Of a stretch of DNA of 64,000 bases, positions 1 through 64,000 are shown one piece after another. Below the pieces are notes generated by a model. It saw only the letters and a list, made by a program, of their open reading frames with translations. It was not told where the DNA came from and did no database searches. Position numbers and translations under genes: made by a program. The stretch comes from Candidatus Omnitrophota bacterium (GTDB lineage: Bacteria > Omnitrophota > Gorgyraeia > 1-14-0-20-64-10), in the NCBI GenBank assembly GCA_016177405.1, contig JACOVG010000021.1, positions 14,434 to 78,433 on the forward strand, read 5' to 3'. The first letter of the stretch is position 1; every line of letters begins with the position of its first letter.

Positions 1-780
1 CTTGGTTTCGCCCGGCTTCAAAACAAGCTTCCCCTGCAAAACCCCCACCATGTCCTCCCCGCGGACCTCGTGGCCCCCCAGCTTCTTGGCGGCCAACCCG
101 CCCATCTCCTTGAACGACCCGTAGGGTCCGAAGAAGCTCTCCCGGCGGCACTCGAAGCTCTCGATCGGGAACGAGGCCGAGAAGAAGCCGAAACCGGTCT
201 TGTGCCAATCCTTGAAGGGATGCTTGAAGGCGACGATCGCCTGGGCCGACTTGTCGAAGACCGCCTCGTTGTAGAGGCAGAGGATGTTCCGGTAATGGGT
301 CTCCAGCGCCACATCGCCGCAGACGAGCTCGACAAACGGATAAACCTCGATCTCCCGGCGCTGGCCGGTGGTGTTCTTAAGGGAGGTCAGCCACAGCTCC
401 ACCGGGGCCTCCTTGGCCACGAAGTAAGTGACCGACCCCTTGATCCCGTGGCGGCTGGCGCTGATCTTGGTGTAGCCCAGGCCGTGCCGGCACTCCCAGC
501 CGTCCAGCTTCTCCCTGAAGGGCTGCCAGTTGAGCGACCAGATCCGTTTCTTGGCGGGCTCCTTCAGGAAAAGATAGCGCCCGGGCCGGTCGGAGCTTAA
601 GTGGTCGTAGCGCAGGATCCGGTAATACTTGGGGTCCTTGAAGTAGGAAAAGCCGCCGGCGGTCTGCGAGATCAAACAGTGGTAGACGTCGTTGAACAGG
701 TAATTGAACCACGGCCTGGGCGTGTCGGGCCGGGTGATGATGAACTCTTTGCTGTCTGGGCTAAAATGTCCGAAGCGCAT
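1..780 (-). CDS. Glycoside hydrolase family 94-type glycoside phosphorylase (cellobiose/cellodextrin phosphorylase-like), N-terminal ~260 aa. ATG at 778-780; the gene continues past the window start.
   Basis: Hand translation of the minus strand gives MRFGHFSPDSKEFIITRPDTPRPWFNYLFNDVYHCLISQTAGGFSYFKDPKYYRILRYDHLSSDRPGRYLFLKE...ECRHGLGYTKISASRHG with no stop to position 1. This matches the conserved GH94 N-terminal pattern (HFDD..EYVIT.P.TP.PWINYL...AGG.S...D....RY...GRY.Y...ARHGLGY). The ORF track omits it because it has no stop inside the window. An AAGGAAGG RBS lies just upstream. Confidence 0.7.
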   Translation of the reverse strand, partial: MRFGHFSPDSKEFIITRPDTPRPWFNYLFNDVYHCLISQTAGGFSYFKDPKYYRILRYDHLSSDRPGRYLFLKEPAKKRIWSLNWQPFREKLDGWECRHGLGYTKISASRHGIKGSVTYFVAKEAPVELWLTSLKNTTGQRREIEVYPFVELVCGDVALETHYRNILCLYNEAVFDKSAQAIVAFKHPFKDWHKTGFGFFSASFPIESFECRRESFFGPYGSFKEMGGLAAKKLGGHEVRGEDMVGVLQGKLVLKPGETK

Positions 781-819
781 AGGCCTTCCTTATATCAGCC
801 CCCTGGACTTACGGGATGG

Positions 820-2022
820 TTAAACCGAGGCGAAGACGTCGCGGATCACGAGGCTCGCCGCGCCCAGGGCCACGCAGTCCTCGCCCAGGCGGGCGGGAAC
901 GATCTTCACCGCGTTGGCCATCTCCTCGAAGGCGTAAAGCCTGACCATCTTCTTGATCGCCTCAATCAGCGCCGGGCCGGCGGCCTCGATGCCGCCGCCG
1001 ATCACCACCGCCCCCGGGTTCATGAGGTTGACGAGAAAGGAGATCCGCACCCCCAGCCGCTCGCCGGCCTTCTGAACCATCTCGATGGCGAGCTTGTCGC
1101 CGTCCCGGACGGCTTCGAAGACGGTCTCCAGGGTGATCTTGTCCAGTTTTCCGGAAACCAGCTCCGAGATCCTGGACAGGCCCCCCTTCTGGATCGCCTC
1201 CCGGGCGTCGTCCGGAATTCCCAGGTGGGCCGCCCAGGGCTTCAAGGCGGTGAGGTTGCCGATCCAGACGTCCGAGACGTTCATCGAGTTCTTGATGGAG
1301 ACCTCGCCGGCCGTCCCGCTGATGCCGTGGTAGATCTCGCCGTTGATGATCATGCCGCAGCCGACCCCGGAATACATGAAGAGCATGATGTCCACATCGG
1401 TCCCGGCCCCCAGCGACCATTCGCCGTAGGCGGCGGTGGTGACGTCGTGCTCGAGCTTCACCGGCACCTTGAACTTCTCGGTGAGTAACCCCGCGATCGG
1501 CACGTAGATGGAGGCCACCCCCTCGGTGCAGCGGATCGTGCCGACCTCCCTGTCGATCACGCCGGAGGCGCCGATCTGGATGCCGCGGATCTTCTTGGCC
1601 TCCACCTGGGCGTTCTTGATCACCTCGCTGATGGCGTCGGTCAGGCTCTTCACCACGGAGTCGGCCGAGTCCCGCGGGCGGGGCGCCTTGGAGCGGGCCA
1701 CGACGTTCCCCTCCAGGTCCGCCAGGACCGCCTCGATCGAGAAAACGCCCAGATCCACCCCAACGACATAGGAAGATTTCGGATTCAGAACCACAATGGT
1801 CGGCCGGCGGCCGCCCGAGGAGATGTCCAGGCCCTTCTCGATCACGATCCCCTGCTCGATGAAGTTGTTGACGTAGTTGGAGACGGTCACGATGTTGAGC
1901 TTGGTGAGCTTGGAGATGTCGGTTCGGGAGATGGGCCCGTAACGCTTGATCGCTTCGAGGATGGAGACGTTCTTCCGTTCGCGGTCGGTCAGCGAATGCT
2001 CGTCCAGTTCCGCAGTCTTCAT
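820..2022 (-). CDS. ROK-family transcriptional regulator (NagC/Mlc/XylR-like) with an N-terminal HTH and a ROK sugar-kinase-like domain
   Basis: The 400-aa ORF has an N-terminal wHTH (ILEAIKRYGPISRTDISKLTKLNIVTVSNYVNNFIEQGIV). It is followed by glycine-rich ROK motifs (VGVDLG, IGASGVIDREVGTI, GVGCGMIINGEIYHGISGTAGEVS). The gene sits inside a sugar-utilisation locus. Confidence 0.85.
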   Translation of the reverse strand: MKTAELDEHSLTDRERKNVSILEAIKRYGPISRTDISKLTKLNIVTVSNYVNNFIEQGIVIEKGLDISSGGRRPTIVVLNPKSSYVVGVDLGVFSIEAVLADLEGNVVARSKAPRPRDSADSVVKSLTDAISEVIKNAQVEAKKIRGIQIGASGVIDREVGTIRCTEGVASIYVPIAGLLTEKFKVPVKLEHDVTTAAYGEWSLGAGTDVDIMLFMYSGVGCGMIINGEIYHGISGTAGEVSIKNSMNVSDVWIGNLTALKPWAAHLGIPDDAREAIQKGGLSRISELVSGKLDKITLETVFEAVRDGDKLAIEMVQKAGERLGVRISFLVNLMNPGAVVIGGGIEAAGPALIEAIKKMVRLYAFEEMANAVKIVPARLGEDCVALGAASLVIRDVFASV

Positions 2023-2075
2023 GATGGGGAGCCCCTTGGGTTAAGTCTGGCGGATGAGTTGCAACCCCGCGTGTT

Positions 2076-2094
2076 AAAACAACTAAACTGTTTT
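2076..2094. promoter_or_regulatory. AT-rich palindrome AAAACA-N7-TGTTTT just downstream of the putative promoter of the ROK regulator; candidate operator
   Basis: aaaacaactaaactgtttt is a perfect 6-bp inverted repeat in the only AT-rich stretch of the 166-bp intergenic region upstream of the regulator start (2022). Confidence 0.35.
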
Positions 2095-2124
2095 ATAAAT
2101 ACCTTCAAGAAGGCCCCTTGTCAA
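2095..2124 (-). promoter_or_regulatory. Sigma70-like promoter candidate for the ROK regulator (TTGACA-17-TATTTA read on the minus strand)
   Basis: The reverse complement of 2119-2124 is a perfect TTGACA. A 17-nt spacer leads to a weak TATTTA -10 element. This is about 70 nt upstream of the GTG/ATG at 2022. Confidence 0.3.
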
Positions 2125-2139
2125 TCATAAAAACAGAAC

Positions 2140-2202
2140 CCCCTGTCATCTCGAACGAGGCCTCTGTCATCTCGAACGAGACCCCTGTCATCTCGAACGA
2201 AG
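2140..2202. repeat. Three tandem direct 21-bp repeats cc(c/t)ctgtcatctcgaacga(g/a)(g/a), with degenerate partial copies on both sides
   Basis: cccctgtcatctcgaacgagg / cctctgtcatctcgaacgaga / cccctgtcatctcgaacgaag are read directly from the sequence. The third copy contains the stop codon of the upstream TIM-barrel gene. The array lies about 120-180 nt upstream of the ROK regulator start. Confidence 0.8.
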
Positions 2203-3194
2203 TGAGAGATCCCTGTAAGCGGCACTCAAAGTCTTCCAAACCGCTTCAGGATCTTCCGCCTTCAATTTGATGTAGGCCGCGCCGAAATAGCTCCAGGCGG
2301 CGAAGTTCCGGATCCCCTGGGCGTAACCCTCCTCTATCGCTTCCTTAATCTTGCCCTCTTCCCCTTTGGGAATATTGAAGTTCAGAATCCAAAGCTGGGC
2401 CTCCTTGCCGAATTGCCGGCACAGATCCTGGACGCGCCGGGCGAAGGGCCGGACACGCCCGGCCGCGTCCGGGGTGTGGGGCCTCCAGTAGGGGTCGGTC
2501 CCGAAGATCGAAAGCGAGGCTATCGAAGCGACCTTCGCCCAGTCGTTGACCGTCGAGGAGTTCTCGAAGGGAAGCTGGCAGAGCGCCGCCGTGAGCCCGG
2601 CCTTCACCGTGGCGTCGCAGAGGAATCGGGTGAAATCCACGAGGCATTCCTCTTTGAAGGCGCGAACCTCGGGCGTAAGGGTTTCGGGAAGCGCGCCGCC
2701 GTGCCGCTCCTTGAACCGCTGGGCGCAGGCCCCGCAGCGGCAGGCCCACAGGAGCGGATCGCCGGGCCCCTCCTTCTCTTCGGGATAGATCATGAAGTGG
2801 GGCTCGTCCCAGAAAAGGACGTCGGCCTTGATCCGCTGGGCGGCCTCGATCCACCGCAGGAGGTACTCCCGGACGGCCGGCTGGTTGGGGCAAGCGATGG
2901 GAAGGGATTCGCCCCGGGAGCTCACCTGCCGAAGCGAAAGCTCCCTGGCGATCAGGCTGGAGTAGGTTTCCCCGCCGAAAAGCTGGCCCACCCCCCAGGG
3001 GTCCAGCCAGACCTGAAGCCCCAGGGCGCGCGAGTCCTCCACGATCCGAGCCAGCGCCCCCTCGTAGAACTCCAGGTCCTCCTCGCTCATCGTGTGGACC
3101 ACGTAGGTGCAGCCGGCCTTCCGGATCTCTTCCAGATCCTCCTGGACCCGCCAGGGAATCCGGTTCCCGTAGTAGCTGACGCCGAGCGCGGTCA
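2188..3194 (-). CDS. TIM-barrel protein, putative glycoside hydrolase-like (clan GH-A-like?). The likely start is a TTG overlapping the stop of the symporter gene.
   Basis: Only the C-terminal ~335 aa of the 851-aa track ORF reads like protein (LTALGVSYYGNRIPWRVQEDLEEIRKAGCTYVVHTMSEEDLEFYEGALARIVEDSRALGLQVWLDPWG...FWDEPH...). The upstream part is an out-of-frame shadow of the SSS gene. In ctggaTTGAcc the TTG and the TGA overlap, suggesting translational coupling. Confidence 0.5.
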
Positions 3195-4991
3195 ATCCAG
3201 AGGGACGGGATCTTCCTGCTCGGACCAGTCGAGGTAGCCCACCGCCTTCAGCAGGATCGCGGCGGAGACCACCATCACGACGCCCGCGATGATCGCCTCT
3301 TTGAAGAGGCCGATGAAGGCCCACTGCAGACCCATCATGGCCGCGTAGACGGTGGCGATGCCGGAGAGCCAGCAGATGACGTTGCTTACCCGAAACTGCT
3401 GGGCGGTCAGCCCCGGCCAGCGGACATGGGCTTCCTTGGCGATGGGACCCCACCACCCCGGCGGCCGGGCCCGCCGGTAGAAGTTCAGCAGGACCTCCTT
3501 GTCCACCGGCTTGGTGAGGAAGGTCACCACGAGCCAGATGACGGTGCACAGGATGATCGTCAGGACCACCTGAATCGAGTACCATTCGCCGGTCTGGATC
3601 TTGGGCACGAGGAGAAGGGCGTTGGAGATCACGAAGCTCGCCACCAGCGACCAAAGCTCGGACTTGGCGGAGACGCGCCACCAGTACCACCGCAGCAAGG
3701 GCACCAGCACCCCGCCGGCCATCATCGCCGAGAGGAACAGCCACGCCCGGTAGACCGAGTTGAGCCGCCAGGCGCCGTAGGCCCCCATCAAGACCACAAC
3801 CACCGACATGATCTTGGAGACCACCACGTAGTGGCTCTCGGAGCCGCGGCGCACCACAAACCGCTTGTAGAGGTCGTTGACCAGGTACGAGGCGCCCCAG
3901 TTGATGTGGGTGGCCACGGTGGACATGAAGGCCGCCAGCATCGCCGCCACCATCAGCCCCCGGAATCCCACGGGCAGGAACATCACCATCATCTTGGGGT
4001 AGGCCATCTCCGGGTCGGCCAGGTTGGGCAGGTAAATGAGGCTGGCCAGGCCGACGAGCACCCAGGGGACGGCCCGGATGGCGTAATTCCAGATGTTGTA
4101 CCAGAGCAGAGCCCCGACGGCGTGCCGGCCGTTCTTGCAGGAGAAGAGGCGCTGGGCCAGGAAACCGCTGCCGTCGGCCCCGCCCCACCAGTTGATGAAG
4201 ATGAAGACCAAAAAGGTGAAGACCGCCAGGTCCGAGCCGGCAAAATTCGGAACAAACTTGATGATCTGGTCGGGGTCGGCCACCGGGGAGCCCAGCGTCG
4301 GGTCGGCGTGCAGAACCCGGGCCGCCTCCACCGCCTTCTGGGCCAGGGCGGCGGGGCCCCCGACATCCGCCACCACGATCCAGGCCAGCATGACCACGCC
4401 GATCATCGCCACGATGAACTGCATCAGATCGGTGTAAGCCACCCCCCACATCCCGGAGAGGGTCGTGTAGAACAGAGTCAGCGTGACCAGGATGACGATG
4501 GCGGTGAGCTTGGGCCATCCGAAGACCTCGGTGCAGATCTTCTGCATCCCGAGGAACACCCACGCCAGGGTGATGGTGTTGGCGATGACCGAGCGGAAGC
4601 AGGCGTGGAACATGCGAAGGCCCGCCGCGGTTTTCCCGCCGTAGCGCAGCTCCACGAGCTCCACGTCGGTCAGGATCTTGGAGCGCTGCCAGAGCTGGGC
4701 GAAGAAGAAGGCGGCCATCGTGGTGCCGATCAAGCCGCTCCACCAGTACCAGTTCCCCTGGAAACCCTGGGTGCGGACGATGCGGGCGATGGCCAGCGGG
4801 GTGTCGGCCGCGAAGGAGGTGGCCACCATCGAGGTGCCGGCCAGGAACCAGCCGAGTTTCCTGCCGGCTACGAAATATTCGCTAAGATTTTGAGAGGCGC
4901 GCTTGGTGAAGAGGAGGCCGATCCACAGGGAGGCGACGCCGTAGACGGCGATGACCGCCCAGTCCAGCGGGGCGAGGGCTATGCCGTCCAA
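3192..4991 (-). CDS. Sodium:solute symporter family (SSS) transporter
   Basis: The 599-aa ORF has about 13-14 predicted TM helices and SSS-like motifs (YFVAGRKLGWFLAGTSMVATSFAADTPL, GGPAAL). It sits between the ABC permease and the hydrolase-like gene. Confidence 0.8.
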   Translation of the reverse strand: MDGIALAPLDWAVIAVYGVASLWIGLLFTKRASQNLSEYFVAGRKLGWFLAGTSMVATSFAADTPLAIARIVRTQGFQGNWYWWSGLIGTTMAAFFFAQLWQRSKILTDVELVELRYGGKTAAGLRMFHACFRSVIANTITLAWVFLGMQKICTEVFGWPKLTAIVILVTLTLFYTTLSGMWGVAYTDLMQFIVAMIGVVMLAWIVVADVGGPAALAQKAVEAARVLHADPTLGSPVADPDQIIKFVPNFAGSDLAVFTFLVFIFINWWGGADGSGFLAQRLFSCKNGRHAVGALLWYNIWNYAIRAVPWVLVGLASLIYLPNLADPEMAYPKMMVMFLPVGFRGLMVAAMLAAFMSTVATHINWGASYLVNDLYKRFVVRRGSESHYVVVSKIMSVVVVLMGAYGAWRLNSVYRAWLFLSAMMAGGVLVPLLRWYWWRVSAKSELWSLVASFVISNALLLVPKIQTGEWYSIQVVLTIILCTVIWLVVTFLTKPVDKEVLLNFYRRARPPGWWGPIAKEAHVRWPGLTAQQFRVSNVICWLSGIATVYAAMMGLQWAFIGLFKEAIIAGVVMVVSAAILLKAVGYLDWSEQEDPVPLD

Positions 4992-5027
4992 CGGCGGGAA
5001 ACCCCGGCGGGGAGCATGGGGGGTATC

Positions 5028-6320
5028 TTAACCGACCGTTGAGCCGCGTGTCAATCCCTCGATGATGTACCGCTGAAAGCAGAGAAAGACGATGATCACC
5101 GGCAGAGCGGTGATGGCCGACCCGGCCATCAGGTGGACCCAATCGACCCCGGTGATCGACTTGTAGAGGGCCAGGCCCACCGGCAGGGTGCGCATCTCGA
5201 CCGTGTTGGTCAGCAGGAAGGGATAGAGGAAGGTGTTCCAGGCCCCCATGAAGGTGTTGATCCCGACCACCGCCAGCGCCGGAGAGGACAGGGGCAGCAC
5301 CACCCGGGTGAAGATGGCGAACTCCGAGGCGCCGTCGATCCGGGCCGCCTCCTCCACCGCCGGCGGCAGCTTGGAGATGTACTGCCGCATGAGGAAGATG
5401 TTGAAGGGGGTGACGAGGTTCGGAACGATCAGCGCCCAGTAGGAGTTGAGCCACCCGATGTGCTTCATCAGGATGAAGACCGGCACCATCAAAACCTGCG
5501 GCGGGATGGCGATGGAGCCCACGACCATGAAGAACATCGCTCGCTTGAAGGGAAAATCGCGGCGGGCGAAGGCGTAGCCCACCATGGCCGAGAAGAGAAG
5601 GTTGCCCAGGGTCACCAGCAGGGCGATCGCCGTCGAGTTGGCCGCGTAGCGGCCGAAGGGGCCGCTCACCAGAACGTCCCAGTAGTTGTTCCAGGTCCAG
5701 CGGCGGAACTCCAAGCGGACGTCGTCCAGGTGAAGGGTGCCGGCCCCCTCGGGAAAGGAGAGCGCGAGCGCTTCGGCCTGCCGCTCACGCAGCCCCGGGG
5801 AGAGGGCCTGCAGGAAAAGGGACTCCATCGGGACCCTGACCGTTTCCCATCGGGTGGTCAACCCGCCCCGAAGGAACTGCTGGAGGTCGACGCTTGCCCG
5901 GCGGCCCTTCAGGTCCGCCATCTCCACCATGAAGGTCTCGCCCCCTTTGTCGCCGCGAACCCGAAACGACAAGTGGGAGAATTTCCGCAGGTCCTGGGCG
6001 ATCCGGGTGGACCACCGGGCCGGCCCCTCCCCCTTGAGATACCGGATTGTCAGGAAGCGGTTCTGCTGGGGGGCGGGTTCCGGGGGCGTGAAGAGCATCT
6101 CCACCTTGGAGTCCGCGCCGGTTTCCACGCCGATGGGTCCGCCGATCGAATTCAAGGCGCCAACCTCGAAGTCGGCCACCAGGACCTCGCGGGAGCGCTT
6201 AAACAGGGTGCCGGTGGGCTTGAAGGAGGCGTGGAACATGAGGGCCAGCGGCGCCAGCGTCGCCGCGAGCATGACGGTCAGCACCGCCACCGCGAAGGCC
6301 GTCACCAGCCGCTCGCGCAT
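5028..6320 (-). CDS. ABC sugar transporter permease (MalG/UgpE type) with a ~170-aa CBM-like domain inserted in the first periplasmic loop
   Basis: The C-terminal part carries the EAA-loop permease signature (AARIDGASEFAIFTRVVLPLSSPALA) and six TM helices. Between TM1 and TM2 lies a module (VADFEVGALN...LSFRVRGDKGGETFMVEMADLKG...TRWETVRVPMESLF...GTLHLDDVRLE) that is paralogous to the domain in five secreted proteins at 29.5-34.4 kb. The likely start is the ATG at 6318-6320, overlapping the TGA of the upstream gene (TGATG). Confidence 0.8.
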   Translation of the reverse strand: MRERLVTAFAVAVLTVMLAATLAPLALMFHASFKPTGTLFKRSREVLVADFEVGALNSIGGPIGVETGADSKVEMLFTPPEPAPQQNRFLTIRYLKGEGPARWSTRIAQDLRKFSHLSFRVRGDKGGETFMVEMADLKGRRASVDLQQFLRGGLTTRWETVRVPMESLFLQALSPGLRERQAEALALSFPEGAGTLHLDDVRLEFRRWTWNNYWDVLVSGPFGRYAANSTAIALLVTLGNLLFSAMVGYAFARRDFPFKRAMFFMVVGSIAIPPQVLMVPVFILMKHIGWLNSYWALIVPNLVTPFNIFLMRQYISKLPPAVEEAARIDGASEFAIFTRVVLPLSSPALAVVGINTFMGAWNTFLYPFLLTNTVEMRTLPVGLALYKSITGVDWVHLMAGSAITALPVIIVFLCFQRYIIEGLTRGSTVG

Positions 6321-8605
6321 CAGACCCGATCCTCCATCTTGAAGAGACGCATCTGGACCCACGAGAAGCTCATCGTGATGAAGAAAAGGAGGTACCCGAC
6401 CGCCGCGGCCCGCCCCATCTCAAACCGGTGGAACCCGGTCTCGTAGAGGTACCAGACCACCGTGGTGGTGGAGCCCAGGGGCCCGCCCTGCGTCATCGCG
6501 AAGATCTCCGGGAAGACCTGAAAGGCGTGGATGGTGTTGACCACCGTCGCCACCAGAAGAATCGGCTTCAGCTGCGGCAGGGTGATGTGCCTGAACTTCT
6601 GCCACTCGTTGGCCCCGTCGATGGCCGCCGCCTCGTAGAGCTCCGAGGGGATCGTTTGCAGGCCCGCCAAGAACAGCACCATGTAATAGCCGAAGCTCGC
6701 CCAGACGTTCATCATCATGATGGAAAGCAGGGCCAGCCGGGTGTTGAGGAGCCAGTTCGGCGTGGGCGGCGGCAGACTCAGCGCCCGCAGCCCCAGGTTC
6801 ACCAGGCCGCCGGGGGAATAGAGGTAGGTGAAGATGGTGGCGATCACGATGACCGAGGTGGCCACCGGCAGGAAGAGGCCCGCCTGGTAGAGGCCCTTCA
6901 GGGGAACCTTGGTGTTGATCAGAACCGCCGCGAAAAGGGCCAGCGCCATGGTGGGCGGGATGGTCCCCGCCGCGAAGAAAAACGTGTTCGCCAGGGCCCG
7001 GAGGAACTCGGGGCTGCGCCCGATCTCCAGGAAGTTCCTCAAGCCCACAAAGGTGAATTCGGAGCTCAACAGGTTGTAGCGGGCAAAGCTCAAGACGAGC
7101 GAATGCACGAGCGGCGTCAGGCTGAAGACCAGAAAGATGGCCAGCCAGGGCGACAGAAAAATCAGGCTCACCGCCAAATCCCGGGGCGAGCGGGAAACCC
7201 TCGCCGCGATCCCCCGCCCCCGCCGCCTGGCCAACAGCCAGAGGAACATTCCGGCCAGGCCCGCGGCCGCCAGCAGGCCGAACACCACCGCGTCGCTCAC
7301 CCCCGTCTTCACCTCGGGGCTGGCCAGGATTTCGTTGATGGCGGCGGCGGCCTCGGCCAGGGCCGCGCTGGGGCGGCGGTCCTTCAAGACGACCTCCTCC
7401 ACCGCGCGGGTGATCCACTCCTGCATCTCCACCCACCGGGGATGGGCCGGGGGGGCCACCGCGAACCGGACCTGGTCAAAAAAGAGCTTCTGCTCCGGGT
7501 GGGTCTTGTAATAAGGATGGTTGAGGGCCGACTTGGCGGTGGGGACGATGTTGCGCTGGGCCTCCACAATGGCCATCGCCTGCTCCTCTTCCATCAAGAA
7601 GAGGGCCAACTTGAGGGCCGCCTCCGGGTGCTTGGCGCTTTTTAAGACGGACAGGATCTCCCCGCCGGCAAAGGAGGCCGGCGTTCCCCGGAGGGCCGCC
7701 GGCCGGGGGCACAGGCCCACGCCGAAATTGAGCGTGGGATTCATCTGGGGAATCAGGGAGAAGTTCCAGGAACCGGAAATTTGGATGCCCACCCGGCCCT
7801 GGGCGAAGAGCTGGTTCACCTGGGTCTGACGCTCCACCAGCGCGTAGGGCTTGAGCATCCGGTAGAACTCCAGGGCCTCCACCACCGGCGGCTGGTCCAG
7901 CAGACAGCGCTTCCACCGCGAATCCAACACCTCGCCGCCGTTGCCCCAGGCGAAGGAAAGGAACTCCTGCCAGGGGGCGTACGGCTCCGCCACGTGGATG
8001 CCGATCCCGTAAACGTCCGGCCCCAGGGCGTCAACGGCGCTGGCGGCCTGGAGAAGCTCTTCCCAGGTGGCCGGGGGACGGTCCGGGTCAAGCCCCGCCC
8101 GGCCGAAGAGATCCCGGTTGTAAAAAAGGATGCGGGTCCCGGCCAGCCACGGCAAGCCGTAGATCCGCTCCTTGAAGGCGGCCGGCTCCCAGAGGAAATA
8201 CCGGTCCCGGATGTCCCGTGAGGCCTCGGTCAGATCGGTCAGGACGCCGGAGGAGGCGAACTGCGGCACCCAGTCGGTCCCCAGCTCGCACAGGTCCGGG
8301 GCGTTGCCGGCGGCGATCGAGGTGATGATCTTGTCCAGGCCGTAGTCCCAGGCCAGCTGTTGAAACCGCACCCGGATGCCAGGATTCTGGCGCTCGAACT
8401 TGGCCAGGAGGCCGCGCATCAGCTCCTCGCCCACCGAAAGCTCCCAGAAATCAATGGTGACTTCGGAGGCGAAGGCGGGTGCGGGCTTAAGGGCGAGGGG
8501 TGAAAGGAGAAGGAGCGTCATGGCGAGCCCGCCAAAGAATTTCGGCGGGCGAAGCAATCTCTCGATCACGGGGCTAAGTCTACCGCCGGAGGAATAGATT
8601 GACAA
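6320..8605 (-). CDS. Fused extracellular solute-binding protein (family 1, MalE-like) plus ABC permease (MalF/UgpA type)
   Basis: The 761-aa ORF is a single continuous frame. The N-terminal ~430 aa look like a periplasmic sugar-binding protein with the shared LAMT leader. The C-terminal ~300 aa form a six-TM permease with an EAA loop (AAAIDGANEWQKFRHITLPQLKPIL). The track start is a TTG at 8605; a GTG at 8567-8569 would give MIERLLRPPKFFGGLAMT, which is more plausible. Confidence 0.75.
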   Translation of the reverse strand: MSIYSSGGRLSPVIERLLRPPKFFGGLAMTLLLLSPLALKPAPAFASEVTIDFWELSVGEELMRGLLAKFERQNPGIRVRFQQLAWDYGLDKIITSIAAGNAPDLCELGTDWVPQFASSGVLTDLTEASRDIRDRYFLWEPAAFKERIYGLPWLAGTRILFYNRDLFGRAGLDPDRPPATWEELLQAASAVDALGPDVYGIGIHVAEPYAPWQEFLSFAWGNGGEVLDSRWKRCLLDQPPVVEALEFYRMLKPYALVERQTQVNQLFAQGRVGIQISGSWNFSLIPQMNPTLNFGVGLCPRPAALRGTPASFAGGEILSVLKSAKHPEAALKLALFLMEEEQAMAIVEAQRNIVPTAKSALNHPYYKTHPEQKLFFDQVRFAVAPPAHPRWVEMQEWITRAVEEVVLKDRRPSAALAEAAAAINEILASPEVKTGVSDAVVFGLLAAAGLAGMFLWLLARRRGRGIAARVSRSPRDLAVSLIFLSPWLAIFLVFSLTPLVHSLVLSFARYNLLSSEFTFVGLRNFLEIGRSPEFLRALANTFFFAAGTIPPTMALALFAAVLINTKVPLKGLYQAGLFLPVATSVIVIATIFTYLYSPGGLVNLGLRALSLPPPTPNWLLNTRLALLSIMMMNVWASFGYYMVLFLAGLQTIPSELYEAAAIDGANEWQKFRHITLPQLKPILLVATVVNTIHAFQVFPEIFAMTQGGPLGSTTTVVWYLYETGFHRFEMGRAAAVGYLLFFITMSFSWVQMRLFKMEDRV
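8517..8564 (-). repeat. Leader cassette copy (variant cgtcatggcgag...cgaagcaatctctc) encoding the signal peptide of the SBP-permease fusion
   Basis: cgtcatggcgag-cccgccaaagaatttcggcggg-cgaagcaatctctc; the core is the inverted repeat cccgcc/ggcggg. Confidence 0.7.
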
Positions 8606-8645
8606 GCCTCTCCTCTTAAACGGATAATTAAATTCCTAACCTAAG

Positions 8646-9299
8646 ATGAAACCTAAGCTTCTGATCGCTTGCGATTTCGACGGAACGCTCACCCGGCAGG
8701 ACACCCTGGTGACGATCCTGGATTCCTTCGGCTCCCCTTCCTGGAGGGAAGTCCAGCAAAAGGTCGTTTCCGGTGAAATCCCGATCCGGGAGGGGCTCGC
8801 GGCGGAGATGGCCTCTGTCCGGGCCAACCGCGAGCAGTTGATCGAGCTTTTGACCCAGCAGGTTGGCGTGGATCCGGCTTTTTCCGGCTTCCTTCATCTG
8901 ACGCGGCGGGAGGGGGTGCCCCTGGTCTGCCTGACCGGCGGCTTCGACCTGTGCGTGGAGACGGTTCTCAAAAAGGAGGGGCTCTGGCCTCTGCCTTATC
9001 TTGCCAACCGGCTCCTGAAGGATAACGGCTCCTGGCATGTGGAGTTTCCGTACCCCTCGGCCACCTGCGCCGCCTGCGGCCACTGCAAGGCCGATCCGAT
9101 CCGCGGCTGGAACGAGCAGGGCTACACCACCGTCTTTGTGGGCAACGGGGTAACCGACCGCTGCCCGGCCCGGGTGGCCAACCTCACCTTCGCCAAGGAG
9201 GAGCTGGGCCAGTGGTGCCAAAGCCAGGGTCTGCCCTGGGTGCCTTACGAGAATTTCTCTGACGTCGAGCAGGAATTAAGGAGGAGGGAATGGATATAA
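8646..9299 (+). CDS. HAD-superfamily subfamily IB phosphatase, MtnX-like (2-hydroxy-3-keto-5-methylthiopentenyl-1-phosphate phosphatase family)
   Basis: Begins with the DFDGTLT HAD motif I, has the C-x-x-C-G-H-C-K Cys motif typical of MtnX-like proteins, and ends with the GNGVTD motif. Confidence 0.6.
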   Translation: MKPKLLIACDFDGTLTRQDTLVTILDSFGSPSWREVQQKVVSGEIPIREGLAAEMASVRANREQLIELLTQQVGVDPAFSGFLHLTRREGVPLVCLTGGFDLCVETVLKKEGLWPLPYLANRLLKDNGSWHVEFPYPSATCAACGHCKADPIRGWNEQGYTTVFVGNGVTDRCPARVANLTFAKEELGQWCQSQGLPWVPYENFSDVEQELRRREWI

Positions 9300-9973
9300 A
9301 AACGAGATTGCTTCGGGCCCTTGGGGCCCTCGCAATGACGACCACTTTTCTTTCGCCCCTCACCCTTGACCCTTCATCCGCTTACGCCTCGGTCAAGCAG
9401 GAGGTGTACGTCAGCGGGACGGTGGAGTCCTTCGGCGGCTACACCTTCACCGAGTCGCTCACCTTCACCGTGGACAAGCCCGGCTCCCGGGAGATCGGCG
9501 CCATCACCATGGAAGGCGTCTACAACGGGGAATACCCCTGGATCCTTCGGGCCTACACCGACAACTTCCACTACACCGGAATCGGGGGCGCCAGCCGCCC
9601 GGCGAGCGCCGCGGGGCTCGTGTCCAAGGACGGCCGCTTCGCGATCCCACTGGAGGTTCACTCTCCCCTGTACGACGAGGGGATCTGGCGCCGGGTCCCG
9701 GATCTAAGCGATCCGGATCCCATCCCCTACCAACCCGAGCCGGATCTGCGGCCGACGGTCTACACCGACTGCGTTCTGATGGGGATAGACCCCCGGAACG
9801 GCGCCTGGGTGGCGGGCCCGGACGGGGTGCTCTTCACCGCCGACGACTCGCTGCTGGGCGACTTCACCGCCAAGACCCCCTGCGAGATCCTGGTCCGGGC
9901 CAACGCCGACGCCGCCGCGGCCGCCGGCGAATATGAAACCTTCCTTTATCTCGAGATCGTCCCCGCCCCGTGA
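9290..9973 (+). CDS. Secreted protein of unknown function with the shared LAMT leader; paralog of 10881..11912
   Basis: The signal peptide is MDIKTRLLRALGALAMTTTFLSPLT. The block AAGLVSKDGRFAIPLEV is shared with 10881..11912 (AGLVSADGRFAIPLKL). The G.Y..F/L.LE-V/I C-terminus resembles a beta-strand terminus of pilin or spore-coat-U-like subunits. Confidence 0.6.
   Translation: MDIKTRLLRALGALAMTTTFLSPLTLDPSSAYASVKQEVYVSGTVESFGGYTFTESLTFTVDKPGSREIGAITMEGVYNGEYPWILRAYTDNFHYTGIGGASRPASAAGLVSKDGRFAIPLEVHSPLYDEGIWRRVPDLSDPDPIPYQPEPDLRPTVYTDCVLMGIDPRNGAWVAGPDGVLFTADDSLLGDFTAKTPCEILVRANADAAAAAGEYETFLYLEIVPAP
9304..9340 (+). repeat. Leader cassette copy (gagattgcttcg-gggcccttggggccc-tcgcaatgacg)
   Basis: Identical over ~38 nt to the reverse complement of 29509..29546. 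Confidence 0.8.
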
Positions 9974-10884
9974 AAAACCGGTGGTCATCGCGAGGCCCGG
10001 AGGGCCGTGGCGATCTCGCTTTAAAAACGGGATTGCTTCGTCCGCCAAAAATCATTGGCGGACTCGCAATGACGTTTTTATTTCTCACGACTGCCTTGGC
10101 GGTGGAGGTCAGCCCCACCCGGCTCGAGCAGGCCATCTCCGCCGACCAGCCGACCCTGGGGACCTTGGAAATCTCCAATCCCTCCTCCCGGGCGGCCCGC
10201 GTCCAGATCCAAACCGGGCCCTACCGCTACCTCGAGCCCAAGTTCAGGCTCCCCTCGGCCGAAGATTGGTTTCAATTCGAGCCGGCCGCCTTCAGCCTGG
10301 CCCCCGGAGCGTCGCTTACGGTTTCGTACACGATCACCCCGGCGGCCAACGTCCGGGACGACGCGGCCGCCGAGTACCTGGCCGCAATCCTGGTGGACCA
10401 GCTGCCGGAAGAGCCCAACGTCATTGCGAGGAGCAACAGCGACGAAGCAATCTCGCAAGCCTCGCCACAGAACGTTGGCGGGCAAGCCAAGGTCACCTTC
10501 GTGCCCCGCTTCGCCGTGCCGGTTTACCTCACCCTTCCGGAACGGGAGAAAAAGGAGCTGGAGCTTGCGGGGCTCACCGTCCGGGTCGGAGAATCGCCGG
10601 ACCTCTTGAGGTTCGGCGTCGCGCTTAAAAACACCGGCACGGTTCACCTTCGGCCAGCGGGCTCTTTGGTGATCCTCTCCGAGGCGGGGACAGCCGTCGA
10701 ATCCAGAACCCTGGGCAGATCCCTCCCCATCCTTCCGGGCGCCACCCTGGAGCTCCCGGCCCTGGTTCCCATGCCCGGGAGCGCGGGCCGGTACCGGGCC
10801 GCCGTCACGGTCCAAGCCGACGAAGCTCTCCTTCTGCAAAAAGAGATCGGCTTCGAGGTGACGCCCGAGGGGGCCGTGAAGTGA
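9970..10884 (+). CDS. Secreted two-domain beta-sandwich protein, PapD/pilus-chaperone-like fold candidate
   Basis: Has the LAMT leader, followed by two ~110-aa repeats with the chaperone-like pattern (VEVSPTRLE...TLEISNPSS.RAARVQI...FEPAAFSLAPGASLTVSYTI, and a second copy VTFVPRFAVPVYLTLPE...). The GTG start overlaps the stop of 9290..9973 (GTGA). Confidence 0.45.
   Translation: MKNRWSSRGPEGRGDLALKTGLLRPPKIIGGLAMTFLFLTTALAVEVSPTRLEQAISADQPTLGTLEISNPSSRAARVQIQTGPYRYLEPKFRLPSAEDWFQFEPAAFSLAPGASLTVSYTITPAANVRDDAAAEYLAAILVDQLPEEPNVIARSNSDEAISQASPQNVGGQAKVTFVPRFAVPVYLTLPEREKKELELAGLTVRVGESPDLLRFGVALKNTGTVHLRPAGSLVILSEAGTAVESRTLGRSLPILPGATLELPALVPMPGSAGRYRAAVTVQADEALLLQKEIGFEVTPEGAVK
10030..10074 (+). 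repeat. Leader cassette copy (gattgcttcg-tccgccaaaaatcattggcgga-ctcgcaatgacg, followed by tttttatttctc)
   Basis: Core inverted repeat tccgcca/tggcgga. About 60 nt are nearly identical to 10893..10950. Confidence 0.8.
10419..10455 (-). repeat. Inverted-orientation leader cassette copy embedded in-frame in CDS 9970..10884
   Basis: cgtcattgcgag-gagcaacagcgac-gaagcaatctcg is the reverse complement of the leader consensus. It is translated as NVIARSNSDEAISQA in the inter-domain linker. Confidence 0.7.
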
Positions 10885-11912
10885 AAAAAATGAGATTGCT
10901 TCGTTCGCCAAAGTTCATTGGCGGACTCGCAATGACGTTTTTATTTCTCCCCCCGGCTTTCGCCCAGAAGGCCCTGCGGATCGGGTCGGTCTCTTACGAT
11001 CAGCACGTCCACTCCACCGAGCTGATTAAGTTCACCGTGGCCGTCAAGAACAATGAGGCGACCACCCAGTTTGCCGAGGTGGACATCACCTTGACCAACG
11101 TGGAGACCGAGCAGGAGCTCACCCTGGTGCCCGTGCTCACCGGGAATGTCCTGGCCGGCCAGGAGTCTGTCCTGGTCACCACTTACCAGAACATCCCTGA
11201 CGGCACCTACACAGTCAGCTTTCCCCTTTTTGACGGCGACGGTGTCCGGGTGGACCGGGTCACCGGGTCCACCCCCATCCACATCGGCACCGAAACCGAA
11301 ACCCTGCAGGTCTTTCCGGAGGTGATTCATTTGGGAACCCTGCCGCCGGGCCGCGCGATGTTCCCGACGCCCATCGAGGTGCGCTGGGCTTTCTACCGGT
11401 TCAACCGTTTAAGACTCGATCAGCCCTTCTACATCCGGATTTACTCCGACAACGCCGCCCGCTACCGCGGCGTCCGGGGCGCCCTGCGGCGCAACTCGCC
11501 GGCCGGCCTGGTCTCCGCGGATGGGCGCTTTGCCATTCCGCTGAAGCTCTGGAACCTGAACTACGGCCCGGACATGCAGGAGGGGGGCTGGGACGCCGCC
11601 CTGGCCGGGCCGCCGCCTGTGGACGACGACGCCTTCTGGATCGGCCCGGAGCTTCTGGAGGGGGGCCGCAACCTCGGCTCGGCCAACTGGGTGAGGATCC
11701 CGGATCTTTCGGAGATGACCTCGGACCCGGTGAGCTGGCGGCGGCTGATCGGCCAGGACCCGTTCGACAACCGGTATGTCTCCGACTCCAATCAAACCGG
11801 AGACTTCACCCTAAAGAGCCCCTTCACCCTTTATCTGGCCGCCGAGGCGGGACCCACCGCCGTGGAAGGGGCCTACACCGCCAACCTCGTGGTGGAGCTG
11901 TGGGACCCGTAG
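10881..11912 (+). CDS. Secreted protein of unknown function with the LAMT leader; paralog of 9290..9973
   Basis: The signal peptide is MKKMRLLRSPKFIGGLAMTFLFLPPAFA. It shares the blocks named above and the C-terminal pattern GAYTANLVVELWDP. Confidence 0.6.
   Translation: MKKMRLLRSPKFIGGLAMTFLFLPPAFAQKALRIGSVSYDQHVHSTELIKFTVAVKNNEATTQFAEVDITLTNVETEQELTLVPVLTGNVLAGQESVLVTTYQNIPDGTYTVSFPLFDGDGVRVDRVTGSTPIHIGTETETLQVFPEVIHLGTLPPGRAMFPTPIEVRWAFYRFNRLRLDQPFYIRIYSDNAARYRGVRGALRRNSPAGLVSADGRFAIPLKLWNLNYGPDMQEGGWDAALAGPPPVDDDAFWIGPELLEGGRNLGSANWVRIPDLSEMTSDPVSWRRLIGQDPFDNRYVSDSNQTGDFTLKSPFTLYLAAEAGPTAVEGAYTANLVVELWDP
10893..10938 (+). repeat. Leader cassette copy (gagattgcttcg-ttcgccaaagttcattggcgga-ctcgcaatgacg, followed by tttttatttctc)
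   Basis: Read directly from the sequence. Confidence 0.8.
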
Positions 11913-13906
11913 GCGTCATGGCGAGGCGCAGCCGAAGCCATCTCGTTTTTGGATTGCTTGGGGCCCTTGCAATGACGGCGGGTCTGCTCACGACCGCTTC
12001 TGCGCAGGAGATCACGAGTCAGGAAACCCTTTCCCTGGGACGGGCCGACCAGCTTCTCCGCCAGAAGGCGTTCGATCAGGCCATGGAAGAGCTGGGGCGC
12101 CTGCCCAAGGAGTTCCACGAGGATCCGCTCTTCCGAGGCCATCTGGGCCGGGCCGCGGGCGCCCTTTACCGGACCGCCCGGAGAAGAACCTACCGGGAGG
12201 GGCTGGCCCCTTTTCGCGGGCGGGCGGCGGCCAGCGTCCGGGTGACCCACCGTAAGCAGGACTCCGGCCGGAATTCCGACCAGACCTCGGACAACCGCGG
12301 CTGGCAGATCAACGAGCGGCTGGAGACCACGTTGGGGCGGGAGGGCAGGATTAACGCCCGTTTTCTCCAGGAGGCGGACGGTTTCAAGAACGGCCACCGG
12401 GATCTTCGCTACCGCACGCTCCTGGTCGATTTCTTCAACGGTTCCTCCCACCTGGCCCTGGGAGATTCCGCCAGCTATGGCAGCCCCTACTTCCTGCGGG
12501 GCTCCCGGCTCCGGGGGGCCGACCTCCTTTTGCGCGGCGAAACCCACGAGCTTCAGTTGGTGGCCGGCGGCTACCCCTTCTGGCTGGAGTCCCGGGACGA
12601 GTACATTTATCCTCGGACCGTCTGGGGCTTCCGGGACAAATGGAATCTGATGGGAGAGCGCGTGAGCCTGGGGGCCGGCCTCATGCAGGCCAGAGATTCC
12701 GAGAAGATCCGGACGATCGACACGGCCAACCGCCCCCGGGACAATGTCGTCTACTCCCTGGAGCAGGCCGTGAGACTCGTCCCCGACGTCTGGTGGCTCA
12801 AGGCCTACGAGGCCTACAGCGTCACCGACGACGACCTCCTTGAGGAGCGCTTCGGAAACGCCCGGAAGCTCAAGGACACCGCCTTCCGGCTGGAGTCGGA
12901 CCTGATCCAGCCCTTTTTGAGATGGAGAAGCCGCTACGAACGGACCGGCCCTGAATTCCGGCTCCTCACCGATATCCCCTCCGGCTCGGTGGTGAACGCC
13001 AAAGGGATCACGGCCGACCGGGAATTCATTCAGCAATATCTGGATCTCGCCCCGCTGGGTCCGCTGGACCTGGACCTGGAGGCGAGCTGGTACCGCAACA
13101 GCCTGGACGGGCGGGACAACGTGGAGCAGACCCGCCAGCGGTGGGCCACGGTGGAGGCCGGCTTCCTGGTGCCCGAGGGCTGGCCCAAACCCAGGGTCCG
13201 CGGCACCGCCACCGAAACCCTCTCAAGCCCCGGTTCCGCCACCCGGGCCTCGCAAACCAGAACCTTTGATGTAAGAACCGATCTCACCCATCGCCTGGGG
13301 GACTGGTCCCTAAACGGCTTCGGCACCTTCAAGGCGGAGCACCCCCTCAAGGACAAAACCGCCTTTGACGAGCAAACCTCCTGGTCGGCCGGCTCCCAGA
13401 TTTCGCGCCCGCTGGGAAAACGCCTCTACTGGACGAGCCGCTACGAATTCCGTTTCTTCGATGAGGTCTTCGATGAGACGCGGATCCGGGACCACAGCGA
13501 CGAGATCAACAACAACCTCTCGGTCCGCCTCTGGAGCACCGCCTCGCTGGGGCTTCACCACAGCTTTCTCCGGGGAATGCTTCGGGGAACCGCCAGCGCC
13601 AAGAAGATCGAGGCCAACCGCCACACCGGAAGCGCCTCCCTCTCCTGGCCGTACGTCTGGACCAGGGCGGACAAGCGCCGCCGGCTGACCATTCACCCTT
13701 CGCTCGCCTACTACGTCAGCAACGTCACCAACAGCCTGGAAAGGCGGCCCATGGCCAGCGGCGGGCTCCGGCTGGCCTACGAGGCCTACCCGGACTGGAA
13801 GCTGGAGTTAAACGGCAATTTCCGCTGGGACGATGACGGCGAGGCCGACGAGGTCCGCACCGAGGAATCCCGCGTCTGGCTTTCCTTCACCACCCTCTGG
13901 CCGTAA
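11900..13906 (+). CDS. Large secreted protein, candidate outer-membrane beta-barrel (usher/porin-like)
   Basis: Has the LAMT leader (MARRSRSHLVFGLLGALAMTAGLLTTASA). The 668-aa sequence is rich in alternating aromatic/polar strands and Arg/Tyr/Trp, and the C-terminus (SRVWLSFTTLWP) is barrel-like. The true start may be the internal ATG near 11918. Confidence 0.45.
   Translation: MGPVGVMARRSRSHLVFGLLGALAMTAGLLTTASAQEITSQETLSLGRADQLLRQKAFDQAMEELGRLPKEFHEDPLFRGHLGRAAGALYRTARRRTYREGLAPFRGRAAASVRVTHRKQDSGRNSDQTSDNRGWQINERLETTLGREGRINARFLQEADGFKNGHRDLRYRTLLVDFFNGSSHLALGDSASYGSPYFLRGSRLRGADLLLRGETHELQLVAGGYPFWLESRDEYIYPRTVWGFRDKWNLMGERVSLGAGLMQARDSEKIRTIDTANRPRDNVVYSLEQAVRLVPDVWWLKAYEAYSVTDDDLLEERFGNARKLKDTAFRLESDLIQPFLRWRSRYERTGPEFRLLTDIPSGSVVNAKGITADREFIQQYLDLAPLGPLDLDLEASWYRNSLDGRDNVEQTRQRWATVEAGFLVPEGWPKPRVRGTATETLSSPGSATRASQTRTFDVRTDLTHRLGDWSLNGFGTFKAEHPLKDKTAFDEQTSWSAGSQISRPLGKRLYWTSRYEFRFFDEVFDETRIRDHSDEINNNLSVRLWSTASLGLHHSFLRGMLRGTASAKKIEANRHTGSASLSWPYVWTRADKRRRLTIHPSLAYYVSNVTNSLERRPMASGGLRLAYEAYPDWKLELNGNFRWDDDGEADEVRTEESRVWLSFTTLWP
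11913..11975 (+). repeat. Composite of an inverted leader-cassette copy (cgtcatggcgag-gcgcagc-cgaagccatctcg) immediately followed by a direct copy (ggattgcttggggcccttgcaatgacg)
   Basis: Read from the sequence. The inverted half begins at the stop codon of 10881..11912, and the direct half encodes the FGLLGALAMT of the next gene. Confidence 0.65.
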
Positions 13907-13910
13907 CGTC

Positions 13911-16900
13911 TTACGCGGCGGTGCGCAGGGGTTCGATCTCTTCGAGGATTCTTTCCGGGGTAAGGCCGCGGACGCCGAGTTCCTTAAGGGCGGCCAGGTA
14001 CCACTCGATCCAATTCTGATCCACTTCTCGAATCACAAAGTCAGGCGAGGGAAGCTGGACGCGCGCCATGGCCTCGTTGAGCGCTCTCCGGTGATCGGCC
14101 TCATCGCCGGGAAGGTAAACGTAGGTTACCGCTTCCAGGAGGCGCCGGGCCAGAGGATCGGAAAGCCGCGCTTGGGCCTGGGCCAGCTCCTGGGCCGTGG
14201 CCACCCCGGCCGCCCGGATAGGAAGCTCCTGCTCGCCTAGTCGAAGCTGAACCGCCAGCCGCAGAAGCTCCAGCACCCGCGCATCCCCCTTCCCCGTATC
14301 CACCACAAACCTCATCGGTTTCGTCACCGGTTCGGCAACCGGCGCCTGAACCCCCACCGGCTTCTCCTCCAGGCCGGATTCGTAACCGATCAGGGGATAA
14401 ACTAGAAGGGCAGCATTGAGGGGCCTAAAGGGCCGCTCCACCCCCTTGCCTCCTGCCGGCTGAGGGCGACGAGGAGAAGAACGGAGGTTGGTGCCGTCCC
14501 ACTGGTTTACATCTTGGCTGCCGCCAAGAAGCAAAGCGTCTCTGGCGCCCAACTCCTTAAGAAGAGAAGCCAACTGATGTACCGTTACGCCAGAAAGCCG
14601 CTCGCCCATTCTTTCTCCAAACATCGAAAGGAAGATAAGTTTCCCCGCGGGGTCAATCCCAATGGCAGAGAAGGAAGCCTGCGTCGTCTTGGGATTCCAT
14701 CCCACTCGGTCAGGCCGCCAGTCCAGTCCAAGAGGACGGCCTCGTTCATCACGCTTTATAACCTCAGCTTCCTCGATCTGATCCGCCACAAGCTCTCCAT
14801 TTCGAAGCAGTGCCGGGCCGGAAATCGCATGAGAGATACCGCCTGTAACGAGCTGATTATTCTTGATCTCAACGGTCTCAAGGCCCAGGCGCTCTAATGG
14901 CGCTAACACAAATACGGTAAAGCGGCCATCCAGGGGGCGATATTCACTTTGAAAGAGACCCCTCTTCTTATCCGTCTTTCGAATCAGTCGGCCATCTACA
15001 ATCAGAAGCCCAAGCGGCTGCCAGAAGTTGGATTGGAAGCTGTTGGAAGCGTAGATGAGGCGCGGGGCTTGTTCTTCTTCGGCTGATCCTCTGCCTTCCT
15101 CAATAATCTCTTGGAAATGCCGGCCAGGCAGCTGATCGTCGGAAAGGGCGGGATCCCCCAGCATCTGCGGGAGTGTATCTCCCGGCAAATCTTGATCTAG
15201 AATTTCGGGGTTAAACCAGGAGACCACCTGAACCTGGCGCGAATCGACTAAGAAAACCTGACCGCTGGCTTGCTGGGTTCCGGTTCTCAAAGTCACTGAT
15301 CGAATGGCACCGATTCCGCTGGGGTCAGATTTGGGGTCCCCCACAACGAACTCCTCCAGGCCAGCGGAGGGAGGTCCTTGATTCTTCGGAGGGCTCGAGA
15401 GAGGAGGCATCTTCTCGAGAAAGGAAAGGGCCACCCAGCCGCTCATCCCTTGCAGCCGAGCTCGTTTGCCCTGGACATCCACCTCTTCCACAACCCACTC
15501 TCGAAGTCGGCGATCATGAACACGATCGCCCGCTTGGATCGGCAGCTCGGCGGGCGGGGAGGGTTTCGTGTCCGCCGCGGTTCCCCCCAATTGAAAGTGA
15601 GCATCGGCCCTGCGAATCGCCTCCCCTAAGGAGGCAGAGGTCCTGTCCGATACTGCCTGGTTGAGGTATTCGACGGCTGCTGCAAGAGCCCGCTCCTGGG
15701 AAGGGCTTCCTTCTCTGACGGCCATCTTGAAGCCCGCCGCGTAGGCCAGGCCGCCCAGGGCCGAACCGGTGAGATCGCCCAGAGAACCCTCCTGAACCTC
15801 CGTGTCTCCTCTTTCCGGCGCACGCAACATCTCGGCTCGGACGCTTGAGATGATCCGCTCAAGCTGGTTGGCGCGCTGTTCGGCGGAGAATTCTTTTTCT
15901 CCTATCTCGCGGCCCTCCGCGAAGACCCTCATCTTTGCCAGCAGCCAGGGAAAAATGATGGGCAGCCCATAAGGACCGCGCAACGTCTTTTCTTCCTGGA
16001 AGGCACCGCTTCGAACAAAGAGGAGCATCTCCATGGCTCCGGCAAACCAATCCGCTGCCTTGCCTTTATCCGCCTGCAGGATTCTGGCAATCTCCCTGCC
16101 GTATGCGGCCGCCATTCGATCCACAGGGAGGGCATTCGCCACCCAGACAGACCAAGCCGCCTCTCCGGGTCCCAATCTCTTCCTGCGAGAGCCCATTCCG
16201 TCTGCCGTGAGAAACTGCCTGGACTTCACCGCAAGTTCCTGAATCAGACGTCCTTGTTCTGCTTCTGATGGCTGCCCTTCCTTCCAGGCCTCTTCAATCG
16301 CGGGTAGGTTCATCTCGGCATAAGCGGCCAACCCTAAGGGGCGGGGCTCCGAATCAATCAGGCCGTTGGCAAGAGCCCTCCTTTGGACGGTTCCCGCTTC
16401 ATCGCCGGGAAACAGGGCAGCCAAGACCCACTCCCGGGTTTCGCGAAGCGATCCCTTTTCCTCTTCCGTAAAACCCTCGCTTGCCGCCTGGAAGAGCACC
16501 GCCAGCAACTGGGGGCTTATCCCCAGGGATTCTATGCCATGCTGCAGATACCACCGCCGAACCAAGGCCGCCTCCCTTATTCCCTCCTGTACAGCCCTTC
16601 GGCAAGCCTGGGAAAACTTCGGGTGGTGGGTCTTCACGTATTCCAACCAAGCTTGATCCGCCTGCCGAAGGCGGCCGTGAAAGGCCCTGCCGGTCCTCAT
16701 CGCCCTCTCGCTGAAATAGGCGCCCGACAGAGAAGCTCTTCCCGTCACGACCTGCTCATCGCGCTGGGGGCTGACCTCAAACGCCTCGCGCATCTTCGTA
16801 ACAAGCTCAGTCAGCATGCGCCGGTAGGCAAGCGCCTCTCGGCCATGGCCCGCGGCGTAGCGCGCCAAAGAGGCCGTATCTCCCATAAAAACCGCGTACG

Positions 16901-19900
16901 ACTCCTCCAATTCAATAAGCTTTTCCAGCAAGAGGGCGACTACCAGGGGATGGGTTTTCGAAAAGAGCTCTTTAAGAAAGGCCTCCCGGTAGTAGGTGTA
17001 GGATTGGATCAGCGCCTGGCGGTCAGGCAACCGGATGGCACCGGACGGCACCGCTCCTCCCTCTTCTGCCGCACGCGCAAGACGCATCCTCCCCAAGGTC
17101 TCCAGGACGCCAGCGGCCATCTGGCCCATCATCTGCACCGAAGGGCTCTCTCGGAGCACCTCGGGATGTGACGTAAAGCGCTTCCAATTCTCTGCTCTCG
17201 TCAGGAAAATCCGCTGAAGCGCTTCGGAGGCCTTGATGTTTTGGGGGGTAACGCCGGTGTGGGATACCTGGGCCTCTTGCTGTAACTTCGGAATACGGGC
17301 CTGCTCTATGGCATCGCGAACATAGATGGCCAACAGCATGCGTATAACCGCCAGGGGACCCCCTTCACCCTGAAGCCGTTCGGTCTGATCAAGAATTTGA
17401 AGCGCCTGCTCGTTGGGTAGCCTGCCCACCATCCTGCCGAAAGCCCACAGGAGGCGATCCGTGCCGTCGTGCATCATGGACAGCAGGAGATCATCCAGCA
17501 AGATCGCCCTGACCGATTCCGCTGGAGGATCTTTGCCGAGGAAGACCTCGGACACAAATCGCTGGATCTCCGGATCGTCGACCATCCACGACAAACCCTC
17601 CAGAAATAAAACCCTTTGGAATGAAGCCGCCTGGGAGAGCTCTTCGGACGTTTTCTTCATTCGCTGGTTCGGCTCTTTCACGGTGCGAATCTCCCTTAAA
17701 AGGGATTGCGTCTCGGCATCTACCATCGCATTCGCGTACAGCTCAAAGGGGAGAACCCCCAGCCCGTATTGAAGCCCCCTGGAGAGGACGTAAAGCCGGT
17801 TGGCAGCCGCGGCTCGTTCCCCGGCATGGTGGCGCATGGCCATCGCCGTCTCCGAAGTCCGGCCCATCGAAAGCACCTCCCCAGCCACTCCATGAATCTC
17901 GATAAGCTTTTCCAATTTCCGAAAACGGGCAAAGGAAGCGAGGTCGCCCTCTAATGCCTCCGTGAGAGACTGCTGTACCTCTGTGCAATAGCGAACCACC
18001 TCGGCAATGGTCTCTATGGCCCGCTGGACCTTCTCTTGGAGCTCTTCCTTTTTGAGCCGGCCCTCCTCTGCGGCCAAAATGGTTTCCATGATCTGGGCTC
18101 TCAAGCGGGCCACATAGGAATCGTTTCTAAGGGCGCTCACGACGCCATCGTAAAGATCGCCAAGCCCGCTCCAGATGCGCACCCTTTCTTGATACAGCGC
18201 CTCTATCTTGAGGTAGTGGGAGGGTTCGATGGGCCCTCGCTTGGCTTCGAGCTCGCGAATCTGGGACTCCTTGACTCCATCAAGAAGATAGGCCAAGAGC
18301 AACTGCCCGTGAGCTTTCCATGGAACTCCTCCTGAAAGGCGCAGCGCCGCTTTCACCGCGGCATGAACCCGAATACCGTCCTGGACTGGAAGGTCCCGAA
18401 CCGCAAGGGCCAGGGAGGACAAGGCCTCATCGGAGTGTTCCTCCTGGGAGGAACTCAACACCGCATGGAGGATGGCGTCTCTCAACAGCTCCGCCTGTGG
18501 TGTCCCTGCAAGAAAAATATCTACCAGCCACGCCTGCACCTCTGGGTGTTCTCTTACCCAAAACAGCGCCTTAAGAAAAGCGGCCCGCTGGCTCTCATCG
18601 AAGGTCGGCAGACGCCTCTCCGTTAAATCCAGTCTGCGGTTCGCGTCTTTCTCTGCAACCAAATCCCCAATCAACTCCTTGACCCTCTCATCCCATGGAG
18701 CGCTCCCTGATCCCTCCTCCTGCTCCTCCAGGCCGGAGGGGGGAGACGGCGTTGGCGCGTGACGGATGAGGACCCGAGAGAGCTTTCTGACCAATTGATC
18801 CCGCGTTACCTTATTCTTGGGATCCGGATTTACCAAGTTCTTCCATCTAAAAGTAGACCGTTCCTTCTGAAGACGGAAATCATCCTCGTCTTTTTCCATT
18901 CTAAGGGTGAGGAAATGATCCCCTAACAGCCCCCCCAAACTCAACTCCCCTTGAGCATTTCGGATTCCCCGGCCTTTCCTTGCCTCCATCACCCACCCCG
19001 AACGGAGCTCAACCCCCTCTTTTTTTAAGCCATTGATGCCGGCCACAAAATCCTTGGGCCTCCTGCTGTCAATCACGATATCCCCAATATGAAGCCGAAG
19101 TTTTCGTTCAACGGGAAGCAAGGGAAACCAGGGTTTTTGCTCAACGATTTCGACCTTAACCTGGGGGATCTCCACACTCGGTGAGGGCGGCTGCGGCGGC
19201 GCTGCAGGCTTGGCCACCGGCGCTGGGGGTTTAAGGAGTGCCGCTTTGGGGATGTGCCTCGGTGTAACTTGTTGACCTTCGCTCGCCTTCTTGTACCAAA
19301 CCCAGTGTGTTGAAAGAAATTCAAACACCTCTTGGGCACTCTGTTGGTCCAGGATTTCCTTTTCTTGCCTGATGTGTGTCAGCCAATCCCACGCCGAGAT
19401 GGCAGCCTGCTCATGATCTGAGTTAGGCGCGGGCGGCGCTGCCGCCGCCACCCTTAAGCTCATCTCGGTGGCTTTCGCGTGCACATACTCCAAGAGCGGT
19501 ATCCAGCCGTCCACACGGTACCGCTTCCCCTCCTCCAGGCCGGATAAAAATTCTCTGGCAAAATCCCGAAGCTGTTCCGGCGTTACGCTGACTTCCCGGA
19601 GCATCTTCTGGGCATCGTCGGTTTTCATCGCTTGGTAGGTTTTTTCATTTCCTGTTATGATGACTCCTCCCATCTCGATGGACGCAATGCCGATTCCATC
19701 CAAATGCCTTTCCTTAGCCCACGAGGAGGCATAACTCACCCTGGGAAATATGAAGATTCTGGCCGCCCCTTCCTTTGGCCCACGGGCGAAAAGGACGTTG
19801 TAACCCAGCATTTCCCTCCTCGCAATTCTCCCGTCCAAAAGTCTCAAAAACCGATTCCCGGCATCTGCCAAATCATCTCGCAAAGAGCCTTCCAGCACCA

Positions 19901-21974
19901 AAACCTGAGCAGGGTATCCCTTCGCCGCGAAGACGCTTACCGAGCGCAGGTCTCCAACTTTCTCCAGGGAGGCATCCTCCACCGGCAGCCTGTCGGTAAT
20001 GCCCTGGAAATGTTGATGCTTGGGGACGCTGACACCCACCTCCAGGCCGTTGTGAAAGACGCGATAGGCCGGGGCAAGAAGGAGGAGATCGATGACATCC
20101 TGGATCTCCGATAAGTTGATCTGCTGATCTCGATGATCCTTCCAAGCCAGGGTGATGTGGTCTTGAAAAACAGGAAACGGATTGGGCCAGATATTAAATC
20201 CCCGCCACCGGTAGGCCTTGAGTCCAGGAAAATTCACGGCCACCGTATCCTGACATAACGTGCAGCGCCGGTGATCTGCGAAACTACCTTCCAAATAACT
20301 CATTCCGCTGGTGTCTCGAGCCGGCCTAAACTGGACCCGCAGAGAAGTTCCCGGAAACAATCTCGGTGGATGCCCCTCGGCAGCCTGGGGGTCTTTCAGG
20401 GGGGGCAAGGCACGGGGAGCCATCCTCTGATGCCGCTGAATCGCCAAGAGCACATCGCCTAGGTTAGAAACTGTGCCGCGAGGCAATGGATCGTCTTCTT
20501 GCAGCAACCCTGAATTCAGAATTTCGTTCAGAAGGCGGAGGTTCTCTTGGTAAGGATGATTTTGACCCTCCGCCCATTCTCTGACCCGACTGACAACCGA
20601 CGGTGGCAGCTCCTCGAGACCACCATAGACCAAAAGATGGGCACCCTCCGGGAATTCATTCCGAATCAGCTCCGGCTTCTTCACCTGGAGAAGGAAGAAT
20701 ACATCTTTGGTCAAGGCGTTGTACCTCAAGTTCTCCCAGGTTCCCTGGCCTTTTGCAATCCGAAGATCTGCCCCCAACCACGCCTCTGTGAACTCGGGGG
20801 TCGCCCAGCGAAGATCCGTACCGGCAATATCCGACCCGCTGGAGATAACGGCGAGCCGACTTCTCCAATCCGGAATCTCTCGGAAGAAACGATCTATCTC
20901 AAGGCGCCCCAGCAAACCCTCGATGTCCTGTTTCGTCACGTCGTTGACCACCGGCCTGCCACGTCCAACCAAGGTAACCGAATGTCCCTGGGCCAGCATT
21001 TGCTTGATGAAAAGAAGATCCAAGACGGCTTCTCCCGCATTGTCCATAAGGAAAAGGACCTTCTGGTTCTGGCGCGACAGCTTGTCTCTTAATGGAGAGA
21101 AGTCGCTTCTGAAAAACCAGGAGGAACCTTGAGATGACGCCTCTCGGAGGCGCTCCTCGGTAACCCCCAACAGAACCGTGAGATCCCGGCTCGGTGCGGG
21201 ACCTTGGTCCAGCGCATTGCCAATGATTCCTGCCTGAAGACTTGCCAAAAGAGGGTTTTGGCTCGAACGAATGAGCTCTTCCAGTTTAGGTAATAAACCT
21301 AAGGCAATCTCATTGTCTTGCTTCTTAAGCGTCTTATAGGGATCTGGTTCTCCTGTGGCAACGCGGATCAGCTCATAGTGGATGGCCGCTGCCTGAGGAA
21401 AAGGCAGATCCTCTCCGCGAAGGGGGATGCCGGGAGAGATCTGACCTTGAAGCCTCGCAGAGAGCGCTTCCAGGAGACGATTGGCCAGATCCCGTTTGCG
21501 GGGATCGTCGGTAGACAGTTCAACCAGCTTACGGGAGACGGCTTGCAGGGGGTAAACCTTCTCTGAAACCTCTCTATGCTTAAGCGGACTTAAGATAAAA
21601 GGGGTTCCGGGCTGAATAAATCCTTCGGGAGGCCGTGGAAGCCGGGAGGGATGAAATGGCTCCAGGACGCGATCCAGGATTTCTCTTGGCGCAGCCCCTC
21701 CTGCAAGCGCCTCATCCCGGAGGGCTTGGCTCTCCCTCAAATCATCACTTAGATACCTCCCCTCCTCCAGGCCGGCCTGGAGGGACTCTTCGAGGCCGGA
21801 GAGCTTGGGCGGAGACTCGACGGTTTCCAAATCGCGCAGGCCTGCCTGCCGAAGCTCCGGCGAAGGCAGGGCCCTTCGACCAAACACAGGGTAAACTCCG
21901 GCGGAGGGCGGGAGGGTCAGTGAAATGCTGATCACAAACGAGACAAGGCGAGCAAACCATTTGCCTGGGTTCAT
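13911..21974 (-). CDS. Giant secreted or membrane-anchored multidomain protein (2687 aa). Contains a signal peptide, a DUF89 (ARMT1-like sugar-phosphate phosphatase) domain, a GalT/HIT-like HxHxQ nucleotidyltransferase/phosphorylase domain, a long alpha-helical repeat region, and a C-terminal phosphodiester-glycosidase-like (DUF2233/NAGPA-like) domain.
   Basis: Uninterrupted 8 kb ORF with natural amino-acid composition. DUF89 motifs: LFLMDNAGEAVLDLL and RIAKGQGTWENLRYN (about 20.5-21.2 kb). GalT-like Cys/His motif HRRCTLCQ...VPKHQHFQG (about 19.8-20.25 kb). PDG-like C-terminal domain ...NPKTTQASFSAIGIDPAGKLIFLSMFGE...LLGGSQDVNQWDG (about 14.45-15.0 kb), paralogous to a domain in giant 2. Confidence 0.75.
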   Translation of the reverse strand: MNPGKWFARLVSFVISISLTLPPSAGVYPVFGRRALPSPELRQAGLRDLETVESPPKLSGLEESLQAGLEEGRYLSDDLRESQALRDEALAGGAAPREILDRVLEPFHPSRLPRPPEGFIQPGTPFILSPLKHREVSEKVYPLQAVSRKLVELSTDDPRKRDLANRLLEALSARLQGQISPGIPLRGEDLPFPQAAAIHYELIRVATGEPDPYKTLKKQDNEIALGLLPKLEELIRSSQNPLLASLQAGIIGNALDQGPAPSRDLTVLLGVTEERLREASSQGSSWFFRSDFSPLRDKLSRQNQKVLFLMDNAGEAVLDLLFIKQMLAQGHSVTLVGRGRPVVNDVTKQDIEGLLGRLEIDRFFREIPDWRSRLAVISSGSDIAGTDLRWATPEFTEAWLGADLRIAKGQGTWENLRYNALTKDVFFLLQVKKPELIRNEFPEGAHLLVYGGLEELPPSVVSRVREWAEGQNHPYQENLRLLNEILNSGLLQEDDPLPRGTVSNLGDVLLAIQRHQRMAPRALPPLKDPQAAEGHPPRLFPGTSLRVQFRPARDTSGMSYLEGSFADHRRCTLCQDTVAVNFPGLKAYRWRGFNIWPNPFPVFQDHITLAWKDHRDQQINLSEIQDVIDLLLLAPAYRVFHNGLEVGVSVPKHQHFQGITDRLPVEDASLEKVGDLRSVSVFAAKGYPAQVLVLEGSLRDDLADAGNRFLRLLDGRIARREMLGYNVLFARGPKEGAARIFIFPRVSYASSWAKERHLDGIGIASIEMGGVIITGNEKTYQAMKTDDAQKMLREVSVTPEQLRDFAREFLSGLEEGKRYRVDGWIPLLEYVHAKATEMSLRVAAAAPPAPNSDHEQAAISAWDWLTHIRQEKEILDQQSAQEVFEFLSTHWVWYKKASEGQQVTPRHIPKAALLKPPAPVAKPAAPPQPPSPSVEIPQVKVEIVEQKPWFPLLPVERKLRLHIGDIVIDSRRPKDFVAGINGLKKEGVELRSGWVMEARKGRGIRNAQGELSLGGLLGDHFLTLRMEKDEDDFRLQKERSTFRWKNLVNPDPKNKVTRDQLVRKLSRVLIRHAPTPSPPSGLEEQEEGSGSAPWDERVKELIGDLVAEKDANRRLDLTERRLPTFDESQRAAFLKALFWVREHPEVQAWLVDIFLAGTPQAELLRDAILHAVLSSSQEEHSDEALSSLALAVRDLPVQDGIRVHAAVKAALRLSGGVPWKAHGQLLLAYLLDGVKESQIRELEAKRGPIEPSHYLKIEALYQERVRIWSGLGDLYDGVVSALRNDSYVARLRAQIMETILAAEEGRLKKEELQEKVQRAIETIAEVVRYCTEVQQSLTEALEGDLASFARFRKLEKLIEIHGVAGEVLSMGRTSETAMAMRHHAGERAAAANRLYVLSRGLQYGLGVLPFELYANAMVDAETQSLLREIRTVKEPNQRMKKTSEELSQAASFQRVLFLEGLSWMVDDPEIQRFVSEVFLGKDPPAESVRAILLDDLLLSMMHDGTDRLLWAFGRMVGRLPNEQALQILDQTERLQGEGGPLAVIRMLLAIYVRDAIEQARIPKLQQEAQVSHTGVTPQNIKASEALQRIFLTRAENWKRFTSHPEVLRESPSVQMMGQMAAGVLETLGRMRLARAAEEGGAVPSGAIRLPDRQALIQSYTYYREAFLKELFSKTHPLVVALLLEKLIELEESYAVFMGDTASLARYAAGHGREALAYRRMLTELVTKMREAFEVSPQRDEQVVTGRASLSGAYFSERAMRTGRAFHGRLRQADQAWLEYVKTHHPKFSQACRRAVQEGIREAALVRRWYLQHGIESLGISPQLLAVLFQAASEGFTEEEKGSLRETREWVLAALFPGDEAGTVQRRALANGLIDSEPRPLGLAAYAEMNLPAIEEAWKEGQPSEAEQGRLIQELAVKSRQFLTADGMGSRRKRLGPGEAAWSVWVANALPVDRMAAAYGREIARILQADKGKAADWFAGAMEMLLFVRSGAFQEEKTLRGPYGLPIIFPWLLAKMRVFAEGREIGEKEFSAEQRANQLERIISSVRAEMLRAPERGDTEVQEGSLGDLTGSALGGLAYAAGFKMAVREGSPSQERALAAAVEYLNQAVSDRTSASLGEAIRRADAHFQLGGTAADTKPSPPAELPIQAGDRVHDRRLREWVVEEVDVQGKRARLQGMSGWVALSFLEKMPPLSSPPKNQGPPSAGLEEFVVGDPKSDPSGIGAIRSVTLRTGTQQASGQVFLVDSRQVQVVSWFNPEILDQDLPGDTLPQMLGDPALSDDQLPGRHFQEIIEEGRGSAEEEQAPRLIYASNSFQSNFWQPLGLLIVDGRLIRKTDKKRGLFQSEYRPLDGRFTVFVLAPLERLGLETVEIKNNQLVTGGISHAISGPALLRNGELVADQIEEAEVIKRDERGRPLGLDWRPDRVGWNPKTTQASFSAIGIDPAGKLIFLSMFGERMGERLSGVTVHQLASLLKELGARDALLLGGSQDVNQWDGTNLRSSPRRPQPAGGKGVERPFRPLNAALLVYPLIGYESGLEEKPVGVQAPVAEPVTKPMRFVVDTGKGDARVLELLRLAVQLRLGEQELPIRAAGVATAQELAQAQARLSDPLARRLLEAVTYVYLPGDEADHRRALNEAMARVQLPSPDFVIREVDQNWIEWYLAALKELGVRGLTPERILEEIEPLRTAA

Positions 21975-22001
21975 CGGGGAGCGGCCCTCTCTTTCAACGC
22001 A

Positions 22002-22031
22002 AGCTTACCCGATGTGAGGTGTTTTTGTCAA
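22002..22031 (-). promoter_or_regulatory. Sigma70-like promoter candidate upstream of giant gene 1 (TTGACA-18-TAAGCT)
   Basis: The reverse complement of 22026-22031 is TTGACA, and the reverse complement of 22002-22007 is TAAGCT. They lie in the only AT-richer stretch of the 90-nt gap, with a GAGAGGG RBS-like element before the ATG at 21974. Confidence 0.3.
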
Positions 22032-22064
22032 GAGTGCAAAACTAGGTTTTTATACTTTTACAGA

Positions 22065-24044
22065 CTACGCGGGAGAGGGGGTGGGGTTGGGCTTGAGGGG
22101 GGCGGGGCCTTTGGGCAGGGAGGCGATCAGCTTTTCCACATCGGACTTAAGCTGCTGGGTCACGGCCCAGGTTTCCTTCACGAAGGAATCGCTGCCGGCC
22201 GGCGGATGGGCCTCGTGGTAATCCTCGATCACCTCGGCGCCCCGGTGGTCGTCCTTCTCCTTGGAGGTCTGGACGTCCTGGGCGATTTTTTCCTGCATCT
22301 GAATCAACTGCCTTAGAAGGTCGGCCGCGCCGCCGTTGGGAAATTCGTGGAAAAGGAGCCGCCTCTCATGCTCCCAGCGGGGGTTGGCGCTCGGCTGTTC
22401 CAAAAGCCGGGCAAGGTCAGCGGGCTTCCTGCCCCCGGCCAGCGCCGAGAGTTCCCGCTTCAAGCCGAGCAAGGCGTAGTAGCGGATGTAGAAGGTGTAG
22501 GTTTCGATCGCCTTCCTGCGGGAGTGCTCCAGGAGGTAGCTCTTGCCCAGCCCCTCCACATCCTTGGAGGTGTAAAGCTCCTTCACCTTGCCCACCTGAA
22601 GCCGCCGGCGGGCGTCCACCATCATCTCCACCAGCTCCGGCCGGAAAACCTCGAAGTCAAACTTGGAGCGCTTGGCCTTGTTCCGCTTGGCGTACTTGCC
22701 CTCGTTTCGCTTCACCATGTAAATGTTGTCGGAGAGCACCCACGCCGGCATGATCTCGGTGTAGGCCGGCGAGACGCCGGGGTACGCGGCCGCCGGGGTG
22801 TTGATGAGAGAGAAGGGGAAGCGCGCCTTCTGCGGAAGCATGGCGACCCCGCTGGCGATGATCGTGTAGGGGGAGCCGGTCAGGTCGGTGGGAAATTTGA
22901 TGTTGGCCCCCAGGCCGAAGAAGGTCCCCTCGCCCGGCCAGATCTCCTGATCCGGGGCCTTGGCGGTGTGGTTGGAGCCGATGTTGGCGCCGTAGCCGAC
23001 GTTCCCCTTCCCCTCCGGCCAGAGGGCGGCGATCAGCAGGGCCTGGTGATGGAAGCCGACGAACGGCCCCAGCAGGGCGCTCGTCACCTCTCCCTCGCCG
23101 ACACCGGTGTTGGGGCCTAAAATCGAATGGGTCACCTTGCCGTGGCGCTCCACGTGGGAATGCTCGGCAAGGAGCGAGGAGTCCACGATCGCCCCGGTGG
23201 TGACCTCGCTCGCCCATTGGAGGATGCTGGATTTGACGATCGCACCGTTGCCGATCTCGGTTTCCTCTCCCTCGGCGCTCAAGACCGTGGCCTCTTCCAC
23301 GGAGACGGCGTTGGCCACCTGGCCGGCCTGTCCCAGGAAAACCCCTTTCAACCTTGGCGTGTGAAGAATTCTGGCGGAGGCGCCGATCACGTTGCAGGGG
23401 CAGGTGACCGCCTTCACGTAGGCCGCCAGCGCGGCCGCGTAGTCGGAAAGAAGCTTGGTGTTCCCCCGCGAGCGGGCCAAGACCCAGGCCCCGTCCACGG
23501 TGAGCTCGGCAAAGAGGGGAACCTCCCGGCCGCCGGTTTCAATGGCGATGGCGGTTTCCAGGCCGTTGGCGAAGGAGGTTTCCTTCTCCAGGGTAAGACT
23601 TCCGACATCAAAGAGAACCGCCCCCTCGCCTACCACCGTCGCGTTGAGGAGCCGGACGTTGCGGATCAGGGCGTTCTTACCCACCACCACCCGGTCCAGC
23701 GTGGCGTGCGAGAGGCCGGCCGGGAACGCGGTTCCCTCAATCTCGACCGAGCCGGCCGCCCCGGAAAGAAGAACGGGCCCGGCAAAATGGCACCGGGAAA
23801 CCCTCTTGGGATCAAAGCCGCTTCCCGCCCCCACCGACTTCCAATCGCGGGCGGTGTTCCCCTGGGCGGTCAGGAGCTTGATCTGCGCGGGGGTAAGGGG
23901 TTTGAAGCCGGCCTTGCGGCGCTTTTCGGGGGAGACAGACAGCAAGGTGAAGAGGGCCCTGGCCTTGCCCGCCTCGCGAACGAACTCGGAGGCCGAAGAG
24001 GCCTCGCGCAGGGCCCTCACCACATCAAAGGATGGAACAGCCAA
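22065..24044 (-). CDS. DUF4954-like protein with a left-handed beta-helix (hexapeptide-repeat-like) region
   Basis: 659-aa ORF with repetitive [LIV]-G-x-x-x segments (NALIRNVRLLNATVVGEGAVLFDVGS..., GNGAIVKSSIL..., GVGEGEVTSALLGPFVGFHHQ) and a lysine-rich C-terminal half. It is immediately downstream of, and co-directional with, nagB (4-nt gap). Confidence 0.4.
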   Translation of the reverse strand: MAVPSFDVVRALREASSASEFVREAGKARALFTLLSVSPEKRRKAGFKPLTPAQIKLLTAQGNTARDWKSVGAGSGFDPKRVSRCHFAGPVLLSGAAGSVEIEGTAFPAGLSHATLDRVVVGKNALIRNVRLLNATVVGEGAVLFDVGSLTLEKETSFANGLETAIAIETGGREVPLFAELTVDGAWVLARSRGNTKLLSDYAAALAAYVKAVTCPCNVIGASARILHTPRLKGVFLGQAGQVANAVSVEEATVLSAEGEETEIGNGAIVKSSILQWASEVTTGAIVDSSLLAEHSHVERHGKVTHSILGPNTGVGEGEVTSALLGPFVGFHHQALLIAALWPEGKGNVGYGANIGSNHTAKAPDQEIWPGEGTFFGLGANIKFPTDLTGSPYTIIASGVAMLPQKARFPFSLINTPAAAYPGVSPAYTEIMPAWVLSDNIYMVKRNEGKYAKRNKAKRSKFDFEVFRPELVEMMVDARRRLQVGKVKELYTSKDVEGLGKSYLLEHSRRKAIETYTFYIRYYALLGLKRELSALAGGRKPADLARLLEQPSANPRWEHERRLLFHEFPNGGAADLLRQLIQMQEKIAQDVQTSKEKDDHRGAEVIEDYHEAHPPAGSDSFVKETWAVTQQLKSDVEKLIASLPKGPAPLKPNPTPSPA

Positions 24045-24048
24045 TGCC

Positions 24049-24816
24049 TTACGCCAGAACGAGGACGTGCGGTTCGGCCGGGTATTCCCGCGTCAGCTTG
24101 GCGGAGGCCGGCTTGTCCACGATGATCGTCGCCTTGGGATGCAGCTGAACGATCGTGGCCGGCACAATCGCCGTGATCGGTCCCTCGCAGGTGTTGGCGA
24201 TCGCCTCGGCCTTGCCCGCGCCGTTGGCCAGCAGGATGAGCTGGCGGGCGTCCATGATCGTGCCGATTCCCATCGTGATGGCGTACCTGGGAACCTCGTT
24301 CATGTTGCGGAAGAAGCGGGCGTTGTCCTGCCGGGTCCGGTCGTCCAGGGTCTTGACGCGGGTCCGGGAGCCCAGCGACGAGCCCGGCTCGTTGAAGGCG
24401 ATGTGCCCGTTGCCGCCGATCCCCAGAAGCTGGAGGTCCAGGCCCCCGGCCCGGATGATGTCCTCTTCGTACTTGCGGCAGAATTCCGGGATGTCCTTCG
24501 CGGTGCCGTCGGGGATATGGACGTTCTTGGCGTTCACGTTCAGGTGCTTGAAGAGGTTCTCCCACATGAAGAAATGGTAGCTCTGGGGATGCTCGTGGAC
24601 CAAGCCCACGTACTCATCCAGGTTGAAGGTGGTCACCTTGGAGAAATCCAGACCATCCTCTTTGTGCAGGCGGATGAGCTCCTTGTAGGTCCCCAGGGGG
24701 GTCGAGCCGGTGGCCAGCCCCAAAACGGCCCGGGGCTTGCGGCGGATCAAATCGGCGATCAGCTCCGCCGACAGGCGGGATACCTCGTCGTACGATTCCT
24801 TGACAATGACTTCCAT
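24049..24816 (-). CDS. nagB: Glucosamine-6-phosphate deaminase
   Basis: The 255-aa ORF has canonical NagB blocks (LGLATGSTPLGTYKELI, FNLDEYVGL, IGGNGHIAFNEPGSSL, ITMGIGTIMDARQ). Confidence 0.9.
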   Translation of the reverse strand: MEVIVKESYDEVSRLSAELIADLIRRKPRAVLGLATGSTPLGTYKELIRLHKEDGLDFSKVTTFNLDEYVGLVHEHPQSYHFFMWENLFKHLNVNAKNVHIPDGTAKDIPEFCRKYEEDIIRAGGLDLQLLGIGGNGHIAFNEPGSSLGSRTRVKTLDDRTRQDNARFFRNMNEVPRYAITMGIGTIMDARQLILLANGAGKAEAIANTCEGPITAIVPATIVQLHPKATIIVDKPASAKLTREYPAEPHVLVLA

Positions 24817-24911
24817 GGCTTTAGGGCGACTCCTTCTTTTGTTGGTTGTTGGGTTCTGATAATAAGGCTTTAGCGCGACCGTTCGCGAGGGGCCTTACGA
24901 GGCGAAACCTT

Positions 24912-24941
24912 ATTATATAAGGAGACTCCCGGAGCCGTCAA
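24912..24941 (-). promoter_or_regulatory. Strong sigma70-type promoter candidate for nagB/DUF4954 (TTGACG-18-TATAAT), with the -10 element inside the palindrome CCTTATATAATAAGG
   Basis: On the minus strand the sequence reads cccTTGACGgctccgggagtctccttaTATAATaagg. The -35 overlaps the stop of the TPR gene. An AAGGAG RBS lies 9 nt before the nagB ATG, and a CA-rich leader (cccaacaaccaacaaaag) precedes it. Confidence 0.5.
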
Positions 24942-26578
24942 GGGCTGGCCTTGGTCCGGCGCGCTTCCAGCAAGCCCTGAAGCTTGAGAAGCTCGGGATC
25001 TTCGGGGTGCACCTTGAGGGTCAGGTGAAGCTTCCGCTGGGCCTCGTCCAGCTCTCCGCGGCGGATCGCCAGCTCCACGTCGATCAGGGCCCAGTGGATC
25101 TCTTCCCGCGCCCCCCGGGGGACCATCGAACGCAGGCGGACCTGAGCTTCGTCCAGCCGGCCGGAGCGAAGATCCAGCGCGATCAGGTTGAAGGCGGCCG
25201 GGGTGAAGGAAGGGTCCGCTTCCAGGGCCCGGACGTATTGCTCCCGGGCCAGCGATTCCCGCCCGGCCCGATCGTAGGCCGTGCCCAGGTTGTTCAAGGC
25301 CTCGGCGTAGCGGGGTTGGCCGCGCAGCGCTTCCTGATAGTGCTGGATGGCTTGCTCCACGCGGCCGCGGCTTAACAGGATGTTTCCCAGGTTACTGTGA
25401 ACCTTGGCGCTGCCCGGAGGAAAACGGAGGGCCTCCTCATAAACCCGGACCGGCTCCTGCCAGACCCAGATCCGGTGAAGGCTGATGCCGCTTAAAAAAA
25501 GAATCCACAAGCCCGCCTCCAGGCCGATCCATTTGCGCCAGCGGGGCCGCGCCGCGGCCAGCCGGGCCTTGGCGGCCGCTGTCACCAGCGCCAGCCCCGC
25601 CAAGGGAAGATAGAGCCAGTGGTCGGCCATGTTCGGATCCAGCTGAACCACCAGCCCCGAAACCGGAAGCCAGGTCAGGAAGAACCACCCTGCCCCAAAG
25701 AGGAGGGCCCTGTCCCTTCGGAACCGCCACGCGAGCCAAAGAACCGCCGCCAGCGCCGCCGCCGGAAACCACACCGCCCCAGCGAACCAGGAGGTGACCC
25801 AAGGGATCCGGCGCTCCATGTGGAGATCCACCGGAAGAAGGAAGATTCGAAGGTAAGTGACGAGCATCCGGGGAACCGTGAAAATCCGGCCGGCCCATTC
25901 CAAGGGAGGCTGGTGCCCGCCGAATCCCAGATGGGCGCGGACAGCCAGGTAGAGCAAGAAAAGAAAGACGAGGGGCGCGAAAGGAATCCAGCGCTTGGCC
26001 CAGGGGATCGGCCGGCCCTGGTTCAGCGCCGTCCGATCCGCCCAGAGGAGAAGCAGGGGAAGGATGAGGCCGGCCTCCTTCGAAAGCCAAGCCGCGAGGG
26101 CGCCGGCCAGCGCCGTCAGGTACCAGAAAAAAGCCGAGGGCCCCGCGCCGCGCCGGAACTTGAGCCAGCCGATTACGCCCAGCAGAACCCCGCAAGCCGC
26201 CAAGGGATCCGCCCGCCCGGAAAGGTACCCGACCGCGGCGACCTGGACCGGGTGAACCAGGAAGATCAAGCCCGCGAAGAAGGCCGGGATGGACACACCC
26301 AGCAGAGTCCAGGCCAGGTAAAAGACGAGCGCCGTGTTGACAAGATGAAGGCTCACGCTCGTCAGGTGAAAGCCCAGCGGATTCAACCCCCAGAGCTGGT
26401 AATCCACCAGGAAGCTCACGCCCTGCAGGGGCCGGTAGTAGCTCTGATGAAACACCTCCTGATAAAAGGAGGGCCCAAAGAGGTCCGGAAAAAACCTCCA
26501 GGATCTTAGGAACCGGTCTTCGACGATCAGGAGCTTATCGTCCCAGAGGAAGGGGATTTGGAAGCTGGGCAGATACAA
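24938..26578 (-). CDS. Polytopic membrane protein with a C-terminal TPR-repeat domain (TMTC/DUF1736-like, PMT-type glycosyltransferase-like)
   Basis: The N-terminal ~380 aa contain about 9-11 TM helices and a DUF1736-like WDD motif. The C-terminal ~160 aa carry TPR repeats (AKVHSNLGNILLSRGRVEQAIQHYQEALRGQPRYAEALNNLGTAYDRAG...). The track start is a TTG; the in-frame upstream sequence is also hydrophobic, so the true start is uncertain. Confidence 0.65.
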   Translation of the reverse strand: MYLPSFQIPFLWDDKLLIVEDRFLRSWRFFPDLFGPSFYQEVFHQSYYRPLQGVSFLVDYQLWGLNPLGFHLTSVSLHLVNTALVFYLAWTLLGVSIPAFFAGLIFLVHPVQVAAVGYLSGRADPLAACGVLLGVIGWLKFRRGAGPSAFFWYLTALAGALAAWLSKEAGLILPLLLLWADRTALNQGRPIPWAKRWIPFAPLVFLFLLYLAVRAHLGFGGHQPPLEWAGRIFTVPRMLVTYLRIFLLPVDLHMERRIPWVTSWFAGAVWFPAAALAAVLWLAWRFRRDRALLFGAGWFFLTWLPVSGLVVQLDPNMADHWLYLPLAGLALVTAAAKARLAAARPRWRKWIGLEAGLWILFLSGISLHRIWVWQEPVRVYEEALRFPPGSAKVHSNLGNILLSRGRVEQAIQHYQEALRGQPRYAEALNNLGTAYDRAGRESLAREQYVRALEADPSFTPAAFNLIALDLRSGRLDEAQVRLRSMVPRGAREEIHWALIDVELAIRRGELDEAQRKLHLTLKVHPEDPELLKLQGLLEARRTKASP

Positions 26579-26628
26579 AAGGGCCCCGGAAAGAAATAGG
26601 GCCGCGAGGAAGAAAGGGTGGGCGCGTT

Positions 26629-27174
26629 TTACCAGGGCTGGCGGCTCTCCTCGCCGGGGACGGCCCCGAAGGTCTTGTCCGGCTTGCCGTCGAAATCTTC
26701 GTCCACCCGCCCCCCGGCGATCTTGGTGCCCCCCAGGGCATAGTAGAACCAGGCGTCCGGTTTGCCATCGTGGTTCTTGTCCATGATCATGAGGTCCTTG
26801 ATGCCCTCTTTATAGTAAGACCAGGCGTCGGGTTTGCCGTCGAAGTTGAGATCCGCCCGTTCCCGAATCGCCAAGCCCTTCTCCATCTGACGCAGGAGGT
26901 CCGGCTTGCCGTCGCCGTTGCGGTCCACCTCGGAACGCTCCGGTTTTCCATCCTTGAAGTAGATCACGATCTCCCGCTTGCCGTCCCCCTGCCGGTCCCT
27001 CTCCACCCGGACCAGGAGATCCCCCTCGTAGAACTTCCACTCATCCGGTTTGCCGTCCTTGTTCGTGTCCAGGGCCTCAACCCGCTCCTTGGCCGCGAAA
27101 GCGGCGGAAGGCAAAAGAAACAGCGCCGTCATTGCGAGGACGCGAAGCGGACGAAGCAATCTCTCTTTTTTCAT
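26629..27174 (-). CDS. Secreted calcium-binding-like repeat protein with six D-x-[DN]-x-DGKPD repeats
   Basis: Has the LAMT leader (MKKERLLRPLRVLAMTALFLLPSAAFA). Repeats: DTNKDGKPDEW, DRQGDGKRE, DRNGDGKPD, DLNFDGKPDAW, DKNHDGKPDAW, DEDFDGKPD. These are EF-hand/excalibur-like DxDxDG loops. Confidence 0.65.
   Translation of the reverse strand: MKKERLLRPLRVLAMTALFLLPSAAFAAKERVEALDTNKDGKPDEWKFYEGDLLVRVERDRQGDGKREIVIYFKDGKPERSEVDRNGDGKPDLLRQMEKGLAIRERADLNFDGKPDAWSYYKEGIKDLMIMDKNHDGKPDAWFYYALGGTKIAGGRVDEDFDGKPDKTFGAVPGEESRQPW
27127..27165 (-). repeat. Leader cassette copy (cgtcattgcgag-gacgcgaagcggac-gaagcaatctctc)
   Basis: Read directly from the sequence. Confidence 0.75.
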
Positions 27175-27740
27175 TCTAGGAACCTCAAGGTTTCGTTCAG
27201 GTAATTGACCTTACGGTGGATCTCCTGCCCCGCCGAGGGCAGCCGCTGAAGATCGCTGCGCAGGGCCGAGGCGGTCGACTGCAAAGAGGCCACCAGATTC
27301 TTGCGCTCCTTGTTGCGGGGGCCCAGTCCCGAGGTGATCTCGTTGATCAGCTGGGCCACCTCCTTGAGCTCATCGAAGCGCCTAAGGCTCAAGGGGGCCA
27401 GATCGAACTCGCCGCGCGCCATCAGGTGGAGGTAGCGCTTGATCCGAACCAGGGGCCCGGCGATGGTGTGCGAGATGAACAGCGTCACCAAAAGCGCCAC
27501 CGGCACCAACAGGAGAAAACCCAGCGCCAGGCGCATGTAGATCAAACGGAGAACCTCCACCAGGCGCCCCTGCGGATAGACGTTGGCCAGCCGCTCCACC
27601 AGGTGCGACCACCCGGTGACGTAAACCACCCAGACCGAGATCCCAAAGAAAACAGCCAGAAGCAGGAAGGTCACCAGCATCATGCGCAGCTGCAGGGAAC
27701 TGTCCGTGACAAACTGCGTGCGCTTGAATTTGTCCGCCAT
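27171..27740 (-). CDS. Small membrane protein with a HAMP domain
   Basis: Two TM helices are followed by a HAMP-like segment (SHTIAGPLVRIKRYLHLMARGEFD) and a short coiled-coil tail. Its stop overlaps the start of 26629..27174 (ATGA). An AAGGAG RBS lies 8 nt upstream. Confidence 0.6.
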   Translation of the reverse strand: MADKFKRTQFVTDSSLQLRMMLVTFLLLAVFFGISVWVVYVTGWSHLVERLANVYPQGRLVEVLRLIYMRLALGFLLLVPVALLVTLFISHTIAGPLVRIKRYLHLMARGEFDLAPLSLRRFDELKEVAQLINEITSGLGPRNKERKNLVASLQSTASALRSDLQRLPSAGQEIHRKVNYLNETLRFLE

Positions 27741-27766
27741 CTAAGGCACTCCTTTTATTATTATCA

Positions 27767-28657
27767 TTACTGCCGAACCACCCGAAGGTCCCGGTGAACG
27801 GTCAAGGTCAGCCCTTGGCCGCGGGACTTCTCCACCTGAAGCTGAACCTCCTTGAGGGGCAAGTAGCGGGTCGCCTGTCCGTCCACGGCGGCGACACGGT
27901 CGCCGGCGAGCAATCCCGCGCCCGAGGCGGAACCTCCCGGGTCCACCGCGGCCACGGTCAACCCCATCCTCTCCGTGGAAAACCGGAAGCCCGGCCAGGC
28001 AGGCTGCGCGGGGCCGGCGGGGATGAGTTCGATCCGCCGCGCGAGGGTGATCTTGGCCATCGACCCGCCGGGCCCCAGGAGGAGATACGCCGCCTCCCGA
28101 ACCGGCAAGAAGGCCAGCGACTCTCCCCAGACCGCCGTCAACCGGTCGCCGGCGGCGATTCCGGCGCGCTGGGCCTGCGACCCGGGCTCCACCGACTGGA
28201 CCTCGGGGTATCCCTCGCCGGCCTTCAACCGCAGGCCCCAGCGCGTCAAGAGCTCGCCGGACAAATCGGCGGACAGCGTAAGCGAAGGGACGCCGCGCTT
28301 GGCTTTGAGATCGGCCGCCCGGTTCAGGGCGTCATCGGCCTCCTGAAATTCCGGGTAAATCTGCAGGGCCTTGCGAAAGAGCCCCTGGGCAACGGTGAAA
28401 TCGCCGCCGGCCAGCGACCGGTTTCCCAGGTACAGGTAGTTGCGCTCCGGATCGTCAAAGAAGATCTCGTCAATCTCGCCGCGCGCGATCACCCGTTCAC
28501 CGTCCACGGTGCTGACCACAATCCTGTCCCGGTGTTCCTCCACCACCAGCCCCTTCAGCTCCTCGCCGGAGGTGAAGTAGATCGCGTCCGCGAAAGCGGT
28601 GGAAAGAAATAAGAACGACATTGCGAAGGCCCCAAGCAATCTTGTTTTCATTCGCAC
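27767..28657 (-). CDS. Secreted tandem-PDZ-domain protein
   Basis: Leader MRMKTRLLGAFAMSFLFLSTAFA. Two PDZ-like segments (VEPGSQAQRAGIAAGDRLTAVWG and VDPGGSASGAGLLAGDRVAAVDG) follow an N-terminal TPR-like helical region. Confidence 0.6.
   Translation of the reverse strand: MRMKTRLLGAFAMSFLFLSTAFADAIYFTSGEELKGLVVEEHRDRIVVSTVDGERVIARGEIDEIFFDDPERNYLYLGNRSLAGGDFTVAQGLFRKALQIYPEFQEADDALNRAADLKAKRGVPSLTLSADLSGELLTRWGLRLKAGEGYPEVQSVEPGSQAQRAGIAAGDRLTAVWGESLAFLPVREAAYLLLGPGGSMAKITLARRIELIPAGPAQPAWPGFRFSTERMGLTVAAVDPGGSASGAGLLAGDRVAAVDGQATRYLPLKEVQLQVEKSRGQGLTLTVHRDLRVVRQ
28617..28645 (-). repeat. Degenerate leader cassette copy (cgacattgcgaaggccccaagcaatcttg)
   Basis: Read directly from the sequence. 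Confidence 0.6.
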
Positions 28658-29556
28658 AGCTTCTTGTAGCTTTCGTAGTGGTGAATCGCCAGGCCGCCGA
28701 AGCCCGCTTGGCCGCCCACGGCGTTCACGATCTTCTTGAGCTCCCGGCTCATCACGTTGCAGGTGGTCCCCCCGAAACTCACGTACGCGGGGAAAAGGTC
28801 CTCCTGGGTTTCCTGGCCGATCAAGACCGGCTTGCCCACTTGGCCCCCGTACTCCAGTTCCAGCCGCACCAGGCGCAGGGTTCCATCCGATCCCTCGGCG
28901 AAATTCCGGTAAGCCATGACGGTGACGGTGTCCACCGTGTCCAGGATGTGCTGGGTGGGGCTCTTGACCGAGCCTCGCCAGAGAATCCGGTAGCTGGCGT
29001 CGTCGTCAAACCAAAAGGGAATGTCCACCCCGAAAATCACGGGAACCGGCTCCTTCCGTATCGCTTCGGCCATCTTCGCGTTCAAATCCAGGTAGCCCCC
29101 CAGAAGCTCGCCCGGCCGTTCGTTCCAGGCCTGGGTCAGCAAATACACCTCCACATCGGAGTGAATCCCGTCGAAGCGCTCCTCGGGCGGGGCCTGGCGG
29201 TTCATCTGAAGGACCGCGCCGGTCCAGGCCATGGGAAGGGTGTGGTAGCGGCTCTTCCCCCAGCGCGGGTCGCCCGCCAGGGCATGGACCGAAAGCCCCA
29301 TCTCGTGGGCCTGGCGGTTAAAATCGCGGTACGTCCGGTCCCAGGGGGGCTCCAGGTTGTAGGCCGACAGGTACAGCGTGCCGATTTGGTGCCTTCGGCA
29401 GAAAGCCAGGAGTTTTGCCTTGGATTCTGGTTTGGCGGCGATGCGGGCGTCCCAGACCCACATCGCCCGGGGCGGCTCCTCGGCGAAAACGGAGGGGAGA
29501 AATAAAAACGTCATTGCGAGGGCCCCAAGGGCCCGAAGCAATCTCGTACCCCTCAC
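28648..29556 (-). CDS. Secreted TIM-barrel glycoside-hydrolase-like protein (GHL/DUF4015-type, family uncertain); paralog of the central domain of 32083..34419
   Basis: Leader MRGTRLLRALGALAMTFLFLPSVFA. Conserved blocks shared with 32083..34419: MWVWD/SWVWKYD, AHEMGLSVHALAGDPRW/AHEAGVHVEALQGNPLW, GKPVLIGQETQ/GKKVVIGVETQ, GFGGLAIHHYESYKKL/SFGGLAVHAYDSYRLL. Confidence 0.6.
   Translation of the reverse strand: MRGTRLLRALGALAMTFLFLPSVFAEEPPRAMWVWDARIAAKPESKAKLLAFCRRHQIGTLYLSAYNLEPPWDRTYRDFNRQAHEMGLSVHALAGDPRWGKSRYHTLPMAWTGAVLQMNRQAPPEERFDGIHSDVEVYLLTQAWNERPGELLGGYLDLNAKMAEAIRKEPVPVIFGVDIPFWFDDDASYRILWRGSVKSPTQHILDTVDTVTVMAYRNFAEGSDGTLRLVRLELEYGGQVGKPVLIGQETQEDLFPAYVSFGGTTCNVMSRELKKIVNAVGGQAGFGGLAIHHYESYKKLCE
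29509..29546 (-). repeat. Leader cassette copy (cgtcattgcgag-ggccccaagggccc-gaagcaatctcg); exact reverse-complement match to 9304..9340, preceded by gagaaataaaaacg
   Basis: Read directly from the sequence. Confidence 0.8.
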
Positions 29557-30266
29557 TCGAGGGTGATGTCGTCGAGGTAAACGGTTCCCAGCCCCGCCCC
29601 CTCGGGATAAAGTTCCCCCTCGAAACAGATCGAGATGGAAGCCAATTTGGTGTAGTCAATGAAGTAGGAGGACAACGGAATCACCGCCTTCTGCCATTCG
29701 GCCGTCAACCGGCCCGCCGGCAGGTACTTGCCGATCTCCTCGGACTTGACCGAATCCCCCACCCGGTCCCAGTGCCGGTCGGCCAGCCCCACCATAAAGT
29801 TCTCCTCCCCCTTGTCTCCGCGGACCCAGAAGGTGACTGCCTGGTAGCCGGAGGCGTCAAAATACTGCTCCCCCACCATCGGGGGGCTGGGTTGGTCGGT
29901 GGTGGGCGCCACCAGATAACCGCTTGTCTTTAGAAGGGTGTAATAGCCGCACCAACCGCCCATGCCGTAGGGTCCGCCCTCTGACTGCTTGTCGTAACGG
30001 ATCAGGAGCACGCTGCTCTTGGCGCCGTTCACCTCTTCCTCCACCCGGCTCATCATGATCCGAGAGGGGGCCTTCACATAAACATTGGCCCGCCCGCCGG
30101 CCCGGTTCTGGATCTCCTCCCCTTCAAAATCGTCCACGAGGAGCGGCTCCGCCGCGAAAGCGGTCGTGAGTCGCGCGTCGTGAGTCGTGAGTAGAAAGAC
30201 GCAGAAGGCAAGCCCTACAGTCCTTACCCATGACCCATGACCCATGACCCATGACTTTTTCTTCAT
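29553..30266 (-). CDS. Secreted single-domain protein carrying the recurrent CBM-like beta-sandwich module
   Basis: Module motifs: PLLVDDFEGEE..., GGWCGYYTLL, VTFWVRGDKGEENFMVGLADRHWDRVGDSVKSEEIGKYLPAGRLTAEWQKAVIPL, GTVYLDDITLE. Two heptanucleotide repeat tracts lie in the signal-peptide codons. Confidence 0.65.
   Translation of the reverse strand: MKKKSWVMGHGSWVRTVGLAFCVFLLTTHDARLTTAFAAEPLLVDDFEGEEIQNRAGGRANVYVKAPSRIMMSRVEEEVNGAKSSVLLIRYDKQSEGGPYGMGGWCGYYTLLKTSGYLVAPTTDQPSPPMVGEQYFDASGYQAVTFWVRGDKGEENFMVGLADRHWDRVGDSVKSEEIGKYLPAGRLTAEWQKAVIPLSSYFIDYTKLASISICFEGELYPEGAGLGTVYLDDITLE
30164..30191. repeat. Heptanucleotide tandem repeat (tcgtgag x3 plus variant tcgcgcg) inside the signal-peptide codons of 29553..30266
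   Basis: tcgtgag tcgcgcg tcgtgag tcgtgag, read from the sequence; it encodes LTTHDARLTT. Confidence 0.75.
30226..30253. repeat. Perfect heptanucleotide tandem repeat (cccatga) x4, 10 nt downstream of the start codon of 29553..30266
   Basis: cccatgacccatgacccatgacccatga; on the coding strand this is (TCATGGG)x4, encoding SWVMGHGSWV. Each unit is 7 nt, so it is frame-shifting and carries out-of-frame ATGs. Confidence 0.8.
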
Positions 30267-30275
30267 TTTGTCCTC

Positions 30276-30899
30276 CTACTCCAGCTTAAGATCATCCAGG
30301 TAAACCGTCCCCCTGCCCACACCGCCGGGGAAAAGGGTGCCTTCGAAGCAGATGGCGACGGAGGCCGTCTGCTTGTGATCCAGGAAGAAGGCCTCCACGG
30401 GAATGACGGCCTTCTGCCATTCCGCGGTGACCTTCCCGGCCGGCAGGTACTTCCCGATCGGTTCGGACTTCACGGAGTCCCCCACCTCGTCCCAATGGCG
30501 GTCGGCCATTCCCACCAGGAAGTTCTCATCGCCGGCGGCCCCCCTCACCCAAAAGGTGAGGCTCCGGTAGCCGGAGGCGTCGAAGTAGCGGCTGCCGCTC
30601 TTCAGCAGGGTATACCAGCCGCACCAGCCCCCGGAATCGTAAGGGCCGCCCCGCCCCTTCTTGTCGTACTTCAACATCAGGGAACCGGAGCCTTGATGGG
30701 CCGGGTCCTTCACCAAAAGGGCCAGCGACCGTGAGGGCTCTTTCAGGTAGGTGCTGGCGCGCCCGCCCAGCTTATTGACCGAAGCCCCCTCGAAGTCGTC
30801 AATCAACAGGGGCTCCGCCGCGAAAGCGGCGGTAAGCGGTAAGCAGTAAGCAGTAAGCAAAACAGCGGTCATCGCGAGCAATCTCTTTCTCATTCCCAT
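30276..30899 (-). CDS. Secreted single-domain protein carrying the recurrent CBM-like module; close paralog of 29553..30266
   Basis: PLLIDDFEGASVNKLGGRAS..., GGWCGWYTLL, LTFWVRGAAGDENFLVGMADRHWDEVGDSVKSEPIGKYLPAGKVTAEWQKAVIPV, GTVYLDDLKLE. Confidence 0.65.
   Translation of the reverse strand: MGMRKRLLAMTAVLLTAYCLPLTAAFAAEPLLIDDFEGASVNKLGGRASTYLKEPSRSLALLVKDPAHQGSGSLMLKYDKKGRGGPYDSGGWCGWYTLLKSGSRYFDASGYRSLTFWVRGAAGDENFLVGMADRHWDEVGDSVKSEPIGKYLPAGKVTAEWQKAVIPVEAFFLDHKQTASVAICFEGTLFPGGVGRGTVYLDDLKLE
30831..30858. repeat. Heptanucleotide tandem repeat (ggtaagc x2, agtaagc x2) in the signal-peptide codons of 30276..30899
   Basis: ggtaagcggtaagcagtaagcagtaagc, encoding LTAYCLPLT on the coding strand. 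Confidence 0.75.
30868..30886 (-). repeat. Truncated leader cassette copy (gtcatcgcgagcaatctc)
   Basis: Read from the sequence; it lacks the central hairpin. Confidence 0.5.
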
Positions 30900-32086
30900 T
30901 CCTCCAACAGCTCTTCCTGGGTTTTACGGATAAAGATCAAATCATCCAGATAGACCCTGCCCTTCCCCGGGCGGTGGAAATTCACCACGAAAGAGCCCAT
31001 CTGCGTCCAATCCAGTTTACCAAATTGGGCAAGCGGTATCACCACTTCCTGCCAGCCGGCGGTGAGCCCGCCGGGCAGGAACTTCTCAATCGTTCCGGCC
31101 TTCACCGAATCCCCGATGGTGAGCCACGACTTGTCCGACAGGCCGATCTCGAAGGTCTCCCCTCCCTTTTCCCCGCGCGCCCAAAAGGAGAGGGCCTTGA
31201 AGGGGCTCAAATCGTAGTAGGCGCCGTCGATCTGGTTTAAGAGGGTGTAATAGCCGCACCAGCCGGTGGCCTGCTTGTCGAAATCGAGCCGGAGGGATCT
31301 GCCCTGCTCCCCCCGCCGGGACTCCAGGACCCTCTTCGCCAAACACACGGAGGGAGGCCTCTTATAGGTCCCGGTCTTGCGGCCCAGGAGATTGATGTCG
31401 CTGTGGTCAAAATCGTCCAGGAGCAGAAACCCCTGCCGCTGGGCGGGTTCCTGGACCGAAACCAGCGGCTCCGTGTCAAACCGCAGTCCGTCAATCCAGA
31501 AGGCGCCTTCCCCTTCCTCGTTGAAGTTAAAGACCAGGCTGTAAACGCGGCTTAGATCCACCCCGAAGAAATCCTCCAGGGGCACGCGGACCTCCTGCCA
31601 GTCCGTGGTGATGCCGCCGGGCAGATACCGGTGGATCGAGCCGATGAAAACAGCGTCCTCCCGCTTGTTGGAAATGGTGTCGTTCATGCCGATCTCGAAG
31701 GTTTCTCCCCCCCTGGCTCCCTTCACCCAAAAGCTTAACGCGGCAAAGCGGGACAGGTCCCCCAGCACGATGAGGTAGGCCCCGCAGAAAAAGGGGTCCT
31801 TCGCCCGCCGGTAGCGGTATCGAACGGCCCCCGGCGAGGCCGGATCCTGCTTCACCCTCTCGTCCAGATAACAGCCGTACTTCGAGGGCTTCATGGCGAA
31901 GCCGCCGGTCTTGCCCCTCTTGGCAAAGCGCTCCTCGGCCGGAAGGAGCTTCGTGCCCAGCGGCAGGGGGGCGGCTTCGTCGAGAGAAACCATCTCCGCG
32001 AAAACAGCGGTAAGCAGAAGGAGGGACGCTCCAAAAAGGGACACACCTCGGCAAGAGTGTCCCCAAATGGAGCGTCCCCTTTTCAT
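30890..32086 (-). CDS. Secreted protein with two tandem copies of the CBM-like module
   Basis: Copy 1 has ...LSFWVKGARGGETFEIGMNDTIS...WQEVRVPLEDFF...FWIDGLRFD. Copy 2 has GFLLLDDFDHSD..., GWCGYYTLL, LSFWARGEKGGETFEIGLSDKSW..., RVYLDDLIFI. The likely start is the ATG at 32084-32086 (MKRGRSIW...), overlapping the TGA of the upstream gene (ATGA); the track start of 32125 is probably too far upstream. Confidence 0.6.
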   Translation of the reverse strand: MKRGRSIWGHSCRGVSLFGASLLLLTAVFAEMVSLDEAAPLPLGTKLLPAEERFAKRGKTGGFAMKPSKYGCYLDERVKQDPASPGAVRYRYRRAKDPFFCGAYLIVLGDLSRFAALSFWVKGARGGETFEIGMNDTISNKREDAVFIGSIHRYLPGGITTDWQEVRVPLEDFFGVDLSRVYSLVFNFNEEGEGAFWIDGLRFDTEPLVSVQEPAQRQGFLLLDDFDHSDINLLGRKTGTYKRPPSVCLAKRVLESRRGEQGRSLRLDFDKQATGWCGYYTLLNQIDGAYYDLSPFKALSFWARGEKGGETFEIGLSDKSWLTIGDSVKAGTIEKFLPGGLTAGWQEVVIPLAQFGKLDWTQMGSFVVNFHRPGKGRVYLDDLIFIRKTQEELLEEWE

Positions 32087-34419
32087 TCGAGGGTCAGCTC
32101 GTTGAAGGTGGTCGGGTCGCCCCACTGGCGCTCGCCGGAGGTGGAGATCAGCGCCTTCTGGGGAAATTTGGCGTGGTCGGTGTCGGAGCCGTCAATCATG
32201 ACCCCCAGCCGGAAGCCCGGCTTGAACCGCTTGCTCGAGAGCACCTCCTCCTGGGCGGGAGAAATCTCCGGCGCCGGTCTCGGGCGGGGCGAAACCTGGC
32301 GGGGATCCACCCCCACCCGCTTGCCCAGGGTCTGGAACAGGAAGCCGCTGGGCAGACGGACCTCCAGCGTGTAGCCGTTGCCGGCGCGGGCGGCGCCGAT
32401 CCGGACGTCGGCCAGCGAGGCGGGGTCCACGGAAGGGACCCAGACCCAGATCTCCGGGGGCCGCTCGCTGAAGTTGCCCGGGCTCAAACCCAGCTGGAAG
32501 TCGTCCAGGGAATTGACCGCCTCGGTGTAGTCCCCCAGGAGATCCACATCCAGCCACAGCTCCACGTGGTCCCCCTGCCACAGGTCGCCGGCGGCCCACT
32601 CCTGAACCAGGGCATCGTCCGCCACCTCTATCGCCAGGTACAGGGCCTCCGGGCTCCACTGAAACGCCGCCTTGAAGCTCAAGTCCTGGGGCGATTTCCA
32701 GGCGCCGGCCCCGTAGACCACCTGGCCGCGATGGTCGAAGGTGTACCACCGGGCCCCTTCCCACTCGTCCAGGTTTCCGTCGGCGGCAATCGGAATGGGC
32801 GCGGGCCGGGCGGTCAAGGGCGCGACCTTTCCGGTCCTCTCGCGGGTGGGGACGTTGCGCCCCTTTTGAAGAAGCCGGTAGGAGTCGTAGGCGTGGACGG
32901 CAAGCCCCCCGAAGGAGGGCTCTCCCTGAAAGGCCTCCACCACCTGGGCCAGCTGGCGCTCCATCTCCTCCCAGCCCTCCTCGTGGAAGGTGTTGCGCCG
33001 CTTGCCCTGCGACATCTGGACCAGGTCCTGGGTCTCCACGCCGATCACCACCTTCTTGCCCAGCCGCTTGGCCGTCTCCAGGTGGAAACGGGCGTTCTTC
33101 ACGATGTCGACGGCGGAATCGTAATAATCCATGAGGGCGGCATAGTCCACCTGCTTCAGCAGACTGGCCTCGAACTCCGGCTCCCGGTCGTAGAAGACCG
33201 GGATCGCCAGGCCCATCTGGAAGGATCCTTCGGCGCCCTGCTCGCTGTTGATCAGTTTCCTCAAATCAACCATCAGCTCCACGAATTCCGCCTGGAGCTT
33301 GGCGCGGTCGCCGGTTTCCCAATCGGCGGTCAGATACGGCTCGATGTCCAGCGAAACGCCGTCGATACGCTCCTGGGCGGGGCGTGCGCGGTTGAAGGCG
33401 AGAAACCCCGAAACCCATTCCAGGACCCTGGGGTGGTACTCCTTCAAGGCCCAGAGGGGATTGCCCTGCAGGGCTTCCACATGAACCCCCGCCTCGTGCG
33501 CCTGGGCCAGAAACTGGGCAAGCTTGGCCTGATAATCGGCCGGCATTTCCAGGATGGGGCTCTCCCCGAGATAGACGAAGAGGGTTTCCAGGGCGGCGCG
33601 CCGGGCGAAATCCAGGAGATCCCTGCGCACCCTCAAGTCGTTCACCGGATCGTACTTCCAGACCCAGGAGAAGCGGGGGGCGCGCGGATTGGCCGCGGCG
33701 CGGGGCGCGTTCTCCTCCTGCACGCGCTCCACCCCCTCGTCGTAGGTGAAGGCGACGTCGTCCACGTAGACCGTCCCCCGGCCCTCGTACCTGAACCAGA
33801 GAACCAGAGAGCCCATCCGGGTCATGTCCATGTCGGTCCGCAGACCCGCCAGGGGCACCTTGACCTGCTGCCACTGGGTGGTGACCCCATCGGGCAGGAA
33901 GGCCATGATCGGCCCGGCAAAGATCGCGTCTATCTCGAGCTCCTGCATTTTCTCGTCGGCGAAGCCGATGTCAAAGCGCTCGCCCCCCTGCTCGCCCTTC
34001 ACCCAGAAGGTGAGGGCGTTGTGCCGGCTGACATCGATCCCATTGAGGAGGGTGTACCACCCGCACCAGCCGCCCAGCTTGGCGTACTCCAGCCGAAGAC
34101 AGGAGGAGCCGCCGCGGCCGGGCCGGGTGTCATCGGCCTTGGTGATCACCGTGTAGGAGGGCCTTCTGGCCCAAGTCCCCTGGAAGGCGTCCAGCCGGTT
34201 CTTGCGCTCGGCGAAGATTCCCTGGGTGGCGCCCACCTCAAAATCGTCCACCAGGATCGGCTCCAGGATTCGCGGAGCCGGCGGCGCGGGACGAGCGGGG
34301 GCGGGAGGCAAGGCGGGGGGCCGAGGAGAAAAGAACCGCGCGGCCGCCCATCCCGCGCCGACGGCCGCGGCCACAACAACGCAAATCAGGAGAATCTTTC
34401 TTCTCGGCATCGCCCCCAT
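32083..34419 (-). CDS. Secreted multidomain protein: CBM-like module + TIM-barrel GH-like domain + C-terminal CBM9-like (DOMON-like) carbohydrate-binding domain
   Basis: The likely start is MGAMPRRKILLICVVVAAAVGAGW (ATG 34417-34419) rather than the track start of 34641. Module motifs: ILVDDFEVGAT, GGWCGWYTLL, LTFWVKGEQGGERFDIGFADEKM, GTVYVDDVAFT. The central domain is paralogous to 28648..29556. The C-terminus (DGNLDEWEGARWYTF...LSFKAAFQWSPEALYLAIEVADDALV...LWQGDHVELWLDVD) resembles CBM9-like domains. Confidence 0.65.
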   Translation of the reverse strand: MGAMPRRKILLICVVVAAAVGAGWAAARFFSPRPPALPPAPARPAPPAPRILEPILVDDFEVGATQGIFAERKNRLDAFQGTWARRPSYTVITKADDTRPGRGGSSCLRLEYAKLGGWCGWYTLLNGIDVSRHNALTFWVKGEQGGERFDIGFADEKMQELEIDAIFAGPIMAFLPDGVTTQWQQVKVPLAGLRTDMDMTRMGSLVLWFRYEGRGTVYVDDVAFTYDEGVERVQEENAPRAAANPRAPRFSWVWKYDPVNDLRVRRDLLDFARRAALETLFVYLGESPILEMPADYQAKLAQFLAQAHEAGVHVEALQGNPLWALKEYHPRVLEWVSGFLAFNRARPAQERIDGVSLDIEPYLTADWETGDRAKLQAEFVELMVDLRKLINSEQGAEGSFQMGLAIPVFYDREPEFEASLLKQVDYAALMDYYDSAVDIVKNARFHLETAKRLGKKVVIGVETQDLVQMSQGKRRNTFHEEGWEEMERQLAQVVEAFQGEPSFGGLAVHAYDSYRLLQKGRNVPTRERTGKVAPLTARPAPIPIAADGNLDEWEGARWYTFDHRGQVVYGAGAWKSPQDLSFKAAFQWSPEALYLAIEVADDALVQEWAAGDLWQGDHVELWLDVDLLGDYTEAVNSLDDFQLGLSPGNFSERPPEIWVWVPSVDPASLADVRIGAARAGNGYTLEVRLPSGFLFQTLGKRVGVDPRQVSPRPRPAPEISPAQEEVLSSKRFKPGFRLGVMIDGSDTDHAKFPQKALISTSGERQWGDPTTFNELTLE

Positions 34420-34450
34420 CTTACCACAACCTCGACGCCGCCCTTTTCCG

Positions 34451-37400
34451 CTACAGCTGCGTTGAAACGGCGGCGGAATCTTCCAGGCCGGACTCAACGG
34501 AAGGCTCCTGCCCCGCGCTCGGCAGCCTCCTTTCCAGATCAATGCGGGCCGCCGCCGCCTGAAGACCCTTTTCCACCTCCAAGCTGACGATTTGCGGGTC
34601 GATCCCAAAGATGTCCAGGAACCCTCTAACGTGAAGCTCATTCAGAAAACCGACCGCCCTGAAACTGAAGGGATAGGTCGCGGCGAAAAGCCGGCGCAGC
34701 CACTCCTCCAATTCTGCCCTTGTCTTCTGCTTCTCCTCTCCTTCCGGGATTCCCTCGCCCCAGTCCGTCAGGTTCTCCACCAGGATTCTAATCTCCCTCC
34801 AGGAGGCCCTCTCCTCCGGCCGATTTTCCGGGTCGAACTCCATCCTTTCAATCACCATGCGGCGGATGATCCGAAAGAGGTAGCCCCACGGCTTGCTCTC
34901 CCGCAGGGTGGCCGAAGAGGTCCCGAGGATCAACGGACGCTTTTCTTCAAGCGATCTCAAGGCCCCATAGGGATCCAGGAGAATCGCTTTTTGCGGGTCG
35001 GCCGGATGGGGCAGCAGAACCATCATCTCGGCGGCCAGCATCAGCTTTCCCTGGTAGGGGTCGCCCTTCCCGGCGGCATGCTCGGTGATCCGCAATCCCG
35101 CCGGGTCCAGCAGGCCTCCCCAAAGCTCCACGATCTTTTCCTCGCTTCCCCTGCCAAAGGTGGGTTGTTTCAGTCCCGCGTCTTGGGCCAGGCCAGGGAA
35201 AAGCGCCCGCGGGTCGGACACGCCCAAGACTTGACACAACCCTTTGATCTTGGGCGCCAGGCGCTCCAGGCGCCAGGCCTCCTCCGGGCTTTTCGCCTCC
35301 GGCAATAGATTGATCTCCTCCTGAACCTCCCAGGCCTCTTCCTTCTCCGCCACCAGCACGAGGTCCAGATCCTTAAAGGCCCGCTCGGCTCTGCCCCCTT
35401 CCGCCAAAAGACTTAGCACGCTTCCACCGTGCAGCCCAATCCGGAAGAGCCCATTTTGATGAAGCATCTGCAGGAAGCGCTTCGCCGGGTGATAGGCGAA
35501 CCGCCTTAAGTCCATCTCATAAAGACCATCGGCCAGCGGCACGACGGCCTGATGAAAGAGCCGGGAGCGAACCACGAACTGGCTTATGGCGAGCCACCCT
35601 TGAGGATCCTGCCGGAATTCCGTCGGATACCCTATCAGGGGAGCCAGCGGCCCCCCCGGCCCCTGCAGCATCCAAACCGGCAGGGAGTAGCCGCGGATCT
35701 CCGGATCCATCACCGGCGGAACATTGAGCCGGAGGGTTCGGGGGTCCAGCAGCCAGGCCAGATCATCCCAGGCCGCGTCGTCCCATTGGTCCACCCCTTT
35801 CAGGACCAGCCTCATCTGCCGGTCCCTCAAGAAAAGCCAAAGCCCTTCCGGCAGCCACACCTCCCTTAACAGGTTGAGGGAACCCCCTTCCGCGCTCAAG
35901 TAGTGGACTCCCGATCCGCTAAGCTCCAGCACAGCCGCCTTCGCGGCCCTCGCCGTTGGGCGGATGGTTTCCTGGACAAATCTCCTGTAGCCTTCAAAAG
36001 GGGCGCCGGAGCCAGCCGGCGAAGCGACAAGCTCCATCCTGCCGGAGCCCAGCCAGCGGAGCTCCAGGCCCCAAACTCCTTTCAGGGGAGGAAAAGGCTC
36101 TCCCCGCTGCAGGGCCTCCAGATCCACCGTGCCGATCTTAGAAAGGAGAGAGGAGATTTGCCTTGAGAGGGCTGGATCGCTCTTTACCTCGTCGGGAACG
36201 TCGAGGTGAAACACCCTTCTTTCCTGGAGGGATTCCTCCAACCGCGCCAGGGAGGCATCCGCCTCTATTCCTCTTGGAGGAAGGCGTCTCAATCTGGATT
36301 CATAGAGATCAACCTGGTTGGGAGAAGGAAGGCCGCCCAGCATCACCCGGTCGGCTTCATCTCCAACCGTGGAAGAAACAAAGCTGTTGGCCAGGGTGTT
36401 TCGGTTGAGGTCCAGAGGGACTCCCGCTCCCTGCCCGCGATAACGCTCCAGCCGCTCGCTGAATCCGCTCTGAACCGAAGGGATCATCAGCTCGCTCAAG
36501 CCCGGCCTCGTGCTTCCCAGCACCACGTAATCCGGCCACTCGAATCGTTCCCGGAAAATCGATCGGGTCTCCATGAGCCAGACGGCCAAGGCGATTCCCA
36601 GCTCTCTGCCGGATTCCCAAATGGCCGTCTTGGCCGGATTCTCCCCTCGCTCTTTTTCAGGCCTGTTCGCGGCAGCCACGAGCCCGCCCAGCGTCAGTTG
36701 ATCGGCCTTCAAGAGCTCCCTGGCGCGCGCCAGGATCCTGGCGATGCTGACCCTATCCTCCAGGTCCTGCTCCCCAGGGGCCAGGGTGGGATGAAAACCT
36801 TTCGTTTCCCTGGCAACATAACGATAGTCGGGGCTCCCCGGGTTTCCGGTGAAAATCAGATGGTGGGGCGCCTCGCTGTGGTAAAGGATCTCCGGCTCTC
36901 CCTGAAAGGATTTTCCGTTGACAACCATCTGGGCGGCAATGCCGTTTCCAATGTGAACAAACAACAGATTGTCTACTCCCGGACAAGTCCCCCTTAGGCC
37001 TACTTCCCCCCTTGCCCCTGCCCGCGCGTTGGAGACCACATCTACCTCCAGGCGGCCCAGGGAGGGATCGCGTTTGCCCTCGTAGAGTTGGTCCAGTCTT
37101 TTTTGGACCTCTTCCTTGAAAGAGAATCCTTTCGGGAACACGGGGAGCCAGGAGATTCGCTCAACCAGCGCGCCGTCCGAATCCACAAAGCCGGGAACAG
37201 AAAAATAGACGTACATGACCCTGTCGGGCCCATACCGCTCGACCACCCGCCGGATCGCCTGGACGAGGCGCTCGACAATCTCGCCGGGCGCGTCGCTCCG
37301 GTCCGGTTTGAGAAAAATGCGTTCGTGCTCGGCCGGCCCCCAAAAGCCCTGCGGGATACCGGCCCGGAAGACGATTGCCTGGTCCTCCCCGACGCCCATC

Positions 37401-40400
37401 TTGCCGACGACGGCCACAGGCCCTTCATAATCCGCCACGCGGGCCACGTGGCGGCTGGCCGACGACCGCTCCTCCAGGCCGGCACCGAGCGGAGCCGAGG
37501 GGCCGGCACCGCCGGAAACGGTGCCGGTTTCGTAGCCGGCGAGCGCGGCGACAAGCGGCCGGCCTATCTGCCCGCGCTGTTTCGAACCCAAATCGGCGGC
37601 GGCTTTTAAGATGGGATGCGTTCCAAACAGCTCCTGCTGGGTGTCGGCCGACCCGCCCCAGAGACTGCCGGAAACGGCGCCCGCCTCAAGTAGGAGCCGG
37701 GCCATCTCCCGCGCCGTCACATGGGCCGTCACCCAAAGGAGGATGATCTGGCCGTCGTCTCTTACCCCGATGGCCGACATCGCCCCGGCCCTTTCCCGCG
37801 GGTTCCAAACCAATTCGTTGGGCCGCACCTTAAGAGGGATCCCGTCTTCGCGAACGCTCCAACGAAGCTGTCCCGAGACGTCCTTCCCGTCGAGGACAAG
37901 CGGCATGCCGGAGACGGCATGGAGAATCTCGGAAGGCCGCGCTTCCCGCGCCACCGCCCTTCCCCCCTCAATCTGGGCGTCCACCAGCTCTTCGATGCCG
38001 GGCGAATCTCCCCGGTTGGAACCGAACCGCAAGGCCGCCATCCGGGGCGGGCCCGGCTCCAGGACAAAGGCCCAGAAGGAGTCGTCGTATCCCCTCTCGC
38101 GCAGCGTTTGGACATCCAAGGGGTATTTTTCCCAAGCCCAGTGAGGCCGGATCACCCGGCCGAGCGCCACCAGGAAGCCGTAGGGCTCCTTGAGATTATG
38201 CTGGCCGCTGTTGGAGAGATAAACCCTTTGGGCCCCCGGCGGCAGACCCTCGGGAGGCGCCTTCGCTTTCTCCTGCCAGGCCTCAAGCGTGAGCCCGGCC
38301 CTCCTGAACCTCTCCAGAAGCGCCGGGTCAACCGGCCCGGTCTGGAACTCCGGAAAAGCTTCTCCTTCCACCTCCGGATCCCAGGCGGACACGAGCTTCA
38401 ATCTGGAAAGATCCGGCAGAACCACCCGCCCAGCCGGCTCCCCCTTCCCATCGAGGACCGGCCGGACAACCCCGATCGGCCCCCCCAGAGCCCCCTGCCA
38501 CGCCTCCTCCTTCCCCAGCCGCAGCTCCTCCAACCCCGCGTCGGGTTTGAGAAGCTCCGCGCTTTGCTCTCCTGTAATCCTGATGAGCAAGAACCCCGTT
38601 TTCTCAACAAAGGCCTTATCGGCAAGCAACTCCTTGATGAGAACGGTGGTGAGGAAGGTTTTATCCCTTTTGAGCCGGCCTTGGAACGCTTCCCAGGCCT
38701 TTCGGTCCTTCACAATGACCACCAGGGTATGGTCCTTGCGAAATCGGCGGTGGTCGGCGCGCCAATTGCTTAAGGCAGCTTGGCCCCGCTGGATCTGGCC
38801 AACAGATTCGGCCGTAGGCTGGATGTACCAAACTCCCTCCTCGCCTTGGAGGTCATCTTCCACCCAGCTTGTCGCGAGGGCGCCGTCAGGAACTCCGTCC
38901 AGCGTCAGGTTGAGCCGCTCACCGTTAAGCCGAACCTCTTTCACCGAAACCCCGGGACTGCCGCCCTCCTTGGCTTGCGCTGAAGCCGTCCATCGCGGCG
39001 CCTGGCCGGCCACCTTCATCTCCCGATCTGGCAAGACGTTGAGGTAGTCGTCGGCCGGCAGCCCCTCCTGAAGGAGATCGTCCAGCACAATCCCCTGGTG
39101 ACCATTGGAGGCGACGGCCAGCATGGTGTTGAAGAAACCTCGGATGTCCAGGGTGGCGTAAGGAGCCCCGCCGTAGATCTCGGCGAGGCGCAGCATGGAA
39201 CGGATCAGCTTTTGGGCCAGGGCGTAGGCCCACTCTCTTTTTTCAAGGTCGGCCGCGTAATAGCCAAACTGAACCAAGCGGAAGATGATGCTCCAGGTGA
39301 TCTCCGGCTGAAGCATCCTGTCGTAATTCTCGTTGGGTGGAACATGGGGATCCTTAAAATTCGGGTCAAAGAAGATGACGCCTGTAAACTCCTCCTTGGG
39401 ATCAACCCCTTGGGGAAGGTGGCTGAACCCTTGGGCCTTCAGGGTTCTCAAGAAATGCCGCTCAACATTTTTGAGTTCGTTCTCGGCCATCTCCGGGTCG
39501 TAGGCGCCCTGGGGGGACCAAACCTCGTTGTCGGCAGCCCAGGAAAGGTTGAGCGTTCCATCCGGATCCATGCCGGTCGCCCAACGCCTCTTACCGGGCA
39601 GCCCCTGGATGATCTGCGCCACCCTCTCATGTTCCTGCCGAACACCCTTCTCCAGATTGCCTCCGGCTTCCAACTCCAGGCGCCTTAACTGGGCCTTCAC
39701 CTTTTCCGGCGTAAGAAGCAATCTCTTGCTTTCCTTCATCGCCAGCTCATGCCTGGAGGCAATCTCTCTAAGAAACGGCGATTGGAAATCTGCGGTTTGG
39801 TTGGCCCGGTAGGCCAGCCGGAGGGCATCGATGTAATCCCAGTTGTGCTCGGTGGTGATCTCTTCCCGCTGGAGATTGGATTTCTCAAAATCGGACTCGT
39901 TGCCGGTTCCAAAGCCGGCCCGAAACAGGCCGTAGCGGGGATCGGCCGGATCCGTCACCTGCTGGGCGAAGGCCGTCTCCGCCAACTTCGTGTTGATCCC
40001 ATTCAGGAACTTCGGATCTTTCGTTTCCAAGGCCAGGAGGTAGAGCCCCTTAAAAACCCAGGCGGTTCCGCCGCTCATGGCCCGGGCATCGGTGAAGGTG
40101 GTCCCGTAAGAGAAGCGCCAGCCCCCCTTTTGCCCCTTGGCCTCCATCTGTCGGGCGATGTCGATCATCCGACCGGCCAGCCACTGGGCCTCTTCCATCT
40201 CTCCCCGGCCCACCAGGTATTTGAGCGTCACCCCCATGTCGTAGGCCCAGAAGCGCTCCACCCCCAGATATCGATCAAAGGGATGCCGGGGATCCGACTG
40301 GTAGCTTTGGTATCCTTGGACTCGAAAACCCTCCGGGGCCTTGACAGGACCTTCCATCTTCTGGGCGGTAAAGAAATCTCTGGTCTTCTGCCTCCAGAGG

Positions 40401-40948
40401 GTCATCCGCTTGACCAGCCCGGCATCCAGGTTTTCGATGAAGCGCCGCGTGGGAGGTTGGGCCGGCCCAGGAGAGGGGGCCTCTTGCCCCAAGATGGGCC
40501 TGGGTAACCCAAGGAAGGCCGCGCCGGCCCAAAAGAGGGCGCGCCTGCCAAATTCCCTTCGATCCATCCAGCCGGCGGGCGTTGGCTGGCCGGAACGGAG
40601 GGCCTCTTCAAGCCCCACAGCCACGGGATTGCGAAGTCGGTCGTCCGCGGGCTGGATCTGCTTTAAAGAGCCGGCGAAGTCTGAAACCTCGTCCGAGATG
40701 ACGGATGGCAGGCCGGCCTTTTGGGCCTCCAGTTCCTGAAGGGCCTTCTCCTCCAGCTCAACGTTCCACCCCTTGGACCAGGAGTGGCTGGAAATACCCC
40801 CTGCTGTTTGCTTCTTTTCCGCGGCGGAGGGCGGGGAATCCTCCCCGTCAGCCGCCCTCGCGGGAAGAGGCAGAGAGGTCCACTCAAAGGTGAGCGCCAG
40901 AAGAAGCGCCAGGAGACGGCGGGATCTGCTTCGCATTCCCTTAGGCAA
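34451..40948 (-). CDS. Giant secreted multidomain protein (2165 aa). Contains a signal peptide, an N-terminal helical (alpha/alpha)6-glycosidase-like region, a phosphodiester-glycosidase-like domain, a ROK/ASKHA sugar-kinase-like domain, and a C-terminal Pol-beta-type nucleotidyltransferase motif.
   Basis: Continuous 6.5 kb ORF. The PDG-like domain (NPRERAGAMSAIGVRDDGQIILLWVTAH...REMARLLLEAGAVSGSLWGGSADTQQ) is paralogous to the C-terminus of giant 1. ROK/ASKHA-like motifs: VAVVGKMGVGEDQAIVF... and LLFVHIGNGIAAQMVVNGKSFQGEPEILYHSE. NTase motif: IGLHGGSVLSLLAEGGRAERAFKDLDLVLV, near 35.4 kb. Confidence 0.7.
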   Translation of the reverse strand: MPKGMRSRSRRLLALLLALTFEWTSLPLPARAADGEDSPPSAAEKKQTAGGISSHSWSKGWNVELEEKALQELEAQKAGLPSVISDEVSDFAGSLKQIQPADDRLRNPVAVGLEEALRSGQPTPAGWMDRREFGRRALFWAGAAFLGLPRPILGQEAPSPGPAQPPTRRFIENLDAGLVKRMTLWRQKTRDFFTAQKMEGPVKAPEGFRVQGYQSYQSDPRHPFDRYLGVERFWAYDMGVTLKYLVGRGEMEEAQWLAGRMIDIARQMEAKGQKGGWRFSYGTTFTDARAMSGGTAWVFKGLYLLALETKDPKFLNGINTKLAETAFAQQVTDPADPRYGLFRAGFGTGNESDFEKSNLQREEITTEHNWDYIDALRLAYRANQTADFQSPFLREIASRHELAMKESKRLLLTPEKVKAQLRRLELEAGGNLEKGVRQEHERVAQIIQGLPGKRRWATGMDPDGTLNLSWAADNEVWSPQGAYDPEMAENELKNVERHFLRTLKAQGFSHLPQGVDPKEEFTGVIFFDPNFKDPHVPPNENYDRMLQPEITWSIIFRLVQFGYYAADLEKREWAYALAQKLIRSMLRLAEIYGGAPYATLDIRGFFNTMLAVASNGHQGIVLDDLLQEGLPADDYLNVLPDREMKVAGQAPRWTASAQAKEGGSPGVSVKEVRLNGERLNLTLDGVPDGALATSWVEDDLQGEEGVWYIQPTAESVGQIQRGQAALSNWRADHRRFRKDHTLVVIVKDRKAWEAFQGRLKRDKTFLTTVLIKELLADKAFVEKTGFLLIRITGEQSAELLKPDAGLEELRLGKEEAWQGALGGPIGVVRPVLDGKGEPAGRVVLPDLSRLKLVSAWDPEVEGEAFPEFQTGPVDPALLERFRRAGLTLEAWQEKAKAPPEGLPPGAQRVYLSNSGQHNLKEPYGFLVALGRVIRPHWAWEKYPLDVQTLRERGYDDSFWAFVLEPGPPRMAALRFGSNRGDSPGIEELVDAQIEGGRAVAREARPSEILHAVSGMPLVLDGKDVSGQLRWSVREDGIPLKVRPNELVWNPRERAGAMSAIGVRDDGQIILLWVTAHVTAREMARLLLEAGAVSGSLWGGSADTQQELFGTHPILKAAADLGSKQRGQIGRPLVAALAGYETGTVSGGAGPSAPLGAGLEERSSASRHVARVADYEGPVAVVGKMGVGEDQAIVFRAGIPQGFWGPAEHERIFLKPDRSDAPGEIVERLVQAIRRVVERYGPDRVMYVYFSVPGFVDSDGALVERISWLPVFPKGFSFKEEVQKRLDQLYEGKRDPSLGRLEVDVVSNARAGARGEVGLRGTCPGVDNLLFVHIGNGIAAQMVVNGKSFQGEPEILYHSEAPHHLIFTGNPGSPDYRYVARETKGFHPTLAPGEQDLEDRVSIARILARARELLKADQLTLGGLVAAANRPEKERGENPAKTAIWESGRELGIALAVWLMETRSIFRERFEWPDYVVLGSTRPGLSELMIPSVQSGFSERLERYRGQGAGVPLDLNRNTLANSFVSSTVGDEADRVMLGGLPSPNQVDLYESRLRRLPPRGIEADASLARLEESLQERRVFHLDVPDEVKSDPALSRQISSLLSKIGTVDLEALQRGEPFPPLKGVWGLELRWLGSGRMELVASPAGSGAPFEGYRRFVQETIRPTARAAKAAVLELSGSGVHYLSAEGGSLNLLREVWLPEGLWLFLRDRQMRLVLKGVDQWDDAAWDDLAWLLDPRTLRLNVPPVMDPEIRGYSLPVWMLQGPGGPLAPLIGYPTEFRQDPQGWLAISQFVVRSRLFHQAVVPLADGLYEMDLRRFAYHPAKRFLQMLHQNGLFRIGLHGGSVLSLLAEGGRAERAFKDLDLVLVAEKEEAWEVQEEINLLPEAKSPEEAWRLERLAPKIKGLCQVLGVSDPRALFPGLAQDAGLKQPTFGRGSEEKIVELWGGLLDPAGLRITEHAAGKGDPYQGKLMLAAEMMVLLPHPADPQKAILLDPYGALRSLEEKRPLILGTSSATLRESKPWGYLFRIIRRMVIERMEFDPENRPEERASWREIRILVENLTDWGEGIPEGEEKQKTRAELEEWLRRLFAATYPFSFRAVGFLNELHVRGFLDIFGIDPQIVSLEVEKGLQAAAARIDLERRLPSAGQEPSVESGLEDSAAVSTQL

Positions 40949-43900
40949 GACTTTCCAGGTAGGTTTGAACTTCCTCCAGGCCGACCGCGATCCCGGAGAG
41001 GTTGTAGATCACGACTCCATGCCCCTCAAGAAATCTCAACAGCGCCTCGATATCCGCGACAACGGGCACGGTCTGAAGAATCACCCCGGGCAGCCCCGCG
41101 GGAAGATGCCGATTGAAATGCTCGGCCAGGGCCTGCTCGGCCAACGCCCTGTTCCCCCTGTGCCATTCCAGGGCCTCAACGGCATAGCGGGTGCTGGGAG
41201 TGCCGCTGGCTTCAAACAGCTCCTCAAGTGCCGCGGCTTCTTCGGCGGTCTTGGTCAGCACCGCCACCGGCGCGAGCTGGGCGATGAAGGGAGCCAGCCG
41301 CCAGCTCTGCGGGTTATCAAAAAGAAAGATTTTCGCTCTGGGACCTTCATTCACAACGCTAAAACCAAAGATTCCGTCGGAATCGAGAACGCCCAAGGCA
41401 GCCCTCTCCAGCGCGGTGAGCTGTCCCAGGCGCTTGGACAGCTCTTCCAATCCCGCCTCCCCTTTGCGTGAGGTTTCTTCCAGCTCTCGGGCCTTCTGCT
41501 TTAACTGGCCAACCAAAGCCCAGAGCTCCCCATTTTCCTTCTCCAACCCCCCAACCTTCTTTTTCAAATCTATCTTTTCGCCCTCCCAATCCCCGAGATC
41601 CGCCCACCTCTTCACTTGATGGTTAAACGCTTCTTCGAAGGCCGCTTGCGCTTCTAGATGCCCTCTCACATCGCTCTGGAGCTCTCCTATCTGGGTCTTG
41701 AGGGCGGCGGCCTCCTCCTGGTGGGCTCGCTGCCTCTTTCGAATCTCTTCCTTAATAGCCCTCCGGACTCCGGCAAGCTGGCCCTCCAGTTTGGCCACCT
41801 GCTCTTGATGCGCGTTACCCTCTTCTCGAGCTTCGTTCTGCAATTTCAAGACTTCTCTTTCCAGCTCTTCTTGAGCTTCCTTCGCTGAAAGCAACAGGCC
41901 CTCGCGCGCCTCCAGCGCCTCAACCAGCTCCGCGAATTCTACCTGCCACTCTCGCGTAGTCTCATCGGCTTGCCGGAGGGCTTCCTCACGGGCACGGGCA
42001 GCCTGCACAGCCCGCTCCATCTGCTCCCTTAATTCCTGCAATTCGGGCGCCCGGTCCACCGGCGCTGCCTCGGGCGCCGCAGTAACAGGCTCCACCTTCG
42101 GCGGAACCGGGCCCTCCCCTGGCAACAGAGCGGGCCATATCCCGGCTTCCTTGAGCTTGGCTTCAAGAAGAGATCTCTTCTCCTCATCCGGCTTCTCCGC
42201 CCAGCCTGCCGCCTGGTCCGCACGCAGATCTTTCAGAAGCCCGAAGGCCTGTTGACGCCTCTGGGGGTCATCGAGAAGATCTTGTGGAACGCCCCAGCGG
42301 CCAAGGGTCCACTTCTCCAAAACTTCTGAACCCTCCTCCAGCCCGGCACCAGACGCGGATCTCCGAATCTCATCCAGGACCTGGCGCATGGCGGGTATCT
42401 TATTCAGCTCATCCACCAAGTCCAGAAAGTTTGCAAAGAACGCTTTCGGATCGCTCTTTAACGCCTGCAAGATCTGATCCTTAGAAGGCAAGCCCGGATT
42501 CGCGTGAACCGCCGCCTCCAGGGCCTGCTCTAAGGTCACCGTTGAATGGACAGCGCCGGCAGGAGCGGCGCCGCGCGTGTCGGCAATGGCGTAGGCCAAG
42601 CCCTGCCAGGGGTCTATCGGCGTGAGGGGCTTGTTTTTTTGCAGCTCCGGGACAGTATGGTCTCTAAAACGAGCCACCACAGGCGCCACTTCGGTGTCCC
42701 ACGCCTCCAGGGCTTCCTTCAGCCGGACCATCCGCCGCAAGAGCTGTTGGGTTAAATGGAGTCTCAAAACGGGTTTGACCCCCGTGGCAACCTGCGCAGC
42801 CAATTGTTGGCGCTGGGCTCGATCCCTTTGGCTATCCCCCAGCTTCTCGATGGGTCCGTACTTTCCACCCATGAAGTCGTTCATGCTCTTATTGCCTGTG
42901 GAAGCTCGGAGCTGGGTGTTGACCCCGTCCAGATGTGTCCTTAGTTGATCTGCGGTCATTCCGATCAACTGATCAAAAGTCCCGCTCCCTTGGGCTGGCG
43001 GACCCAGAGATGGACCCATGGCCATGGGACGGGACAGCAGGCGAGCTGTTTCTCGCAGATCCTTTTCCAGCGCCTTGCGCCCCTCCGGGAGGAAATCCGG
43101 CTCCATCAGCAGGGCGTAGTTGCCCTCGGCGTTCGAGTCTCCCGGCTTCTCGTTGACCCATTCGAAGTTCAGATGGCTCAACGTCCAGCCGCTTAAGACG
43201 TTGGAGAGGTTGGAGACCCCGTGCGCCAGGGCGGGCCAGCGCATCTGGAGCGTGTCGAAGGCCTTCAGCCCCCAGAGGTTCTCCTGCAAATGGTAGGGGG
43301 TGCTCAAGAAGCTGTCTTTATAGCGGTTCCCCGCGTTATCGGAAATCACCGAGGCATCTCGGTCTACCGTCAGGGTGACCGCCTGGGCAGCCGGCCCTTG
43401 CCCTATCAGGACCGAAAACTTACTTCGACCGGGAACTTCAGCGACCCGCGCAATTCCTGTGACGGTTACCTCGTGCCTGTAACCGTCCAAGGTGACCAAG
43501 ACCCCCTCATGCGCCGACTGGTCGCCTGTAAAGATCGGCAGGTTGAACATCCGCTGGTTGGCGTCTCTCAAGGCCTCACCCAGGCCAAACTCCGCCGCGC
43601 GAGAAAGGGCCGAATCCAACTGTTTGAGTTCGGCCGAAAGGTGCTGCATCTCCTGCTGGAAGATGGCCGCCGCCGGAGGAAGCGGGCCGCCGGGTGGGTT
43701 GGCCCCCCGCCGCCTGCGGAACCTTTGCCCTGTGACGAGCTCGTACCATATCTCCAGCGGGCCTCCTGTTATTCCCCGGAACTCCTCGACCCCCTCGTAG
43801 CCGCCCAGGGTATCCTCGGCCTTCAGGAGCTGTTCCAGGATGGCGTAAGCACGCCGCCAGGCCAGCACATTGAAGGCCGAGATCGGCGCCAGGTCAGGCG

Positions 43901-46900
43901 GAACCTCAAGTATCCGGATGGCCTGCAGGATGGTAAGGGGCGGCGCATCCGGCGGAATGACTCCGCCTCTCCACCACAAGGGAACCTTGGTGAAATAGCC
44001 CGTGCCTTCCGCCAAGGGAAGACCCAGCTTGAGCTGCCAGGTGGAAGAGTCCCAGAATCCGGCGAACTGGTTGGGCGTTCTGCCGAAGAGCCGCGCCAAG
44101 ATCCGGATGTCCCGGCTGTAAGGAGGCCCAGAGGCGCGCAGAAGCCGGAAGAGCCCCGCGATCACCGCGCCCAGCCCCACCGAGATGGTAAGCGCGAACC
44201 CAAGACCCAGCGCCGGGAAACCGAAGGGAATGAGGACGAAACCGATGAAGGCCGCGAGCCAACCCATCAAGATCGGCTGGCGGCTTCCGGTCATCCAGAG
44301 GGAAGGCAGGAAAAGGTTTGCCTTGGCGGCGATCAGCCCGGAGACGATGCCAAAGAGAATCGAACCCGCCAGCCAAAAGCTGGGAGCCAGGAAAAGAATG
44401 CCCAAAGACGCCGCGAGGCCGGCGTAACCCGCAAAAACTCGCCGGGGAGTTCGGGAAAGGGGGTCGGCGGCAGCCAAAAGATAGACCAAGGCACCCACCA
44501 TGCCAACGCCGACAGAAGCGGCCAGGATGAGCCCCATGGCTCCCAAAACCCCGCCAAGGGCAGGCAGGGTCGGCCAAATGGCCGGGGCAAGCCCAAGAAA
44601 TTTCGCCAGCCCCAGAAGGGTAACTCCGGAAAGCACCCCTACCGCCAAGCCCCTGGGGGCCCGGCGATAGCCAGAGAACAATCCACCACCGGAGGCCGGG
44701 GGCCAAGCGGTAAGGAAAGCCGTGGCGACACCGGCTATGGCGCCTGCCGCCAGGCCTCCGCCGGCTCCAAGGAAAAGCGCCGCCAGACCTCCAACCATCA
44801 GTCCTGTCAGAGCCCCGGTGACGGCCCTGTGGCCCGGGTCCCGAACGTCGTAGAGGTGCAGACGGCCCTGTCTGAATTCGTCAGAGAAATGCTGGGTATC
44901 CGGCATGGCCGCCTGCGCTTGAGGAACGGTTTGGCCGGTCTCCTGCGCCCACTGCCGGACAAAGTTGGTGTCGCCCACTCGATGGTGGAGCCCCGCTAGA
45001 ATGTCTCCCCACCGCGCCCCGGTGTTGGCCCGCGTGTCTCTTAGCATCGCCATGAGGGTCCCGGAATCCTGGTGAAGGGGGGAGAGAGATCGCAGATAGA
45101 GCTCGAAGGGAATCTCGGGCTCTCCTTTTTGGTGCCTTTGATTCATCTCGTCCGCGTATTCATTGACCACAATTTCGCCCAGACCGCCCGCGCTTAATCC
45201 CAGCAGTTCATCAATAACCCCGCCCAGAGTCACCGGCTCGGGCTCCCGCCCGTAGCGCTTGACCCTGAACCCCCATGCCTTGGGGCGTTCCACGGCGATC
45301 TGGAGCAGCCGGAAATAGGGCCAGGCCGGATCGGCCGTATCGGTGCCGTGGGTCAACTCGAGTTGCGAAGAAATCTCTTCGCTGACATGGGTGTGCAGGA
45401 AGACATTGGCGAAGGGGTGGTGCTTCAATCCCACCAGAAGGCCGCGGGCCGCCTGTTCGGCCGCGGTGATGGCTTGTGGATTGCCTCGGATATTCGCTCG
45501 AGTCAAGCCGGCCGGAACCGGTTCCTTGGCCTCGTCGGCCTCCCTGGTGTTCAGGGCCTTGCCCTGGCCCTGCAATCTGAAGAAGGAAGCGGCAGTCACC
45601 GCCTCTCGAAGGATTGCCCGAACCACCCTCGTCCCCCACCAGCGCGAGAGGCGGTCCTCGGCCGGCAATTGAGAGGAGGAGGTGTCATGCCCTCTCCTGT
45701 TCTCCGGCGAGTCGGCCAGAAGCTCCAGATGGAGGGCGGCGCGGTCGCCGGCCATCCCCCGGTAAGACTCGAGCGTAACGTCCAAGTGCCTCTTGACGCT
45801 GACGTGGGTCTCTCCTGGAAACTCATACTGCTCCTCGTTGGGACCGGGCCAGGCCAACCGGAGAGGCTCCTCAAGCCCTGTTCTGTGGAGGGCGAGGCGG
45901 CCGCTGTCCATGTACTGCCAGCCCCGCAGAGCGGCCAGCTTCATCCCCTTGCTCAAGCTCTCCGGATCGTCCCGCATGATAAACCGGTAGTCGGTTCGCG
46001 ACGGCAAGAGCTGAACGACCGTCCTTAGCCCATCCCCTTGAACTTTCTCGCCCTTTTCATTTACATGGTAAGTGTCCACCTTGTAAGGAAGGGAAAGACC
46101 TGGGGTAGACCACCCTTCCAAGTAGGTGATAAAGCGCCCGTCCGACCCCGCAAAACCCGGAGAGACATCGGTGTTGAGCTGGCGAATCAATCCTCCATCT
46201 CGCGCGGGATCCACGGGCCGAATCCCGATGATGGGCGGGCTCTGCCCCATGCCGGTCCACTTCTCGAGGTAAGGGTCCTCCATGAGCCGCCAGAGTCCGG
46301 AGGCGACCGCGTTCCTCTCCGTGCTTAGCATGAGCCGCTCGGCCAAATCGGTAAACTCCTCTGTCTTGTAAAACTTCTCGTGGACCAGCTCGGCCAGCGG
46401 AAACATGAGGCGATACCCCGCCCACTCCCGCAGCTTGGTGAGGATATCCCCTGTGTACCAGCGCCCTTTCTGGTCCAAGGCGTTGACCCATTCTGTCTCC
46501 GGCTCGGAAAGGGTCATGACCGCTCCGGAGGAGTCGCGCACCAGGAAGAGAACGTCGGTCAAGCCGTGGAGTTTGGAGGGAAGGGTGTCCAGAATCGTTC
46601 GAAGAAATTTCTTTTTGAATGGCTCCTTTTCCTCCGCCTTTGGCTTATTGAGGATCCCGGTGAGCCGGGATTCTGCGGACTCATGATTAAAAACGGTCCA
46701 ATGGCCGCTTCTCATCCAAAAGCTCAGCAATTCCTTGGCGATGCTGTTGGCGGGGTTGGCTGGATCCAAGAGGGCTCTTTGTAAATCGCTCGCCCTAACA
46801 TTTGGAGCATAGGCTTTGGCTTGAGGACTTAAGGTGTCAGAAATTCTTCTGTCTTCCGTCAGCCACGTTAAAAATCTTTTCGCATATTCATGATCTGGAT

Positions 46901-49900
46901 GCGAGGAGTCCCCCAAAACACTGATAAAACCATTGATATTCCGTATAGCCCCCGAGACAAAACCCCATCGGTGGACAACCGACAAGATGCCCCTCGGAAG
47001 ACCCCAGACCCAGACCGCTAGGGCAGGAAGGAGGTGGACCCCAAGAAGCGTCCCGCCGATGATGGCAAGGGCGTGAGCGCCCACAAAGCCCGCCACCACC
47101 TGCGGCAAGAAAAACAGAGCCGCCGCGAATGCCGGAAAGATGAGCCAGCGAAGGTTGAGGAGGCGGCCGGCATCCTGATCCTCCCAGGCCCAGAGGATGT
47201 TGAAGACAAAAGCGGCCAAGCCGGCCACTCCAAGAATTGTCGCCCCAAAGGTCGGCCAGGCGATAAAGACGGTCAATAAAGCGGCCAAAAGCCCCGCTCC
47301 CAAAGCCAGGGGGTGCTCCACATTGGGCCTCTCCCCGACGAAGTCCATGAAGCGGCGCATCATCATGGAGAGGGTGTAGCCGCCCACCTGCCAGAGGACG
47401 ACGAGCGGCACCAGAAGGTCGTACTTGGCCCAGTGGAATTTCTGGGAGAAGCTCTTCAAGGTTCCATCCCTGTCCTCTCCGCCGAAAGCCGCCATGGGGA
47501 GAACCCCCAGGAAATATGGAATCGCGCGCAGGGCAAGCTCCACAGAACTCACCAGGTAAAAGAGGGCCATGAGGGTAAGCCGCCCGCCCAAGATCAGCCC
47601 CGCTCCCGCGATGATCCAAGGAGAGGCGTGAGCCACGACAAGCGCCGGCACGACCCACTTCAGGTAGGGGACAAGAAGAGCCCCCCAGGGCAGCCAGTTT
47701 CTAAGCATGAGCCCTGGGCCCCATTTCTCCTTCCGCATGGCTGGGCGGTCTCGCTTCTCCAGGCGCCAGCGGACCAGCCACAGGATTCCACGTTTTACCG
47801 AGGAGCGGTATTTATCGTTTTCGGGCTTATAGGCCCCCTGAACCACGGTCCAGGGCCGCCAATCCAGGTGGATGGGGGGCGCGGTGACGCCTTTTTTGAT
47901 CCATTCCTCCACCGGGCCGTACATCTCGGCCATCAGGTCCTGGTTGATCCAGAGGCCCTGCCGGCGCTCCGGGGTCAGCCGCTTGGCCGATTCCACATAG
48001 AGCCGGGCGAAGAGCTCCTCGATATTGCCCACCTGAAGGAAATGGTGATCCACCGAGATCCGCCGGGTGGCCGGGTTGACCCGGATCATCGCCGCCCCGA
48101 GCAGGCGCCGAAGGTATTTGACCTTTCGCATGAGATCCGCCGTCACTTCAGGCGGCAGGGCCATCTGAACATCCATCCATCCCGACGCGGGAATAGGGCC
48201 ATTCTGAAGAGCGGCTACCTGGGCGGCCGGATCGACCGCTTTTATGGCTTCCGCCACCGCCTGCCGCCAGGCGTCGTTGACGTATCCTCCGCCCAGCGGC
48301 ACTTGTGCCGCCATCCGGCCCGGCGCCGCGGGGGTCAAGGCCCGGCCCACCGACTCTTGAGCGAAGGTGCCAAGCTCCGCCAGATCATCCGGTAGAGGAA
48401 GCTTGTCGGGAGGCGGCACATTGCTGGACTGCATCGTTGCGCTTCGCTTGGCGAATCCCCAAGTGGGAAGGTTAAAGACGGTGCCGGCCTCCACCAGTCC
48501 CCGGAAGCGCTCCACGCGGCCGCCACTTCGGGCAACCTCCTTCTGCCGGATCCCATACACCTTCGCCGCGACAAGGTTTTCGATCTTGACCGGAGCGGCC
48601 TCCTCCAGGCCGGTCAGGTGGGGGTCTCCTGTGCTGGCCGAGGGCACTTGCCGGAAGGAAACGGCGCCCGGGGTCCGGGGCGGAGGACGAGAGCGCCAAT
48701 GGGCCGCGGCGTAGACCAAACTTGCCAAGGCCCATCTGACCGACAGCCACGCCAGCCAGAGGGCGCCGCTGCCCAAGAGGAAAATCCAGCCGCGGATCAT
48801 AGCGCCGCGGTAACTGTCCCGCGGTTTCTCCGGGGCCAGCTCCAGGGGCTCTCCCGGTTTCTTTTCCTTCCGCGCCTGCTCCTCCACCGACCGCTCGAGG
48901 GCCGCGCGAAACTCCTTCTTGCTCTTGGGAACCAGGGTAAGGCTCGCCTTGCCATCCGCAGCGGTCTGCTCGACCACCCTCGCCCAAAGGCCGAACCGAT
49001 CCTCCAGGAGCTCTTTCATCTGCCGGGAATCCGGCTTCCCCGCGGCGCCGCCCAGCGCTTCCCTCCAACCGTTCCAATAGCCCAGCTCTTTCCGAAAGAT
49101 CTCAAGCTCTTCTTCGATCTGGTCTCTTGGGAAGCTGTCGGCCGGTTTGGCCTCCGGGCTGACCACCTCCACAATCCCCTGCGTCCTGGAAAGGAGGCGT
49201 TCCGGCGTGACGAAACTGCTCACCCGGCCGCGGATTCCCTCCAGGTCCCAGCGAAGCGCCGCGGCGGACCAGCTTAGCCTGCCCCGGGGGAAATCCTTGA
49301 GCCACAAAACAATCCGCCGGGGATGCCCCTTCTTAAGATCGACCACCGCCTCCCACTCGTACCGCCTGCCGGTCGAGTGGTGATAGGCCGTCAGAACAAT
49401 CCGGTAGAGGGTTTCTTCCGCGCTGCCGTGGTGGGTCAACTGAAGCGCCACCGGAACGGCCTCGCCCTCGACCGCGTCCTGGTGGGAGGGTGCCGCCCCT
49501 TGCACCCTGGCGAATCCCCAGCCGGCATGGACCATCGGCAAGCTGGGCATATTCCCCACAAAGACCTCCTCGAACCCTTCCAGATCGGTGACAAAACGGG
49601 GTTTCTGCGGGCTGTCGGCGATCCGGGCCAATTCCTCTTCCCAGGCCCGCGCCAACGCCTTGGCTTTTTCATGATCGTCGTTCTGGGGATCGCGGAGGGC
49701 GTCGCTGAAATCACCGAAGCTCCGATGCCCGTTCAACAAGGAACCGGCGTAGGCCTTCACCAGGGCGGGACTGGCGGCGCCCTGTCTCAACAAGGCTTCG
49801 TCGGTGGGAACCATCAGCCGCTCAAAGAGATCTTCCTGGACCTGCTCATCGCCGCCAACCGTCGGAAGCGGCTCCAACTGGGCGACTGTTTCAGAAAGCC

Positions 49901-52900
49901 TGCCGCCGCCGATGATGACCGCCTTCTTCCAGCGATGTCCGAAGGCCTTCTCCCGTGGTTCCTTCATGTCCGCCAGATCCTGAAGTTTCTTGACCGCCGC
50001 GGCAGGATCGGTCAAGGAGACCTCGGCGGCCTGGAGACTTTCCTTGCTGGACGCCATGGAATCCCCCGCGAAGATCAGGGGGGTGTTCAGCTCGCCCACC
50101 ACCACCCGTTCCAGCTCCTCGCGGGCCTCTTTCCCGGCGCCAGTGATCAGAATCCCTTTCGCGCCGAAGCCGTTCTCCTGGTTCAGAAGCAGAAGGACCC
50201 GCAGGGCCGCCGGCAGGGTATCCTGGCGCCTGCCCTTGAGGCGCTCCGCGCTCTCGCGCTGTTGGGCCAACTTGGAAATCTTCAATTGAGAGAGGATTCC
50301 CGCGTCCAGCTCAAAGTAAACATCAAAACCCTCCTCCAGGGCGCGGCCAATCACCTGGCCGGCCTTTTCCATGCCGCCCAAGAGAGCCCCTCCGGGGCGG
50401 GCGGTCTTCTCGGCCCTCTGGGCCAGGGCCTGAAAAAGCTCCCCCTCCAGAGCCGGAATCCTCAAGGAGATCGAGGTCACCCCGCTCGCCCGCAGGTACT
50501 TGAGGGCGTACGTGAAGGCATCCGGATCGTCCGCCTCCTGAAGCTCCATCCGCGCCACCGTCTCCATCCGGCCGGACGCCGCCAAGCCGATCCTGTTCTG
50601 ACGCAGCACGCGCAAGGCCGCCGCCTCCTCCAGCCGCCCCTCGGCAAGCAGTCTCCCTTCCTTCTCTCCCGGCAGTCCCTGAAGGATCTTCCCGAATCTT
50701 TGCCGCGCCTCTCGGACAAGGTAAGGCCAGTATTGGGACACGACAGAGAGATCCGTGCCGGGACCCACCGATTCCTCCACATATCCCTCCGGGCCAAAGA
50801 GGCGGATGTTATAAAAGTTCACCCCCTGCACCAATTGTGGAAACGGTATCTCCACAGCCCCCTCTTTCTCCCCCGGCGGCATGTTGACCTGCCCCCATTC
50901 CTCCGGCTGAACCTTCTCACCGGAACCGCCGTAGCCCTTGCCGAATCGGACCGCCACGGCCGCGTTGCCGCCGCGGCTCTGGCGCCACGCCTTCAGCCAC
51001 CAGGGATCGTTGGGGTCTTCCACATAATCCCGCTCGACGGTCACGCGAAGAGAAAGCTTCTCGTCTACCGTGGGAACGTGGAGGTCGGCGCTGGTTCCCA
51101 GGACATTGGTCGTTAGAACCTCGGTCTTGCCGTCCTTCGCGCGGAGGATCTCCACCTTCTTCACCCGGAGGGCTCCTGGCGAGGAGAGAGTACTTTGGAG
51201 CTGGCGGATGGGCTTCAGCCAAATCCCCTCTTGCGCCGCCGGCCAGGCATCCAGCTCAAACCGGAACTTCCCTTCGGCCGTGTTGACAATCATCCTCATC
51301 AGGCGATGGGGAACAGCCCCGCCCACCGTTCCGGCCGCCTGCCCTTGGGCGAGACTCCTTCCGAAATCCCAGAACTTATCCCAGAAAGTCCTTGGCCTTG
51401 GCTTCTCAACCCGCTCCCAAAGACTGGACTCTTGGCTGTCGCCAATCATGAAATAGACAAAATCGGAGAAGTGGCCGGCCTGTTCGGAAAACTCCGGCGT
51501 CAAGGCCCATCCCTCCGGGCCGGCGATCACCCTCCGGCCAGGCATCCCCAGGGCCAGGAGGGCGCCGGTGCCGGTGATGTTCACCACAACACTGGGCGCC
51601 TGACTTTCTTCAACCACCTCCTTGAGCCTGGCCTCTGTTCCGGCAGGGTCCTTGGCAAATTCATCTTGCAGGGTAGCCGTGCGCTCTTGGAGGGCCGGCA
51701 TGAGATTCACCGCCAGCGCCATTCTCTCTTTCGGCACCCCGGGAAGCTGCACCTTCCCGAGGGAGGCGCCCATTTGATCCAGATCCGCCGCCGCCATGAC
51801 CACCGGAACGATTCGCCGATCCATCTCCTTCACGCCGCGCTCCTCCAGAACCTCGGAAAGAATCCGGCCAAAGGGATCCAGCTCGGCCGAGGGAATAAAG
51901 GTATGAAGCTTGAACTCCCAGGGAAACTGCAGGCGCTTGAGGGCCTCCAGGTGCCACTCGTACCAGCGCCAGGCCAAGCTCTTCAAAAGCTCCGGGTTTT
52001 TCGGCTGCCCATTCGCGTCGGCGGCCGAGGCCTCCTTCCACTCCGGCGTGGTCCAGATCCGGTTTCTCACGTAGGCCTGATCCCAGTCGAAATCGGGGTA
52101 GGCGAGGTAGGCCTCGACGTAATGGAGAAGAGCGCTGTCTCGTCCGGAGGGATGAACGCAGTCGGCCACATCCACCAAGGGGGAAACCTTGGCTCCCTTG
52201 GCGCGCGCGGTGTGAATATCCCGGACAAAGACCTCGTGGATCGCCCTCTTGTTCGGATAGGCCTCGAACCCTTTAAAATCGACGGCGGCCTCGGTTGCCA
52301 GCAGGACCCTTCCCTCAACCGCACCCACACCCTGGAAGATTCTCTCCTTGACTGCCTGACCGGCCAGATCCAGTCGAGCGTAATCCCAGATGGGCACCAC
52401 CAGTTTCCCTCTAGGGGCAACCTGGGGCGCCTCCCAGGTTTCCGCGGAATCCGCTCCTCCGGGCGCCCAGGCCCAGACGCGCGCCAGGTTTCCCATTATC
52501 TCGGAATTCACAGAGGGCCTGAACATGGTCCGGGGGACAATCCCCCGGCTGCGCTCTGGAAGGGTGCCCGCGAGGGCCGTCTCCCTGCCTTCCTCTGGCT
52601 GTTTGAAGATGATCTCCGCGTTCAGAACATCCGGATCCGGCTCTCCCTCCTCGAAAGAATCCAGAGCGAAGAACCTTATCGGCAGTTGATCCGGCGAGAA
52701 GGGATATTTGACTTCACCCTTGGTCACAATGGGATCCCCAGGCCCGGCCTGTCTCAAATAAATTGGGAACAGCCCTGGAACGAGAACTCCGGATTCGGGC
52801 GCGGCCTGATCCGACGGCTGTCCCTGAACCGGTTCGGCCGCGGCCCCATGGGAAAAACCGAGGAAGGCCGCCAGCCCCACCGCCGCCAGAGAAGCCCATT

Positions 52901-53957
52901 TCAAACCGCGGCGTGCGAACCTTTTCTGCTCCTCTTCCTCCCTGGCTTCTTCTTGGGCGCGCGCCTGCTCCAATTGACCGCGCCTGGCCAGGGCCTGCTT
53001 AACGGCGGGGATCTCAAGATAATGCCTGGCCACCCTCCCATAGGACCGGGGCGACTTCTCGAGCGCCAGCTGCAGCGCGTACCGGTCTTCCAAGCGAAGG
53101 GCAGCCGCCGCGGCGATACCCAGGTTAAAGCGATCGCTGAACCGCTCCATGAGGGGATCGTTGGTTGCCTGCACGGCCAATCGAACGCCCTGGCTCCAAC
53201 GGGACGGCTTGGCCTTGGACGGAACGGGGACCACGACGGTCAAATAGCCCAAGGGGGTGTTGGGTGACGACTTCTTCGAGGAAACCCCCTCCGCGATAAG
53301 CTCACCGACTACCTTGGGAGAATCAAAGGCGCCCAGAACCAAGAGGGTCACATTCACCCCTTTTTGGCGCAGTTGGGCAACCTTCTCCAGCGTCTCTCTC
53401 GTAATACCCGACGGCTCCAGAAGCGGCTCGCCGGCCTGCCGGTCCTCCTGCCAAGGAGTCCCAAGAGAGACAACAACTGCTTTATCAAATTTGCTTTCAA
53501 AGAGAAGGTATCCCTGCCGCTTGAAGGCGCGCGGCGCGGGCACCAAGAAAGCGGCGGAACGAGAGGGCTTGGGAACAATGTTTTCCTTGGGAGGCGGCTC
53601 GACCGTCGCCCCTCGCTTCACCCAGAAATTCACCGTCGGGCTGGAAACCGTCGGCTGCTTGGGTGAGGCAGACTCCGTTTGGACCGGGACATGAAGGGCC
53701 TCTTCCAGGCCGGATTTGACGCTGCCTGGGGTTGATGCTTCCGCCTGCTCGACACGCAGGTGGGTTTCCACGGGGACAGTCCCCGTTGCCCAGCCCGCGG
53801 GAAGGAGGGTGGTGACTGTGAAGGCGAAGGCGGTCGCGGCGGCTAGCCCCTTGAGGATCGGCTTAAAACGGGGTTTCTGGGAGGTCAGCAAGACTCCTCC
53901 ATCAGCTTCAGGAGAAGCTTTTTTAATCGTCCCTAAGAACTCTGTAAAGTTAAACAT
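40941..53957 (-). CDS. Giant polytopic membrane protein (4338 aa) with large soluble domains and a ~250-aa C-terminal coiled coil
   Basis: Continuous 13 kb ORF whose start overlaps the stop of giant 2 by 8 nt. There are several clusters of TM helices. Examples are GLKWASLAAVGLAAFLGF, WLPWGALLVPYLKWVVPALVVAHASPWIIAGAGLILGG...LIFPAFAAALFFLPQVVAGFVGAHALAIIGG, and the region ALTGLMVGGLAALFLGAGGG...GFPALGLGFALTISVGLGAVIAGLF. The coiled-coil region is ELQELREQMERAVQAARAREEALRQ...LEKENGELWALVGQLKQKARELEE. No enzymatic motif was confidently recognised. Confidence 0.7.
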   Translation of the reverse strand: MFNFTEFLGTIKKASPEADGGVLLTSQKPRFKPILKGLAAATAFAFTVTTLLPAGWATGTVPVETHLRVEQAEASTPGSVKSGLEEALHVPVQTESASPKQPTVSSPTVNFWVKRGATVEPPPKENIVPKPSRSAAFLVPAPRAFKRQGYLLFESKFDKAVVVSLGTPWQEDRQAGEPLLEPSGITRETLEKVAQLRQKGVNVTLLVLGAFDSPKVVGELIAEGVSSKKSSPNTPLGYLTVVVPVPSKAKPSRWSQGVRLAVQATNDPLMERFSDRFNLGIAAAAALRLEDRYALQLALEKSPRSYGRVARHYLEIPAVKQALARRGQLEQARAQEEAREEEEQKRFARRGLKWASLAAVGLAAFLGFSHGAAAEPVQGQPSDQAAPESGVLVPGLFPIYLRQAGPGDPIVTKGEVKYPFSPDQLPIRFFALDSFEEGEPDPDVLNAEIIFKQPEEGRETALAGTLPERSRGIVPRTMFRPSVNSEIMGNLARVWAWAPGGADSAETWEAPQVAPRGKLVVPIWDYARLDLAGQAVKERIFQGVGAVEGRVLLATEAAVDFKGFEAYPNKRAIHEVFVRDIHTARAKGAKVSPLVDVADCVHPSGRDSALLHYVEAYLAYPDFDWDQAYVRNRIWTTPEWKEASAADANGQPKNPELLKSLAWRWYEWHLEALKRLQFPWEFKLHTFIPSAELDPFGRILSEVLEERGVKEMDRRIVPVVMAAADLDQMGASLGKVQLPGVPKERMALAVNLMPALQERTATLQDEFAKDPAGTEARLKEVVEESQAPSVVVNITGTGALLALGMPGRRVIAGPEGWALTPEFSEQAGHFSDFVYFMIGDSQESSLWERVEKPRPRTFWDKFWDFGRSLAQGQAAGTVGGAVPHRLMRMIVNTAEGKFRFELDAWPAAQEGIWLKPIRQLQSTLSSPGALRVKKVEILRAKDGKTEVLTTNVLGTSADLHVPTVDEKLSLRVTVERDYVEDPNDPWWLKAWRQSRGGNAAVAVRFGKGYGGSGEKVQPEEWGQVNMPPGEKEGAVEIPFPQLVQGVNFYNIRLFGPEGYVEESVGPGTDLSVVSQYWPYLVREARQRFGKILQGLPGEKEGRLLAEGRLEEAAALRVLRQNRIGLAASGRMETVARMELQEADDPDAFTYALKYLRASGVTSISLRIPALEGELFQALAQRAEKTARPGGALLGGMEKAGQVIGRALEEGFDVYFELDAGILSQLKISKLAQQRESAERLKGRRQDTLPAALRVLLLLNQENGFGAKGILITGAGKEAREELERVVVGELNTPLIFAGDSMASSKESLQAAEVSLTDPAAAVKKLQDLADMKEPREKAFGHRWKKAVIIGGGRLSETVAQLEPLPTVGGDEQVQEDLFERLMVPTDEALLRQGAASPALVKAYAGSLLNGHRSFGDFSDALRDPQNDDHEKAKALARAWEEELARIADSPQKPRFVTDLEGFEEVFVGNMPSLPMVHAGWGFARVQGAAPSHQDAVEGEAVPVALQLTHHGSAEETLYRIVLTAYHHSTGRRYEWEAVVDLKKGHPRRIVLWLKDFPRGRLSWSAAALRWDLEGIRGRVSSFVTPERLLSRTQGIVEVVSPEAKPADSFPRDQIEEELEIFRKELGYWNGWREALGGAAGKPDSRQMKELLEDRFGLWARVVEQTAADGKASLTLVPKSKKEFRAALERSVEEQARKEKKPGEPLELAPEKPRDSYRGAMIRGWIFLLGSGALWLAWLSVRWALASLVYAAAHWRSRPPPRTPGAVSFRQVPSASTGDPHLTGLEEAAPVKIENLVAAKVYGIRQKEVARSGGRVERFRGLVEAGTVFNLPTWGFAKRSATMQSSNVPPPDKLPLPDDLAELGTFAQESVGRALTPAAPGRMAAQVPLGGGYVNDAWRQAVAEAIKAVDPAAQVAALQNGPIPASGWMDVQMALPPEVTADLMRKVKYLRRLLGAAMIRVNPATRRISVDHHFLQVGNIEELFARLYVESAKRLTPERRQGLWINQDLMAEMYGPVEEWIKKGVTAPPIHLDWRPWTVVQGAYKPENDKYRSSVKRGILWLVRWRLEKRDRPAMRKEKWGPGLMLRNWLPWGALLVPYLKWVVPALVVAHASPWIIAGAGLILGGRLTLMALFYLVSSVELALRAIPYFLGVLPMAAFGGEDRDGTLKSFSQKFHWAKYDLLVPLVVLWQVGGYTLSMMMRRFMDFVGERPNVEHPLALGAGLLAALLTVFIAWPTFGATILGVAGLAAFVFNILWAWEDQDAGRLLNLRWLIFPAFAAALFFLPQVVAGFVGAHALAIIGGTLLGVHLLPALAVWVWGLPRGILSVVHRWGFVSGAIRNINGFISVLGDSSHPDHEYAKRFLTWLTEDRRISDTLSPQAKAYAPNVRASDLQRALLDPANPANSIAKELLSFWMRSGHWTVFNHESAESRLTGILNKPKAEEKEPFKKKFLRTILDTLPSKLHGLTDVLFLVRDSSGAVMTLSEPETEWVNALDQKGRWYTGDILTKLREWAGYRLMFPLAELVHEKFYKTEEFTDLAERLMLSTERNAVASGLWRLMEDPYLEKWTGMGQSPPIIGIRPVDPARDGGLIRQLNTDVSPGFAGSDGRFITYLEGWSTPGLSLPYKVDTYHVNEKGEKVQGDGLRTVVQLLPSRTDYRFIMRDDPESLSKGMKLAALRGWQYMDSGRLALHRTGLEEPLRLAWPGPNEEQYEFPGETHVSVKRHLDVTLESYRGMAGDRAALHLELLADSPENRRGHDTSSSQLPAEDRLSRWWGTRVVRAILREAVTAASFFRLQGQGKALNTREADEAKEPVPAGLTRANIRGNPQAITAAEQAARGLLVGLKHHPFANVFLHTHVSEEISSQLELTHGTDTADPAWPYFRLLQIAVERPKAWGFRVKRYGREPEPVTLGGVIDELLGLSAGGLGEIVVNEYADEMNQRHQKGEPEIPFELYLRSLSPLHQDSGTLMAMLRDTRANTGARWGDILAGLHHRVGDTNFVRQWAQETGQTVPQAQAAMPDTQHFSDEFRQGRLHLYDVRDPGHRAVTGALTGLMVGGLAALFLGAGGGLAAGAIAGVATAFLTAWPPASGGGLFSGYRRAPRGLAVGVLSGVTLLGLAKFLGLAPAIWPTLPALGGVLGAMGLILAASVGVGMVGALVYLLAAADPLSRTPRRVFAGYAGLAASLGILFLAPSFWLAGSILFGIVSGLIAAKANLFLPSLWMTGSRQPILMGWLAAFIGFVLIPFGFPALGLGFALTISVGLGAVIAGLFRLLRASGPPYSRDIRILARLFGRTPNQFAGFWDSSTWQLKLGLPLAEGTGYFTKVPLWWRGGVIPPDAPPLTILQAIRILEVPPDLAPISAFNVLAWRRAYAILEQLLKAEDTLGGYEGVEEFRGITGGPLEIWYELVTGQRFRRRRGANPPGGPLPPAAAIFQQEMQHLSAELKQLDSALSRAAEFGLGEALRDANQRMFNLPIFTGDQSAHEGVLVTLDGYRHEVTVTGIARVAEVPGRSKFSVLIGQGPAAQAVTLTVDRDASVISDNAGNRYKDSFLSTPYHLQENLWGLKAFDTLQMRWPALAHGVSNLSNVLSGWTLSHLNFEWVNEKPGDSNAEGNYALLMEPDFLPEGRKALEKDLRETARLLSRPMAMGPSLGPPAQGSGTFDQLIGMTADQLRTHLDGVNTQLRASTGNKSMNDFMGGKYGPIEKLGDSQRDRAQRQQLAAQVATGVKPVLRLHLTQQLLRRMVRLKEALEAWDTEVAPVVARFRDHTVPELQKNKPLTPIDPWQGLAYAIADTRGAAPAGAVHSTVTLEQALEAAVHANPGLPSKDQILQALKSDPKAFFANFLDLVDELNKIPAMRQVLDEIRRSASGAGLEEGSEVLEKWTLGRWGVPQDLLDDPQRRQQAFGLLKDLRADQAAGWAEKPDEEKRSLLEAKLKEAGIWPALLPGEGPVPPKVEPVTAAPEAAPVDRAPELQELREQMERAVQAARAREEALRQADETTREWQVEFAELVEALEAREGLLLSAKEAQEELEREVLKLQNEAREEGNAHQEQVAKLEGQLAGVRRAIKEEIRKRQRAHQEEAAALKTQIGELQSDVRGHLEAQAAFEEAFNHQVKRWADLGDWEGEKIDLKKKVGGLEKENGELWALVGQLKQKARELEETSRKGEAGLEELSKRLGQLTALERAALGVLDSDGIFGFSVVNEGPRAKIFLFDNPQSWRLAPFIAQLAPVAVLTKTAEEAAALEELFEASGTPSTRYAVEALEWHRGNRALAEQALAEHFNRHLPAGLPGVILQTVPVVADIEALLRFLEGHGVVIYNLSGIAVGLEEVQTYLESLA

Positions 53958-54083
53958 CTTCGTCAGATGCGTCCCTCCTTTACAGATACCCCTACATCAG
54001 AAAGTTTACCTGATGCGCCGCCAATTATCAAATTTTATAACTAAGTATATTCTGCTACTAACTATTAGCCAGATCTCTCTTCG
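53958..54083 (-). promoter_or_regulatory. AT-rich intergenic island between giant genes 4 and 3, with a promoter-like TTGATA-17-TAAACT, an AAGGAGG RBS and a CATCAG/CTGATG hairpin
   Basis: The only AT-rich (~40% GC) segment in this part of the window. The minus strand reads ...TTGATAattggcggcgcatcaggTAAACTttctgatgtaggggtatctgtAAAGGAGGgacgcatctgacgaagaATG. Confidence 0.35.
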
Positions 54084-57000
54084 TTATACGCCCCTGCCGA
54101 TGACCGGCTCGGCGGCCAGCGCCTCAGTCAGCCGGTTCAACTCCTGGCGGATCGTCTTCTCCGGCACTCCTAAGGCACGGCCCAGCATCCAGAGAAAGTC
54201 CTGCAGGCCTCCGGTTACCGGCCTGGCGGTCACCGCCCGGCTAAGGAGTCTTGAGAGCTCACGGACGAGTGGATCGTCCTCGCCGACACCTACCACCTGA
54301 ACGGCAGCCCCAGCCGGAAGGGTGGCCGCCAGGGAGCTCATCTCCGGAACCACCGTCAGAGCGGGATTCCGCCGGGCCATGTCAAAGCTCTCCCAGCCGG
54401 CCCCCAACAGCCGCACCCGGGAGGCCAAGCCGGCCGGCAAAACAGCCAGGGCGTTGAGCGCTTCCTCGGAAATCCGATCCAGCAGGAGATCCGGCAGAAC
54501 CACGATCTCGTTCCTCTCAAGGATCTCAAGCTTGGCCTGCCACCGGATGAAGCCGGCGTGGGCCGCGATCACCGCGTCCGGCGTCCTGGACTCCTCACTC
54601 GGGGAGATCGGCCTGGGGTCAAACGGAACGCTCACCATCCAGTGGATCAGCTCCGCCGTCTGGGCGCTGGATCTGCCGGACGATTCGATCGTGGCGCCCG
54701 CCTTCTTCAGGGCCTCTTCGAGCTCCCGGCGTCCGGCCTCTTTGCCGAGAGCCGCCAGGGCCCGGCTTAGCTCCGACTTGCCGTTGGCCAGCCGCATCGC
54801 CTGAACCGGCACGCTGATCCTGTCGAACGAGATGTCTTGTACCCCCTGGCCGCCGGGCAGGATCCTTCGGGTGACGCGCGTGGCGACCAGGTGCTTGCCC
54901 TTCTCCTCCAGGCCGGCCAGCTCCAGAAGGTGGGAGCCGTCACGCTGCCTGGAGATCCCCATGGGCCGAAGCTGGGATAGATGGATGACGGCTGGGCCCC
55001 CTGTCCATCCTCGTTGGGCCATCAGCCGACGCATCGTCTCGGGGTTGACCCGTTCCTCAAGGCCGGCCCACTGCAAGGAGGCGCCCTCTCCCATCTCCAG
55101 GGGATTGAGGGAAGGCACGCCGGTCGCACGGAAGGTTCGCCCCTGGAACTTCCCCTTCAGGAAGACGTCCCGGGTGAAGGCGCTGGTGCGGCCCACGTAA
55201 AGCTCGGCCGTGATGCCATAACCATTCAGAATCCGGCGCAGATGCTCATTGATCTCGGCGCAGTCAAGGGCCCGCTTCCTTCGGCCGTCCTTCAGGTAAA
55301 GGACCAGCTTGCCCTGGCCGTCCTGCCGGTAGACGCCGCCATCCTGCTGGAGGGAATCTTCCCAGCCGTACCACTGCTCCGACAGCTCCTGGACCGAGCT
55401 CAAGAATTCGCGGAACGATTGCTCGGTCACCCCGCCGGAAAGGTAGACGCCGGCCAATTTCTTCATCTCCCGGTTAAGCCAGCTTGGGTCGCCGCGCTCC
55501 TCTAAAATGACCGCCGTCGGTTGGGGCCGCGGCGCCCCGACGCCAAACAGTTCAACGTAGGCCTCGGAGAAGGAAGCGCCTGCCTCCACCAGATCCCCCA
55601 GCCGATTCGCGATGGAATCGTAGCCGTCCCCGGCTGGGAGCCAGCCGTTGGGGCCGGCGGCCGCCTCCATCAGAACCCGCGCCATTTCCTGGGCAGATGG
55701 ATAGGGGTCGGGGCGCTGCTCTTTCAGCTCGGCCACTATTTCATCAAAGTACCTCAAGACAAGACCCCTCCTTCTCTCCTCGCCAACCTTCTTGAGCTCT
55801 GTCAGGGCATAGGCAAACCGTTGTCTCAACTCTCCCATGAAGGCCTTTCGGGAGGGCTTCCCCTTCCTGTCCCGTTTCTTGCCGCTTAAGTCTCCCAGGC
55901 CCCGGGGAGGAGGCGTGCTTTCCACCACGGGCGGACGCTCCATCACCCCCAGAAGGGCCCGGATAACCTGGTACGCCTTGGGTTTCACCACGTTGGCCAC
56001 ATTGCCCGGCTGCGGCGCGGCCAGGACCGACCGCCCAATGGCGGCCGGAGCCGGCAGGATGGCCGGAACCGCCGGCGCCGGGGCAAGCGGCGCCAACCCG
56101 GCGGCCGAAACCATCTTTCCGTCGTCGAACTGGAAGATCGCCGGCCCCTGCACCCAGAGGGGCCGCGCCGGCCGATCATGAACCCGCGCCATTCTCTGCC
56201 GCAGCTCCTCGCCGACAGCCATGAGGGTGACGGCATGCCCAAAGGCCGGGGTCTGAAGGTGGGCGACGGCCGGGCCGGTCATCCCCTCCGCCAGGAAGTA
56301 GAGGGTCTGCTGTCCATCCGAGCCGGTGTCGGCGTACCGTGAATAGACCGCCCCTGGTACGGTGCCGAAGGGACCGCCCTGCTCCACAAGATCCACCGAC
56401 TGGGAGAGTGGGACCGGCGCCTGCCAGAGATCAAGTCGGTAGTCGTGCGTCGCCTTAAGAAGCGGCGCGATGAGGGCATAGGGCACCCGGACCGCCGGTT
56501 TCTCCATTCCGGCCAGGCGGTAGAGGAGCGACTTGCCTCCCCGCTCGCCCTCGACCGCGTGCAGGAGAAGCAGGATGGTGAGGGTACGCGCCATCTCCTC
56601 CACCTGATCCGGCTGGCTCCGAACCATGGAGCCGATCTCAAGCCCTTGGCGCAGCTCCACATAATGAAGAGCCGCCTCCAGGCCGCAGTTGAGCGCCGCG
56701 AGGGTAAGCGGCTGGCGCATCGCCCCGGCCACCCCCTCCACCACGCCTGGCGGAAGCACCGGCATCCCAAGAATCTTCGGCAGTTTCTCCGGCCGCAGGA
56801 CCTCGGCCACCGCCCGCTCGATCACCCCTGCCCGCCCCGCCGCCGGCGGCTCCATCACCGCGGCCGCCCCCTCCTCCAGCCCGGCCGCCGCGCCGGCGAG
56901 CTTGGCTTGGTATTCGGTAAGCTTCGACATCGAGTCAAGTTTAAGGATGAATTCGTCGGCGTGCTGGTTCGGCCCATACTTATTCTCCTGACCAGCGTGA

Positions 57001-60000
57001 TGGACGACCGCGCCCGCTGGAATGGAGTCGCCGTAGAGCTTCTTCATCCAGTCATTCTGCATGAGAGGACCGGGTTTTCCGACCTCGCCCTGCGGCTCGC
57101 CCTTCACCTGCTCGTCGTATCCGATCTTCCGGGCGTGAGCCGCCACCTGGGCAGCGCCCAGCTTCTGGACCTGGTCCAGCCAGGCCAGCCGCACCGTCTG
57201 GCCCGCCCCCTTGATGCCCCGCTTCTGCGCCTCCGAACCCCAGAAGGAGAGATAATAAGTTCCCTTCAGCTCATCCGCGGTGAAGCTCTTGACGAATTCA
57301 TCCGGAGCGGCCGGGTGGCCGATCGTGCTGGCCAGGATCTGGCCGGTCGCCTTATCCACCGCGATCAGATGGACGCTGTCCGCAGCTTCATGAATTCTCT
57401 TCCAGCCCTCCACGGTGTTGTAAAGCGCGAACCGGCTGATTCCGGCATCCAGGGCCTGCTCCGTTTCAGGGGCATCGGCCTCCAGCATCTTTTGGCCCTT
57501 GAGAAGGGCAAGGGCTTTCTTCAAGTCGCCGCCGGCCGCTTGAAGGACCTGCTCCTTGTAGGCAGGCACCTGGCGCCGGGCAAACTCCCAGGCCACATTC
57601 TGCAAGCCGCCCGCGGCCAGAAGAACCTCCCAATCGGCCTTCTTCTGGCCGCCGGCGGCCAGGTGGAACTCAACCGTGACCGGATTGCCGTCCTTGTCCT
57701 TGGTATCCAGCGTATCCACAACCTTCCCAAACCGCTCCGCCGCGGGGGCGTAGCGGTAATCCTGGGCACTCGCCGGCTCAAACTCGCTCCAGAGCGCCTT
57801 GCCGGCGAGATCCTGCATCAGGGCCTCCGCCGCCTCCGGGGTCTTGGCCTGCTGGAGGCCGCCCAAAAGGTCTTGGCCGGAGTCTCTGGCCGCTTGATCA
57901 ACCGCCCGCAGGTTGTGGTGCACGCGCACCCAATAGGCCTCGTCGGTATTCCCCGCCATCAAATTCTCCAAATCCTCGCGGATGGCCCGCAGAGCCGAGT
58001 CGCCCTCCGCCATTCTTGCCAGACCGGCTTCGGCCTCGAACAGCCCCTGGGCGGTTTCGAAGCGGCCGGGGCGCGCGCCCAGGATGTTCTTGGCAACAAC
58101 TCCTCGCGCCACCCTTCCAATCCAGCTTGTCCAAAGCGACCGGGTATCCTTGGCCGCTTCTTGTCCCAAGGCCCGCGCGGCCTGGGCGAAGCGGTCCCGG
58201 TGCCGGGTCTCCTCGGCATCCCGCGTGGACTGGGCATGGGTCCGGGCCCACGGGCGTTCCCATCCCCTAAGTTTCTCGAGGTGCGGGATCAGCGCCCCCA
58301 AGAGCTTCTCCAGCGGCTTCACGTATTGGTCATAGCGCTTGGGATCCGCGGCCTTGAGGCGATCCAGATACCCTGCCTCGAATCCGGGCTGGGCAATCCG
58401 TTCCGCGCGGCTGCGGGCGGTGGCATCGGACAAAACGGCGTAGGGACCGCTGTTGAAGGAACCGCCTTCCGCCAGGCGAAGTCCGATGGTGATATTGCCC
58501 GGATGGGCTTGGGCATCCCGCGGCGGCGCCACGATGCCGCCTGTGACGGAGCCGGAAACCTCGCTCACAAAGACCGCCAGGCCCTGCGGCTGAAGGAACT
58601 TGCCTGTGAGGGTCTCCAGGAGCGGCTGGAGATCGGTTACCCGGAAATTCCCATCCGGCAGTTTCAGCGCGTCGGCCGCTTCTTTGGGCAGGCCGGCCAG
58701 GCGGACCGCCTCCATGAGCGATTTCTGCAGTTTGGCCTTCCCGTTTTCTGAAAGGACGGCATCCGCTTTACCCTCGACGGATCCGAGCGCTTCCTTCACC
58801 GCCTCCTCAACGGCCGGCACCACCACAAAGGCCTGCGGGATCTTGCCCTGAACCATCTGATCCAGAACCTTGTTGAGAGCCAGCAGGGATTCCTGATCCA
58901 CGCCGGGATCCTGGGTCCACTGGGCCAGCATACCCTTCATCGTTCGAATGGCCGCCTTGACCGCCAGGGTTTCGGGTGTCTCCTGGACCGTCTGGGTGGC
59001 CGCCTCTTCAGCCCCCGCCTTCGCCAGATGAGCTGTTGGAGGCCGCTGCAGCCAGACCATCTCTCCCTTCGGCGTCTGGGCCAGGAGATTCAGCGCCTCT
59101 GAACCGAGGGAGGCGGCGCCCGGCTTGGCGCCCTCCTTGGCCAACAGGTGAATCGCCCTGGCCACCGGCAGGATGGCCTGATCCACCTTGAGGTCGGCGG
59201 GCTTGTTTTCATCGTCGTCGCCTGAGCCGCCGCTCGCGGCATCCTTCTTGGGCGGCGCCGGCATCATCCGCCTTAAGACATCGCCTATCGTCCGAGCACG
59301 CTGGAGGACCGCCGTTTCTTGACCATCCCGAATCTCCGCTCCGCGGGGAGCCGCTTGCCCCTGCACCTGCAAAACGCTTGAATCTTTAGCGAGCGTCAGC
59401 GTTAATCCCAGCGCTTCGTTCTCCAGGTGAAGAGTCTCGTTGCTGGAGGCCCTTACGGCGGCTCCCGCCACGAAGGCATCCAACGGCAAGCCGGTCTGCT
59501 GTTCCACCTTCGCCCGGGCATCCGGCGACAGCGCGAGCAACCGCCGGGCGTCATTACCCTCGATCTTCCGGGCGGACATCGCCTGCTTCAACCGGTCATT
59601 GGTCTGCACCCCTTGCTCTCCGGCGGATGGCCGGTAGCTTATCCCCTTCCAAGAATCCTTCCTGGCTTGGGAGACCGCTAGGGCAAACCGGTCAATCTCC
59701 TGCCGGTCGGCAGGGGTCAGGTAATGATACTCGTCGTTGGACTCGATCGCCTGCGCCACCAGCGCCACAACCGTCTCCTGATCGAGCGCGCCCAAGAAGG
59801 CCTCAACCGGCATGACCTTCGCCACGAAGAAGAAAGCCCCAAAGGCGGCGTGAAACTCCGCTTTGTCAAACAGCCGGTGGATCGTCCAGTTGGCCTGCTG
59901 CTCATTCCTGGCGTGCCGCACCAGGACAAGCCGCTCGGAAAGCTTGGCCAGATGCTGGACGTTATCGGGATCGATCCGCCCGCCCAGCTCCCCTTCCAGC

Positions 60001-63000
60001 TTCTCGATCTCCGCCCAGATCTTATCCGGCTTCATCCCCTCCGCGTGCTGATCGAGTTTATGGACATGGAGAAGCACATTCCGTTCGAGTTCGGAGTTCC
60101 GGTCGGTCATCCGATCCCGGGAGATGGCAATGGAGCGGGCCGCCTGCAAGGCCTGCAGGCCGTGCGTCAACTCGTGCGGGACCAGGAAGGTGGCGTAGAG
60201 GGCCGCCAGACTCTTTTGCTGAAGCTGTCCTTTGGCATTCACCCACTGGACCGGGAGGTTGGCCAGACCCGACTTCTGAAGGGCATGGAGGATCTTGGAA
60301 TCCACGGTGATCACCAAGGTCCCGTCCGGATCCTGATGAATGGCCGCGGCGCCCACCTTCGCCTCGAGATCACCCACCGCTACCCGGATGAGCGGCTTCC
60401 GGGAAGTCCCCTGGGGAGCAAGAAGCTCCTCTGGATCAACCCCCTCCAGCCCGAAGGTTGCCAAGAGTTCCGGCCGGGTCCGAAGCAGGGCTTCAACGAC
60501 CGCCTGGGCGAGATTTCGGACCTCCTGGGTCGCCTCCTCGCCTTCTGGAATGGCCTGCTCTGCTTGAGAAAGTTGCTCAATCCCAAAGAGACTCTCCGCC
60601 ATGGTCGGCGCTCGGCCTGTGGTTTCCGCTGTGGTAACACGCTCATCCATTTTGTCAACCATGGTTCTAAGCAAGTCCGCGTAAGCCCGATTGCCGGAGC
60701 CAAGCTCATTGAGTTTCGCCGCGCGCTGATCCGCGCCCAAACGCCAGACGGCACCCGCGTCCCCGATGAGCCGCTGAAGCGGATTCTCCCCGGGCTGGAG
60801 GTTCAAACTGCTCAAGTCAACCCCCGTGGCTTGCGCGATAACCTTCTCCACGACCGGGGCCGCTATCCTCTCCGCGGCTTGGGCCTGGGGCGAGTTCGGC
60901 TCGGCCAGCGGCGCGCTTCCGGCAAGCTCGGCATCTCCAATAACCTGCTGCGCTTCGAGTAACTGTCTGACCTCTTTATCCATCCCCCAAATCTGGTTCT
61001 TCATCGCCGCCTGTCGGGCTTCCCGGACAGCCTCGCGCCGCTCGCCCCGGCTGCCGGCGGGATCGTGCGCCGCCTGACCCCTGGCCAGCGCCAGGGAAAG
61101 CTCACGCCCCTCTGGATCGGCAAGAAGCCCGGGATCCGCGGGGAGAAGCTGAAGGAAGAGCCCCTGCTGAATCGGGGTGAGGTTTACCTGTTCAAGCAAG
61201 CGGGCGCGAATGTCCTTGGCGTTGAACAGGACAGCGCCCGGGACAATCGCCGCCTCGAAGTCGTGGCTAAGGGCCGCGTCTGCCTTGCCACCTTTGGCTG
61301 CCTCCCCAGCCAGCATCTGATGGACCAACGACTTGCTCCACCCGGCCGGATCCTCAACGGTGGGGGAAACCTGCTTCACCAGCAGGGTCAAGAGCTGGAC
61401 AAGCTGGTCGGCATTGGCCTGGGGCGCCAACCGCTTGGCCTGCGCCACCAACTCTGAAGCCACTACTTTCAGCAGATGCGCCTTTCCGGCAATCGCCTTC
61501 TTAAGCTCTTCTTGTTGAGATTCAGTCAGCCCCTCTCCGGTCACACCCAGATTCCGCAGGCGGCTTTGGACCCATTCCACCAACGGTTGAGGAAGGCCTT
61601 TGTGCCAGGCGCTTGGATACGCGACGATGGACTGAACGATCTGGCCAGCCGCCTCCTGCGCGGTTTCTTTGTTCCTCATGGCCTCCGCGGCAGTCAGAAG
61701 CGCCTGGCCAGCACCCGGAGCCATGAGGCGCGGGAGTCTTTCCTTAAATTCACCCATCCATTTTTCGACCGCCTGGGGATCCTCCGGCTCTTTCTTGTCC
61801 TGGAAGGCGCGGGCTTTTTCCTCCGCCTTTTTCAGAACCTCCTTCACATTGCCATTCTGCTGGCGGTCCACCTCGTGCTGGAGGGTCTGGATGGCCGAGG
61901 CCAGCCGCTGGTTGGCCTTCAGCGGTGGCTCTTTTTTCTGTTTTTCTTCATCCACCTGGACAATCTGTTCCAGCGTACCCAAGGGTTTATCCAGGTAGTC
62001 GGCCAGCTCTTTTACGCCGGCGAGCTGGCCTGTCCCCTGGGCAGCCCAGATCAGATCCTTCCAAGCAGTCAGAAGATCGACGCCAGGCACGTTCGCCCAC
62101 CGGGCAAGCCTCGGTTCCACCAGGGCCAACAGCACTTCCGGATTCACCCCGTTGGCCCGGGCAAGCTCCTTTACCTTCTCGGGCGTCCAGATCTTCAGTT
62201 TTTGCTCGAGCTGTTCCTTCAGATGGGCTTCCTCGGTCTTCACCTGCCCGCTCTCAATCTCAAGGACGGCGCGATCCTGCGGGTTGGTCGTCTCCTTGGC
62301 CCGCTCGCCAAGCTCCTTGGCCGACGTCTCGACCCGTTCCAGATCCACGCCGATCTCGCCCAGCTCAAGGAAGTCACGCAGATCACCGCTTATCGCCGCG
62401 GAATTCTTCTCAACACCCTGGGCCGCCAATCCCTGAATGCCGGCCGGCTCGGTGAGAGCCCTGCCAATGGCCTCGGCCCCAAAGAGCGGGGCCTGCCCCT
62501 GATGAACCCCCTTGAAGAAATCAACCACCTGGGCCGCCTGCCGGTATCTCTCCGGATCGGCAAAGGAGCTGCTAAGCGGATTCAGGAAGTTCTTCAGCGC
62601 GAAGAGGAAGAGATCGCCTTCGGCGGCGGTATATCCCGCGTCGCTCGCCAGGGTCGTTATCCAGCCCTTGAGGGCGGAATCCTCTTCGTCCTGGTATTGA
62701 TGGTGAAGGGCCAGCACCATCCTGCCGGTGAGGGTCAACTGGCCGGCGGCTCCCACCATGTTGTTCGCCGTAAGGTAAGGCGCCAGCGCGGCGCTCTTCG
62801 GATCGGCCTTGGCCTGATCGATCGTGCGCGCGGTCCCGCTCAACCTGGCCTCCAGCGGTTTGGAAAGAGGCCCGGCGCGGCGGGAGGTGAGCCAATTGGC
62901 GGTGCGCCTGGCCCAGACCACCGCCTCGGCAACGGTGCCTATCTCCAGCGCCCCTCTCGTTTCCGTGCCGGCCTCAACGCTTCGAGCCAGGGAGTCGTAT

Positions 63001-64000
63001 CGGGTGAGATCATCGGTCATGAACAACTTGTCCACCTGTTTGGCAACCTCACCCGGCAGGAGGCTCTTCAAGCGGCCAATGGTGCCGTCCTTGCCGTCCT
63101 TCATCTTCCCCAGGAGGGACTCACGCCAGCCCTGATAGATCCCCTCGTAATTATCCAATCCTCGAAGGGTCTCTCCGGTGATCGCCTCCTCCCCATAAAG
63201 GGACTGATCGTTCAGGAACTGCCGGTATTGCGCCTCCACCACCTGGCGCGCGGCGGCGTTGCCCTTGACCTCCCTAAGCAGCGCCTTGAAGGCGTTGTTC
63301 GTCATCCGGCGCAGGACACGCTGTGAGAAGGTGTGGACCAGAGACTCGGAGTTCTCCTTCACCCGCCTGACTTCACCCAGGAGCTTGACCCGCTCGTTCA
63401 GGGTGAGCGGCTGGCTTGGATTCTTCCACTTCTTCAAGAGGTCCAGGTTGTCTTGAACATTCCGCTGGGCTGAAGGTAAGCCCCCTCCTTCCAGGCGGTT
63501 CTTCTCCAACGCGAAGATTCCATCGAGGTCCCCCGCCAGGGGCTGCTGTTCCTTGGGGCTTCCCAGGAACTCCGTCTCCAGCTTGGCCAGCTCCCTCCGG
63601 CCGTAGAAGAGGTGCGCCTCGCCGTTGGCGGTCTGGCCTTCCACGCGGTTCACCCTTCGGATCATCTGGGCCAAATCCAGAGAGGAGTACTCCTCCGCGT
63701 GGACCGCGATGAGATCGGTCCCGGCGGGGGCATCGGTCGGGTCAAAGGCCTGCTTGGCCCGGCGGTTGGTGATCAAGAGCTGCCGGCCTTGGCCCAGCTC
63801 CCTGCCGGCCTGAAGGAGCTTGCCGGCATCCGGGGTATCCAGGACCACATGGATCTTGTCAAACGCCCGAAGATCCTCCATCCCCTGAATCATCCCTTTC
63901 TGAACCTTGCCGCTTTCCGGCAGGATGATGATGAGAGACTTGTCTGGGTTCTTCGCCTTCCAGGCCCTGACAAAATTGATAACGTCCAGGGCGGCGTCGA
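54084..64000 (-). CDS. Giant multidomain protein (at least 3300 aa in the window; N-terminus beyond the window end), predominantly alpha-helical, with an SF2-helicase-C-like segment at the window edge
   Basis: The track gives 54084..63893 from an internal Met. The frame stays open to position 64000 with no stop (...DAALDVINFVRAWKAKNPDKSLIIILPESGKVQKGMIQGMEDLRAF...). Residues encoded near 63.6-64.0 kb resemble a helicase C-terminal domain (LIAVHAEEYSSLDLAQMIRRVNR, cf. motif VI QxxGRxxR). A single HExxH (FLVPHELTHGLQ) occurs near 60.1 kb. No TM segments were seen. Confidence 0.65.
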   Translation of the reverse strand, partial: DAALDVINFVRAWKAKNPDKSLIIILPESGKVQKGMIQGMEDLRAFDKIHVVLDTPDAGKLLQAGRELGQGRQLLITNRRAKQAFDPTDAPAGTDLIAVHAEEYSSLDLAQMIRRVNRVEGQTANGEAHLFYGRRELAKLETEFLGSPKEQQPLAGDLDGIFALEKNRLEGGGLPSAQRNVQDNLDLLKKWKNPSQPLTLNERVKLLGEVRRVKENSESLVHTFSQRVLRRMTNNAFKALLREVKGNAAARQVVEAQYRQFLNDQSLYGEEAITGETLRGLDNYEGIYQGWRESLLGKMKDGKDGTIGRLKSLLPGEVAKQVDKLFMTDDLTRYDSLARSVEAGTETRGALEIGTVAEAVVWARRTANWLTSRRAGPLSKPLEARLSGTARTIDQAKADPKSAALAPYLTANNMVGAAGQLTLTGRMVLALHHQYQDEEDSALKGWITTLASDAGYTAAEGDLFLFALKNFLNPLSSSFADPERYRQAAQVVDFFKGVHQGQAPLFGAEAIGRALTEPAGIQGLAAQGVEKNSAAISGDLRDFLELGEIGVDLERVETSAKELGERAKETTNPQDRAVLEIESGQVKTEEAHLKEQLEQKLKIWTPEKVKELARANGVNPEVLLALVEPRLARWANVPGVDLLTAWKDLIWAAQGTGQLAGVKELADYLDKPLGTLEQIVQVDEEKQKKEPPLKANQRLASAIQTLQHEVDRQQNGNVKEVLKKAEEKARAFQDKKEPEDPQAVEKWMGEFKERLPRLMAPGAGQALLTAAEAMRNKETAQEAAGQIVQSIVAYPSAWHKGLPQPLVEWVQSRLRNLGVTGEGLTESQQEELKKAIAGKAHLLKVVASELVAQAKRLAPQANADQLVQLLTLLVKQVSPTVEDPAGWSKSLVHQMLAGEAAKGGKADAALSHDFEAAIVPGAVLFNAKDIRARLLEQVNLTPIQQGLFLQLLPADPGLLADPEGRELSLALARGQAAHDPAGSRGERREAVREARQAAMKNQIWGMDKEVRQLLEAQQVIGDAELAGSAPLAEPNSPQAQAAERIAAPVVEKVIAQATGVDLSSLNLQPGENPLQRLIGDAGAVWRLGADQRAAKLNELGSGNRAYADLLRTMVDKMDERVTTAETTGRAPTMAESLFGIEQLSQAEQAIPEGEEATQEVRNLAQAVVEALLRTRPELLATFGLEGVDPEELLAPQGTSRKPLIRVAVGDLEAKVGAAAIHQDPDGTLVITVDSKILHALQKSGLANLPVQWVNAKGQLQQKSLAALYATFLVPHELTHGLQALQAARSIAISRDRMTDRNSELERNVLLHVHKLDQHAEGMKPDKIWAEIEKLEGELGGRIDPDNVQHLAKLSERLVLVRHARNEQQANWTIHRLFDKAEFHAAFGAFFFVAKVMPVEAFLGALDQETVVALVAQAIESNDEYHYLTPADRQEIDRFALAVSQARKDSWKGISYRPSAGEQGVQTNDRLKQAMSARKIEGNDARRLLALSPDARAKVEQQTGLPLDAFVAGAAVRASSNETLHLENEALGLTLTLAKDSSVLQVQGQAAPRGAEIRDGQETAVLQRARTIGDVLRRMMPAPPKKDAASGGSGDDDENKPADLKVDQAILPVARAIHLLAKEGAKPGAASLGSEALNLLAQTPKGEMVWLQRPPTAHLAKAGAEEAATQTVQETPETLAVKAAIRTMKGMLAQWTQDPGVDQESLLALNKVLDQMVQGKIPQAFVVVPAVEEAVKEALGSVEGKADAVLSENGKAKLQKSLMEAVRLAGLPKEAADALKLPDGNFRVTDLQPLLETLTGKFLQPQGLAVFVSEVSGSVTGGIVAPPRDAQAHPGNITIGLRLAEGGSFNSGPYAVLSDATARSRAERIAQPGFEAGYLDRLKAADPKRYDQYVKPLEKLLGALIPHLEKLRGWERPWARTHAQSTRDAEETRHRDRFAQAARALGQEAAKDTRSLWTSWIGRVARGVVAKNILGARPGRFETAQGLFEAEAGLARMAEGDSALRAIREDLENLMAGNTDEAYWVRVHHNLRAVDQAARDSGQDLLGGLQQAKTPEAAEALMQDLAGKALWSEFEPASAQDYRYAPAAERFGKVVDTLDTKDKDGNPVTVEFHLAAGGQKKADWEVLLAAGGLQNVAWEFARRQVPAYKEQVLQAAGGDLKKALALLKGQKMLEADAPETEQALDAGISRFALYNTVEGWKRIHEAADSVHLIAVDKATGQILASTIGHPAAPDEFVKSFTADELKGTYYLSFWGSEAQKRGIKGAGQTVRLAWLDQVQKLGAAQVAAHARKIGYDEQVKGEPQGEVGKPGPLMQNDWMKKLYGDSIPAGAVVHHAGQENKYGPNQHADEFILKLDSMSKLTEYQAKLAGAAAGLEEGAAAVMEPPAAGRAGVIERAVAEVLRPEKLPKILGMPVLPPGVVEGVAGAMRQPLTLAALNCGLEAALHYVELRQGLEIGSMVRSQPDQVEEMARTLTILLLLHAVEGERGGKSLLYRLAGMEKPAVRVPYALIAPLLKATHDYRLDLWQAPVPLSQSVDLVEQGGPFGTVPGAVYSRYADTGSDGQQTLYFLAEGMTGPAVAHLQTPAFGHAVTLMAVGEELRQRMARVHDRPARPLWVQGPAIFQFDDGKMVSAAGLAPLAPAPAVPAILPAPAAIGRSVLAAPQPGNVANVVKPKAYQVIRALLGVMERPPVVESTPPPRGLGDLSGKKRDRKGKPSRKAFMGELRQRFAYALTELKKVGEERRRGLVLRYFDEIVAELKEQRPDPYPSAQEMARVLMEAAAGPNGWLPAGDGYDSIANRLGDLVEAGASFSEAYVELFGVGAPRPQPTAVILEERGDPSWLNREMKKLAGVYLSGGVTEQSFREFLSSVQELSEQWYGWEDSLQQDGGVYRQDGQGKLVLYLKDGRRKRALDCAEINEHLRRILNGYGITAELYVGRTSAFTRDVFLKGKFQGRTFRATGVPSLNPLEMGEGASLQWAGLEERVNPETMRRLMAQRGWTGGPAVIHLSQLRPMGISRQRDGSHLLELAGLEEKGKHLVATRVTRRILPGGQGVQDISFDRISVPVQAMRLANGKSELSRALAALGKEAGRRELEEALKKAGATIESSGRSSAQTAELIHWMVSVPFDPRPISPSEESRTPDAVIAAHAGFIRWQAKLEILERNEIVVLPDLLLDRISEEALNALAVLPAGLASRVRLLGAGWESFDMARRNPALTVVPEMSSLAATLPAGAAVQVVGVGEDDPLVRELSRLLSRAVTARPVTGGLQDFLWMLGRALGVPEKTIRQELNRLTEALAAEPVIGRGV

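What the first reader, a model, noticed from the sequence alone, without database searches (positions are those of the whole stretch)
13911..64000. Array of four tandem co-directional giant genes (2687, 2165, 4338 and at least 3269 aa; ~37 kb coding) forming a candidate uncharacterised system
Four uninterrupted giant ORFs sit on the same strand. The junctions are tight: giants 2 and 3 overlap by 8 nt, and giants 3 and 4 are separated by a 126-nt AT-rich island. ORFs of 6-13 kb cannot arise by chance even at 65% GC, and the proteins have ordinary composition with recognisable domain fragments.

Giants 1 and 2 carry signal peptides and share a paralogous phosphodiester-glycosidase-like domain. 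Giant 3 is a polytopic membrane protein with a long coiled coil. Giant 4 is soluble and starts beyond the window with a helicase-like segment. The array is interleaved with amino-sugar metabolism (nagB) and secreted CBM/GH-like proteins.

The combination of exported giants, a membrane giant and a helicase-bearing giant, all carrying sugar-phosphate enzyme modules, does not match any well-described system I know. The giant multidomain ORFs reported in some candidate phyla are the nearest analogy.
Basis: partly seen in the sequence, partly recalled or inferred. Interest (0 to 1): 0.9.

Follow-up and report, generated by a model that had tools for sequence, protein, structure and literature searches.

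The report
Omnitrophota giant envelope-protein gene cluster
The four huge genes are real and come from an uncultured Omnitrophota bacterium, a group already known for giant membrane-bound, sugar-processing proteins, so the locus is not a new kind of system; the new detail is a short peptide motif ([A/S/T]-G-L-E-E) that recurs in all four giants and their distant relatives and may mark where the giants are processed.

Summary
All four giant ORFs exist on the minus strand at the stated coordinates. They cannot be chance ORFs, recur in independent assemblies, and evolve under purifying selection (dN/dS 0.23-0.39).

- The array is not strictly tandem. G1 lies 12.5 kb and 11 genes away from G2.
- G4 is the C-terminal 3.3 kaa of a protein of at least 7,922 aa.
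- No helicase-like signal was found in the window part of G4.

The source is an NCBI MAG labelled Candidatus Omnitrophota. Giant, many-TM, carbohydrate-enzyme-bearing ORFs with sugar importers nearby are already described for that phylum.

What this analysis adds:
- G3 belongs to a very rare family: 5 other clusters among 1.84 billion representatives, all 3.8-5.4 kaa.
- G4-like then G3-like gene order is kept in three other contigs.
- G2's modules, an (alpha/alpha)6 glycosidase-like barrel and a NAGPA phosphodiester glycosidase, are fused into G3 homologues elsewhere.
- A linker motif [AST]-G-[L/A/V]-E-E is about 90-fold enriched, positionally conserved, has genome-specific variants, and is often followed by a Tat-like RR signal.

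Best reading: an envelope-anchored, modular glycan-processing machine, possibly processed at the motif. This is a new variant of a known kind, of moderate interest.

The parts
54084..64000 (-). G4: C-terminal 3,304 codons of a giant gene of at least 7,922 codons. No family hit; mostly soluble.
   Evidence: Frame open to the window end. Called as 7,922 aa and cut by the contig end on Logan SRR12113429_16470. No Pfam, NCBIfam, PADLOC or PDB hit. Orthologue in L020: 69-76% aa identity over the C-terminal parts (aa 2359-2697 and 2812-3302) but only 41% at aa 494-2366; dN/dS 0.24-0.39.
53958..54083 (-). AT-rich G4/G3 spacer with a promoter-like site (TTGATA-17-TAAACT at 54031-54003)
   Evidence: GC 40.5%. 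One promoter-like site found against 0.1 expected. The spacer is also AT-rich in the orthologous locus L020, 9735-9914.
40941..53957 (-). G3: 4,338-aa polytopic membrane giant and the conserved core of the cluster
   Evidence: No Pfam or PDB hit. Only 5 homologue clusters among 1.84e9 representatives, all 3,795-5,397 aa, collinear over most of G3 for four of them (P0007-P0010, 29-39% identity per segment) and over parts of it for P0011 (25-58%). L020 orthologue 73-85% aa identity, dN/dS 0.23-0.33.
53802..53858 (-). G3 N-terminal membrane anchor (aa 34-52), conserved in all family members
   Evidence: Hydropathy peak. Consensus PRxxPxLKxxAAATxFAFTxTSVxPAGWA in alignment A1.
47013..47687 (-). 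G3 TM cluster 1 (aa 2091-2315), with invariant D2260 and D2262 (consensus DRDxGRL)
44148..44825 (-). G3 TM cluster 2 (aa 3045-3270), followed by the most conserved stretch of the family (aa 3250-3450, PPYSRD...WRRAYA...KAEDT)
41412..42062 (-). G3 coiled-coil-like stretch (aa ~3966-4182), inside the variable region where homologues carry other modules
   Evidence: Weak SMC/Rad50 and LmuB matches. Low conservation and 50-60% gaps at aa 3850-4250.
34451..40936 (-). G2: 2,161-aa exported or anchored multidomain protein, 4 nt downstream of the G3 stop
   Evidence: Identical 2,161-aa product called on 6 independent contigs. NCBI MBI1953371.1.
40493..40567 (-). G2 internal Tat-like element MDRREFGRRALFWAGAAFLGLPRPI (aa 128-152), 12 residues after the first GLEE
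   Evidence: Sequence. The same arrangement occurs in G2 orthologues P0013 (SGLEEVLLNRRQFLREMG) and L024 (GLEAGLEG...SRREFLVAG), and in P0007 and P0009-P0011. Pfam TAT_signal matches P0011 aa 100-119 at E=0.002, below the curated cutoff.
39029..40483 (-). G2 (alpha/alpha)6-barrel glycosidase-like module (aa 156-640)
37487..38563 (-). G2 NAGPA-like phosphodiester glycosidase module (aa 796-1154)
   Evidence: Pfam PF09992 at E=1.3e-3, below cutoff. Paralogous to G1 aa 2202-2547 and to P0007 aa 4351-4669, which scores PF09992 at E=1.9e-13.
13911..21974 (-). G1: 2,687-aa giant, a separate transcription unit
   Evidence: NCBI MBI1953359.1, 'DUF4922 domain-containing protein'.
20661..21410 (-). G1 ARMT1-like/DUF89 damage-control (sugar-phosphate) phosphatase domain (aa 189-438)
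   Evidence: PF01937, E=1.6e-41. NCBIfam damage-control phosphatase, E=4e-18.
19845..20348 (-). G1 DUF4922/GDPGP1-type (GalT/HIT-like) NDP-hexose phosphorylase/transferase domain (aa 543-710)
   Evidence: PF16269, E=3.8e-20. PF26216 GDPGP1_C on record. Weak GalT matches.
14499..15050 (-). G1 NAGPA phosphodiester glycosidase domain (aa 2309-2492)
   Evidence: PF09992, E=2.1e-13.
53700..53711 (-). Motif S-GLEE, G3 aa 83 (site 1, just after the N-terminal anchor)
   Evidence: Present at the same alignment position in 5 of 5 family members and in L020.
48600..48611 (-). Motif T-GLEE, G3 aa 1783 (P/S-rich linker before the domain that precedes TM cluster 1)
   Evidence: Present in 4 of 5 family members and in L020.
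45867..45878 (-). Motif T-GLEE, G3 aa 2694
   Evidence: Conserved in L020. The other members carry their motif about 170 alignment columns further on.
42333..42344 (-). Motif A-GLEE, G3 aa 3872
   Evidence: Conserved in L020. Family members have a motif in the same linker zone.
41442..41453 (-). Motif A-GLEE, G3 aa 4169
   Evidence: L020 carries an A-GLEE at its last bases (nt 23064), beyond its aligned stretch, which ends at G3 aa 4098, so the equivalence is by position only. P0009 has one at aa 4652 in the same alignment zone.
40971..40982 (-). Motif V-GLEE, G3 aa 4326 (9 residues before the C-terminus)
   Evidence: Same position in P0007 (AGAEE) and P0011 (VGLEE).
40604..40615 (-). Motif V-GLEE, G2 aa 112
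   Evidence: Followed by a Tat-like element. Conserved in G2 orthologues P0013 and L024.
38525..38536 (-). Motif A-GLEE, G2 aa 805 (start of the NAGPA-like module)
37469..37480 (-). Motif A-GLEE, G2 aa 1157 (G/S/P-rich linker at the end of the NAGPA-like module)
56871..56882 (-). Motif A-GLEE, G4 window residue 2373
   Evidence: Conserved in L020 although the flanking residues differ.
54903..55064 (-). Two further GLEE copies in G4 (window residues 2979 and 3029), not conserved in the orthologue
14364..21797 (-). Seven GLEE copies in G1 (aa 60, 68, 452, 812, 1081, 2205, 2534) that bracket the ARMT1, DUF4922 and NAGPA domains
   Evidence: 7 observed against 0.19 expected.
22065..34419 (-). Eleven co-directional genes between G2 and G1: four CBM9/CBM11/CBM30 proteins, a 302-aa unknown, a 2xPDZ protein, a HAMP-like TM protein, a small exported repeat protein (181 aa; weak FG-GAP/EF-hand and adhesin-family matches), a TPR membrane protein, nagB, and a DUF4954 left-handed beta-helix protein
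   Evidence: Pfam. NCBIfam. N-terminal signal-like sequences. Promoter-like site at 24941-24912.
820..8605 (-). Beyond G1 on the same strand (past a block of + strand genes): SBP_bac_1 fused to an ABC permease (6320-8605), CBM30 fused to an ABC permease (5028-6362), an 851-aa unknown, and a ROK-family protein (820-2022)
   Evidence: Pfam.

Best explanation
This is a giant-protein locus of an uncultured Omnitrophota (PVC-group) bacterium. It encodes a modular carbohydrate-processing apparatus anchored in the cell envelope.

Proposed roles:
- G3 is the membrane-embedded core, with an N-terminal anchor and two TM bundles.
- G2 is translationally coupled to G3 and supplies exchangeable catalytic modules: an (alpha/alpha)6 glycosidase-like barrel and a NAGPA-type phosphodiester glycosidase.
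- G1 carries a second NAGPA domain plus a sugar-phosphate phosphatase and an NDP-hexose phosphorylase-type domain.
- G4 (at least 7.9 kaa, fast-evolving in its middle) is a conserved upstream partner of unknown activity.

The adjacent secreted CBM proteins, the two ABC importer components, NagB and a ROK protein complete the locus. The inferred activity is to bind and take apart amino-sugar or phosphodiester-linked glycans, on prey, host or particles, and to import and catabolise the products.

All four giants and their homologues carry a short linker motif, [A/S/T]-G-[L/A/V]-E-E. It is most likely read by a trans-acting factor. My preferred reading is proteolytic processing of the giants into modules, several of which would then begin with a Tat-type signal.

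What is shown: the genes, domains, family, synteny, fusions, and the motif statistics. What is inferred: localisation, substrates and any cleavage.
For: Real genes:
- Chance probability of the stop-free frames is 1e-26 or less.
- Identical products appear in independent assemblies.
- dN/dS is 0.23-0.39 against an orthologous contig.

Origin: NCBI names for G1-G3 are 'Candidatus Omnitrophica/Omnitrophota bacterium'.

Carbohydrate theme:
- G1 has PF01937, PF16269 and PF09992.
- G2 has a NAGPA paralogue.
- Neighbours are CBM30/11/9 proteins, nagB, DUF4954, SBP plus permeases, and ROK.

Membrane core: TM clusters, conserved across the family.

Functional linkage:
- A G4-like ORF lies directly upstream of a G3-like ORF in L020 and L023, and one gene removed in L022.
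- G2 aa 108-613 and the NAGPA module occur inside G3 homologues P0007 and P0009.
- There is a 4-nt gap between G3 and G2.

Motif:
- 16 [AST]GLEE copies against 0.18 in shuffles, with a maximum of 3 in 2,000 shuffles.
- None occur in any other real gene of the window.
- Every family member is enriched.
- Four to five positions are conserved in the alignment.
- The motif is kept in L020 while its flanks change.
- P0007 uses GAEE/GVEE/GIEE at all sites, and two neighbouring ORFs (upstream and downstream) also carry AGAEE/AGVEE alongside two GGLEE copies in the neighbours.
- Flanks are P/S/A/G/T-rich (0.50 against 0.37 background, p=1e-7).
- 12 of 60 motifs are followed within 45 aa by RR plus a hydrophobic stretch, against 1.7 expected.

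Agreement with published descriptions of Omnitrophota giant genes.
Against: - No experimental or proteomic evidence for expression, localisation or cleavage.
- No protease was identified in the window.
- The conserved core of G3 and all 3.3 kaa of G4 in the window have no detectable family, and the AF2 model of G3 aa 1850-3044 was unusable (pLDDT 40). The activity of the two largest proteins is therefore unknown.
- G1's phosphatase and NDP-sugar domains are of cytoplasmic type and fit biosynthesis as well as degradation.
- The RR elements sit after an N-terminal anchor, which is topologically awkward for classical Tat export unless cleavage comes first.
- Motif codons are biased towards GGC CTG GAG GAG (8 of 19), so some nucleotide-level contribution, such as a Shine-Dalgarno-like GGAGG, is not excluded.
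- The taxonomic label conflicts with that of the closest relative, which is named 'uncultured Planctomycetia'.
- Synteny rests on only 3 extra contigs.
Confidence: 0.6

Rival explanations
1. The locus builds or remodels the cell's own envelope glycopolymer (a 'coat') rather than degrading foreign glycans. G1 (NDP-hexose phosphorylase/transferase-type domain and sugar-phosphate phosphatase), the DUF4954 left-handed beta-helix protein and NagB would supply or edit activated amino sugars. G3 would be a polytopic, GT-C-like membrane enzyme or scaffold. The NAGPA domains would trim GlcNAc-1-phosphate diesters during maturation.
For: G1 carries cytoplasmic-type sugar-nucleotide and sugar-phosphate domains. 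DUF4954 resembles the C-terminal beta-helix domains of GlmU and GMPPB. Invariant D2260 and D2262 (consensus DRDxGRL) lie within TM cluster 1 of G3. [quoted passage not shown]
Against: No glycosyltransferase family was detected in any giant. Five neighbours carry CBMs, there is an SBP/ABC importer, and the barrel is glycosidase-like; all of these point to uptake and degradation. The GT-C idea has no fold support because the model failed.
Confidence: 0.25
2. The giants are mainly adhesins or structural surface proteins, and the [AST]GLEE motif is only a structural linker or helix-capping element that is never cleaved or recognised.
For: Most of G3 and G4 lacks catalytic signatures. Omnitrophota giant ORFs have been proposed as adhesins. 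The motif lies in P/S/A/G/T-rich linkers. Two G4 copies are not conserved.
Against: A purely structural element does not readily explain the genome-wide switch of the variable residue (L to A/V/I) in P0007 and in ORFs on both sides of it. It also does not explain the coupling to Tat-like elements. Four recognisable enzyme domains are present.
Confidence: 0.2
3. The long ORFs are artefacts: assembly chimeras, pseudogenes, or spurious frames of a GC-rich genome.
For: GC is 62.5%, so the non-coding frames also hold open stretches of up to about 900 codons. One frameshift interrupts the G3 orthologue in L020.
Against: Chance probability is 1e-26 to 1e-52. Identical proteins come from at least 5 independent assemblies. 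dN/dS is below 0.4. G3 homologues at 25-39% identity (up to 58% over short conserved stretches) cover most of its length. Pfam domains are in frame.
Confidence: 0.02
4. A helicase-containing defence or mobile-element system, or an NRPS/PKS-type megasynthase cluster.
Against: There is no helicase, nuclease, NRPS or PKS domain in any giant with Pfam, NCBIfam or PADLOC. The LmuB/SMC matches fall in a coiled coil only. The neighbours are carbohydrate genes.
Confidence: 0.03

Closest known systems
Omnitrophota giant proteins of the 'Archaeovorin' type (West-Roberts et al. 2023, bioRxiv 10.1101/2023.11.21.568195; type: the 39,678-aa protein of Velamenicoccus archaeovorus LiM)
   Same: Same phylum label. 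Huge ORFs with many TM helices and long unannotated stretches. Carbohydrate-active and sugar-phosphate enzyme domains embedded in the giants. (alpha/alpha)6 domains (cellobiose-2-epimerase-like) seen only by structure prediction. Solute-binding proteins, ABC permeases and glycan-binding or hydrolase genes nearby. Suspected but unproven post-translational cleavage.
   Different: The material here is spread over several ORFs of 2-8+ kaa rather than one ORF above 30 kaa. No SecA_DEAD, C39/S8 peptidase, GT, HEAT or NUDIX domain was found in the window parts. No PilZ gene lies downstream. The upstream type II/IV secretion genes cannot be seen. The domain set (ARMT1-like, GDPGP1-like, NAGPA) and the [AST]G[LAV]EE plus Tat-like linker element appear in neither Omnitrophota giant-protein preprint searched.
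Giant genes of Planctomycetota and other PVC bacteria (Reva and Tummler 2008; reviewed in PMC12673574)
   Same: PVC-group, GC-rich genome. Multiple genes above 5 kb, proposed to act at the cell surface or in carbohydrate metabolism. The closest relative contig is labelled Planctomycetia.
   Different: Those genes form a heterogeneous class without a defined family. No sequence relationship was tested. The G3 family found here has only 6 clusters at 50% identity in 1.84e9 representatives.
Polysaccharide-utilisation-type loci (surface glycan binding and hydrolysis, importer, cytoplasmic catabolism and regulator)
   Same: Logic of the neighbourhood: exported CBM proteins, glycosidase-like modules, SBP/ABC importer, NagB, and a ROK regulator or kinase on one strand.
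   Different: No SusC/SusD. The enzymes are embedded in membrane-anchored giants. The substrate is unknown.
Viral and other polyproteins with repeated protease recognition sites (an analogy for the motif only)
   Same: A short, sequence-specific motif recurs in inter-domain linkers, with a lineage-specific variant shared by all sites of one genome.
   Different: No protease was identified and no cleavage was shown. A bacterial chromosomal context, and coupling to Tat-like signals, would be unprecedented as far as I know (own knowledge; nothing found).

Membership tests
Omnitrophota giant ORFs (Seymour et al. 2023: ORF longer than 20 kb in an Omnitrophota genome) | ORF longer than 20 kb | tested here: met
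   G4 is at least 7,922 aa (at least 23.8 kb) on Logan contig SRR12113429_16470. G1-G3 are 6.5-13 kb and fall below this threshold.
Omnitrophota giant ORFs (Seymour et al. 2023) | Genome belongs to phylum Omnitrophota | tested here: inconclusive
   NCBI names G1-G3 'Candidatus Omnitrophica/Omnitrophota bacterium'. The 85%-identical relative is deposited as 'uncultured Planctomycetia bacterium'. No marker genes are in the window, and no phylogeny was run.
Archaeovorin-type giant proteins (West-Roberts et al. 2023) | Numerous transmembrane regions | tested here: met
   G3 has an N-terminal TM plus two clusters of roughly 6-9 hydrophobic helices each. G1, G2 and the window part of G4 do not.
Archaeovorin-type giant proteins | Divergent SecA_DEAD / SecA preprotein-binding domains | tested here: not met
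   No such Pfam hit in G1-G3 or in the 3,304 window residues of G4, even at E up to 5. The N-terminal 4.6 kaa or more of G4 lies outside the window and is untested.
Archaeovorin-type giant proteins | Characteristic domain set: glycosyltransferases, methyltransferases, glycoside hydrolases, peptidases, NUDIX, HEAT/TPR | tested here: inconclusive
   A GH-like (alpha/alpha)6 barrel and NAGPA are present. A SAM methyltransferase is seen only in the G4-like ORF of L023. No GT, peptidase, NUDIX or HEAT hit.
Archaeovorin-type giant proteins | Sugar-phosphate or glycolytic-type enzyme domains embedded in the giant | tested here: met
   G1 has an ARMT1-like sugar-phosphate phosphatase and a GDPGP1/GalT-like domain. 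These are different enzymes from those listed in the paper.
Archaeovorin-type giant proteins | Preceded by a type II/IV-like secretion gene set; followed by PilZ genes | tested here: not met
   No PilZ hit among the 11 genes downstream of G2, or near G1. The region upstream of G4 is outside the window, so that half is not testable.
Archaeovorin-type giant proteins | [quoted passage not shown] | tested here: met
   SBP_bac_1 plus BPD_transp_1 at 6320-8605. CBM30 plus BPD_transp_1 at 5028-6362. CBM proteins at 29553-34419.
NAGPA phosphodiester glycosidase (PF09992) | Pfam model above the gathering score | tested here: met
   G1 scores 51.3 bits against a cutoff of 25. G2 scores only 19.4 bits (not met on its own) but is homologous to G1 and to the P0007 domain, which scores 51.4 bits.
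Twin-arginine (Tat) signal peptides | S/T-R-R-x-F-L-K motif, hydrophobic h-region, N-terminal position, export by TatABC | tested here: inconclusive
   The RRxFL(K) motif plus a hydrophobic stretch is present. Pfam TAT_signal scores 18.5 bits against a cutoff of 22.7 in P0011. The elements are internal, not N-terminal. Tat genes and export are not testable here.

The most novel reading that the evidence does not exclude
The giants are bacterial polyproteins. A lineage-specific protease would recognise the linker motif [A/S/T]-G-[L/A/V]-E-E, whose variable residue co-varies across all sites and neighbouring genes of a genome. It would cut the giants into modules. Several modules would then expose a ready-made twin-arginine signal at their new N-terminus and be exported separately by Tat. 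That would give the cleavage map that the Omnitrophota giant-protein literature says is missing, and it would be a mode of protein export not described in bacteria.
Probability: 0.2. Interest if true: 0.8.

Novelty: new variant of a known kind. Interest (0 to 1): 0.45.

Why it matters
Giant genes take up a large share of the small Omnitrophota genomes, yet nobody knows how the products are made, exported or divided. West-Roberts et al. state that missing cleavage information blocked their analysis.

This locus offers a tractable, medium-sized version of the problem:
- The material is split into ORFs of 2-8 kaa.
- One core family (G3) is conserved.
- Modules move between genes, which defines the functional units.
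- A statistically strong, positionally conserved linker motif with genome-specific variants gives concrete, testable candidate processing sites.

If the motif proves general, it could be used to cut giants of 30-150 kaa into modules for structure prediction and proteomics. If it is not cleaved, the locus is one more uncharacterised Omnitrophota giant-gene cluster, with a somewhat clearer amino-sugar and phosphodiester-glycan theme.

Tried and rejected
1. The search for homologous proteins. The whole-G3 query timed out. A 1,100-aa G4 piece and a 900-aa G3 piece returned nothing, not even the identical G3 sequence that is in the collection. The third search returned only two G2-module relatives. 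The word index is evidently lossy for these proteins, so absence of hits from that tool is not evidence.

2. Sequence searches against families and structures. Pfam in about 750-aa pieces at E up to 5, NCBIfam, PADLOC, and PDB sequences with single proteins and with profiles A2 and A3 gave no credible family for G3 or G4.

3. AlphaFold2 of G3 aa 1850-3044 with a 5-sequence alignment gave mean pLDDT 40. Only aa ~1860-1960 was confident. The model was not used for fold search.

4. A shared C-terminal module in all giants, suggested by eye and by a MAFFT alignment. Cross-searches with three HMMs gave no significant hit between the groups, so I rejected it as unsupported.

5. The motif as a purely nucleotide-level signal (a Shine-Dalgarno-like GGAGG for internal initiation or pausing). 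Synonymous variants that destroy GGAGG occur (GAA in 5 of 19 first-E codons). No in-frame start codon follows at the right spacing. The A/S/T and G positions would remain unexplained. This is not favoured, but the excess of GGC CTG GAG GAG (8 of 19) is unexplained.

6. Internal repeats within the giants: none apart from the G1/G2 NAGPA paralogy.

7. Rfam on the whole window: nothing at gathering thresholds.

8. Literature searches for the motif found nothing.

9. The N-terminal part of G4 could not be reached.

Full report
OBSERVATION

The window (62.5% GC) has four very long ORFs on the minus strand:
- G1: 13911-21974, 2,687 aa.
- G2: 34451-40948, 2,165 aa from a TTG start, or 2,161 aa from the ATG at 40936.
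- G3: 40941-53957, 4,338 aa.
- G4: 54084 to the window end. It is 3,269 aa from the first ATG, but the frame stays open to base 64000.

With a stop-codon probability of 0.027 per codon, stop-free frames of this length have chance probabilities of 1e-26 to 1e-52. In the four frames that hold no giant, the longest stop-free stretch is 897 codons. Exact-sequence look-ups find the same G1, G2 and G3 products on contigs assembled independently from several runs (SRR12113418, -420, -426, -428, -429 and others). On a 44,984-bp contig, G4 is called as 7,922 aa and is still truncated by the contig start. The window therefore holds only the C-terminal 40% or so of G4.

An orthologous contig is L020 (CAYJSX010000001.1), with 73-85% aa identity for G3. 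Against it, dN/dS is 0.23-0.33 for G3 and 0.24-0.39 for G4. These are real genes that evolve quickly but under constraint. The middle of G4 (aa 494-2366) is far more diverged (41% identity, dS 1.45) than its flanks.

- The four giants are not strictly tandem. G4, G3 and G2 are contiguous, but 11 genes (12.5 kb) separate G2 from G1.
- A strong sigma-70-like site lies upstream of nagB (24941-24912, 11 of 12 matches).
- A TTGACA hexamer with a weak -10 lies upstream of G1.
- The 126-nt AT-rich G4/G3 spacer (40.5% GC) holds the only promoter-like site of that region, and it is also AT-rich in the orthologue.
- Likely transcription units are therefore G4 | G3-G2-CBM genes... | nagB-DUF4954 | G1.
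- With the ATG start, G2 begins 4 nt after the G3 stop.
- No helicase-like or any other family was detected in the window part of G4.

SOURCE AND LITERATURE CONTEXT

G1, G2 and G3 are NCBI proteins MBI1953359.1, MBI1953371.1 and MBI1953372.1. They come from a MAG named Candidatus Omnitrophica/Omnitrophota bacterium, on a 92,389-bp contig. The closest relative is deposited as 'uncultured Planctomycetia bacterium'. I could not settle the phylum, but both labels lie in the PVC group.

Giant ORFs are a published hallmark of Omnitrophota:
- ORFs above 20 kb occur in most genomes of several classes, are poorly conserved and have few annotated domains (Seymour et al. 2023).
- 'Archaeovorins' have numerous TM helices, divergent SecA domains, and carbohydrate-active and sugar-phosphate enzyme domains. 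Some domains are visible only by structure prediction (for example cellobiose-2-epimerase-like). Secretion genes lie upstream, PilZ immediately downstream, and solute-binding proteins, ABC permeases and hydrolases further downstream. Cleavage is suspected but the sites are unknown (West-Roberts et al. 2023).
- Complete genomes contain proteins up to 147 kaa (Nielsen and Lui 2026).

ANATOMY OF EACH GIANT

G1 has a short N-terminal hydrophobic segment, followed by:
- an ARMT1-like/DUF89 phosphatase (aa 189-438, E=1.6e-41);
- a DUF4922/GDPGP1-type (GalT/HIT-like) domain (aa 543-710, E=3.8e-20);
- about 1,400 unannotated residues;
- a NAGPA phosphodiester glycosidase (aa 2309-2492, E=2.1e-13).

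G2 has an N-terminal signal-like segment, followed by:
- a NAGPA-like module (aa 796-1154), paralogous to that of G1;
- a weak ROK/ASKHA-like stretch (E=0.024).

G3 has an N-terminal anchor, a large conserved region (aa 450-1600), two TM clusters (aa 2091-2315 and 3045-3270), conserved soluble regions after each cluster, and a variable coiled-coil-containing tail. None of it matches Pfam, NCBIfam or PDB sequences, even as a profile. The AF2 model of aa 1850-3044 was too poor to use.

NEIGHBOURHOOD

Between G2 and G1, all on the same strand, lie:
- four exported proteins with CBM30/CBM11/CBM9 matches;
- a 302-aa unknown;
- a two-PDZ protein;
- a HAMP-like membrane protein;
- a small exported repeat protein (181 aa; weak FG-GAP/EF-hand and adhesin-family matches);
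- a TPR membrane protein;
- NagB;
- a DUF4954 beta-helix protein.

Beyond G1 lie a HAD hydrolase, an SBP fused to an ABC permease, a CBM30 fused to an ABC permease, and a ROK protein.

FAMILY AND LINKAGE

An exhaustive HMMER search with G3 aa 801-2000 against 1.84 billion cluster representatives found only five other clusters. All are giants of 3,795-5,397 aa. P0007-P0010 are collinear with G3 over most of its length at 29-39% identity per segment; P0011 matches only parts of it (25-58%).

A metagenome scan with the family profile found three loci. Gene order is as follows:
- In L020 and L023, an ORF homologous to the C-terminal part of G4 lies immediately upstream of the G3 homologue.
- In L022 it lies one gene further upstream, and a further ORF of at least 1,654 aa follows downstream.

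Domain fusions also link the genes. G2 aa 108-613 is homologous to P0007 aa 76-628 and to P0009 aa 4242-4610. The NAGPA module of G2 and G1 is homologous to P0007 aa 4351-4669 (Pfam E=1.9e-13). The G2 modules are therefore parts of the G3 protein in other genomes. That is classic fusion evidence for a shared function.

In one MAG, a G2-like gene stands next to unrelated trp genes, so the linkage is not absolute. G1 is connected to the rest only by the NAGPA paralogy and by the motif described next.

THE MOTIF

Enrichment and specificity:
- The tetrapeptide GLEE occurs 19 times in frame in the four giants, against about 0.9 expected. It occurs in no other real gene of the window.
- With the preferred small residue in front, [AST]GLEE occurs 16 times. 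Shuffles give 0.18 on average and never more than 3 in 2,000.
- All five G3 homologues are similarly enriched for G[LAIVQM]EE.

Position:
- Four to five sites occupy the same places in the family alignment: just after the N-terminal anchor (5 of 5 sequences), before the domain that precedes TM cluster 1 (4 of 5), between the TM clusters (4 of 5), after the conserved core, and near the C-terminus.
- In L020, the G3 sites at aa 83, 1783, 2694 and 3872 and the G4 site at aa 2373 are kept although the flanking residues differ; a further A-GLEE at the truncated end of L020 probably corresponds to G3 aa 4169. Two G4 copies are not kept.
- The flanks are rich in P/S/A/G/T (0.50 against 0.37 background, p=1e-7).

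Genome-specific variants:
- P0007 has no GLEE at all. It uses GAEE, GVEE or GIEE at every site (plus one AGLED at the first site).
- The neighbouring ORFs on its contig carry AGAEE/AGVEE as well, alongside two GGLEE copies.
- Such a concerted change points to a trans-acting reader.

Coupling to Tat-like elements:
- Twelve of 60 motifs are followed within 45 residues by RR plus a hydrophobic stretch of the S/T-R-R-x-F-L-K type, against 1.7 expected.
- Ten of the 28 such elements in these proteins are preceded by a motif.
- G2 (MDRREFGRRALFWAGAAFLGL) and its orthologues show the same arrangement.
- Pfam's TAT_signal model scores just below its threshold on P0011.

Codon evidence: motif codons vary synonymously, which argues for selection on the peptide. 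However, GGC CTG GAG GAG is over-represented (8 of 19).

No paper in the searchable library mentions the motif.

INTERPRETATION

Confidence about 0.6: the locus is an Omnitrophota giant-protein cluster that works as an envelope-anchored, modular glycan-processing and uptake apparatus.
- Shown: the domains, the membrane core, the neighbourhood, the synteny and the fusions.
- Inferred: orientation, substrates (the amino-sugar/phosphodiester glycan theme rests on two NAGPA domains, NagB and ROK) and any role in predation.

About 0.25: a serious rival is biosynthesis or remodelling of the cell's own coat, because G1's domains and DUF4954 are of the sugar-nucleotide type.

About 0.35 that cleavage happens at all, and 0.2 for the full scenario: the motif is best explained as a recognition site, and my preferred mechanism is proteolytic processing that releases modules whose new N-termini are Tat signals. 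The main alternative is a non-cleaved linker or docking element.

Artefact, defence-system and megasynthase readings are rejected.

VERDICT

The system belongs to a known phenomenon, so its novelty is that of a variant:
- a rare G3-centred family;
- a multi-ORF architecture with module exchange;
- an undescribed linker motif coupled to Tat-like elements.

Interest is moderate (0.45). It would be high if the motif proves to be the processing code of Omnitrophota giants.

Noticed in passing
window 8517-8557(-), 9308-9339(+), 10033-10073(+), 10420-10450(-), 10896-10936(+), 27128-27159(-), 29510-29541(-): A repeated 31-41-nt element, TTGCTTCG-[8-22 nt]-CTCGCAATGAC; in most copies the variable spacer is a small palindrome whose sequence differs between copies. 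There are 6 exact copies plus one with a single mismatch, against 0 expected. Six of the seven sit at the 5' ends of genes for small exported proteins, on the same strand. There they encode 'LLR..LAMT' just before the hydrophobic core 'FLFL...FA', or they contain the true ATG start. This could be a 5'-leader hairpin or a REP-like element tied to secreted-protein genes. No Rfam family matches.
   Followed up: partly
window 57000-62500 (G4 aa 494-2366) versus L020 1-5703: The middle of G4 is far more diverged from its orthologue (41% aa identity, dS 1.45, dN 0.55) than the flanking parts of the same gene and G3 (69-85% identity, dS 0.36-0.6). This suggests a hypervariable or recombined cassette inside the giant.
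   Followed up: partly
window 6320-8605(-) and 5028-6362(-): Unusual fusions in the sugar importer. One ORF joins an SBP_bac_1 solute-binding domain to a BPD_transp_1 permease. The next joins a CBM30-like domain to a permease.
   Followed up: no
window 29553-34419(-): Four consecutive paralogous exported proteins with CBM30/CBM11/CBM9-like domains. Their DNA repeats are up to 300 nt long at 71% identity (repeat finder D1, D2, D5, D6), which indicates tandem duplication of a glycan-binding gene.
   Followed up: no
L020 about 12352-12363: The G3 orthologue in the related MAG changes reading frame once (frame 2 to frame 3). This is either an assembly error or a real frameshift in that genome.
   Followed up: no
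L023 52-3966(+): The G4-like ORF upstream of a G3 homologue in another metagenome carries a SAM-dependent methyltransferase domain (aa 278-413, E=3.5e-11). That domain is not detectable in the window part of G4.
   Followed up: no
window 40941-53957; G3 aa 2260-2262 and aa 3278-3283: Invariant D2260 and D2262 (consensus DRDxGRL) lie within TM cluster 1. An invariant PPYSRD lies right after TM cluster 2, followed by the most conserved 200 residues of the family. These are candidate active-site or interaction motifs of the unknown core.
   Followed up: no
(no window coordinates): The taxonomic labels conflict. The window's proteins are named Candidatus Omnitrophota in NCBI. The 85%-identical relative (CAYJSX010000001.1) is deposited as uncultured Planctomycetia.
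   Followed up: no

Follow-up and report, generated by a model that had tools for sequence, protein, structure and literature searches.

A putative exported multi-enzyme protein of an Omnitrophota bacterium with modules bordered by a recurrent [SA]GLEE peptide

Giant 1 (G1) is a protein of 2,687 residues encoded by a single intact open reading frame, from ATG to stop, at 13911..21974 on the reverse strand of the window (the whole 64,000-nucleotide stretch analysed here). We regard it, with moderate confidence, as a putative Sec-exported protein in which several enzymes are strung like beads, and as a member of a family of cassette proteins specific to its lineage, a high-GC clade of Omnitrophota. 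Six modules, A to F, each bounded by the peptide [SA]GLEE, come after an N-terminus that looks like a signal peptide and a leader that contains the same peptide (Table 1). Giant proteins of Omnitrophota pose a puzzle: whether they are single chains or cut pieces, and why cytoplasm-type enzymes stand behind signal peptides. G1 is small enough for expression, two of its modules look catalytically competent judging by their residues, and the enrichment of one peptide at module borders, in four giants and in related genomes, opens the polyprotein question to direct experiment.

Table 1. Features of G1 and of its surroundings, in window coordinates.
Feature	G1 residues	Position	Strand	Remarks
Signal-peptide-like segment	1-26	21897..21974	-	MNPGKWFAR-LVSFVISISLTL-PPSAG
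Leader with double delimiter	59-71	21762..21800	-	SGLEESLQAGLEE
Module A	75-451	20622..21752	-	DUF89/ARMT1 metal-dependent phosphatase (predicted) with N-terminal extension
Delimiter GLEE	452-455	20610..20621	-	SAGLEE likewise follows the DUF89 domain of P0002
Module B	456-811	19542..20609	-	GalT-branch HIT enzyme (predicted), DUF4922 + GDPGP1_C type
Delimiter SGLEE	812-815 (GLEE)	19530..19541	-	Starts two residues past the last helix of the HIT model
Module C	816-1080	18735..19529	-	Unannotated, with Pro-rich linker
Delimiter SGLEE	1081-1084 (GLEE)	18723..18734	-	
Module D	1085-2204	15363..18722	-	Unannotated, Ala/Leu/Glu/Arg-rich, internal duplication
Delimiter AGLEE	2205-2208 (GLEE)	15351..15362	-	Conserved at the start of the paralogous G2 module
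Module E	2209-2533	14376..15350	-	NAGPA/DUF2233-like, degenerate DGGGS loop
Delimiter SGLEE	2534-2537 (GLEE)	14364..14375	-	
Module F	2538-2687	13914..14363	-	Conserved C-terminal alpha/beta domain ending ...TAA
NAGPA-like module of giant G2		37481..38524	-	Paralogous, G2 residues 809-1156, GLEE-bounded
DUF4954 gene		22065..24044	-	Left-handed beta-helix, 659 aa, upstream of G1, locus anchor; PF16314, E=4.9e-48
nagB		24049..24816	-	Glucosamine-6-phosphate deaminase; TIGR00502, 326 bits vs cut-off 237
o668		11900..13906	+	Convergent downstream gene with signal peptide; other conserved border of the variable site

The modules of G1

Four sequencing runs independently yielded the identical protein, which NCBI lists under Candidatus Omnitrophica as a MAG protein, and G1 is therefore not an assembly chimera. 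It contains four Pfam families (ARMT1-like/DUF89, DUF4922, GDPGP1_C and NAGPA), and about 1,400 of its residues match no family. The fusion of DUF89, GalT-branch/HIT and NAGPA domains claimed in the preliminary description thus stands, with exact coordinates and with all domains above the curated cut-offs of Pfam. The signatures quoted there were also recovered (DNAGE at residues 311-315, KGQGTWEN at 408-415, CTLC at 571-574 and HQHFQ at 653-657). The GC content of G1 is lower than that of its flanks.

Module A matches the ARMT1-like/DUF89 family (PF01937) over residues 189-438 with 143 bits, against a cut-off of 25 (E=1.6e-41), and has pairwise matches to solved DUF89 proteins (2FFJ, AF1104, 6e-15; 2G8L, PH1575, 2e-12). 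Every residue essential by mutagenesis is kept, as becomes clear from the comparison with Duf8901 of S. pombe: the Asp nucleophile with its Asn (D311/N312, corresponding to D248/N249), the metal Asp (D345, D286), the Lys (K408, K401), the N/D pair (N253/D256, N192/D195) and the Asp proposed as general base (D382, D363). Module A differs from DUF89 proteins in that the Asn of KGxxN is a Thr (KGQGTWE), in its location inside a putatively exported giant protein, and in an N-terminal extension of about 110 residues shared only with the DUF89 modules of other giants (P0002, P0003). It reaches 66 bits with the NCBIfam "damage-control phosphatase" equivalog, whose cut-offs are 440 and 500. By these scores, it is a member of the DUF89 superfamily and not an equivalog of the damage-control phosphatase. 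We predict a metal-dependent phosphatase whose catalytic machinery is intact and looks competent. The substrate range of DUF89 enzymes is broad.

Module B matches DUF4922 (PF16269) over residues 543-659, with 72.7 bits against 23.6 (E=3.8e-20), and the precomputed annotation of G1 also lists GDPGP1_C (PF26216). We found 886 homologues at E<=1e-3, mostly stand-alone proteins of 300-340 aa. The ten residues invariant in 107 aligned sequences are all present, including H606 and the H653-x-H655-x-Q657 motif singled out for checking, as are the near-invariant C571/C574. An AF2 model of the module (pLDDT 93.1, pTM 0.92) has residues 458-810 as a compact single unit. Its best Foldseek match is Apa2 (4I5W, E=5e-10, TM 0.5-0.6), and GalT 1HXQ is also matched (E=1.6e-4). 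According to this model, module B adopts the two-lobed fold of GalT and Apa2. The family assignment made earlier needs narrowing: this is a HIT protein of the GalT branch with CxxC and HxHxQ, but GalT proper was rejected, as the equivalog models (NCBIfam/TIGR) gave 14-20 bits against cut-offs of 628-1021. The comparisons place the module on the GDPGP1/Apa2 side of the branch. Like the GDP-hexose phosphorylases GDPGP1/VTC2, it combines DUF4922 with GDPGP1_C and has HxHxQ with the invariant His. It is about 16% identical to Apa2, the yeast Ap4A phosphorylase. Its CxxC...His pattern resembles the zinc site of GalT. It departs from the GalT branch by its location in a putatively exported protein and by an N-terminal helical extension of about 85 residues, shared with few homologues (P0006-P0009). 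We thus predict that module B is a HIT phosphorylase of the GDPGP1/Apa2 type, with His as the nucleophile and a Cys/His site, and it looks competent. Two of the stand-alone homologues adjoin a GT2 glycosyltransferase, a neighbourhood that could equally point to a biosynthetic role.

The NAGPA domain of module E is a genuine Pfam assignment (PF09992, residues 2309-2492, 51.3 bits against 25, E=2e-13, profile positions 6-145 of 169), but its catalytic loop does not bear out an active uncovering enzyme, and the module falls to the refutation criterion that accompanied the preliminary description. The module is 29-36% identical to residues 802-1155 of G2. In a MAFFT alignment of both with segments of four solved members (6OZD, 6U11, 6PKI and 3OHG), the invariant NLDGGGS aligns to LLGGSQD in G1 and to LWGGSAD in G2, with Gly in the Asp column. 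This Asp corresponds to D286 of human NAGPA, and D286A is used as a catalytic-dead control (PMC13474241). In module E, the (T/S)A(I/V)G strand that is conserved in the family does align, as does the helix ahead of the catalytic loop, whereas the VDG(R/Q) motif is replaced by MFGE. No sequence match was detected to any solved member of the family (e.g. 6PKY, 3OHG, 6OZD). The AF2 model, built from a two-sequence alignment, is unreliable (pLDDT <50), and its only match to the DUF2233 protein 3OHG is non-significant (E=0.39). For module E, the binding of a sugar-phosphate ligand, or a changed chemistry, is more probable than an uncovering activity.

Neither module C nor module D matches a Pfam or NCBIfam family. 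Among the 150 matches listed from an exhaustive HMMER search with residues 456-1080, every one was strongest in the HIT part and none in module C. Module D contains an internal duplication (residues ~1133-1243 and ~1457-1565, 29% identical, E=7e-9). Module F is common to the cassette proteins G1, P0006 and L092. Modules C, D and F, none with an assigned function, make up half of the protein.

The N-terminus of G1 has K5 and R9, a hydrophobic core of 12 residues (10-21) and then PPSAG, and a Shine-Dalgarno-like AGAGAGGG lies 5' of the ATG. By hydropathy, this core is the sole hydrophobic segment of the protein, which has no transmembrane helices. With 12 residues, it is too short for a membrane helix. 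Charge and hydropathy thus agree with the signal peptide proposed earlier. Its co-occurrence with cytoplasm-type enzymes can no longer be called unusual in this phylum, since most long proteins of Omnitrophota are reported to have this combination and most are predicted to be exported or membrane-bound (bioRxiv 10.64898/2026.06.07.730766).

The [SA]GLEE peptide and the variable site

The tetrapeptide GLEE occurs 19 times in the 12,459 aa of the four giants of the locus, for 0.87 expected and a maximum of 5 in 2,000 shuffles, and is absent from the 8,350 aa of 20 other open reading frames. Its density per 1,000 aa is 1.86 in 10 giant or G1-like frames and 0.010 elsewhere, the background being the 1.25 M aa of all other frames in 169 loci. 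The codons of the motif vary and the constraint therefore acts on the peptide. Its positions follow domain borders: the stretch from GLEE452 to GLEE812 matches a stand-alone enzyme of 343 aa over its full length (P0007, residues 6-339), and the NAGPA-like module is GLEE-bounded in both G1 and G2. In the L092 protein (696 aa), the motif stands between leader and cargo and again between cargo and module F. The GLEE[SA]L leader likewise follows the signal peptide in L092 (TTGLEESLQ), in L134 (LAGLEESLL) and, as AGLEG..SGMEE, in P0006.

G1 occupies a site whose borders are conserved and whose content is not. The gene nagB had been placed immediately upstream of G1; it is real, but the DUF4954 gene intervenes. 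The two form an adjacent pair in about 50 of 80 related metagenome loci, and positions 24912-24941 resemble a promoter (11/12 match). On the other side, o668 is possibly an outer-membrane beta-barrel, read by eye. In the closest relatives, DUF4954 directly abuts the homologue of o668 (33-51% identical), with no G1-like gene between. Elsewhere the site holds shorter secreted proteins with different cargo (1,183, 696 and 630 aa), which have canonical AxA signal peptides and carry the same leader and [SA]GLEE delimiters. Two of these three (P0006 and L092) end in module F. The positional orthologue P0006, whose upstream DUF4954 homologue is 74% identical, combines a HIT module with the C-terminal module and has neither DUF89 nor NAGPA, which indicates that the three domains are not passed on together. 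The other occupants have an HD-like region (by eye, with no Pfam hit) or an unannotated domain. These comparisons show that cassettes turn over module by module at one chromosomal site, which suggests how such proteins come to be assembled.

In the literature that we searched, we found no [SA]GLEE border peptide, no shared C-terminal alpha/beta module and no cassette turnover at a fixed site. The motif is not reported in the two preprints on giant Omnitrophota genes and proteins (bioRxiv 10.64898/2026.06.07.730766 and bioRxiv 10.1101/2023.11.21.568195), the latter of which states that the cleavage points are unknown (West-Roberts et al. 2023). The delimiter, module F and the turnover at a fixed site are features of the G1 lineage beyond those described in these works.

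Possible functions and alternative readings

The window offers a sugar-related context: a NagC-like ROK protein, an ABC transporter with substrate-binding protein and permease, a HAD phosphatase, nagB and CBM proteins. The link of the sugar-uptake genes to G1 is only positional, since relatives without G1 keep them too. We envisage that, after export, a partner would recognise the [SA]GLEE sites, most probably a protease separating the cargo from the leader and module F. Nucleotide-activated sugars (or dinucleoside polyphosphates) would be phosphorolysed by the HIT module outside the cytoplasm, and the resulting sugar phosphates would be dephosphorylated there by the DUF89 module. Prey, lysed cells or surface polymers may supply the substrates, a source that is conjectural because nucleotide sugars are not normal periplasmic metabolites. 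The products could then be imported by the sugar ABC transporter of the window and catabolised via the ROK protein and NagB.

It is possible, though we hold it only tentatively, that [SA]GLEE serves as a dedicated site of recognition or processing and that it defines exchangeable cargo modules. The giants of this lineage would then be exported polyproteins whose enzymes are released or presented separately, with a carrier made of the signal peptide, the leader and, in the G1 subfamily, module F. If so, G1 would be the smallest tractable example and would supply the information on cleavage points missing from earlier work on giant genes. The motif might instead be a short linear docking motif on an uncleaved scaffold, tethering modules to a surface structure or to a partner such as the nearby TPR or double-PDZ proteins. 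Its conservation as a peptide, the adjoining Pro/Ser-rich linkers, the TPR and PDZ proteins encoded at 24938-26578 and 27767-28657 (the PDZ gene being conserved in relatives) and the fact that we found no dedicated protease would all agree with docking. We nevertheless judge it unlikely, as the bracketing of the L092 cargo on both sides speaks for excision more than for a scaffold, and the PDZ gene also occurs in relatives without a G1-like gene at the site. Should the motif have no recognised partner, G1 would be one more sequence-unique member of an already described class. Similarly unlikely, in our view, is a role of G1 as an effector that reaches the inside of a host or prey cell, or the contents of such a cell, and there depletes the pools of nucleotide sugars and sugar phosphates that are cell-wall precursors, much like the modular effector arrays of MARTX freed by inter-domain cleavage. 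Omnitrophota giants have been proposed before as prey-directed surface or effector proteins, the enzymes require cytoplasmic substrates and yet G1 is predicted to be exported, cargo varies at a fixed locus between conserved delimiters, and the low GC content relative to the flanks would also fit. However, Pfam and NCBIfam detected no translocation, pore-forming, receptor-binding or autoprocessing protease domain, and no secretion-system genes were identified beside G1 in the window.

The preliminary description had instead proposed a relay of the three domains on glycans containing GlcNAc or GlcN phosphodiesters, such as teichoic-acid-like substrates, and had called nagB consistent with it. 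In a dedicated extracellular relay of this kind, NAGPA would uncover the phosphodiester, DUF89 would remove the phosphate, and the amino sugar would feed NagB. Although sugar phosphates, nucleotide sugars or phosphodiesters are indeed the substrates of the three domain families, G1 has a predicted signal peptide, and the window holds nagB, the ROK protein and the transporter, we consider this relay very unlikely. The Asp of DGGGS is absent from module E and its G2 paralogue, the nagB-DUF4954 pair is conserved with or without a G1-like gene, P0006 carries only the HIT module, and it is not obvious which step of such a relay a GDPGP1/Apa2-type phosphorylase would take. Just as improbable is a reading in which the N-terminal segment stays uncleaved as an anchor or has no function, so that most of G1 remains on the cytoplasmic side and acts there on ordinary NDP-sugars and sugar phosphates, in salvage or the control of metabolite damage and coupled to DUF4954 and NagB. 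Characterised organisms do keep DUF89 and GDPGP1-type enzymes in the cytoplasm, no signal peptide is seen in the close stand-alone HIT homologues P0007-P0009, PPSAG is a less canonical c-region than AxA, and co-transcription with nagB-DUF4954 is probable. Yet the short core followed by Pro-Pro resembles a signal peptide, is below membrane-helix length and comes after positive charges. The proteins found at this site in relatives start with canonical cleavable signal peptides, the HIT homologue P0012 has one of its own, and export or membrane location is the prevailing prediction for Omnitrophota long proteins.

As a putative exported multi-enzyme protein, G1 resembles these long proteins in several respects: unrelated metabolic Pfam families (sugar metabolism, HIT, phosphatases) tile one polypeptide, unannotated stretches separate the domains, the sequences are nearly unique, and cytoplasm-type enzymes would lie on the outer face behind a signal peptide (a predicted one in G1), the same paradox in both cases. 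It falls short of the length threshold of their catalogue (at least 10,000 aa, against 2,687), lacks transmembrane helices and has a combination of domains not seen elsewhere. MARTX toxins, VENN-delimited CdiA-CT and Rhs cassettes are also large exported proteins with exchangeable modules bounded by a short conserved peptide. The differing module content at the G1 site among relatives may be seen as analogous. In contrast to these systems, we detected in G1 neither RTX, Rhs or filamentous-haemagglutinin repeats nor a cysteine-protease autoprocessing domain, no toxin domains or immunity genes were detected for it, and its cargo consists of metabolic enzymes. Finally, Auribacterota and UBP3 have recurrent giants of about 3,500 aa with a signal peptide and with DUF89 as their C-terminal domain.

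Delimiters and module layout of G1

G1, one of the four giant genes of the window, is a single ORF of 2,687 codons with an ATG start, preceded by the RBS-like AGAGAGGG. Since an identical protein is present at NCBI (MAG: DUF4922 domain-containing protein [Candidatus Omnitrophica bacterium]) and four sequencing runs independently yield the same sequence, residue for residue, the fusion is real and not an assembly artefact. The GC content of G1 (56-59% over window positions 14001-22000) is below that of the flanking genes (~64%) and of the other giants (61-64%).

The tetrapeptide GLEE marks off a leader and six modules in the protein (A to F; see the table). Its seven copies are at residues 60, 68, 452, 812, 1081, 2205, and 2534, preceded by Ser or Ala in six cases and by Gly in one. 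GLEE is the commonest 4-mer of the four giants, where 19 copies are observed for 0.87 expected (none of 2,000 shuffles gave more than 5), and it is absent from the 8,350 residues of 20 other ORFs of the window. Over 169 fetched loci, ten giant or G1-like ORFs have 1.86 copies of [SATGV]G[LM]EE per 1,000 aa, as against 0.010 in all other ORFs (1.25 million residues), an enrichment of about 180-fold. The GLEE codons differ at all four positions, which argues that the constraint acts on the peptide. A DNA- or RNA-level signal was rejected on the same grounds, and the other five frames lack the motif, one chance match aside. Module-bounding [SA]GLEE was also found in related proteins on at least five other contigs (L001, L082, L088, L092, and L134). 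The motif is absent from the low-GC Omnitrophota giants with DUF89 or HIT domains and is thus lineage-specific. We found no mention of [SA]GLEE in the papers on Omnitrophota giants (a 2026 preprint; West-Roberts et al.) or by full-text search. According to West-Roberts et al. (bioRxiv 10.1101/2023.11.21.568195), the cleavage points of giants were unknown.

Judging from homologues and structure models, the GLEE borders match true domain borders, because module B is a stand-alone enzyme elsewhere, module E is bracketed alike in the giant G2, and in P0002, a protein of a different Omnitrophica MAG and the closest relative of the DUF89 module, SAGLEE comes right after the DUF89 domain. More precisely, module B corresponds to the full length of the stand-alone protein P0007 (residues 6-339 of 343), and in its model the first helix begins three residues past one motif and the last helix stops two residues before the next. 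P0002 has three further copies or variants of the motif, and its genomic neighbourhood has no relation to the window. Within module D, residues ~1133-1243 and ~1457-1565 are an internal duplication (29% identity, E=7e-9). An SH3-like stretch was seen by eye at residues ~2150-2197, ahead of the next delimiter.

Module F, of about 150 aa, has invariant RFxVDTGxG, AGVAT, and PGDE motifs and ends in TAA/TAT. The only occurrences found are in G1, its positional orthologue P0006, two proteins of L092, and two short database fragments. It is confidently modelled as a small alpha/beta domain, whose structural matches are generic Rossmann-like folds with no specific relative. The confident alpha/beta model and these matches led us to reject a retropepsin-like protease, suggested by VDTGxG. 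A degenerate DUF89 core was also rejected, given the same matches and a negative hhalign comparison with the DUF89 alignment, as were divergent copies at the C-termini of G2-G4, where the module F HMM had no significant match.

Positions of the modules, delimiter-bearing giants, site occupants and neighbouring genes
Feature	Position	Strand	Content
Module A	G1 residues 75-451		DUF89
Module B	G1 residues 456-811		HIT
Module C	G1 residues 816-1080		unannotated
Module D	G1 residues 1085-2204; window 15363-18722	-	unannotated, internal duplication
Module E	G1 residues 2209-2533		NAGPA-like
Module F	G1 residues 2538-2687; window 13914-14363	-	C-terminal
Module F copy	L082 4256-4816		
Module F copies	L092 230-634 and 14330-14734		
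G1	window 13911-21974	-	giant with [SA]GLEE (variants GMEE, GTEE, GLEA)
G2	window 34451-40948	-	as G1
G3	window 40941-53957	-	as G1
G4	window 54084-63893	-	as G1
Variable site	window 13907-22064		between DUF4954 and o668 genes
P0006, 1,183 aa	L082 gap		signal peptide, AGLEG/SGMEE leader, HIT module, unannotated regions, module F
Nitroreductase gene and 696-aa protein	L092 gap		the latter with signal peptide, TTGLEESLQ, SGLEE, module F
630-aa protein	L134 gap		signal peptide, AGLEESLL, unannotated domain, C-terminal SGLEE tail
193-aa ORF	L094 gap		transposase-like by eye only
Four overlapping genes	window 9290-13906	+	signal-peptide-bearing proteins
SBP_bac_1-permease ORF	window 6320-8605	-	761 aa
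Permease	window 5028-6362		CBM30-like insert
CBM array	window 29553-34641	-	237, 207, 411, 852 aa
G4, G3, G2 tandem	window 34451-63893	-	8-nt overlap of G3 and G2

Three enzyme-like modules

The fusion of three domains reported in the preliminary description was borne out, as DUF89, DUF4922, and NAGPA all score above the curated Pfam cut-offs, and the motifs it quoted are at the places it gave. The ARMT1-like/DUF89 match covers residues 189-438 (E=1.6e-41), and the solved proteins AF1104 and PH1575 align with the module. For Duf8901 of S. pombe, a mechanistic study (PMC9062747) found activity to require the Asp nucleophile with its Asn, the metal-binding Asp, the Lys, a pair of upstream Asn and Asp residues, and another Asp, which is the proposed general base. 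The alignment places counterparts of all of them in G1 (D311/N312, D345, K408, N253/D256, and D382). A profile search of genome-collection contigs with the DUF89 alignment yielded, for the most part, stand-alone DUF89 genes of the ordinary kind from many phyla, and no G1 orthologue. The nearest relatives of the module in that collection are the C-terminal DUF89 domains of signal-peptide-bearing giants of ~3,500 aa in Auribacterota, UBP3, and unclassified MAGs (L002-L005), which lack GLEE; two of them (L003 and L005) also match the N-terminal extension of the module.

The HIT module has a DUF4922 match at residues 543-659 (E=3.8e-20) and a weak match to the C-terminal ATP_transf domain at 719-797 in Pfam, and the precomputed annotation of G1 includes PF26216 (GDPGP1_C). 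A word-indexed homologue search with this module alone gave no match. An exhaustive HMMER search with residues 456-1080 gave 886 homologues, most of them stand-alone proteins of 300-340 aa, and the best stretch was within the HIT part for all 150 matches listed. In an alignment of 107 homologues, H606, H653, H655, and Q657 are among the invariant columns and C571/C574 are near-invariant; all are retained in G1. The AlphaFold model from this alignment (pLDDT 93.1, pTM 0.92) is closest, by Foldseek, to Apa2, the Ap4A phosphorylase of yeast (E=5e-10), and its other top solved relatives are a DUF4931 protein and GalT (E=1.6e-4); a PDB sequence search gave only chance matches. GDP-L-galactose and GDP-D-glucose phosphorylases carry a DUF4922 domain. 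Because Apa2 is the top structural match, the family is DUF4922, and the GalT equivalog models score G1 far under threshold, the module is, as predicted from sequence and model, a GalT-branch phosphorylase of the GDPGP1/Apa2 type. It is not GalT proper. Elsewhere, two stand-alone DUF4922 genes adjoin a GT2 glycosyltransferase, and P0007 lies among housekeeping genes. The idea that stand-alone DUF4922 genes sit beside DUF4954 elsewhere was rejected; the genes downstream of these two have no relation to DUF4954. One homologue from elsewhere, P0012 (511 aa), begins with a signal peptide as well, which means that G1 would not be the sole exported form of the enzyme.

The NAGPA match (residues 2309-2492, E=2.1e-13) supports the family proposed earlier for module E, but not an active 'uncovering enzyme'. 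The invariant DGGGS loop is critical to substrate recognition and catalysis in this family, D286A being a catalytic-site mutant (PMC13474241, 2026). When the loop regions of four solved members were aligned with G1 and its G2 paralogue, NLDGGGS corresponded to LLGGSQD (G1) and LWGGSAD (G2), and VDG(R/Q) to MFGE and VTAH, respectively; the loop Asp is missing from both. By this alignment, module E is a NAGPA homologue that fails the catalytic signature of the family. It is 29-36% identical to residues 802-1155 of G2, with GLEE on both sides in either protein. The structure model is poor (pLDDT <50, few homologues). A G1+G2 NAGPA profile gave chance matches only against PDB sequences, tblastn of the module against plasmids gave nothing, and the 169 fetched loci contain no further NAGPA-like ORFs.

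A variable site next to nagB-DUF4954

We placed every window protein on 80 metagenome loci (L086-L165) that had been retrieved with the upstream DUF4954 protein as anchor. About 50 of the 80 preserve the nagB-DUF4954 pair, in many cases together with a ROK gene, and this pairing suggests a role in amino-sugar metabolism for DUF4954, an uncharacterised beta-helix protein. In the closest relatives (L086, L088, L089, L091, L093, L095, and L096), a convergent homologue of the downstream gene o668 lies within ~10-110 nt of DUF4954, with no G1-like gene between them. Other loci have different occupants at this place (see the table). P0006 is 41% identical to G1 in the HIT module and 36-39% in module F, has the delimiters QAGLEE, SAGTEE, and QAGMEE, and contains neither DUF89 nor NAGPA. 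The 696-aa L092 protein has a region that is HD-domain-like by eye, without Pfam match. Across L082, L086, L088, L089, L091-L097, and L134, the gap is empty in most close relatives and holds other proteins elsewhere; by this comparison, the site, which is flanked by two conserved, convergent sets of genes, is variable and G1 one of its several occupants.

The gene context described earlier needs amending: the nagB is a genuine equivalog, but it is not immediately adjacent, a 659-aa DUF4954 gene lying between it and G1. The site contents vary while the nagB-DUF4954 pair is conserved, which makes the G1-nagB adjacency positional. Co-transcription of G1 with the pair is more likely than a promoter of its own; a candidate spotted by eye (TTGACA-18-TAAGCT) was rejected as it fails a consensus scan.

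Export, proposed function, and neighbouring genes

The only hydrophobic stretch of G1 is its N-terminus, MNPGKWFAR-LVSFVISISLTL-PPSAG, which is shaped like a Sec signal peptide, in agreement with the preliminary description. The comparisons establish an exported-looking modular protein with two modules predicted to be catalytically intact, one degenerate module, delimiters, module F, and cassette turnover. The composite explanation that we propose, evenly poised between right and wrong as a whole, is a Sec-exported protein with [SA]GLEE-bounded cargo whose HIT and DUF89 chemistry would feed sugar uptake; its descriptive part is much firmer than its physiological part. G1 would be exported across the inner membrane through Sec, and a partner would recognise the [SA]GLEE sites; the most probable partner is a protease releasing the cargo from the leader and module F. 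These sites adjoin Pro/Ser-rich linkers, and the cargo is bracketed even in the 696-aa L092 protein. The HIT module would phosphorolyse nucleotide-activated sugars or dinucleoside polyphosphates, the DUF89 module would take phosphate off the products, and the sugars so formed could enter through the window's sugar ABC transporter towards the ROK protein and NagB. For the NAGPA-like module, ligand binding or altered chemistry would be more likely.

The rival first put forward, a relay on GlcNAc phosphodiesters linked to nagB, keeps its domains and its DUF89 and HIT residues, but loses the NAGPA catalytic loop and does not hold as a unit: P0006 has HIT without DUF89 or NAGPA, so the triad is not co-inherited, and the nagB pair is kept in relatives without a G1-like gene. 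Less probably than the composite explanation, G1 could be an uncleaved scaffold with [SA]GLEE as docking site, a prey-directed effector, or a protein that acts at the cytoplasmic face, the last to be set against its Sec-like N-terminus. Signal peptides on cytoplasm-type enzymes, earlier called unusual, are in fact a recurrent theme in Omnitrophota long proteins and in Auribacterota and UBP3 giants. Any likeness of G1 to the modular arrays of the MARTX or VENN/Rhs type would be functional only, and Pfam and NCBIfam searches found none of their defining domains in G1.

Among the kinds already described, G1 comes nearest to the Omnitrophota long proteins classed as 'multi-enzyme metabolic cluster' in a 2026 preprint (bioRxiv 10.64898/2026.06.07.730766), which reports a signal peptide or transmembrane helices in ~94% of such proteins and takes up the paradox that this raises. 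In comparison with the catalogued long proteins, G1 is far shorter, and it adds to the class a delimiter motif, module F, and the behaviour of a variable site. Domain fusion by itself is ordinary in Omnitrophota; the module delimiter is sharply defined, and it makes the question of giants as polyproteins directly testable.

Pfam searches of G2-G4, which lie in tandem on one strand, gave no match except a weak NAGPA in G2. G3 has two many-helix transmembrane clusters (residues ~2091-2328 and ~3045-3276), and a canonical signal peptide is present in G2 and absent from G4. Several neighbouring genes are kept in relatives. These include an array of paralogous CBM30/CBM11/CBM9-containing proteins between PDZ/TPR genes and G2, an ORF fusing an extracellular solute-binding SBP_bac_1 domain to an ABC permease domain, and the permease next to it. 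The set of four overlapping genes, without family match, is also kept; it may be a chaperone-usher-like surface-assembly system. Two of its products, o227 and o343, have the motif AGLVSxDGRFAIPL in common, and o668 is outer-membrane beta-barrel-like by eye.

Follow-up and report, generated by a model that had tools for sequence, protein, structure and literature searches.

A conserved Omnitrophota gene block encoding CBM11/CBM30-like modules and a GH18-like barrel family, a candidate exported arm of a glycan-acquisition system

Polysaccharide utilisation loci of Bacteroidota encode non-catalytic surface glycan-binding proteins, several of which stand as dedicated binding proteins beside a hydrolase and an importer for one glycan. 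Omnitrophota are uncultured, ultra-small bacteria that are thought to be host-dependent. Two papers report that giant-gene loci of this phylum have glycoside hydrolase and carbohydrate importer genes in their flanks (10.1101/2023.11.21.568195; 10.64898/2026.06.07.730766), and the second of them names GH2 as the dominant flanking glycoside hydrolase (10.64898/2026.06.07.730766). At the level of single proteins, Cwp19 (GHL10, Clostridioides difficile) and the C-terminal domain of PgaB are exported TIM-barrel enzymes of small size whose substrates are cell-envelope polymers containing GlcNAc, and PgaB is the closest structure to Cwp19 (PMC5765458). Here, a block of five genes (g1 to g5) of an Omnitrophota bacterium is compared with these systems within a window of 64,000 nucleotides, i.e., the whole stretch of DNA that was analysed. 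The block resembles the Bacteroidota loci in combining several binding proteins with a putative hydrolase and an importer, but this analogy is functional only, as there is neither a SusC/SusD pair nor a lipoprotein signal, the module belongs to a different family, and the importer is of the ABC type. With the published Omnitrophota giant-gene loci it has in common the phylum, giant genes beside the block, and a nearby carbohydrate importer, whereas the giants found here (2–4 thousand aa) are far smaller than those on which both papers concentrate. Term searches of the two papers gave no passage on the five-gene block, the barrel family, or the CBM-bearing MalG (10.1101/2023.11.21.568195; 10.64898/2026.06.07.730766). 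With moderate confidence, we favour reading the block as the exported arm of a glycan-acquisition system conserved in Omnitrophota, including the roles, chemistry, and route proposed below.

The five genes of the preliminary description were all recovered as adjacent, co-directional minus-strand ORFs spanning 28648-34419. These ORFs, their domains, and the gene following g1 are as follows:

32083..34419, minus strand: g5, 778 aa (start at 34410 in NCBI HYS41_04520); N-terminal signal anchor, Pro-rich linker, CBM11/30-like module, GH18-like TIM barrel, and CBM9 domain
33739-34266, minus strand: N-terminal module of g5, residues 52-227 (Pfam, local HMM, BLASTP)
32845..33687, minus strand: barrel of g5, residues 245-525 (BLAST to g1, local HMM)
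33334-33363, minus strand: motif DGVSLDIEPY of g5
32086..32781, minus strand: CBM9_1 domain of g5, residues 547-778 (Pfam PF06452)
30890..32086, minus strand: g4, 398 aa; signal peptide and two tandem CBM11/30-like modules
31469-31993 and 30923-31438, minus strand: the two modules of g4 (local HMM and tblastn)
30276..30899, minus strand: g3, 207 aa; signal peptide and one module
30279-30818, minus strand: module of g3 (local HMM and tblastn)
29553..30266, minus strand: g2, 237 aa; signal peptide and one module with a 20-residue insertion
29556-30152, minus strand: module of g2 (local HMM and tblastn)
28648..29556, minus strand: g1, 302 aa; signal peptide and stand-alone TIM barrel
28651-29472, minus strand: barrel of g1 (AF2, local HMM)
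29143-29172, minus strand: motif DGIHSDVEVY of g1 (E249 of g1 lies at the end of strand 7)
27767..28651, minus strand: secreted protein with TPR and double PDZ, overlapping g1 by ATGA

An N-terminal hydrophobic export signal was present in all five proteins (sequences, and N-terminal helices in the models), in agreement with the secretion proposed earlier, and that of g5 looks like an uncleaved signal anchor. The g5 protein is 100% identical to its NCBI counterpart, and its architecture recurs in about 120 orthologue clusters; g2 and g3 are 57% identical to each other. The 4-nt overlap previously claimed for every junction was found for g5/g4 and g2/g1 (ATGA/GTGA), and for g4/g3 only if g3 starts at the second ATG (30893), which is its probable start (NCBI HYS41_04510, 205 aa), the start assumed before (30899) giving 10 nt; g3 and g2 are instead separated by a 9-nt gap carrying a GGAGGA motif. 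The co-directional string extends past the five genes on both sides: the PDZ gene overlaps g1, and about 31 nt separate g5 from the end of a giant gene (34451-40948) upstream of it. The five genes belong to a longer co-directional string including giant genes and PDZ/HAMP-like genes, the HAMP-like genes also following g1.

The module is a beta-sandwich with five copies in the block and a sixth in a MalG-type permease. Exactly these six copies, and none elsewhere in the window, were detected by local HMM and tblastn, and all 15 pairwise BLASTP comparisons were significant (E 2e-11 to 1e-84), so that the recurrence described before, with 1, 1, 2, and 1 copies in g2 to g5, was borne out. Against Pfam CBM30 (cutoff 27 bits), g4 scored 67.6 (two stretches), g5 29.9, the MalG protein 28.4, and g3 27.6 bits, with g2 slightly below the cutoff at 26.2 bits; matches to Pfam CBM_11 (25.2-26.4 bits) stayed below the cutoff of that family. 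The AF2 model of g3 (pLDDT 91.7) had as its best Foldseek match the CBM11 structure 1v0a (E 1e-8, target-normalised TM 0.76, rmsd 2.7 Å), and further matches comprised CBM11 6r31 and CBM30 1wzx, 1wmx, and 2c24 (E ~1e-8), the latter three at target-normalised TM 0.65-0.72. Profiles and structures hence agree with the CBM-like nature suggested previously, and CIA30, a non-carbohydrate relative with the same fold, also matches the module (Pfam, Foldseek). The beta-jelly-roll is shared with CBM11/CBM30 of Clostridium thermocellum cellulosomal enzymes (target-normalised TM 0.65-0.76, rmsd 2.7-4.5 Å), but sequence identity is merely 16-20%, and the module here forms stand-alone secreted proteins, tandems, and a permease loop. 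The module is thus CBM11/CBM30-like, a type that binds beta-1,4 or beta-1,3-1,4 glucan chains through aromatic residues in its cleft, and its predicted ligand here is a beta-linked glycan. The C-terminus of g5, earlier called CBM9/DOMON-like, matched CBM9_1 at 36.6 bits with residues 547-777 over profile positions 2-182 of 185 (Pfam PF06452, cutoff 23.4 bits), and orthologues reached 57-76 bits.

Barrel domains occur in exactly two copies in the window, in g1 and g5 (local HMM), as had been proposed, and share 30% identity over 281 residues (E 3e-31). The AF2 model of g1 (pLDDT 90.6) contains eight beta/alpha units, i.e., a (beta/alpha)8 fold, and its top Foldseek match was Cwp19 (5oq3, E 1.7e-10, query-normalised TM 0.63), with dozens of GH18 enzymes ranking next; known glycoside hydrolases were matched at modest TM-scores (≤0.63). 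The barrel had been described as GH-like, which fits these best structural matches and the conserved acidic residues ending strands 4 and 7. Across both paralogue families, W33, W35, G95, P97, W99, H105, W111, N119, G130, D134, E136, Y138, W144, Y216, E249, T250, and H292 (g1 numbering) are invariant, and the strand-4 Asp and Glu, the strand-7 Glu, and a His are also invariant in 60 distant representatives. The family is characterised by DGxxxDxE on strand 4 (kept in 97 of 107 orthologue domains of g5), MxY on strand 6, an invariant Glu on strand 7, and many aromatic residues in the active-site region.

Neither g1 nor g5 had any Pfam or NCBIfam match in the barrel, including Pfam PF00704 (GH18) at E≤1. 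Among relatives, no Pfam family other than GH18 was hit repeatedly; it was matched by 3 of 60 representatives and by 5 of 27 isolated domains at E≤1 (best E 1.5e-7), and two g5 orthologues reached it at 34.6 and 35.1 bits (cutoff 29.6 bits) over about 100 of 317 profile positions. The barrel family profile did not match PDB GH18 chains significantly (best E 1.3). GH18 comprises chitinases and endo-beta-N-acetylglucosaminidases, which hydrolyse beta-GlcNAc linkages with retention and substrate assistance. Besides the (beta/alpha)8 fold and the GH18 structures among the top Foldseek matches, the motifs of the two families are alike in part, DG-x-x-x-D-x-E (strand 4) and M-x-Y (strand 6) being spaced as FDGxDxDWE and MxYD of GH18. 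Compared to DxxDxDxE, the first and third Asp and the Glu are kept (D129-G-I-H-S-D134-V-E136 in g1, D-G-V-S-L-D-I-E in g5), but the middle Asp is replaced by His or Ser; M-x-Y216 reads VMAYRN in g1 and IMxYRD in the family consensus. In contrast to GH18, SxGG is absent from strand 3 (LAGDPRW), the invariant strand-7 Glu is additional, and His/Tyr take the place of the strand-8 Trp. Judged by profile comparison, the barrel family lacks a Pfam or NCBIfam model and has GH18 as its nearest Pfam relative; the barrel is probably a glycosidase, and its GH18-like family is as yet unclassified. The missing second Asp could also indicate non-catalytic, lectin- or inhibitor-like barrels (cf. XIP-I and chitinase-like lectins), the block forming an adhesion or docking layer together with the giant surface proteins. 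GH18-type folds have repeatedly turned into lectins or inhibitors, XIP-I, Ym2, and SI-CLP are among the Foldseek matches, binding modules outnumber barrels in the block (five versus two), and giant secreted/membrane proteins adjoin it. Such a scaffold is nevertheless very improbable in our estimate, since neither the two paralogue families nor distant representatives from many phyla show any variation at D134, E136, and E249, as expected for catalytic residues, and GH18 lectins typically lose the Glu.

The only sequence relative of the barrel in the PDB was 10yv ("Putative GH97 from Cellulomonas fimi", 275 aa), with E-values of 7e-6 (g1 alone), 3e-11 (g1-family profile), and 1e-29 (broad-family profile); homology is full-length (E 1.1e-29, 107 bits, profile positions 5-278 versus chain residues 6-272). 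Both contain the WxW, DxE, strand-7 ET, and H/Y motifs, but 10yv is actinobacterial and a single domain without CBM modules. In the literature searched, neither an activity nor a publication was found for 10yv, and no demonstrated activity was found for any member of the barrel family. GH97 enzymes have a large multi-domain architecture, whereas the barrel domain comprises only about 275 aa. Pfam models for the catalytic, N-terminal, and C-terminal GH97 domains were matched by none of g1, g5, the 60 representatives, and the 27 isolated domains, and the sole link to GH97 is the depositors' name for 10yv. Likewise, GHL10 (Cwp19-like, Pfam DUF4015) gave no profile match, the likeness being at fold level only. 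GHL10 is marked by a Gly at the strand-7 position together with a putative Asp/Arg dyad. Cwp19 has this Gly (Gly328) where the barrel family has its invariant Glu, which PgaB retains (PMC5765458), and its accessory domains are cell-wall-binding repeats instead of CBM-like modules. An assignment to non-carbohydrate families, named in the preliminary description as the result that would speak against it, did not come about.

Further genes of the window that bear on the function of the block are:

38759..40678, minus strand: N-terminal region of the giant protein, residues ~91-730 of a 2165-aa secreted protein upstream of g5 (tblastn)
24049..24816, minus strand: NagB, glucosamine-6-phosphate deaminase, downstream of the block (NCBIfam TIGR00502)
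6320..8605, minus strand: fusion of solute-binding protein and MalF-type permease, 761 aa, the partner of MalG (Pfam SBP_bac_1 and BPD_transp_1)
5028..6362, minus strand: MalG-type ABC permease (Pfam BPD_transp_1 and CBM30)
5703-6194, minus strand: module within MalG, residues 57-220 (Pfam CBM30, local HMM, BLASTP)

The module of MalG, whose presence had been noted before, is inserted after the first hydrophobic N-terminal segment, in a periplasmic loop; its distance from g1 is 22.3 kb and not 24 kb as previously given. The link between the block and MalG is strengthened because the CBM-bearing MalG is conserved in relatives (insertion retained at 48-79% identity) and the transporter locus adjoins the NagB/DUF4954 end of the block in related contigs, being contiguous with the DUF4954 end in locus L085. 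Synteny with the CBM-bearing MalG extends to the fusion protein, in loci L085-L095, and to a NagC-like ROK regulator. NagB was identified at equivalog level (325.7 bits versus a cutoff of 236.9), and its position relative to the block matches that in locus L001, where the TPR/PDZ gene follows g1 as well. The gene order g5-g4-g3-g2(-g1) recurs in Omnitrophota, with g4 and g5 fused in proteins of about 1200 aa (e.g., P0172), and in L003 and L004 a GH94 gene lies directly upstream of g5, its nearest matches being cellobiose phosphorylase at E 1.7e-147 and chitobiose phosphorylase at E 1e-132.

The barrel family was detected in at least 420 species of many phyla, including Planctomycetota, Verrucomicrobiota, and Acidobacteriota. 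In Kiritimatiellae, Acidobacteriota, and UBP3, the gene immediately preceding the barrel gene encodes a g2/g3-like module. Some members of the family, and some neighbours, contain SLH domains, and in Paenibacillus the barrel gene has GH16 and GH3 neighbours. Since the barrel gene lies mostly amid housekeeping genes without a carbohydrate theme in Planctomycetota, Acidobacteriota, and Verrucomicrobiota (28 loci from other phyla), a cell-envelope role of the barrel is conceivable. Barrel and module proteins would then trim or remodel a periplasmic or surface glycan of the cell itself, with peptidoglycan, a PNAG-like polymer, and other exopolysaccharides as candidates, and would be a housekeeping accessory of morphogenesis or export and not serve feeding. 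There are precedents in PgaB, BcsZ, and PslG, which act beside their synthases, and in Cwp19, which acts on peptidoglycan and is both the best structural match of g1 and a close relative of PgaB in structure; the predicted membrane anchor of g5, the SLH domains, and the PDZ/TPR and HAMP-like genes after g1 would also fit. The barrel gene abuts a processive GT2 synthase gene in two Pirellulaceae genomes, one of them Stieleria, a setting compatible with envelope or exopolysaccharide processing no less than with nutrition; the GT2 gene of Stieleria is convergent and not co-transcribed. In Omnitrophota, by contrast, the block travels with NagB, GH94 phosphorylase, a sugar ABC importer, and a NagC-like regulator and with no synthase, and having three separate binding proteins without catalytic function is more usual for capturing a substrate than for exporting a polymer. 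We accordingly regard envelope processing as rather unlikely for the block.

For glycan acquisition, the reading we favour and in which the earlier notion of a "capture and degradation" set is plausible, the following route is proposed. The non-catalytic soluble proteins g2, g3, and g4, with one or two modules each, would bind a beta-linked glycan chain, while g5, anchored in the inner membrane, would combine module, (beta/alpha)8 glycosidase domain, and CBM9, and g1 would serve as a free copy of the glycosidase domain. The putative active site would comprise the GH18-like Asp-x-Glu on strand 4, Met-x-Tyr on strand 6, and a strand-7 Glu as in clan GH-A and PgaB. The barrel may act as a retaining hydrolase with E136 as acid/base and, as nucleophile, either E249 or the acetamido group of the substrate positioned by D134. 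Products would probably be beta-1,4-linked gluco-configured di- or oligosaccharides of cello- or chito-type, which may enter through the nearby ABC importer, where MalG exposes a copy of the module in a periplasmic loop, and be metabolised in the cytoplasm via NagB here and via GH94 cellobiose/chitobiose phosphorylase in other lineages. Hints at the substrate conflict: CBM11/30/9, GH94, and the Paenibacillus GH16/GH3 neighbours point to beta-glucans, whereas GlcNAc is suggested by the GH18-like motifs, by NagB, and by the NagC-like regulator.

Giant genes of 2165, 4338, and 3269 codons immediately precede the block. By tblastn, the N-terminal region of the 2165-aa protein has homologues in two other loci, a 1102-aa gene that precedes g5 in L001 and a 532-aa gene close to the block in L004, and no Pfam match was found even at E≤10. 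A bolder and, in our judgement, unlikely version of the story would make the block a set of tools with which a host-dependent or predatory Omnitrophota cell digests cell walls. Modules and membrane-anchored g5 would then bind an envelope polymer of the prey (peptidoglycan, pseudomurein, or another GlcNAc-containing glycan), an unrecognised glycoside hydrolase family would cut it, fragments would pass to the ABC importer with the module-bearing MalG, and the whole set would work together with the adjacent giant secreted/membrane proteins. If so, the barrel would constitute a new CAZy family with a hybrid site of GH18-like Asp-x-Glu and clan-A-like strand-7 Glu.

The block bears on what Omnitrophota feed on and on the workings of their giant-gene loci; in it, a widespread glycosidase-like family is combined with dedicated binding proteins and with an importer displaying the same module. 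Should the substrate be an ordinary beta-glucan or chitin, the block would merely join a large set of CAZyme clusters. Finding the substrate of the barrel would define a new glycoside hydrolase family across hundreds of PVC and Acidobacteriota species, give a function to the solved but uncharacterised structure 10yv, and allow the "cell-wall digestion" hypothesis for Omnitrophota to be put to a concrete test by biochemistry.

The five open reading frames of the block were returned as described by a check of the sequence:

28648-29556, minus strand, g1, barrel gene
29553-30266, minus strand, g2, module gene
30276-30899, minus strand, g3, module gene
30890-32086, minus strand, g4, gene with two modules
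32083-34419, minus strand, g5, gene with module, barrel (residues 245-525) and CBM9-like C-terminus

Using an HMM of g3 orthologues and tblastn, the recurring module was found exactly six times in the 64-kb window (g2, g3, two in g4, the N-terminus of g5, and the MalG permease at 5028-6362), and the barrel was present exactly twice, in g1 and in the middle of g5; the copies claimed in the preliminary description, including that in MalG, were thus all recovered. Neither module nor barrel was detected in the giant neighbour genes by HMM and tblastn across the window. Every pairwise comparison between modules was significant (E 2e-11 to 1e-84), and the barrels of g1 and g5 were 30% identical over 281 residues (E 3e-31). 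An overlap of 4 nt had been claimed throughout, which is only partly right: as read from the sequence, g5/g4 are joined by ATGA, g2/g1 by GTGA, and g4/g3 by ATGA provided g3 begins at its second ATG (the start annotated by NCBI), whereas between g3 and g2 there is a spacer of 9 nt containing GGAGGA. Close packing continues past the five genes: upstream, about 31 nt lie between the end of the 2165-codon gene and g5, and downstream g1 overlaps the PDZ gene (27767-28651), again by ATGA. Consensus promoters and terminators between 24000 and 41500 occurred at or below shuffle expectation, and the scan therefore carried no information on operon boundaries.

The call of the module as CBM-like was borne out by profile and fold. 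Against Pfam CBM30 (cutoff 27 bits), scores were 67.6 for g4 (in two stretches), 29.9 for g5, 28.4 for MalG, and 27.6 for g3, with g2 just under the cutoff at 26.2 bits; the Pfam profiles CBM_11 and CIA30 also matched, more weakly. The AlphaFold2 model of g3, calculated from 34 sequences, had a pLDDT of 91.7, and its top structural match in the PDB was the CBM11 1v0a (E 1e-8, target-normalised TM 0.76, rmsd 2.7 Å), followed by the CBM30 structures 1wzx, 1wmx, and 2c24, and then by CIA30 and other CBMs. These Pfam CBM30 and CBM11/CBM30 fold matches support a CBM-like module, for which ligand binding is predicted. The CBM9-like C-terminus proposed for g5 matched Pfam CBM9_1 above threshold.

Neither g1 nor the middle of g5 matched Pfam or NCBIfam. 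The g1 model is a regular eight-fold beta/alpha barrel (pLDDT 90.6), and Foldseek against the PDB listed first Cwp19, a GHL10 peptidoglycan-active enzyme of C. difficile and the best structural likeness (E 1.7e-10, query-normalised TM 0.63), and then a long series of GH18 chitinases, ENGases, and chitinase-like proteins, in agreement with the initial reading as a GH-like TIM barrel. The sole true sequence homologue in the PDB was 10yv (“Putative GH97 from Cellulomonas fimi”, 275 aa), to which the barrel family aligned end to end, with E-values of 7e-6 for g1, 3e-11 for the g1-family profile, and 1.1e-29 for a profile built on 27 diverse domains of the family; no paper on 10yv or on a C. fimi enzyme of this kind was found in the literature. 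GH18 was the only Pfam family matched recurrently among barrel relatives: two g5 orthologues scored 34.6 and 35.1 bits (cutoff 29.6), matches at E ≤ 1e-3 were obtained for 3 of 60 distant representatives, and matches at E ≤ 1 for 5 of the 27 isolated barrel domains (best 1.5e-7), one of the 27 matching GH18_BT1044-like as well.

In g1 numbering, W33, W35, G95, P97, W99, H105, W111, N119, G130, D134, E136, Y138, W144, Y216, E249, T250, and H292 do not vary within or between the two paralogue families, and the strand-4 Asp and Glu, strand-7 Glu, and strand-8 His were likewise invariant among 60 representatives of a 50%-identity library. In the g1 model, D134-x-E136 is placed at the end of strand 4, M-x-Y216 on strand 6, and E249 at the end of strand 7. 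The barrel motifs FDGIHxDxEPY (strand 4) and IMxYRD (strand 6) line up with FDGxDxDWE and MxYD of GH18, and the same register appeared in a profile alignment to chitinase 5jh8 that was itself non-significant. In contrast to GH18, the middle Asp is missing and strand 3 is without SxGG, and the barrel has the strand-7 Glu that is a feature of clan GH-A/PgaB and is missing in Cwp19 (PMC5765458). Because of these motif differences and the additional strand-7 Glu, the barrel was not filed in GH18, nor in GHL10, where the likeness is at fold level only and the strand-7 residue differs, nor in GH97, for which the PDB title of 10yv was the sole hint (0 Pfam GH97 matches in the family). Judged by sequence and model, the family is GH18-like but unclassified and retains its putative catalytic-type residues. 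A purely non-catalytic scaffold is very unlikely, since the acidic residues of the barrel are invariant.

With a composite profile of module, barrel, and CBM9, 9855 representative proteins were retrieved at E ≤ 1e-3, a count that includes the CBM and CBM9 columns and does not refer to the barrel alone. Architectures comprised barrel alone, barrel with CBM9, module with barrel, tandem barrels, and proteins of more than 2000 aa. When one genome per species was scanned by pattern, at least 420 barrel relatives were confirmed; they belong to Acidobacteriota, Planctomycetota, Verrucomicrobiota (including Kiritimatiellae), Omnitrophota, Gemmatimonadota, Myxococcota, Spirochaetes, Ignavibacteriales, and Paenibacillus. 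At NCBI, g5 and g3 are identical (100%) to HYS41_04520 and HYS41_04510, both “hypothetical protein” and both encoded on a 92-kb contig of a Candidatus Omnitrophica metagenome-assembled genome, and the named homologues of g1, g3, and g5 are almost all from Omnitrophica/Omnitrophota, the remainder being Candidatus Auribacter fodinae and one entry named no further than “bacterium”.

Gene orders on three related Omnitrophota contigs were:

L001: giant gene, 1102-aa gene, g5, g4, g3, g2, g1, PDZ, two small genes, NagB, DUF4954
L003 and L004: 333-aa gene, GH94, g5, g4, g3, g2

The window follows the L001 order except for one inserted TPR membrane protein. Fusion of g5 to g4 accounts for the proteins of about 1200 aa. 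The GH94 of L003 and L004 is nearest to cellobiose phosphorylase (E 1.7e-147) and chitobiose phosphorylase (E 1e-132). In the window, NagB (24049-24816) is an equivalog-level match, and the ROK regulator at 820-2022 is nearest to NagC, with a score under the cutoff of that model. The 333-aa protein is conserved at three sites:

window 2188-3189, minus strand
L003 6341-7342
L004 6141-7160

It contains the motifs DPWGV..GGET, a CxC..C cluster, and GTDPYW, has no relative in Pfam, NCBIfam, or the PDB, and was rejected as a g1 homologue after a negative comparison. It adjoins the ROK regulator and transporter in the window and GH94 and g5 in L003 and L004, and is possibly a cytoplasmic enzyme acting in the same pathway.

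The importer at 5028-8605 is unusual in that its solute-binding protein is fused N-terminally to a MalF-type permease (761 aa) and a CBM-like module of 164 residues follows the first hydrophobic N-terminal segment of its MalG-type permease; fusion and insertion are both conserved in at least seven related metagenome loci. Module-bearing MalG proteins of relatives are 48-79% identical, keep the insertion, and are always adjacent to the SBP-MalF fusion. On contig L085, this locus is contiguous with DUF4954, so that the 2687-codon gene of the window is an insertion into an otherwise continuous supercluster; the DUF4954 gene there directly abuts a homologue of window 11900-13906, and the giant gene is absent. 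The stretch 9290-13906 (plus strand) encodes four co-directional secreted proteins without Pfam match (227, 304, 343, and 668 aa), of which the 227-aa and 343-aa proteins have one domain in common (…GLVS.DGRFAIPL…) and the 668-aa protein has an aromatic last residue, as in outer-membrane barrels. In L085, L086, L088, and L092, these four genes keep their synteny with the transporter locus.

Four giant open reading frames accompany the block:

13911-21974, minus strand, 2687 aa
34451-40948, minus strand, 2165 aa
40941-53957, minus strand, 4338 aa
54084-63893, minus strand, 3269 aa

The 2687-aa protein has ARMT1-like (DUF89), DUF4922, and NAGPA (phosphodiester glycosidase) domains, and the neighbouring gene (22065-24044) encodes a DUF4954 protein of left-handed beta-helix type (LbH, hexapeptide repeats), whose nucleotidyl-transferase-like matches are weak. 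The three giants upstream of the block had no PDB sequence match and a single weak Pfam match (NAGPA), the 4338-aa and 3269-aa proteins having none at E ≤ 0.01. Residues ~91-730 of the secreted 2165-aa protein (window 38759-40678) showed no Pfam match even at E ≤ 10 and are homologous (tblastn E ~1e-28) to separate genes beside g5-g2 on two contigs (L001 6670-9978, 1102 aa; L004 17294-18892, 532 aa), which makes this N-terminal third a recurring partner of the block. All four giants contain the motif GLE[ED], usually as [AVSGT]GLEE: their 12,459 aa hold 20 occurrences, where residue shuffling gave an expectation of 1.35 and never more than 5 in 500 rounds, and the 7,427 aa of 18 further proteins of the window hold a single one. 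The motif may serve processing or docking, or mark junctions; the literature suggests that giant Omnitrophota proteins are cleaved after translation. Many exported window proteins, e.g., those starting at 29556, 28651, 27174, 9290, 9970, 10881, and 8605, are nearly identical in the core of the signal peptide (LLR..(K)..GGLAMTFLFL or LGALAMT.LFL), which points to a signal sequence specific to the lineage or to a recognition feature that they share. At their C-termini, g2, g3, and g5 (29553, 30276, 32083) carry [TK]LE; [LF]E ends 112 of 120 g3-family proteins, and g5 orthologues end in L[KEQ]. As a double-PDZ protein is encoded directly downstream of g1, its recognition of these termini is conceivable; they may equally be merely the last beta-strand.

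In genomes of Kiritimatiellae, Acidobacteriota, and UBP3, the barrel gene has a g2/g3-like module gene immediately upstream of it, so that the module-barrel pairing is older than the phylum Omnitrophota. In 28 loci from other phyla, no recurrent carbohydrate families were found near the barrel gene and neighbours were mostly housekeeping genes, with the exceptions of Paenibacillus (GH16, GH3, ROK regulator, SLH protein) and Pirellulaceae (a convergent GT2 synthase). These housekeeping contexts raised the main rival explanation, in which the block processes the cell's own envelope glycan or exopolysaccharide and which is also favoured by the resemblance of the barrel to Cwp19/PgaB; we rate it as rather unlikely.

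The best-supported reading, which we hold with slightly better than even confidence, is an exported glycan-binding and glycan-cutting set: the block proteins would bind and cut a glycan, and the products would pass to the nearby importer and on to cytoplasmic catabolism. The capture and degradation originally proposed is partly supported by the CBM-type modules, the conserved catalytic-type residues, and the importer and NagB context, with the substrate evidence split between glucans (CBM types, GH94, Paenibacillus neighbours) and GlcNAc polymers (GH18-like motifs, NagB, NagC-like regulator). We infer a beta-linked gluco-configured polymer as substrate class. In two preprints (10.1101/2023.11.21.568195; 10.64898/2026.06.07.730766), Omnitrophota giant-gene loci are described as flanked by glycoside hydrolases and carbohydrate importers, and prey cell-wall digestion is proposed. 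The block fits this flank pattern as described there; term searches of the two preprints found neither the conserved five-gene set nor the barrel enzyme family, which are what is added to the pattern. The block is a cluster of the CAZyme type that combines an unclassified GH18-like family with stand-alone CBM-type proteins and a permease bearing a CBM, and its significance would be much greater if the barrel enzyme attacks prey cell walls or defines a new GH family.
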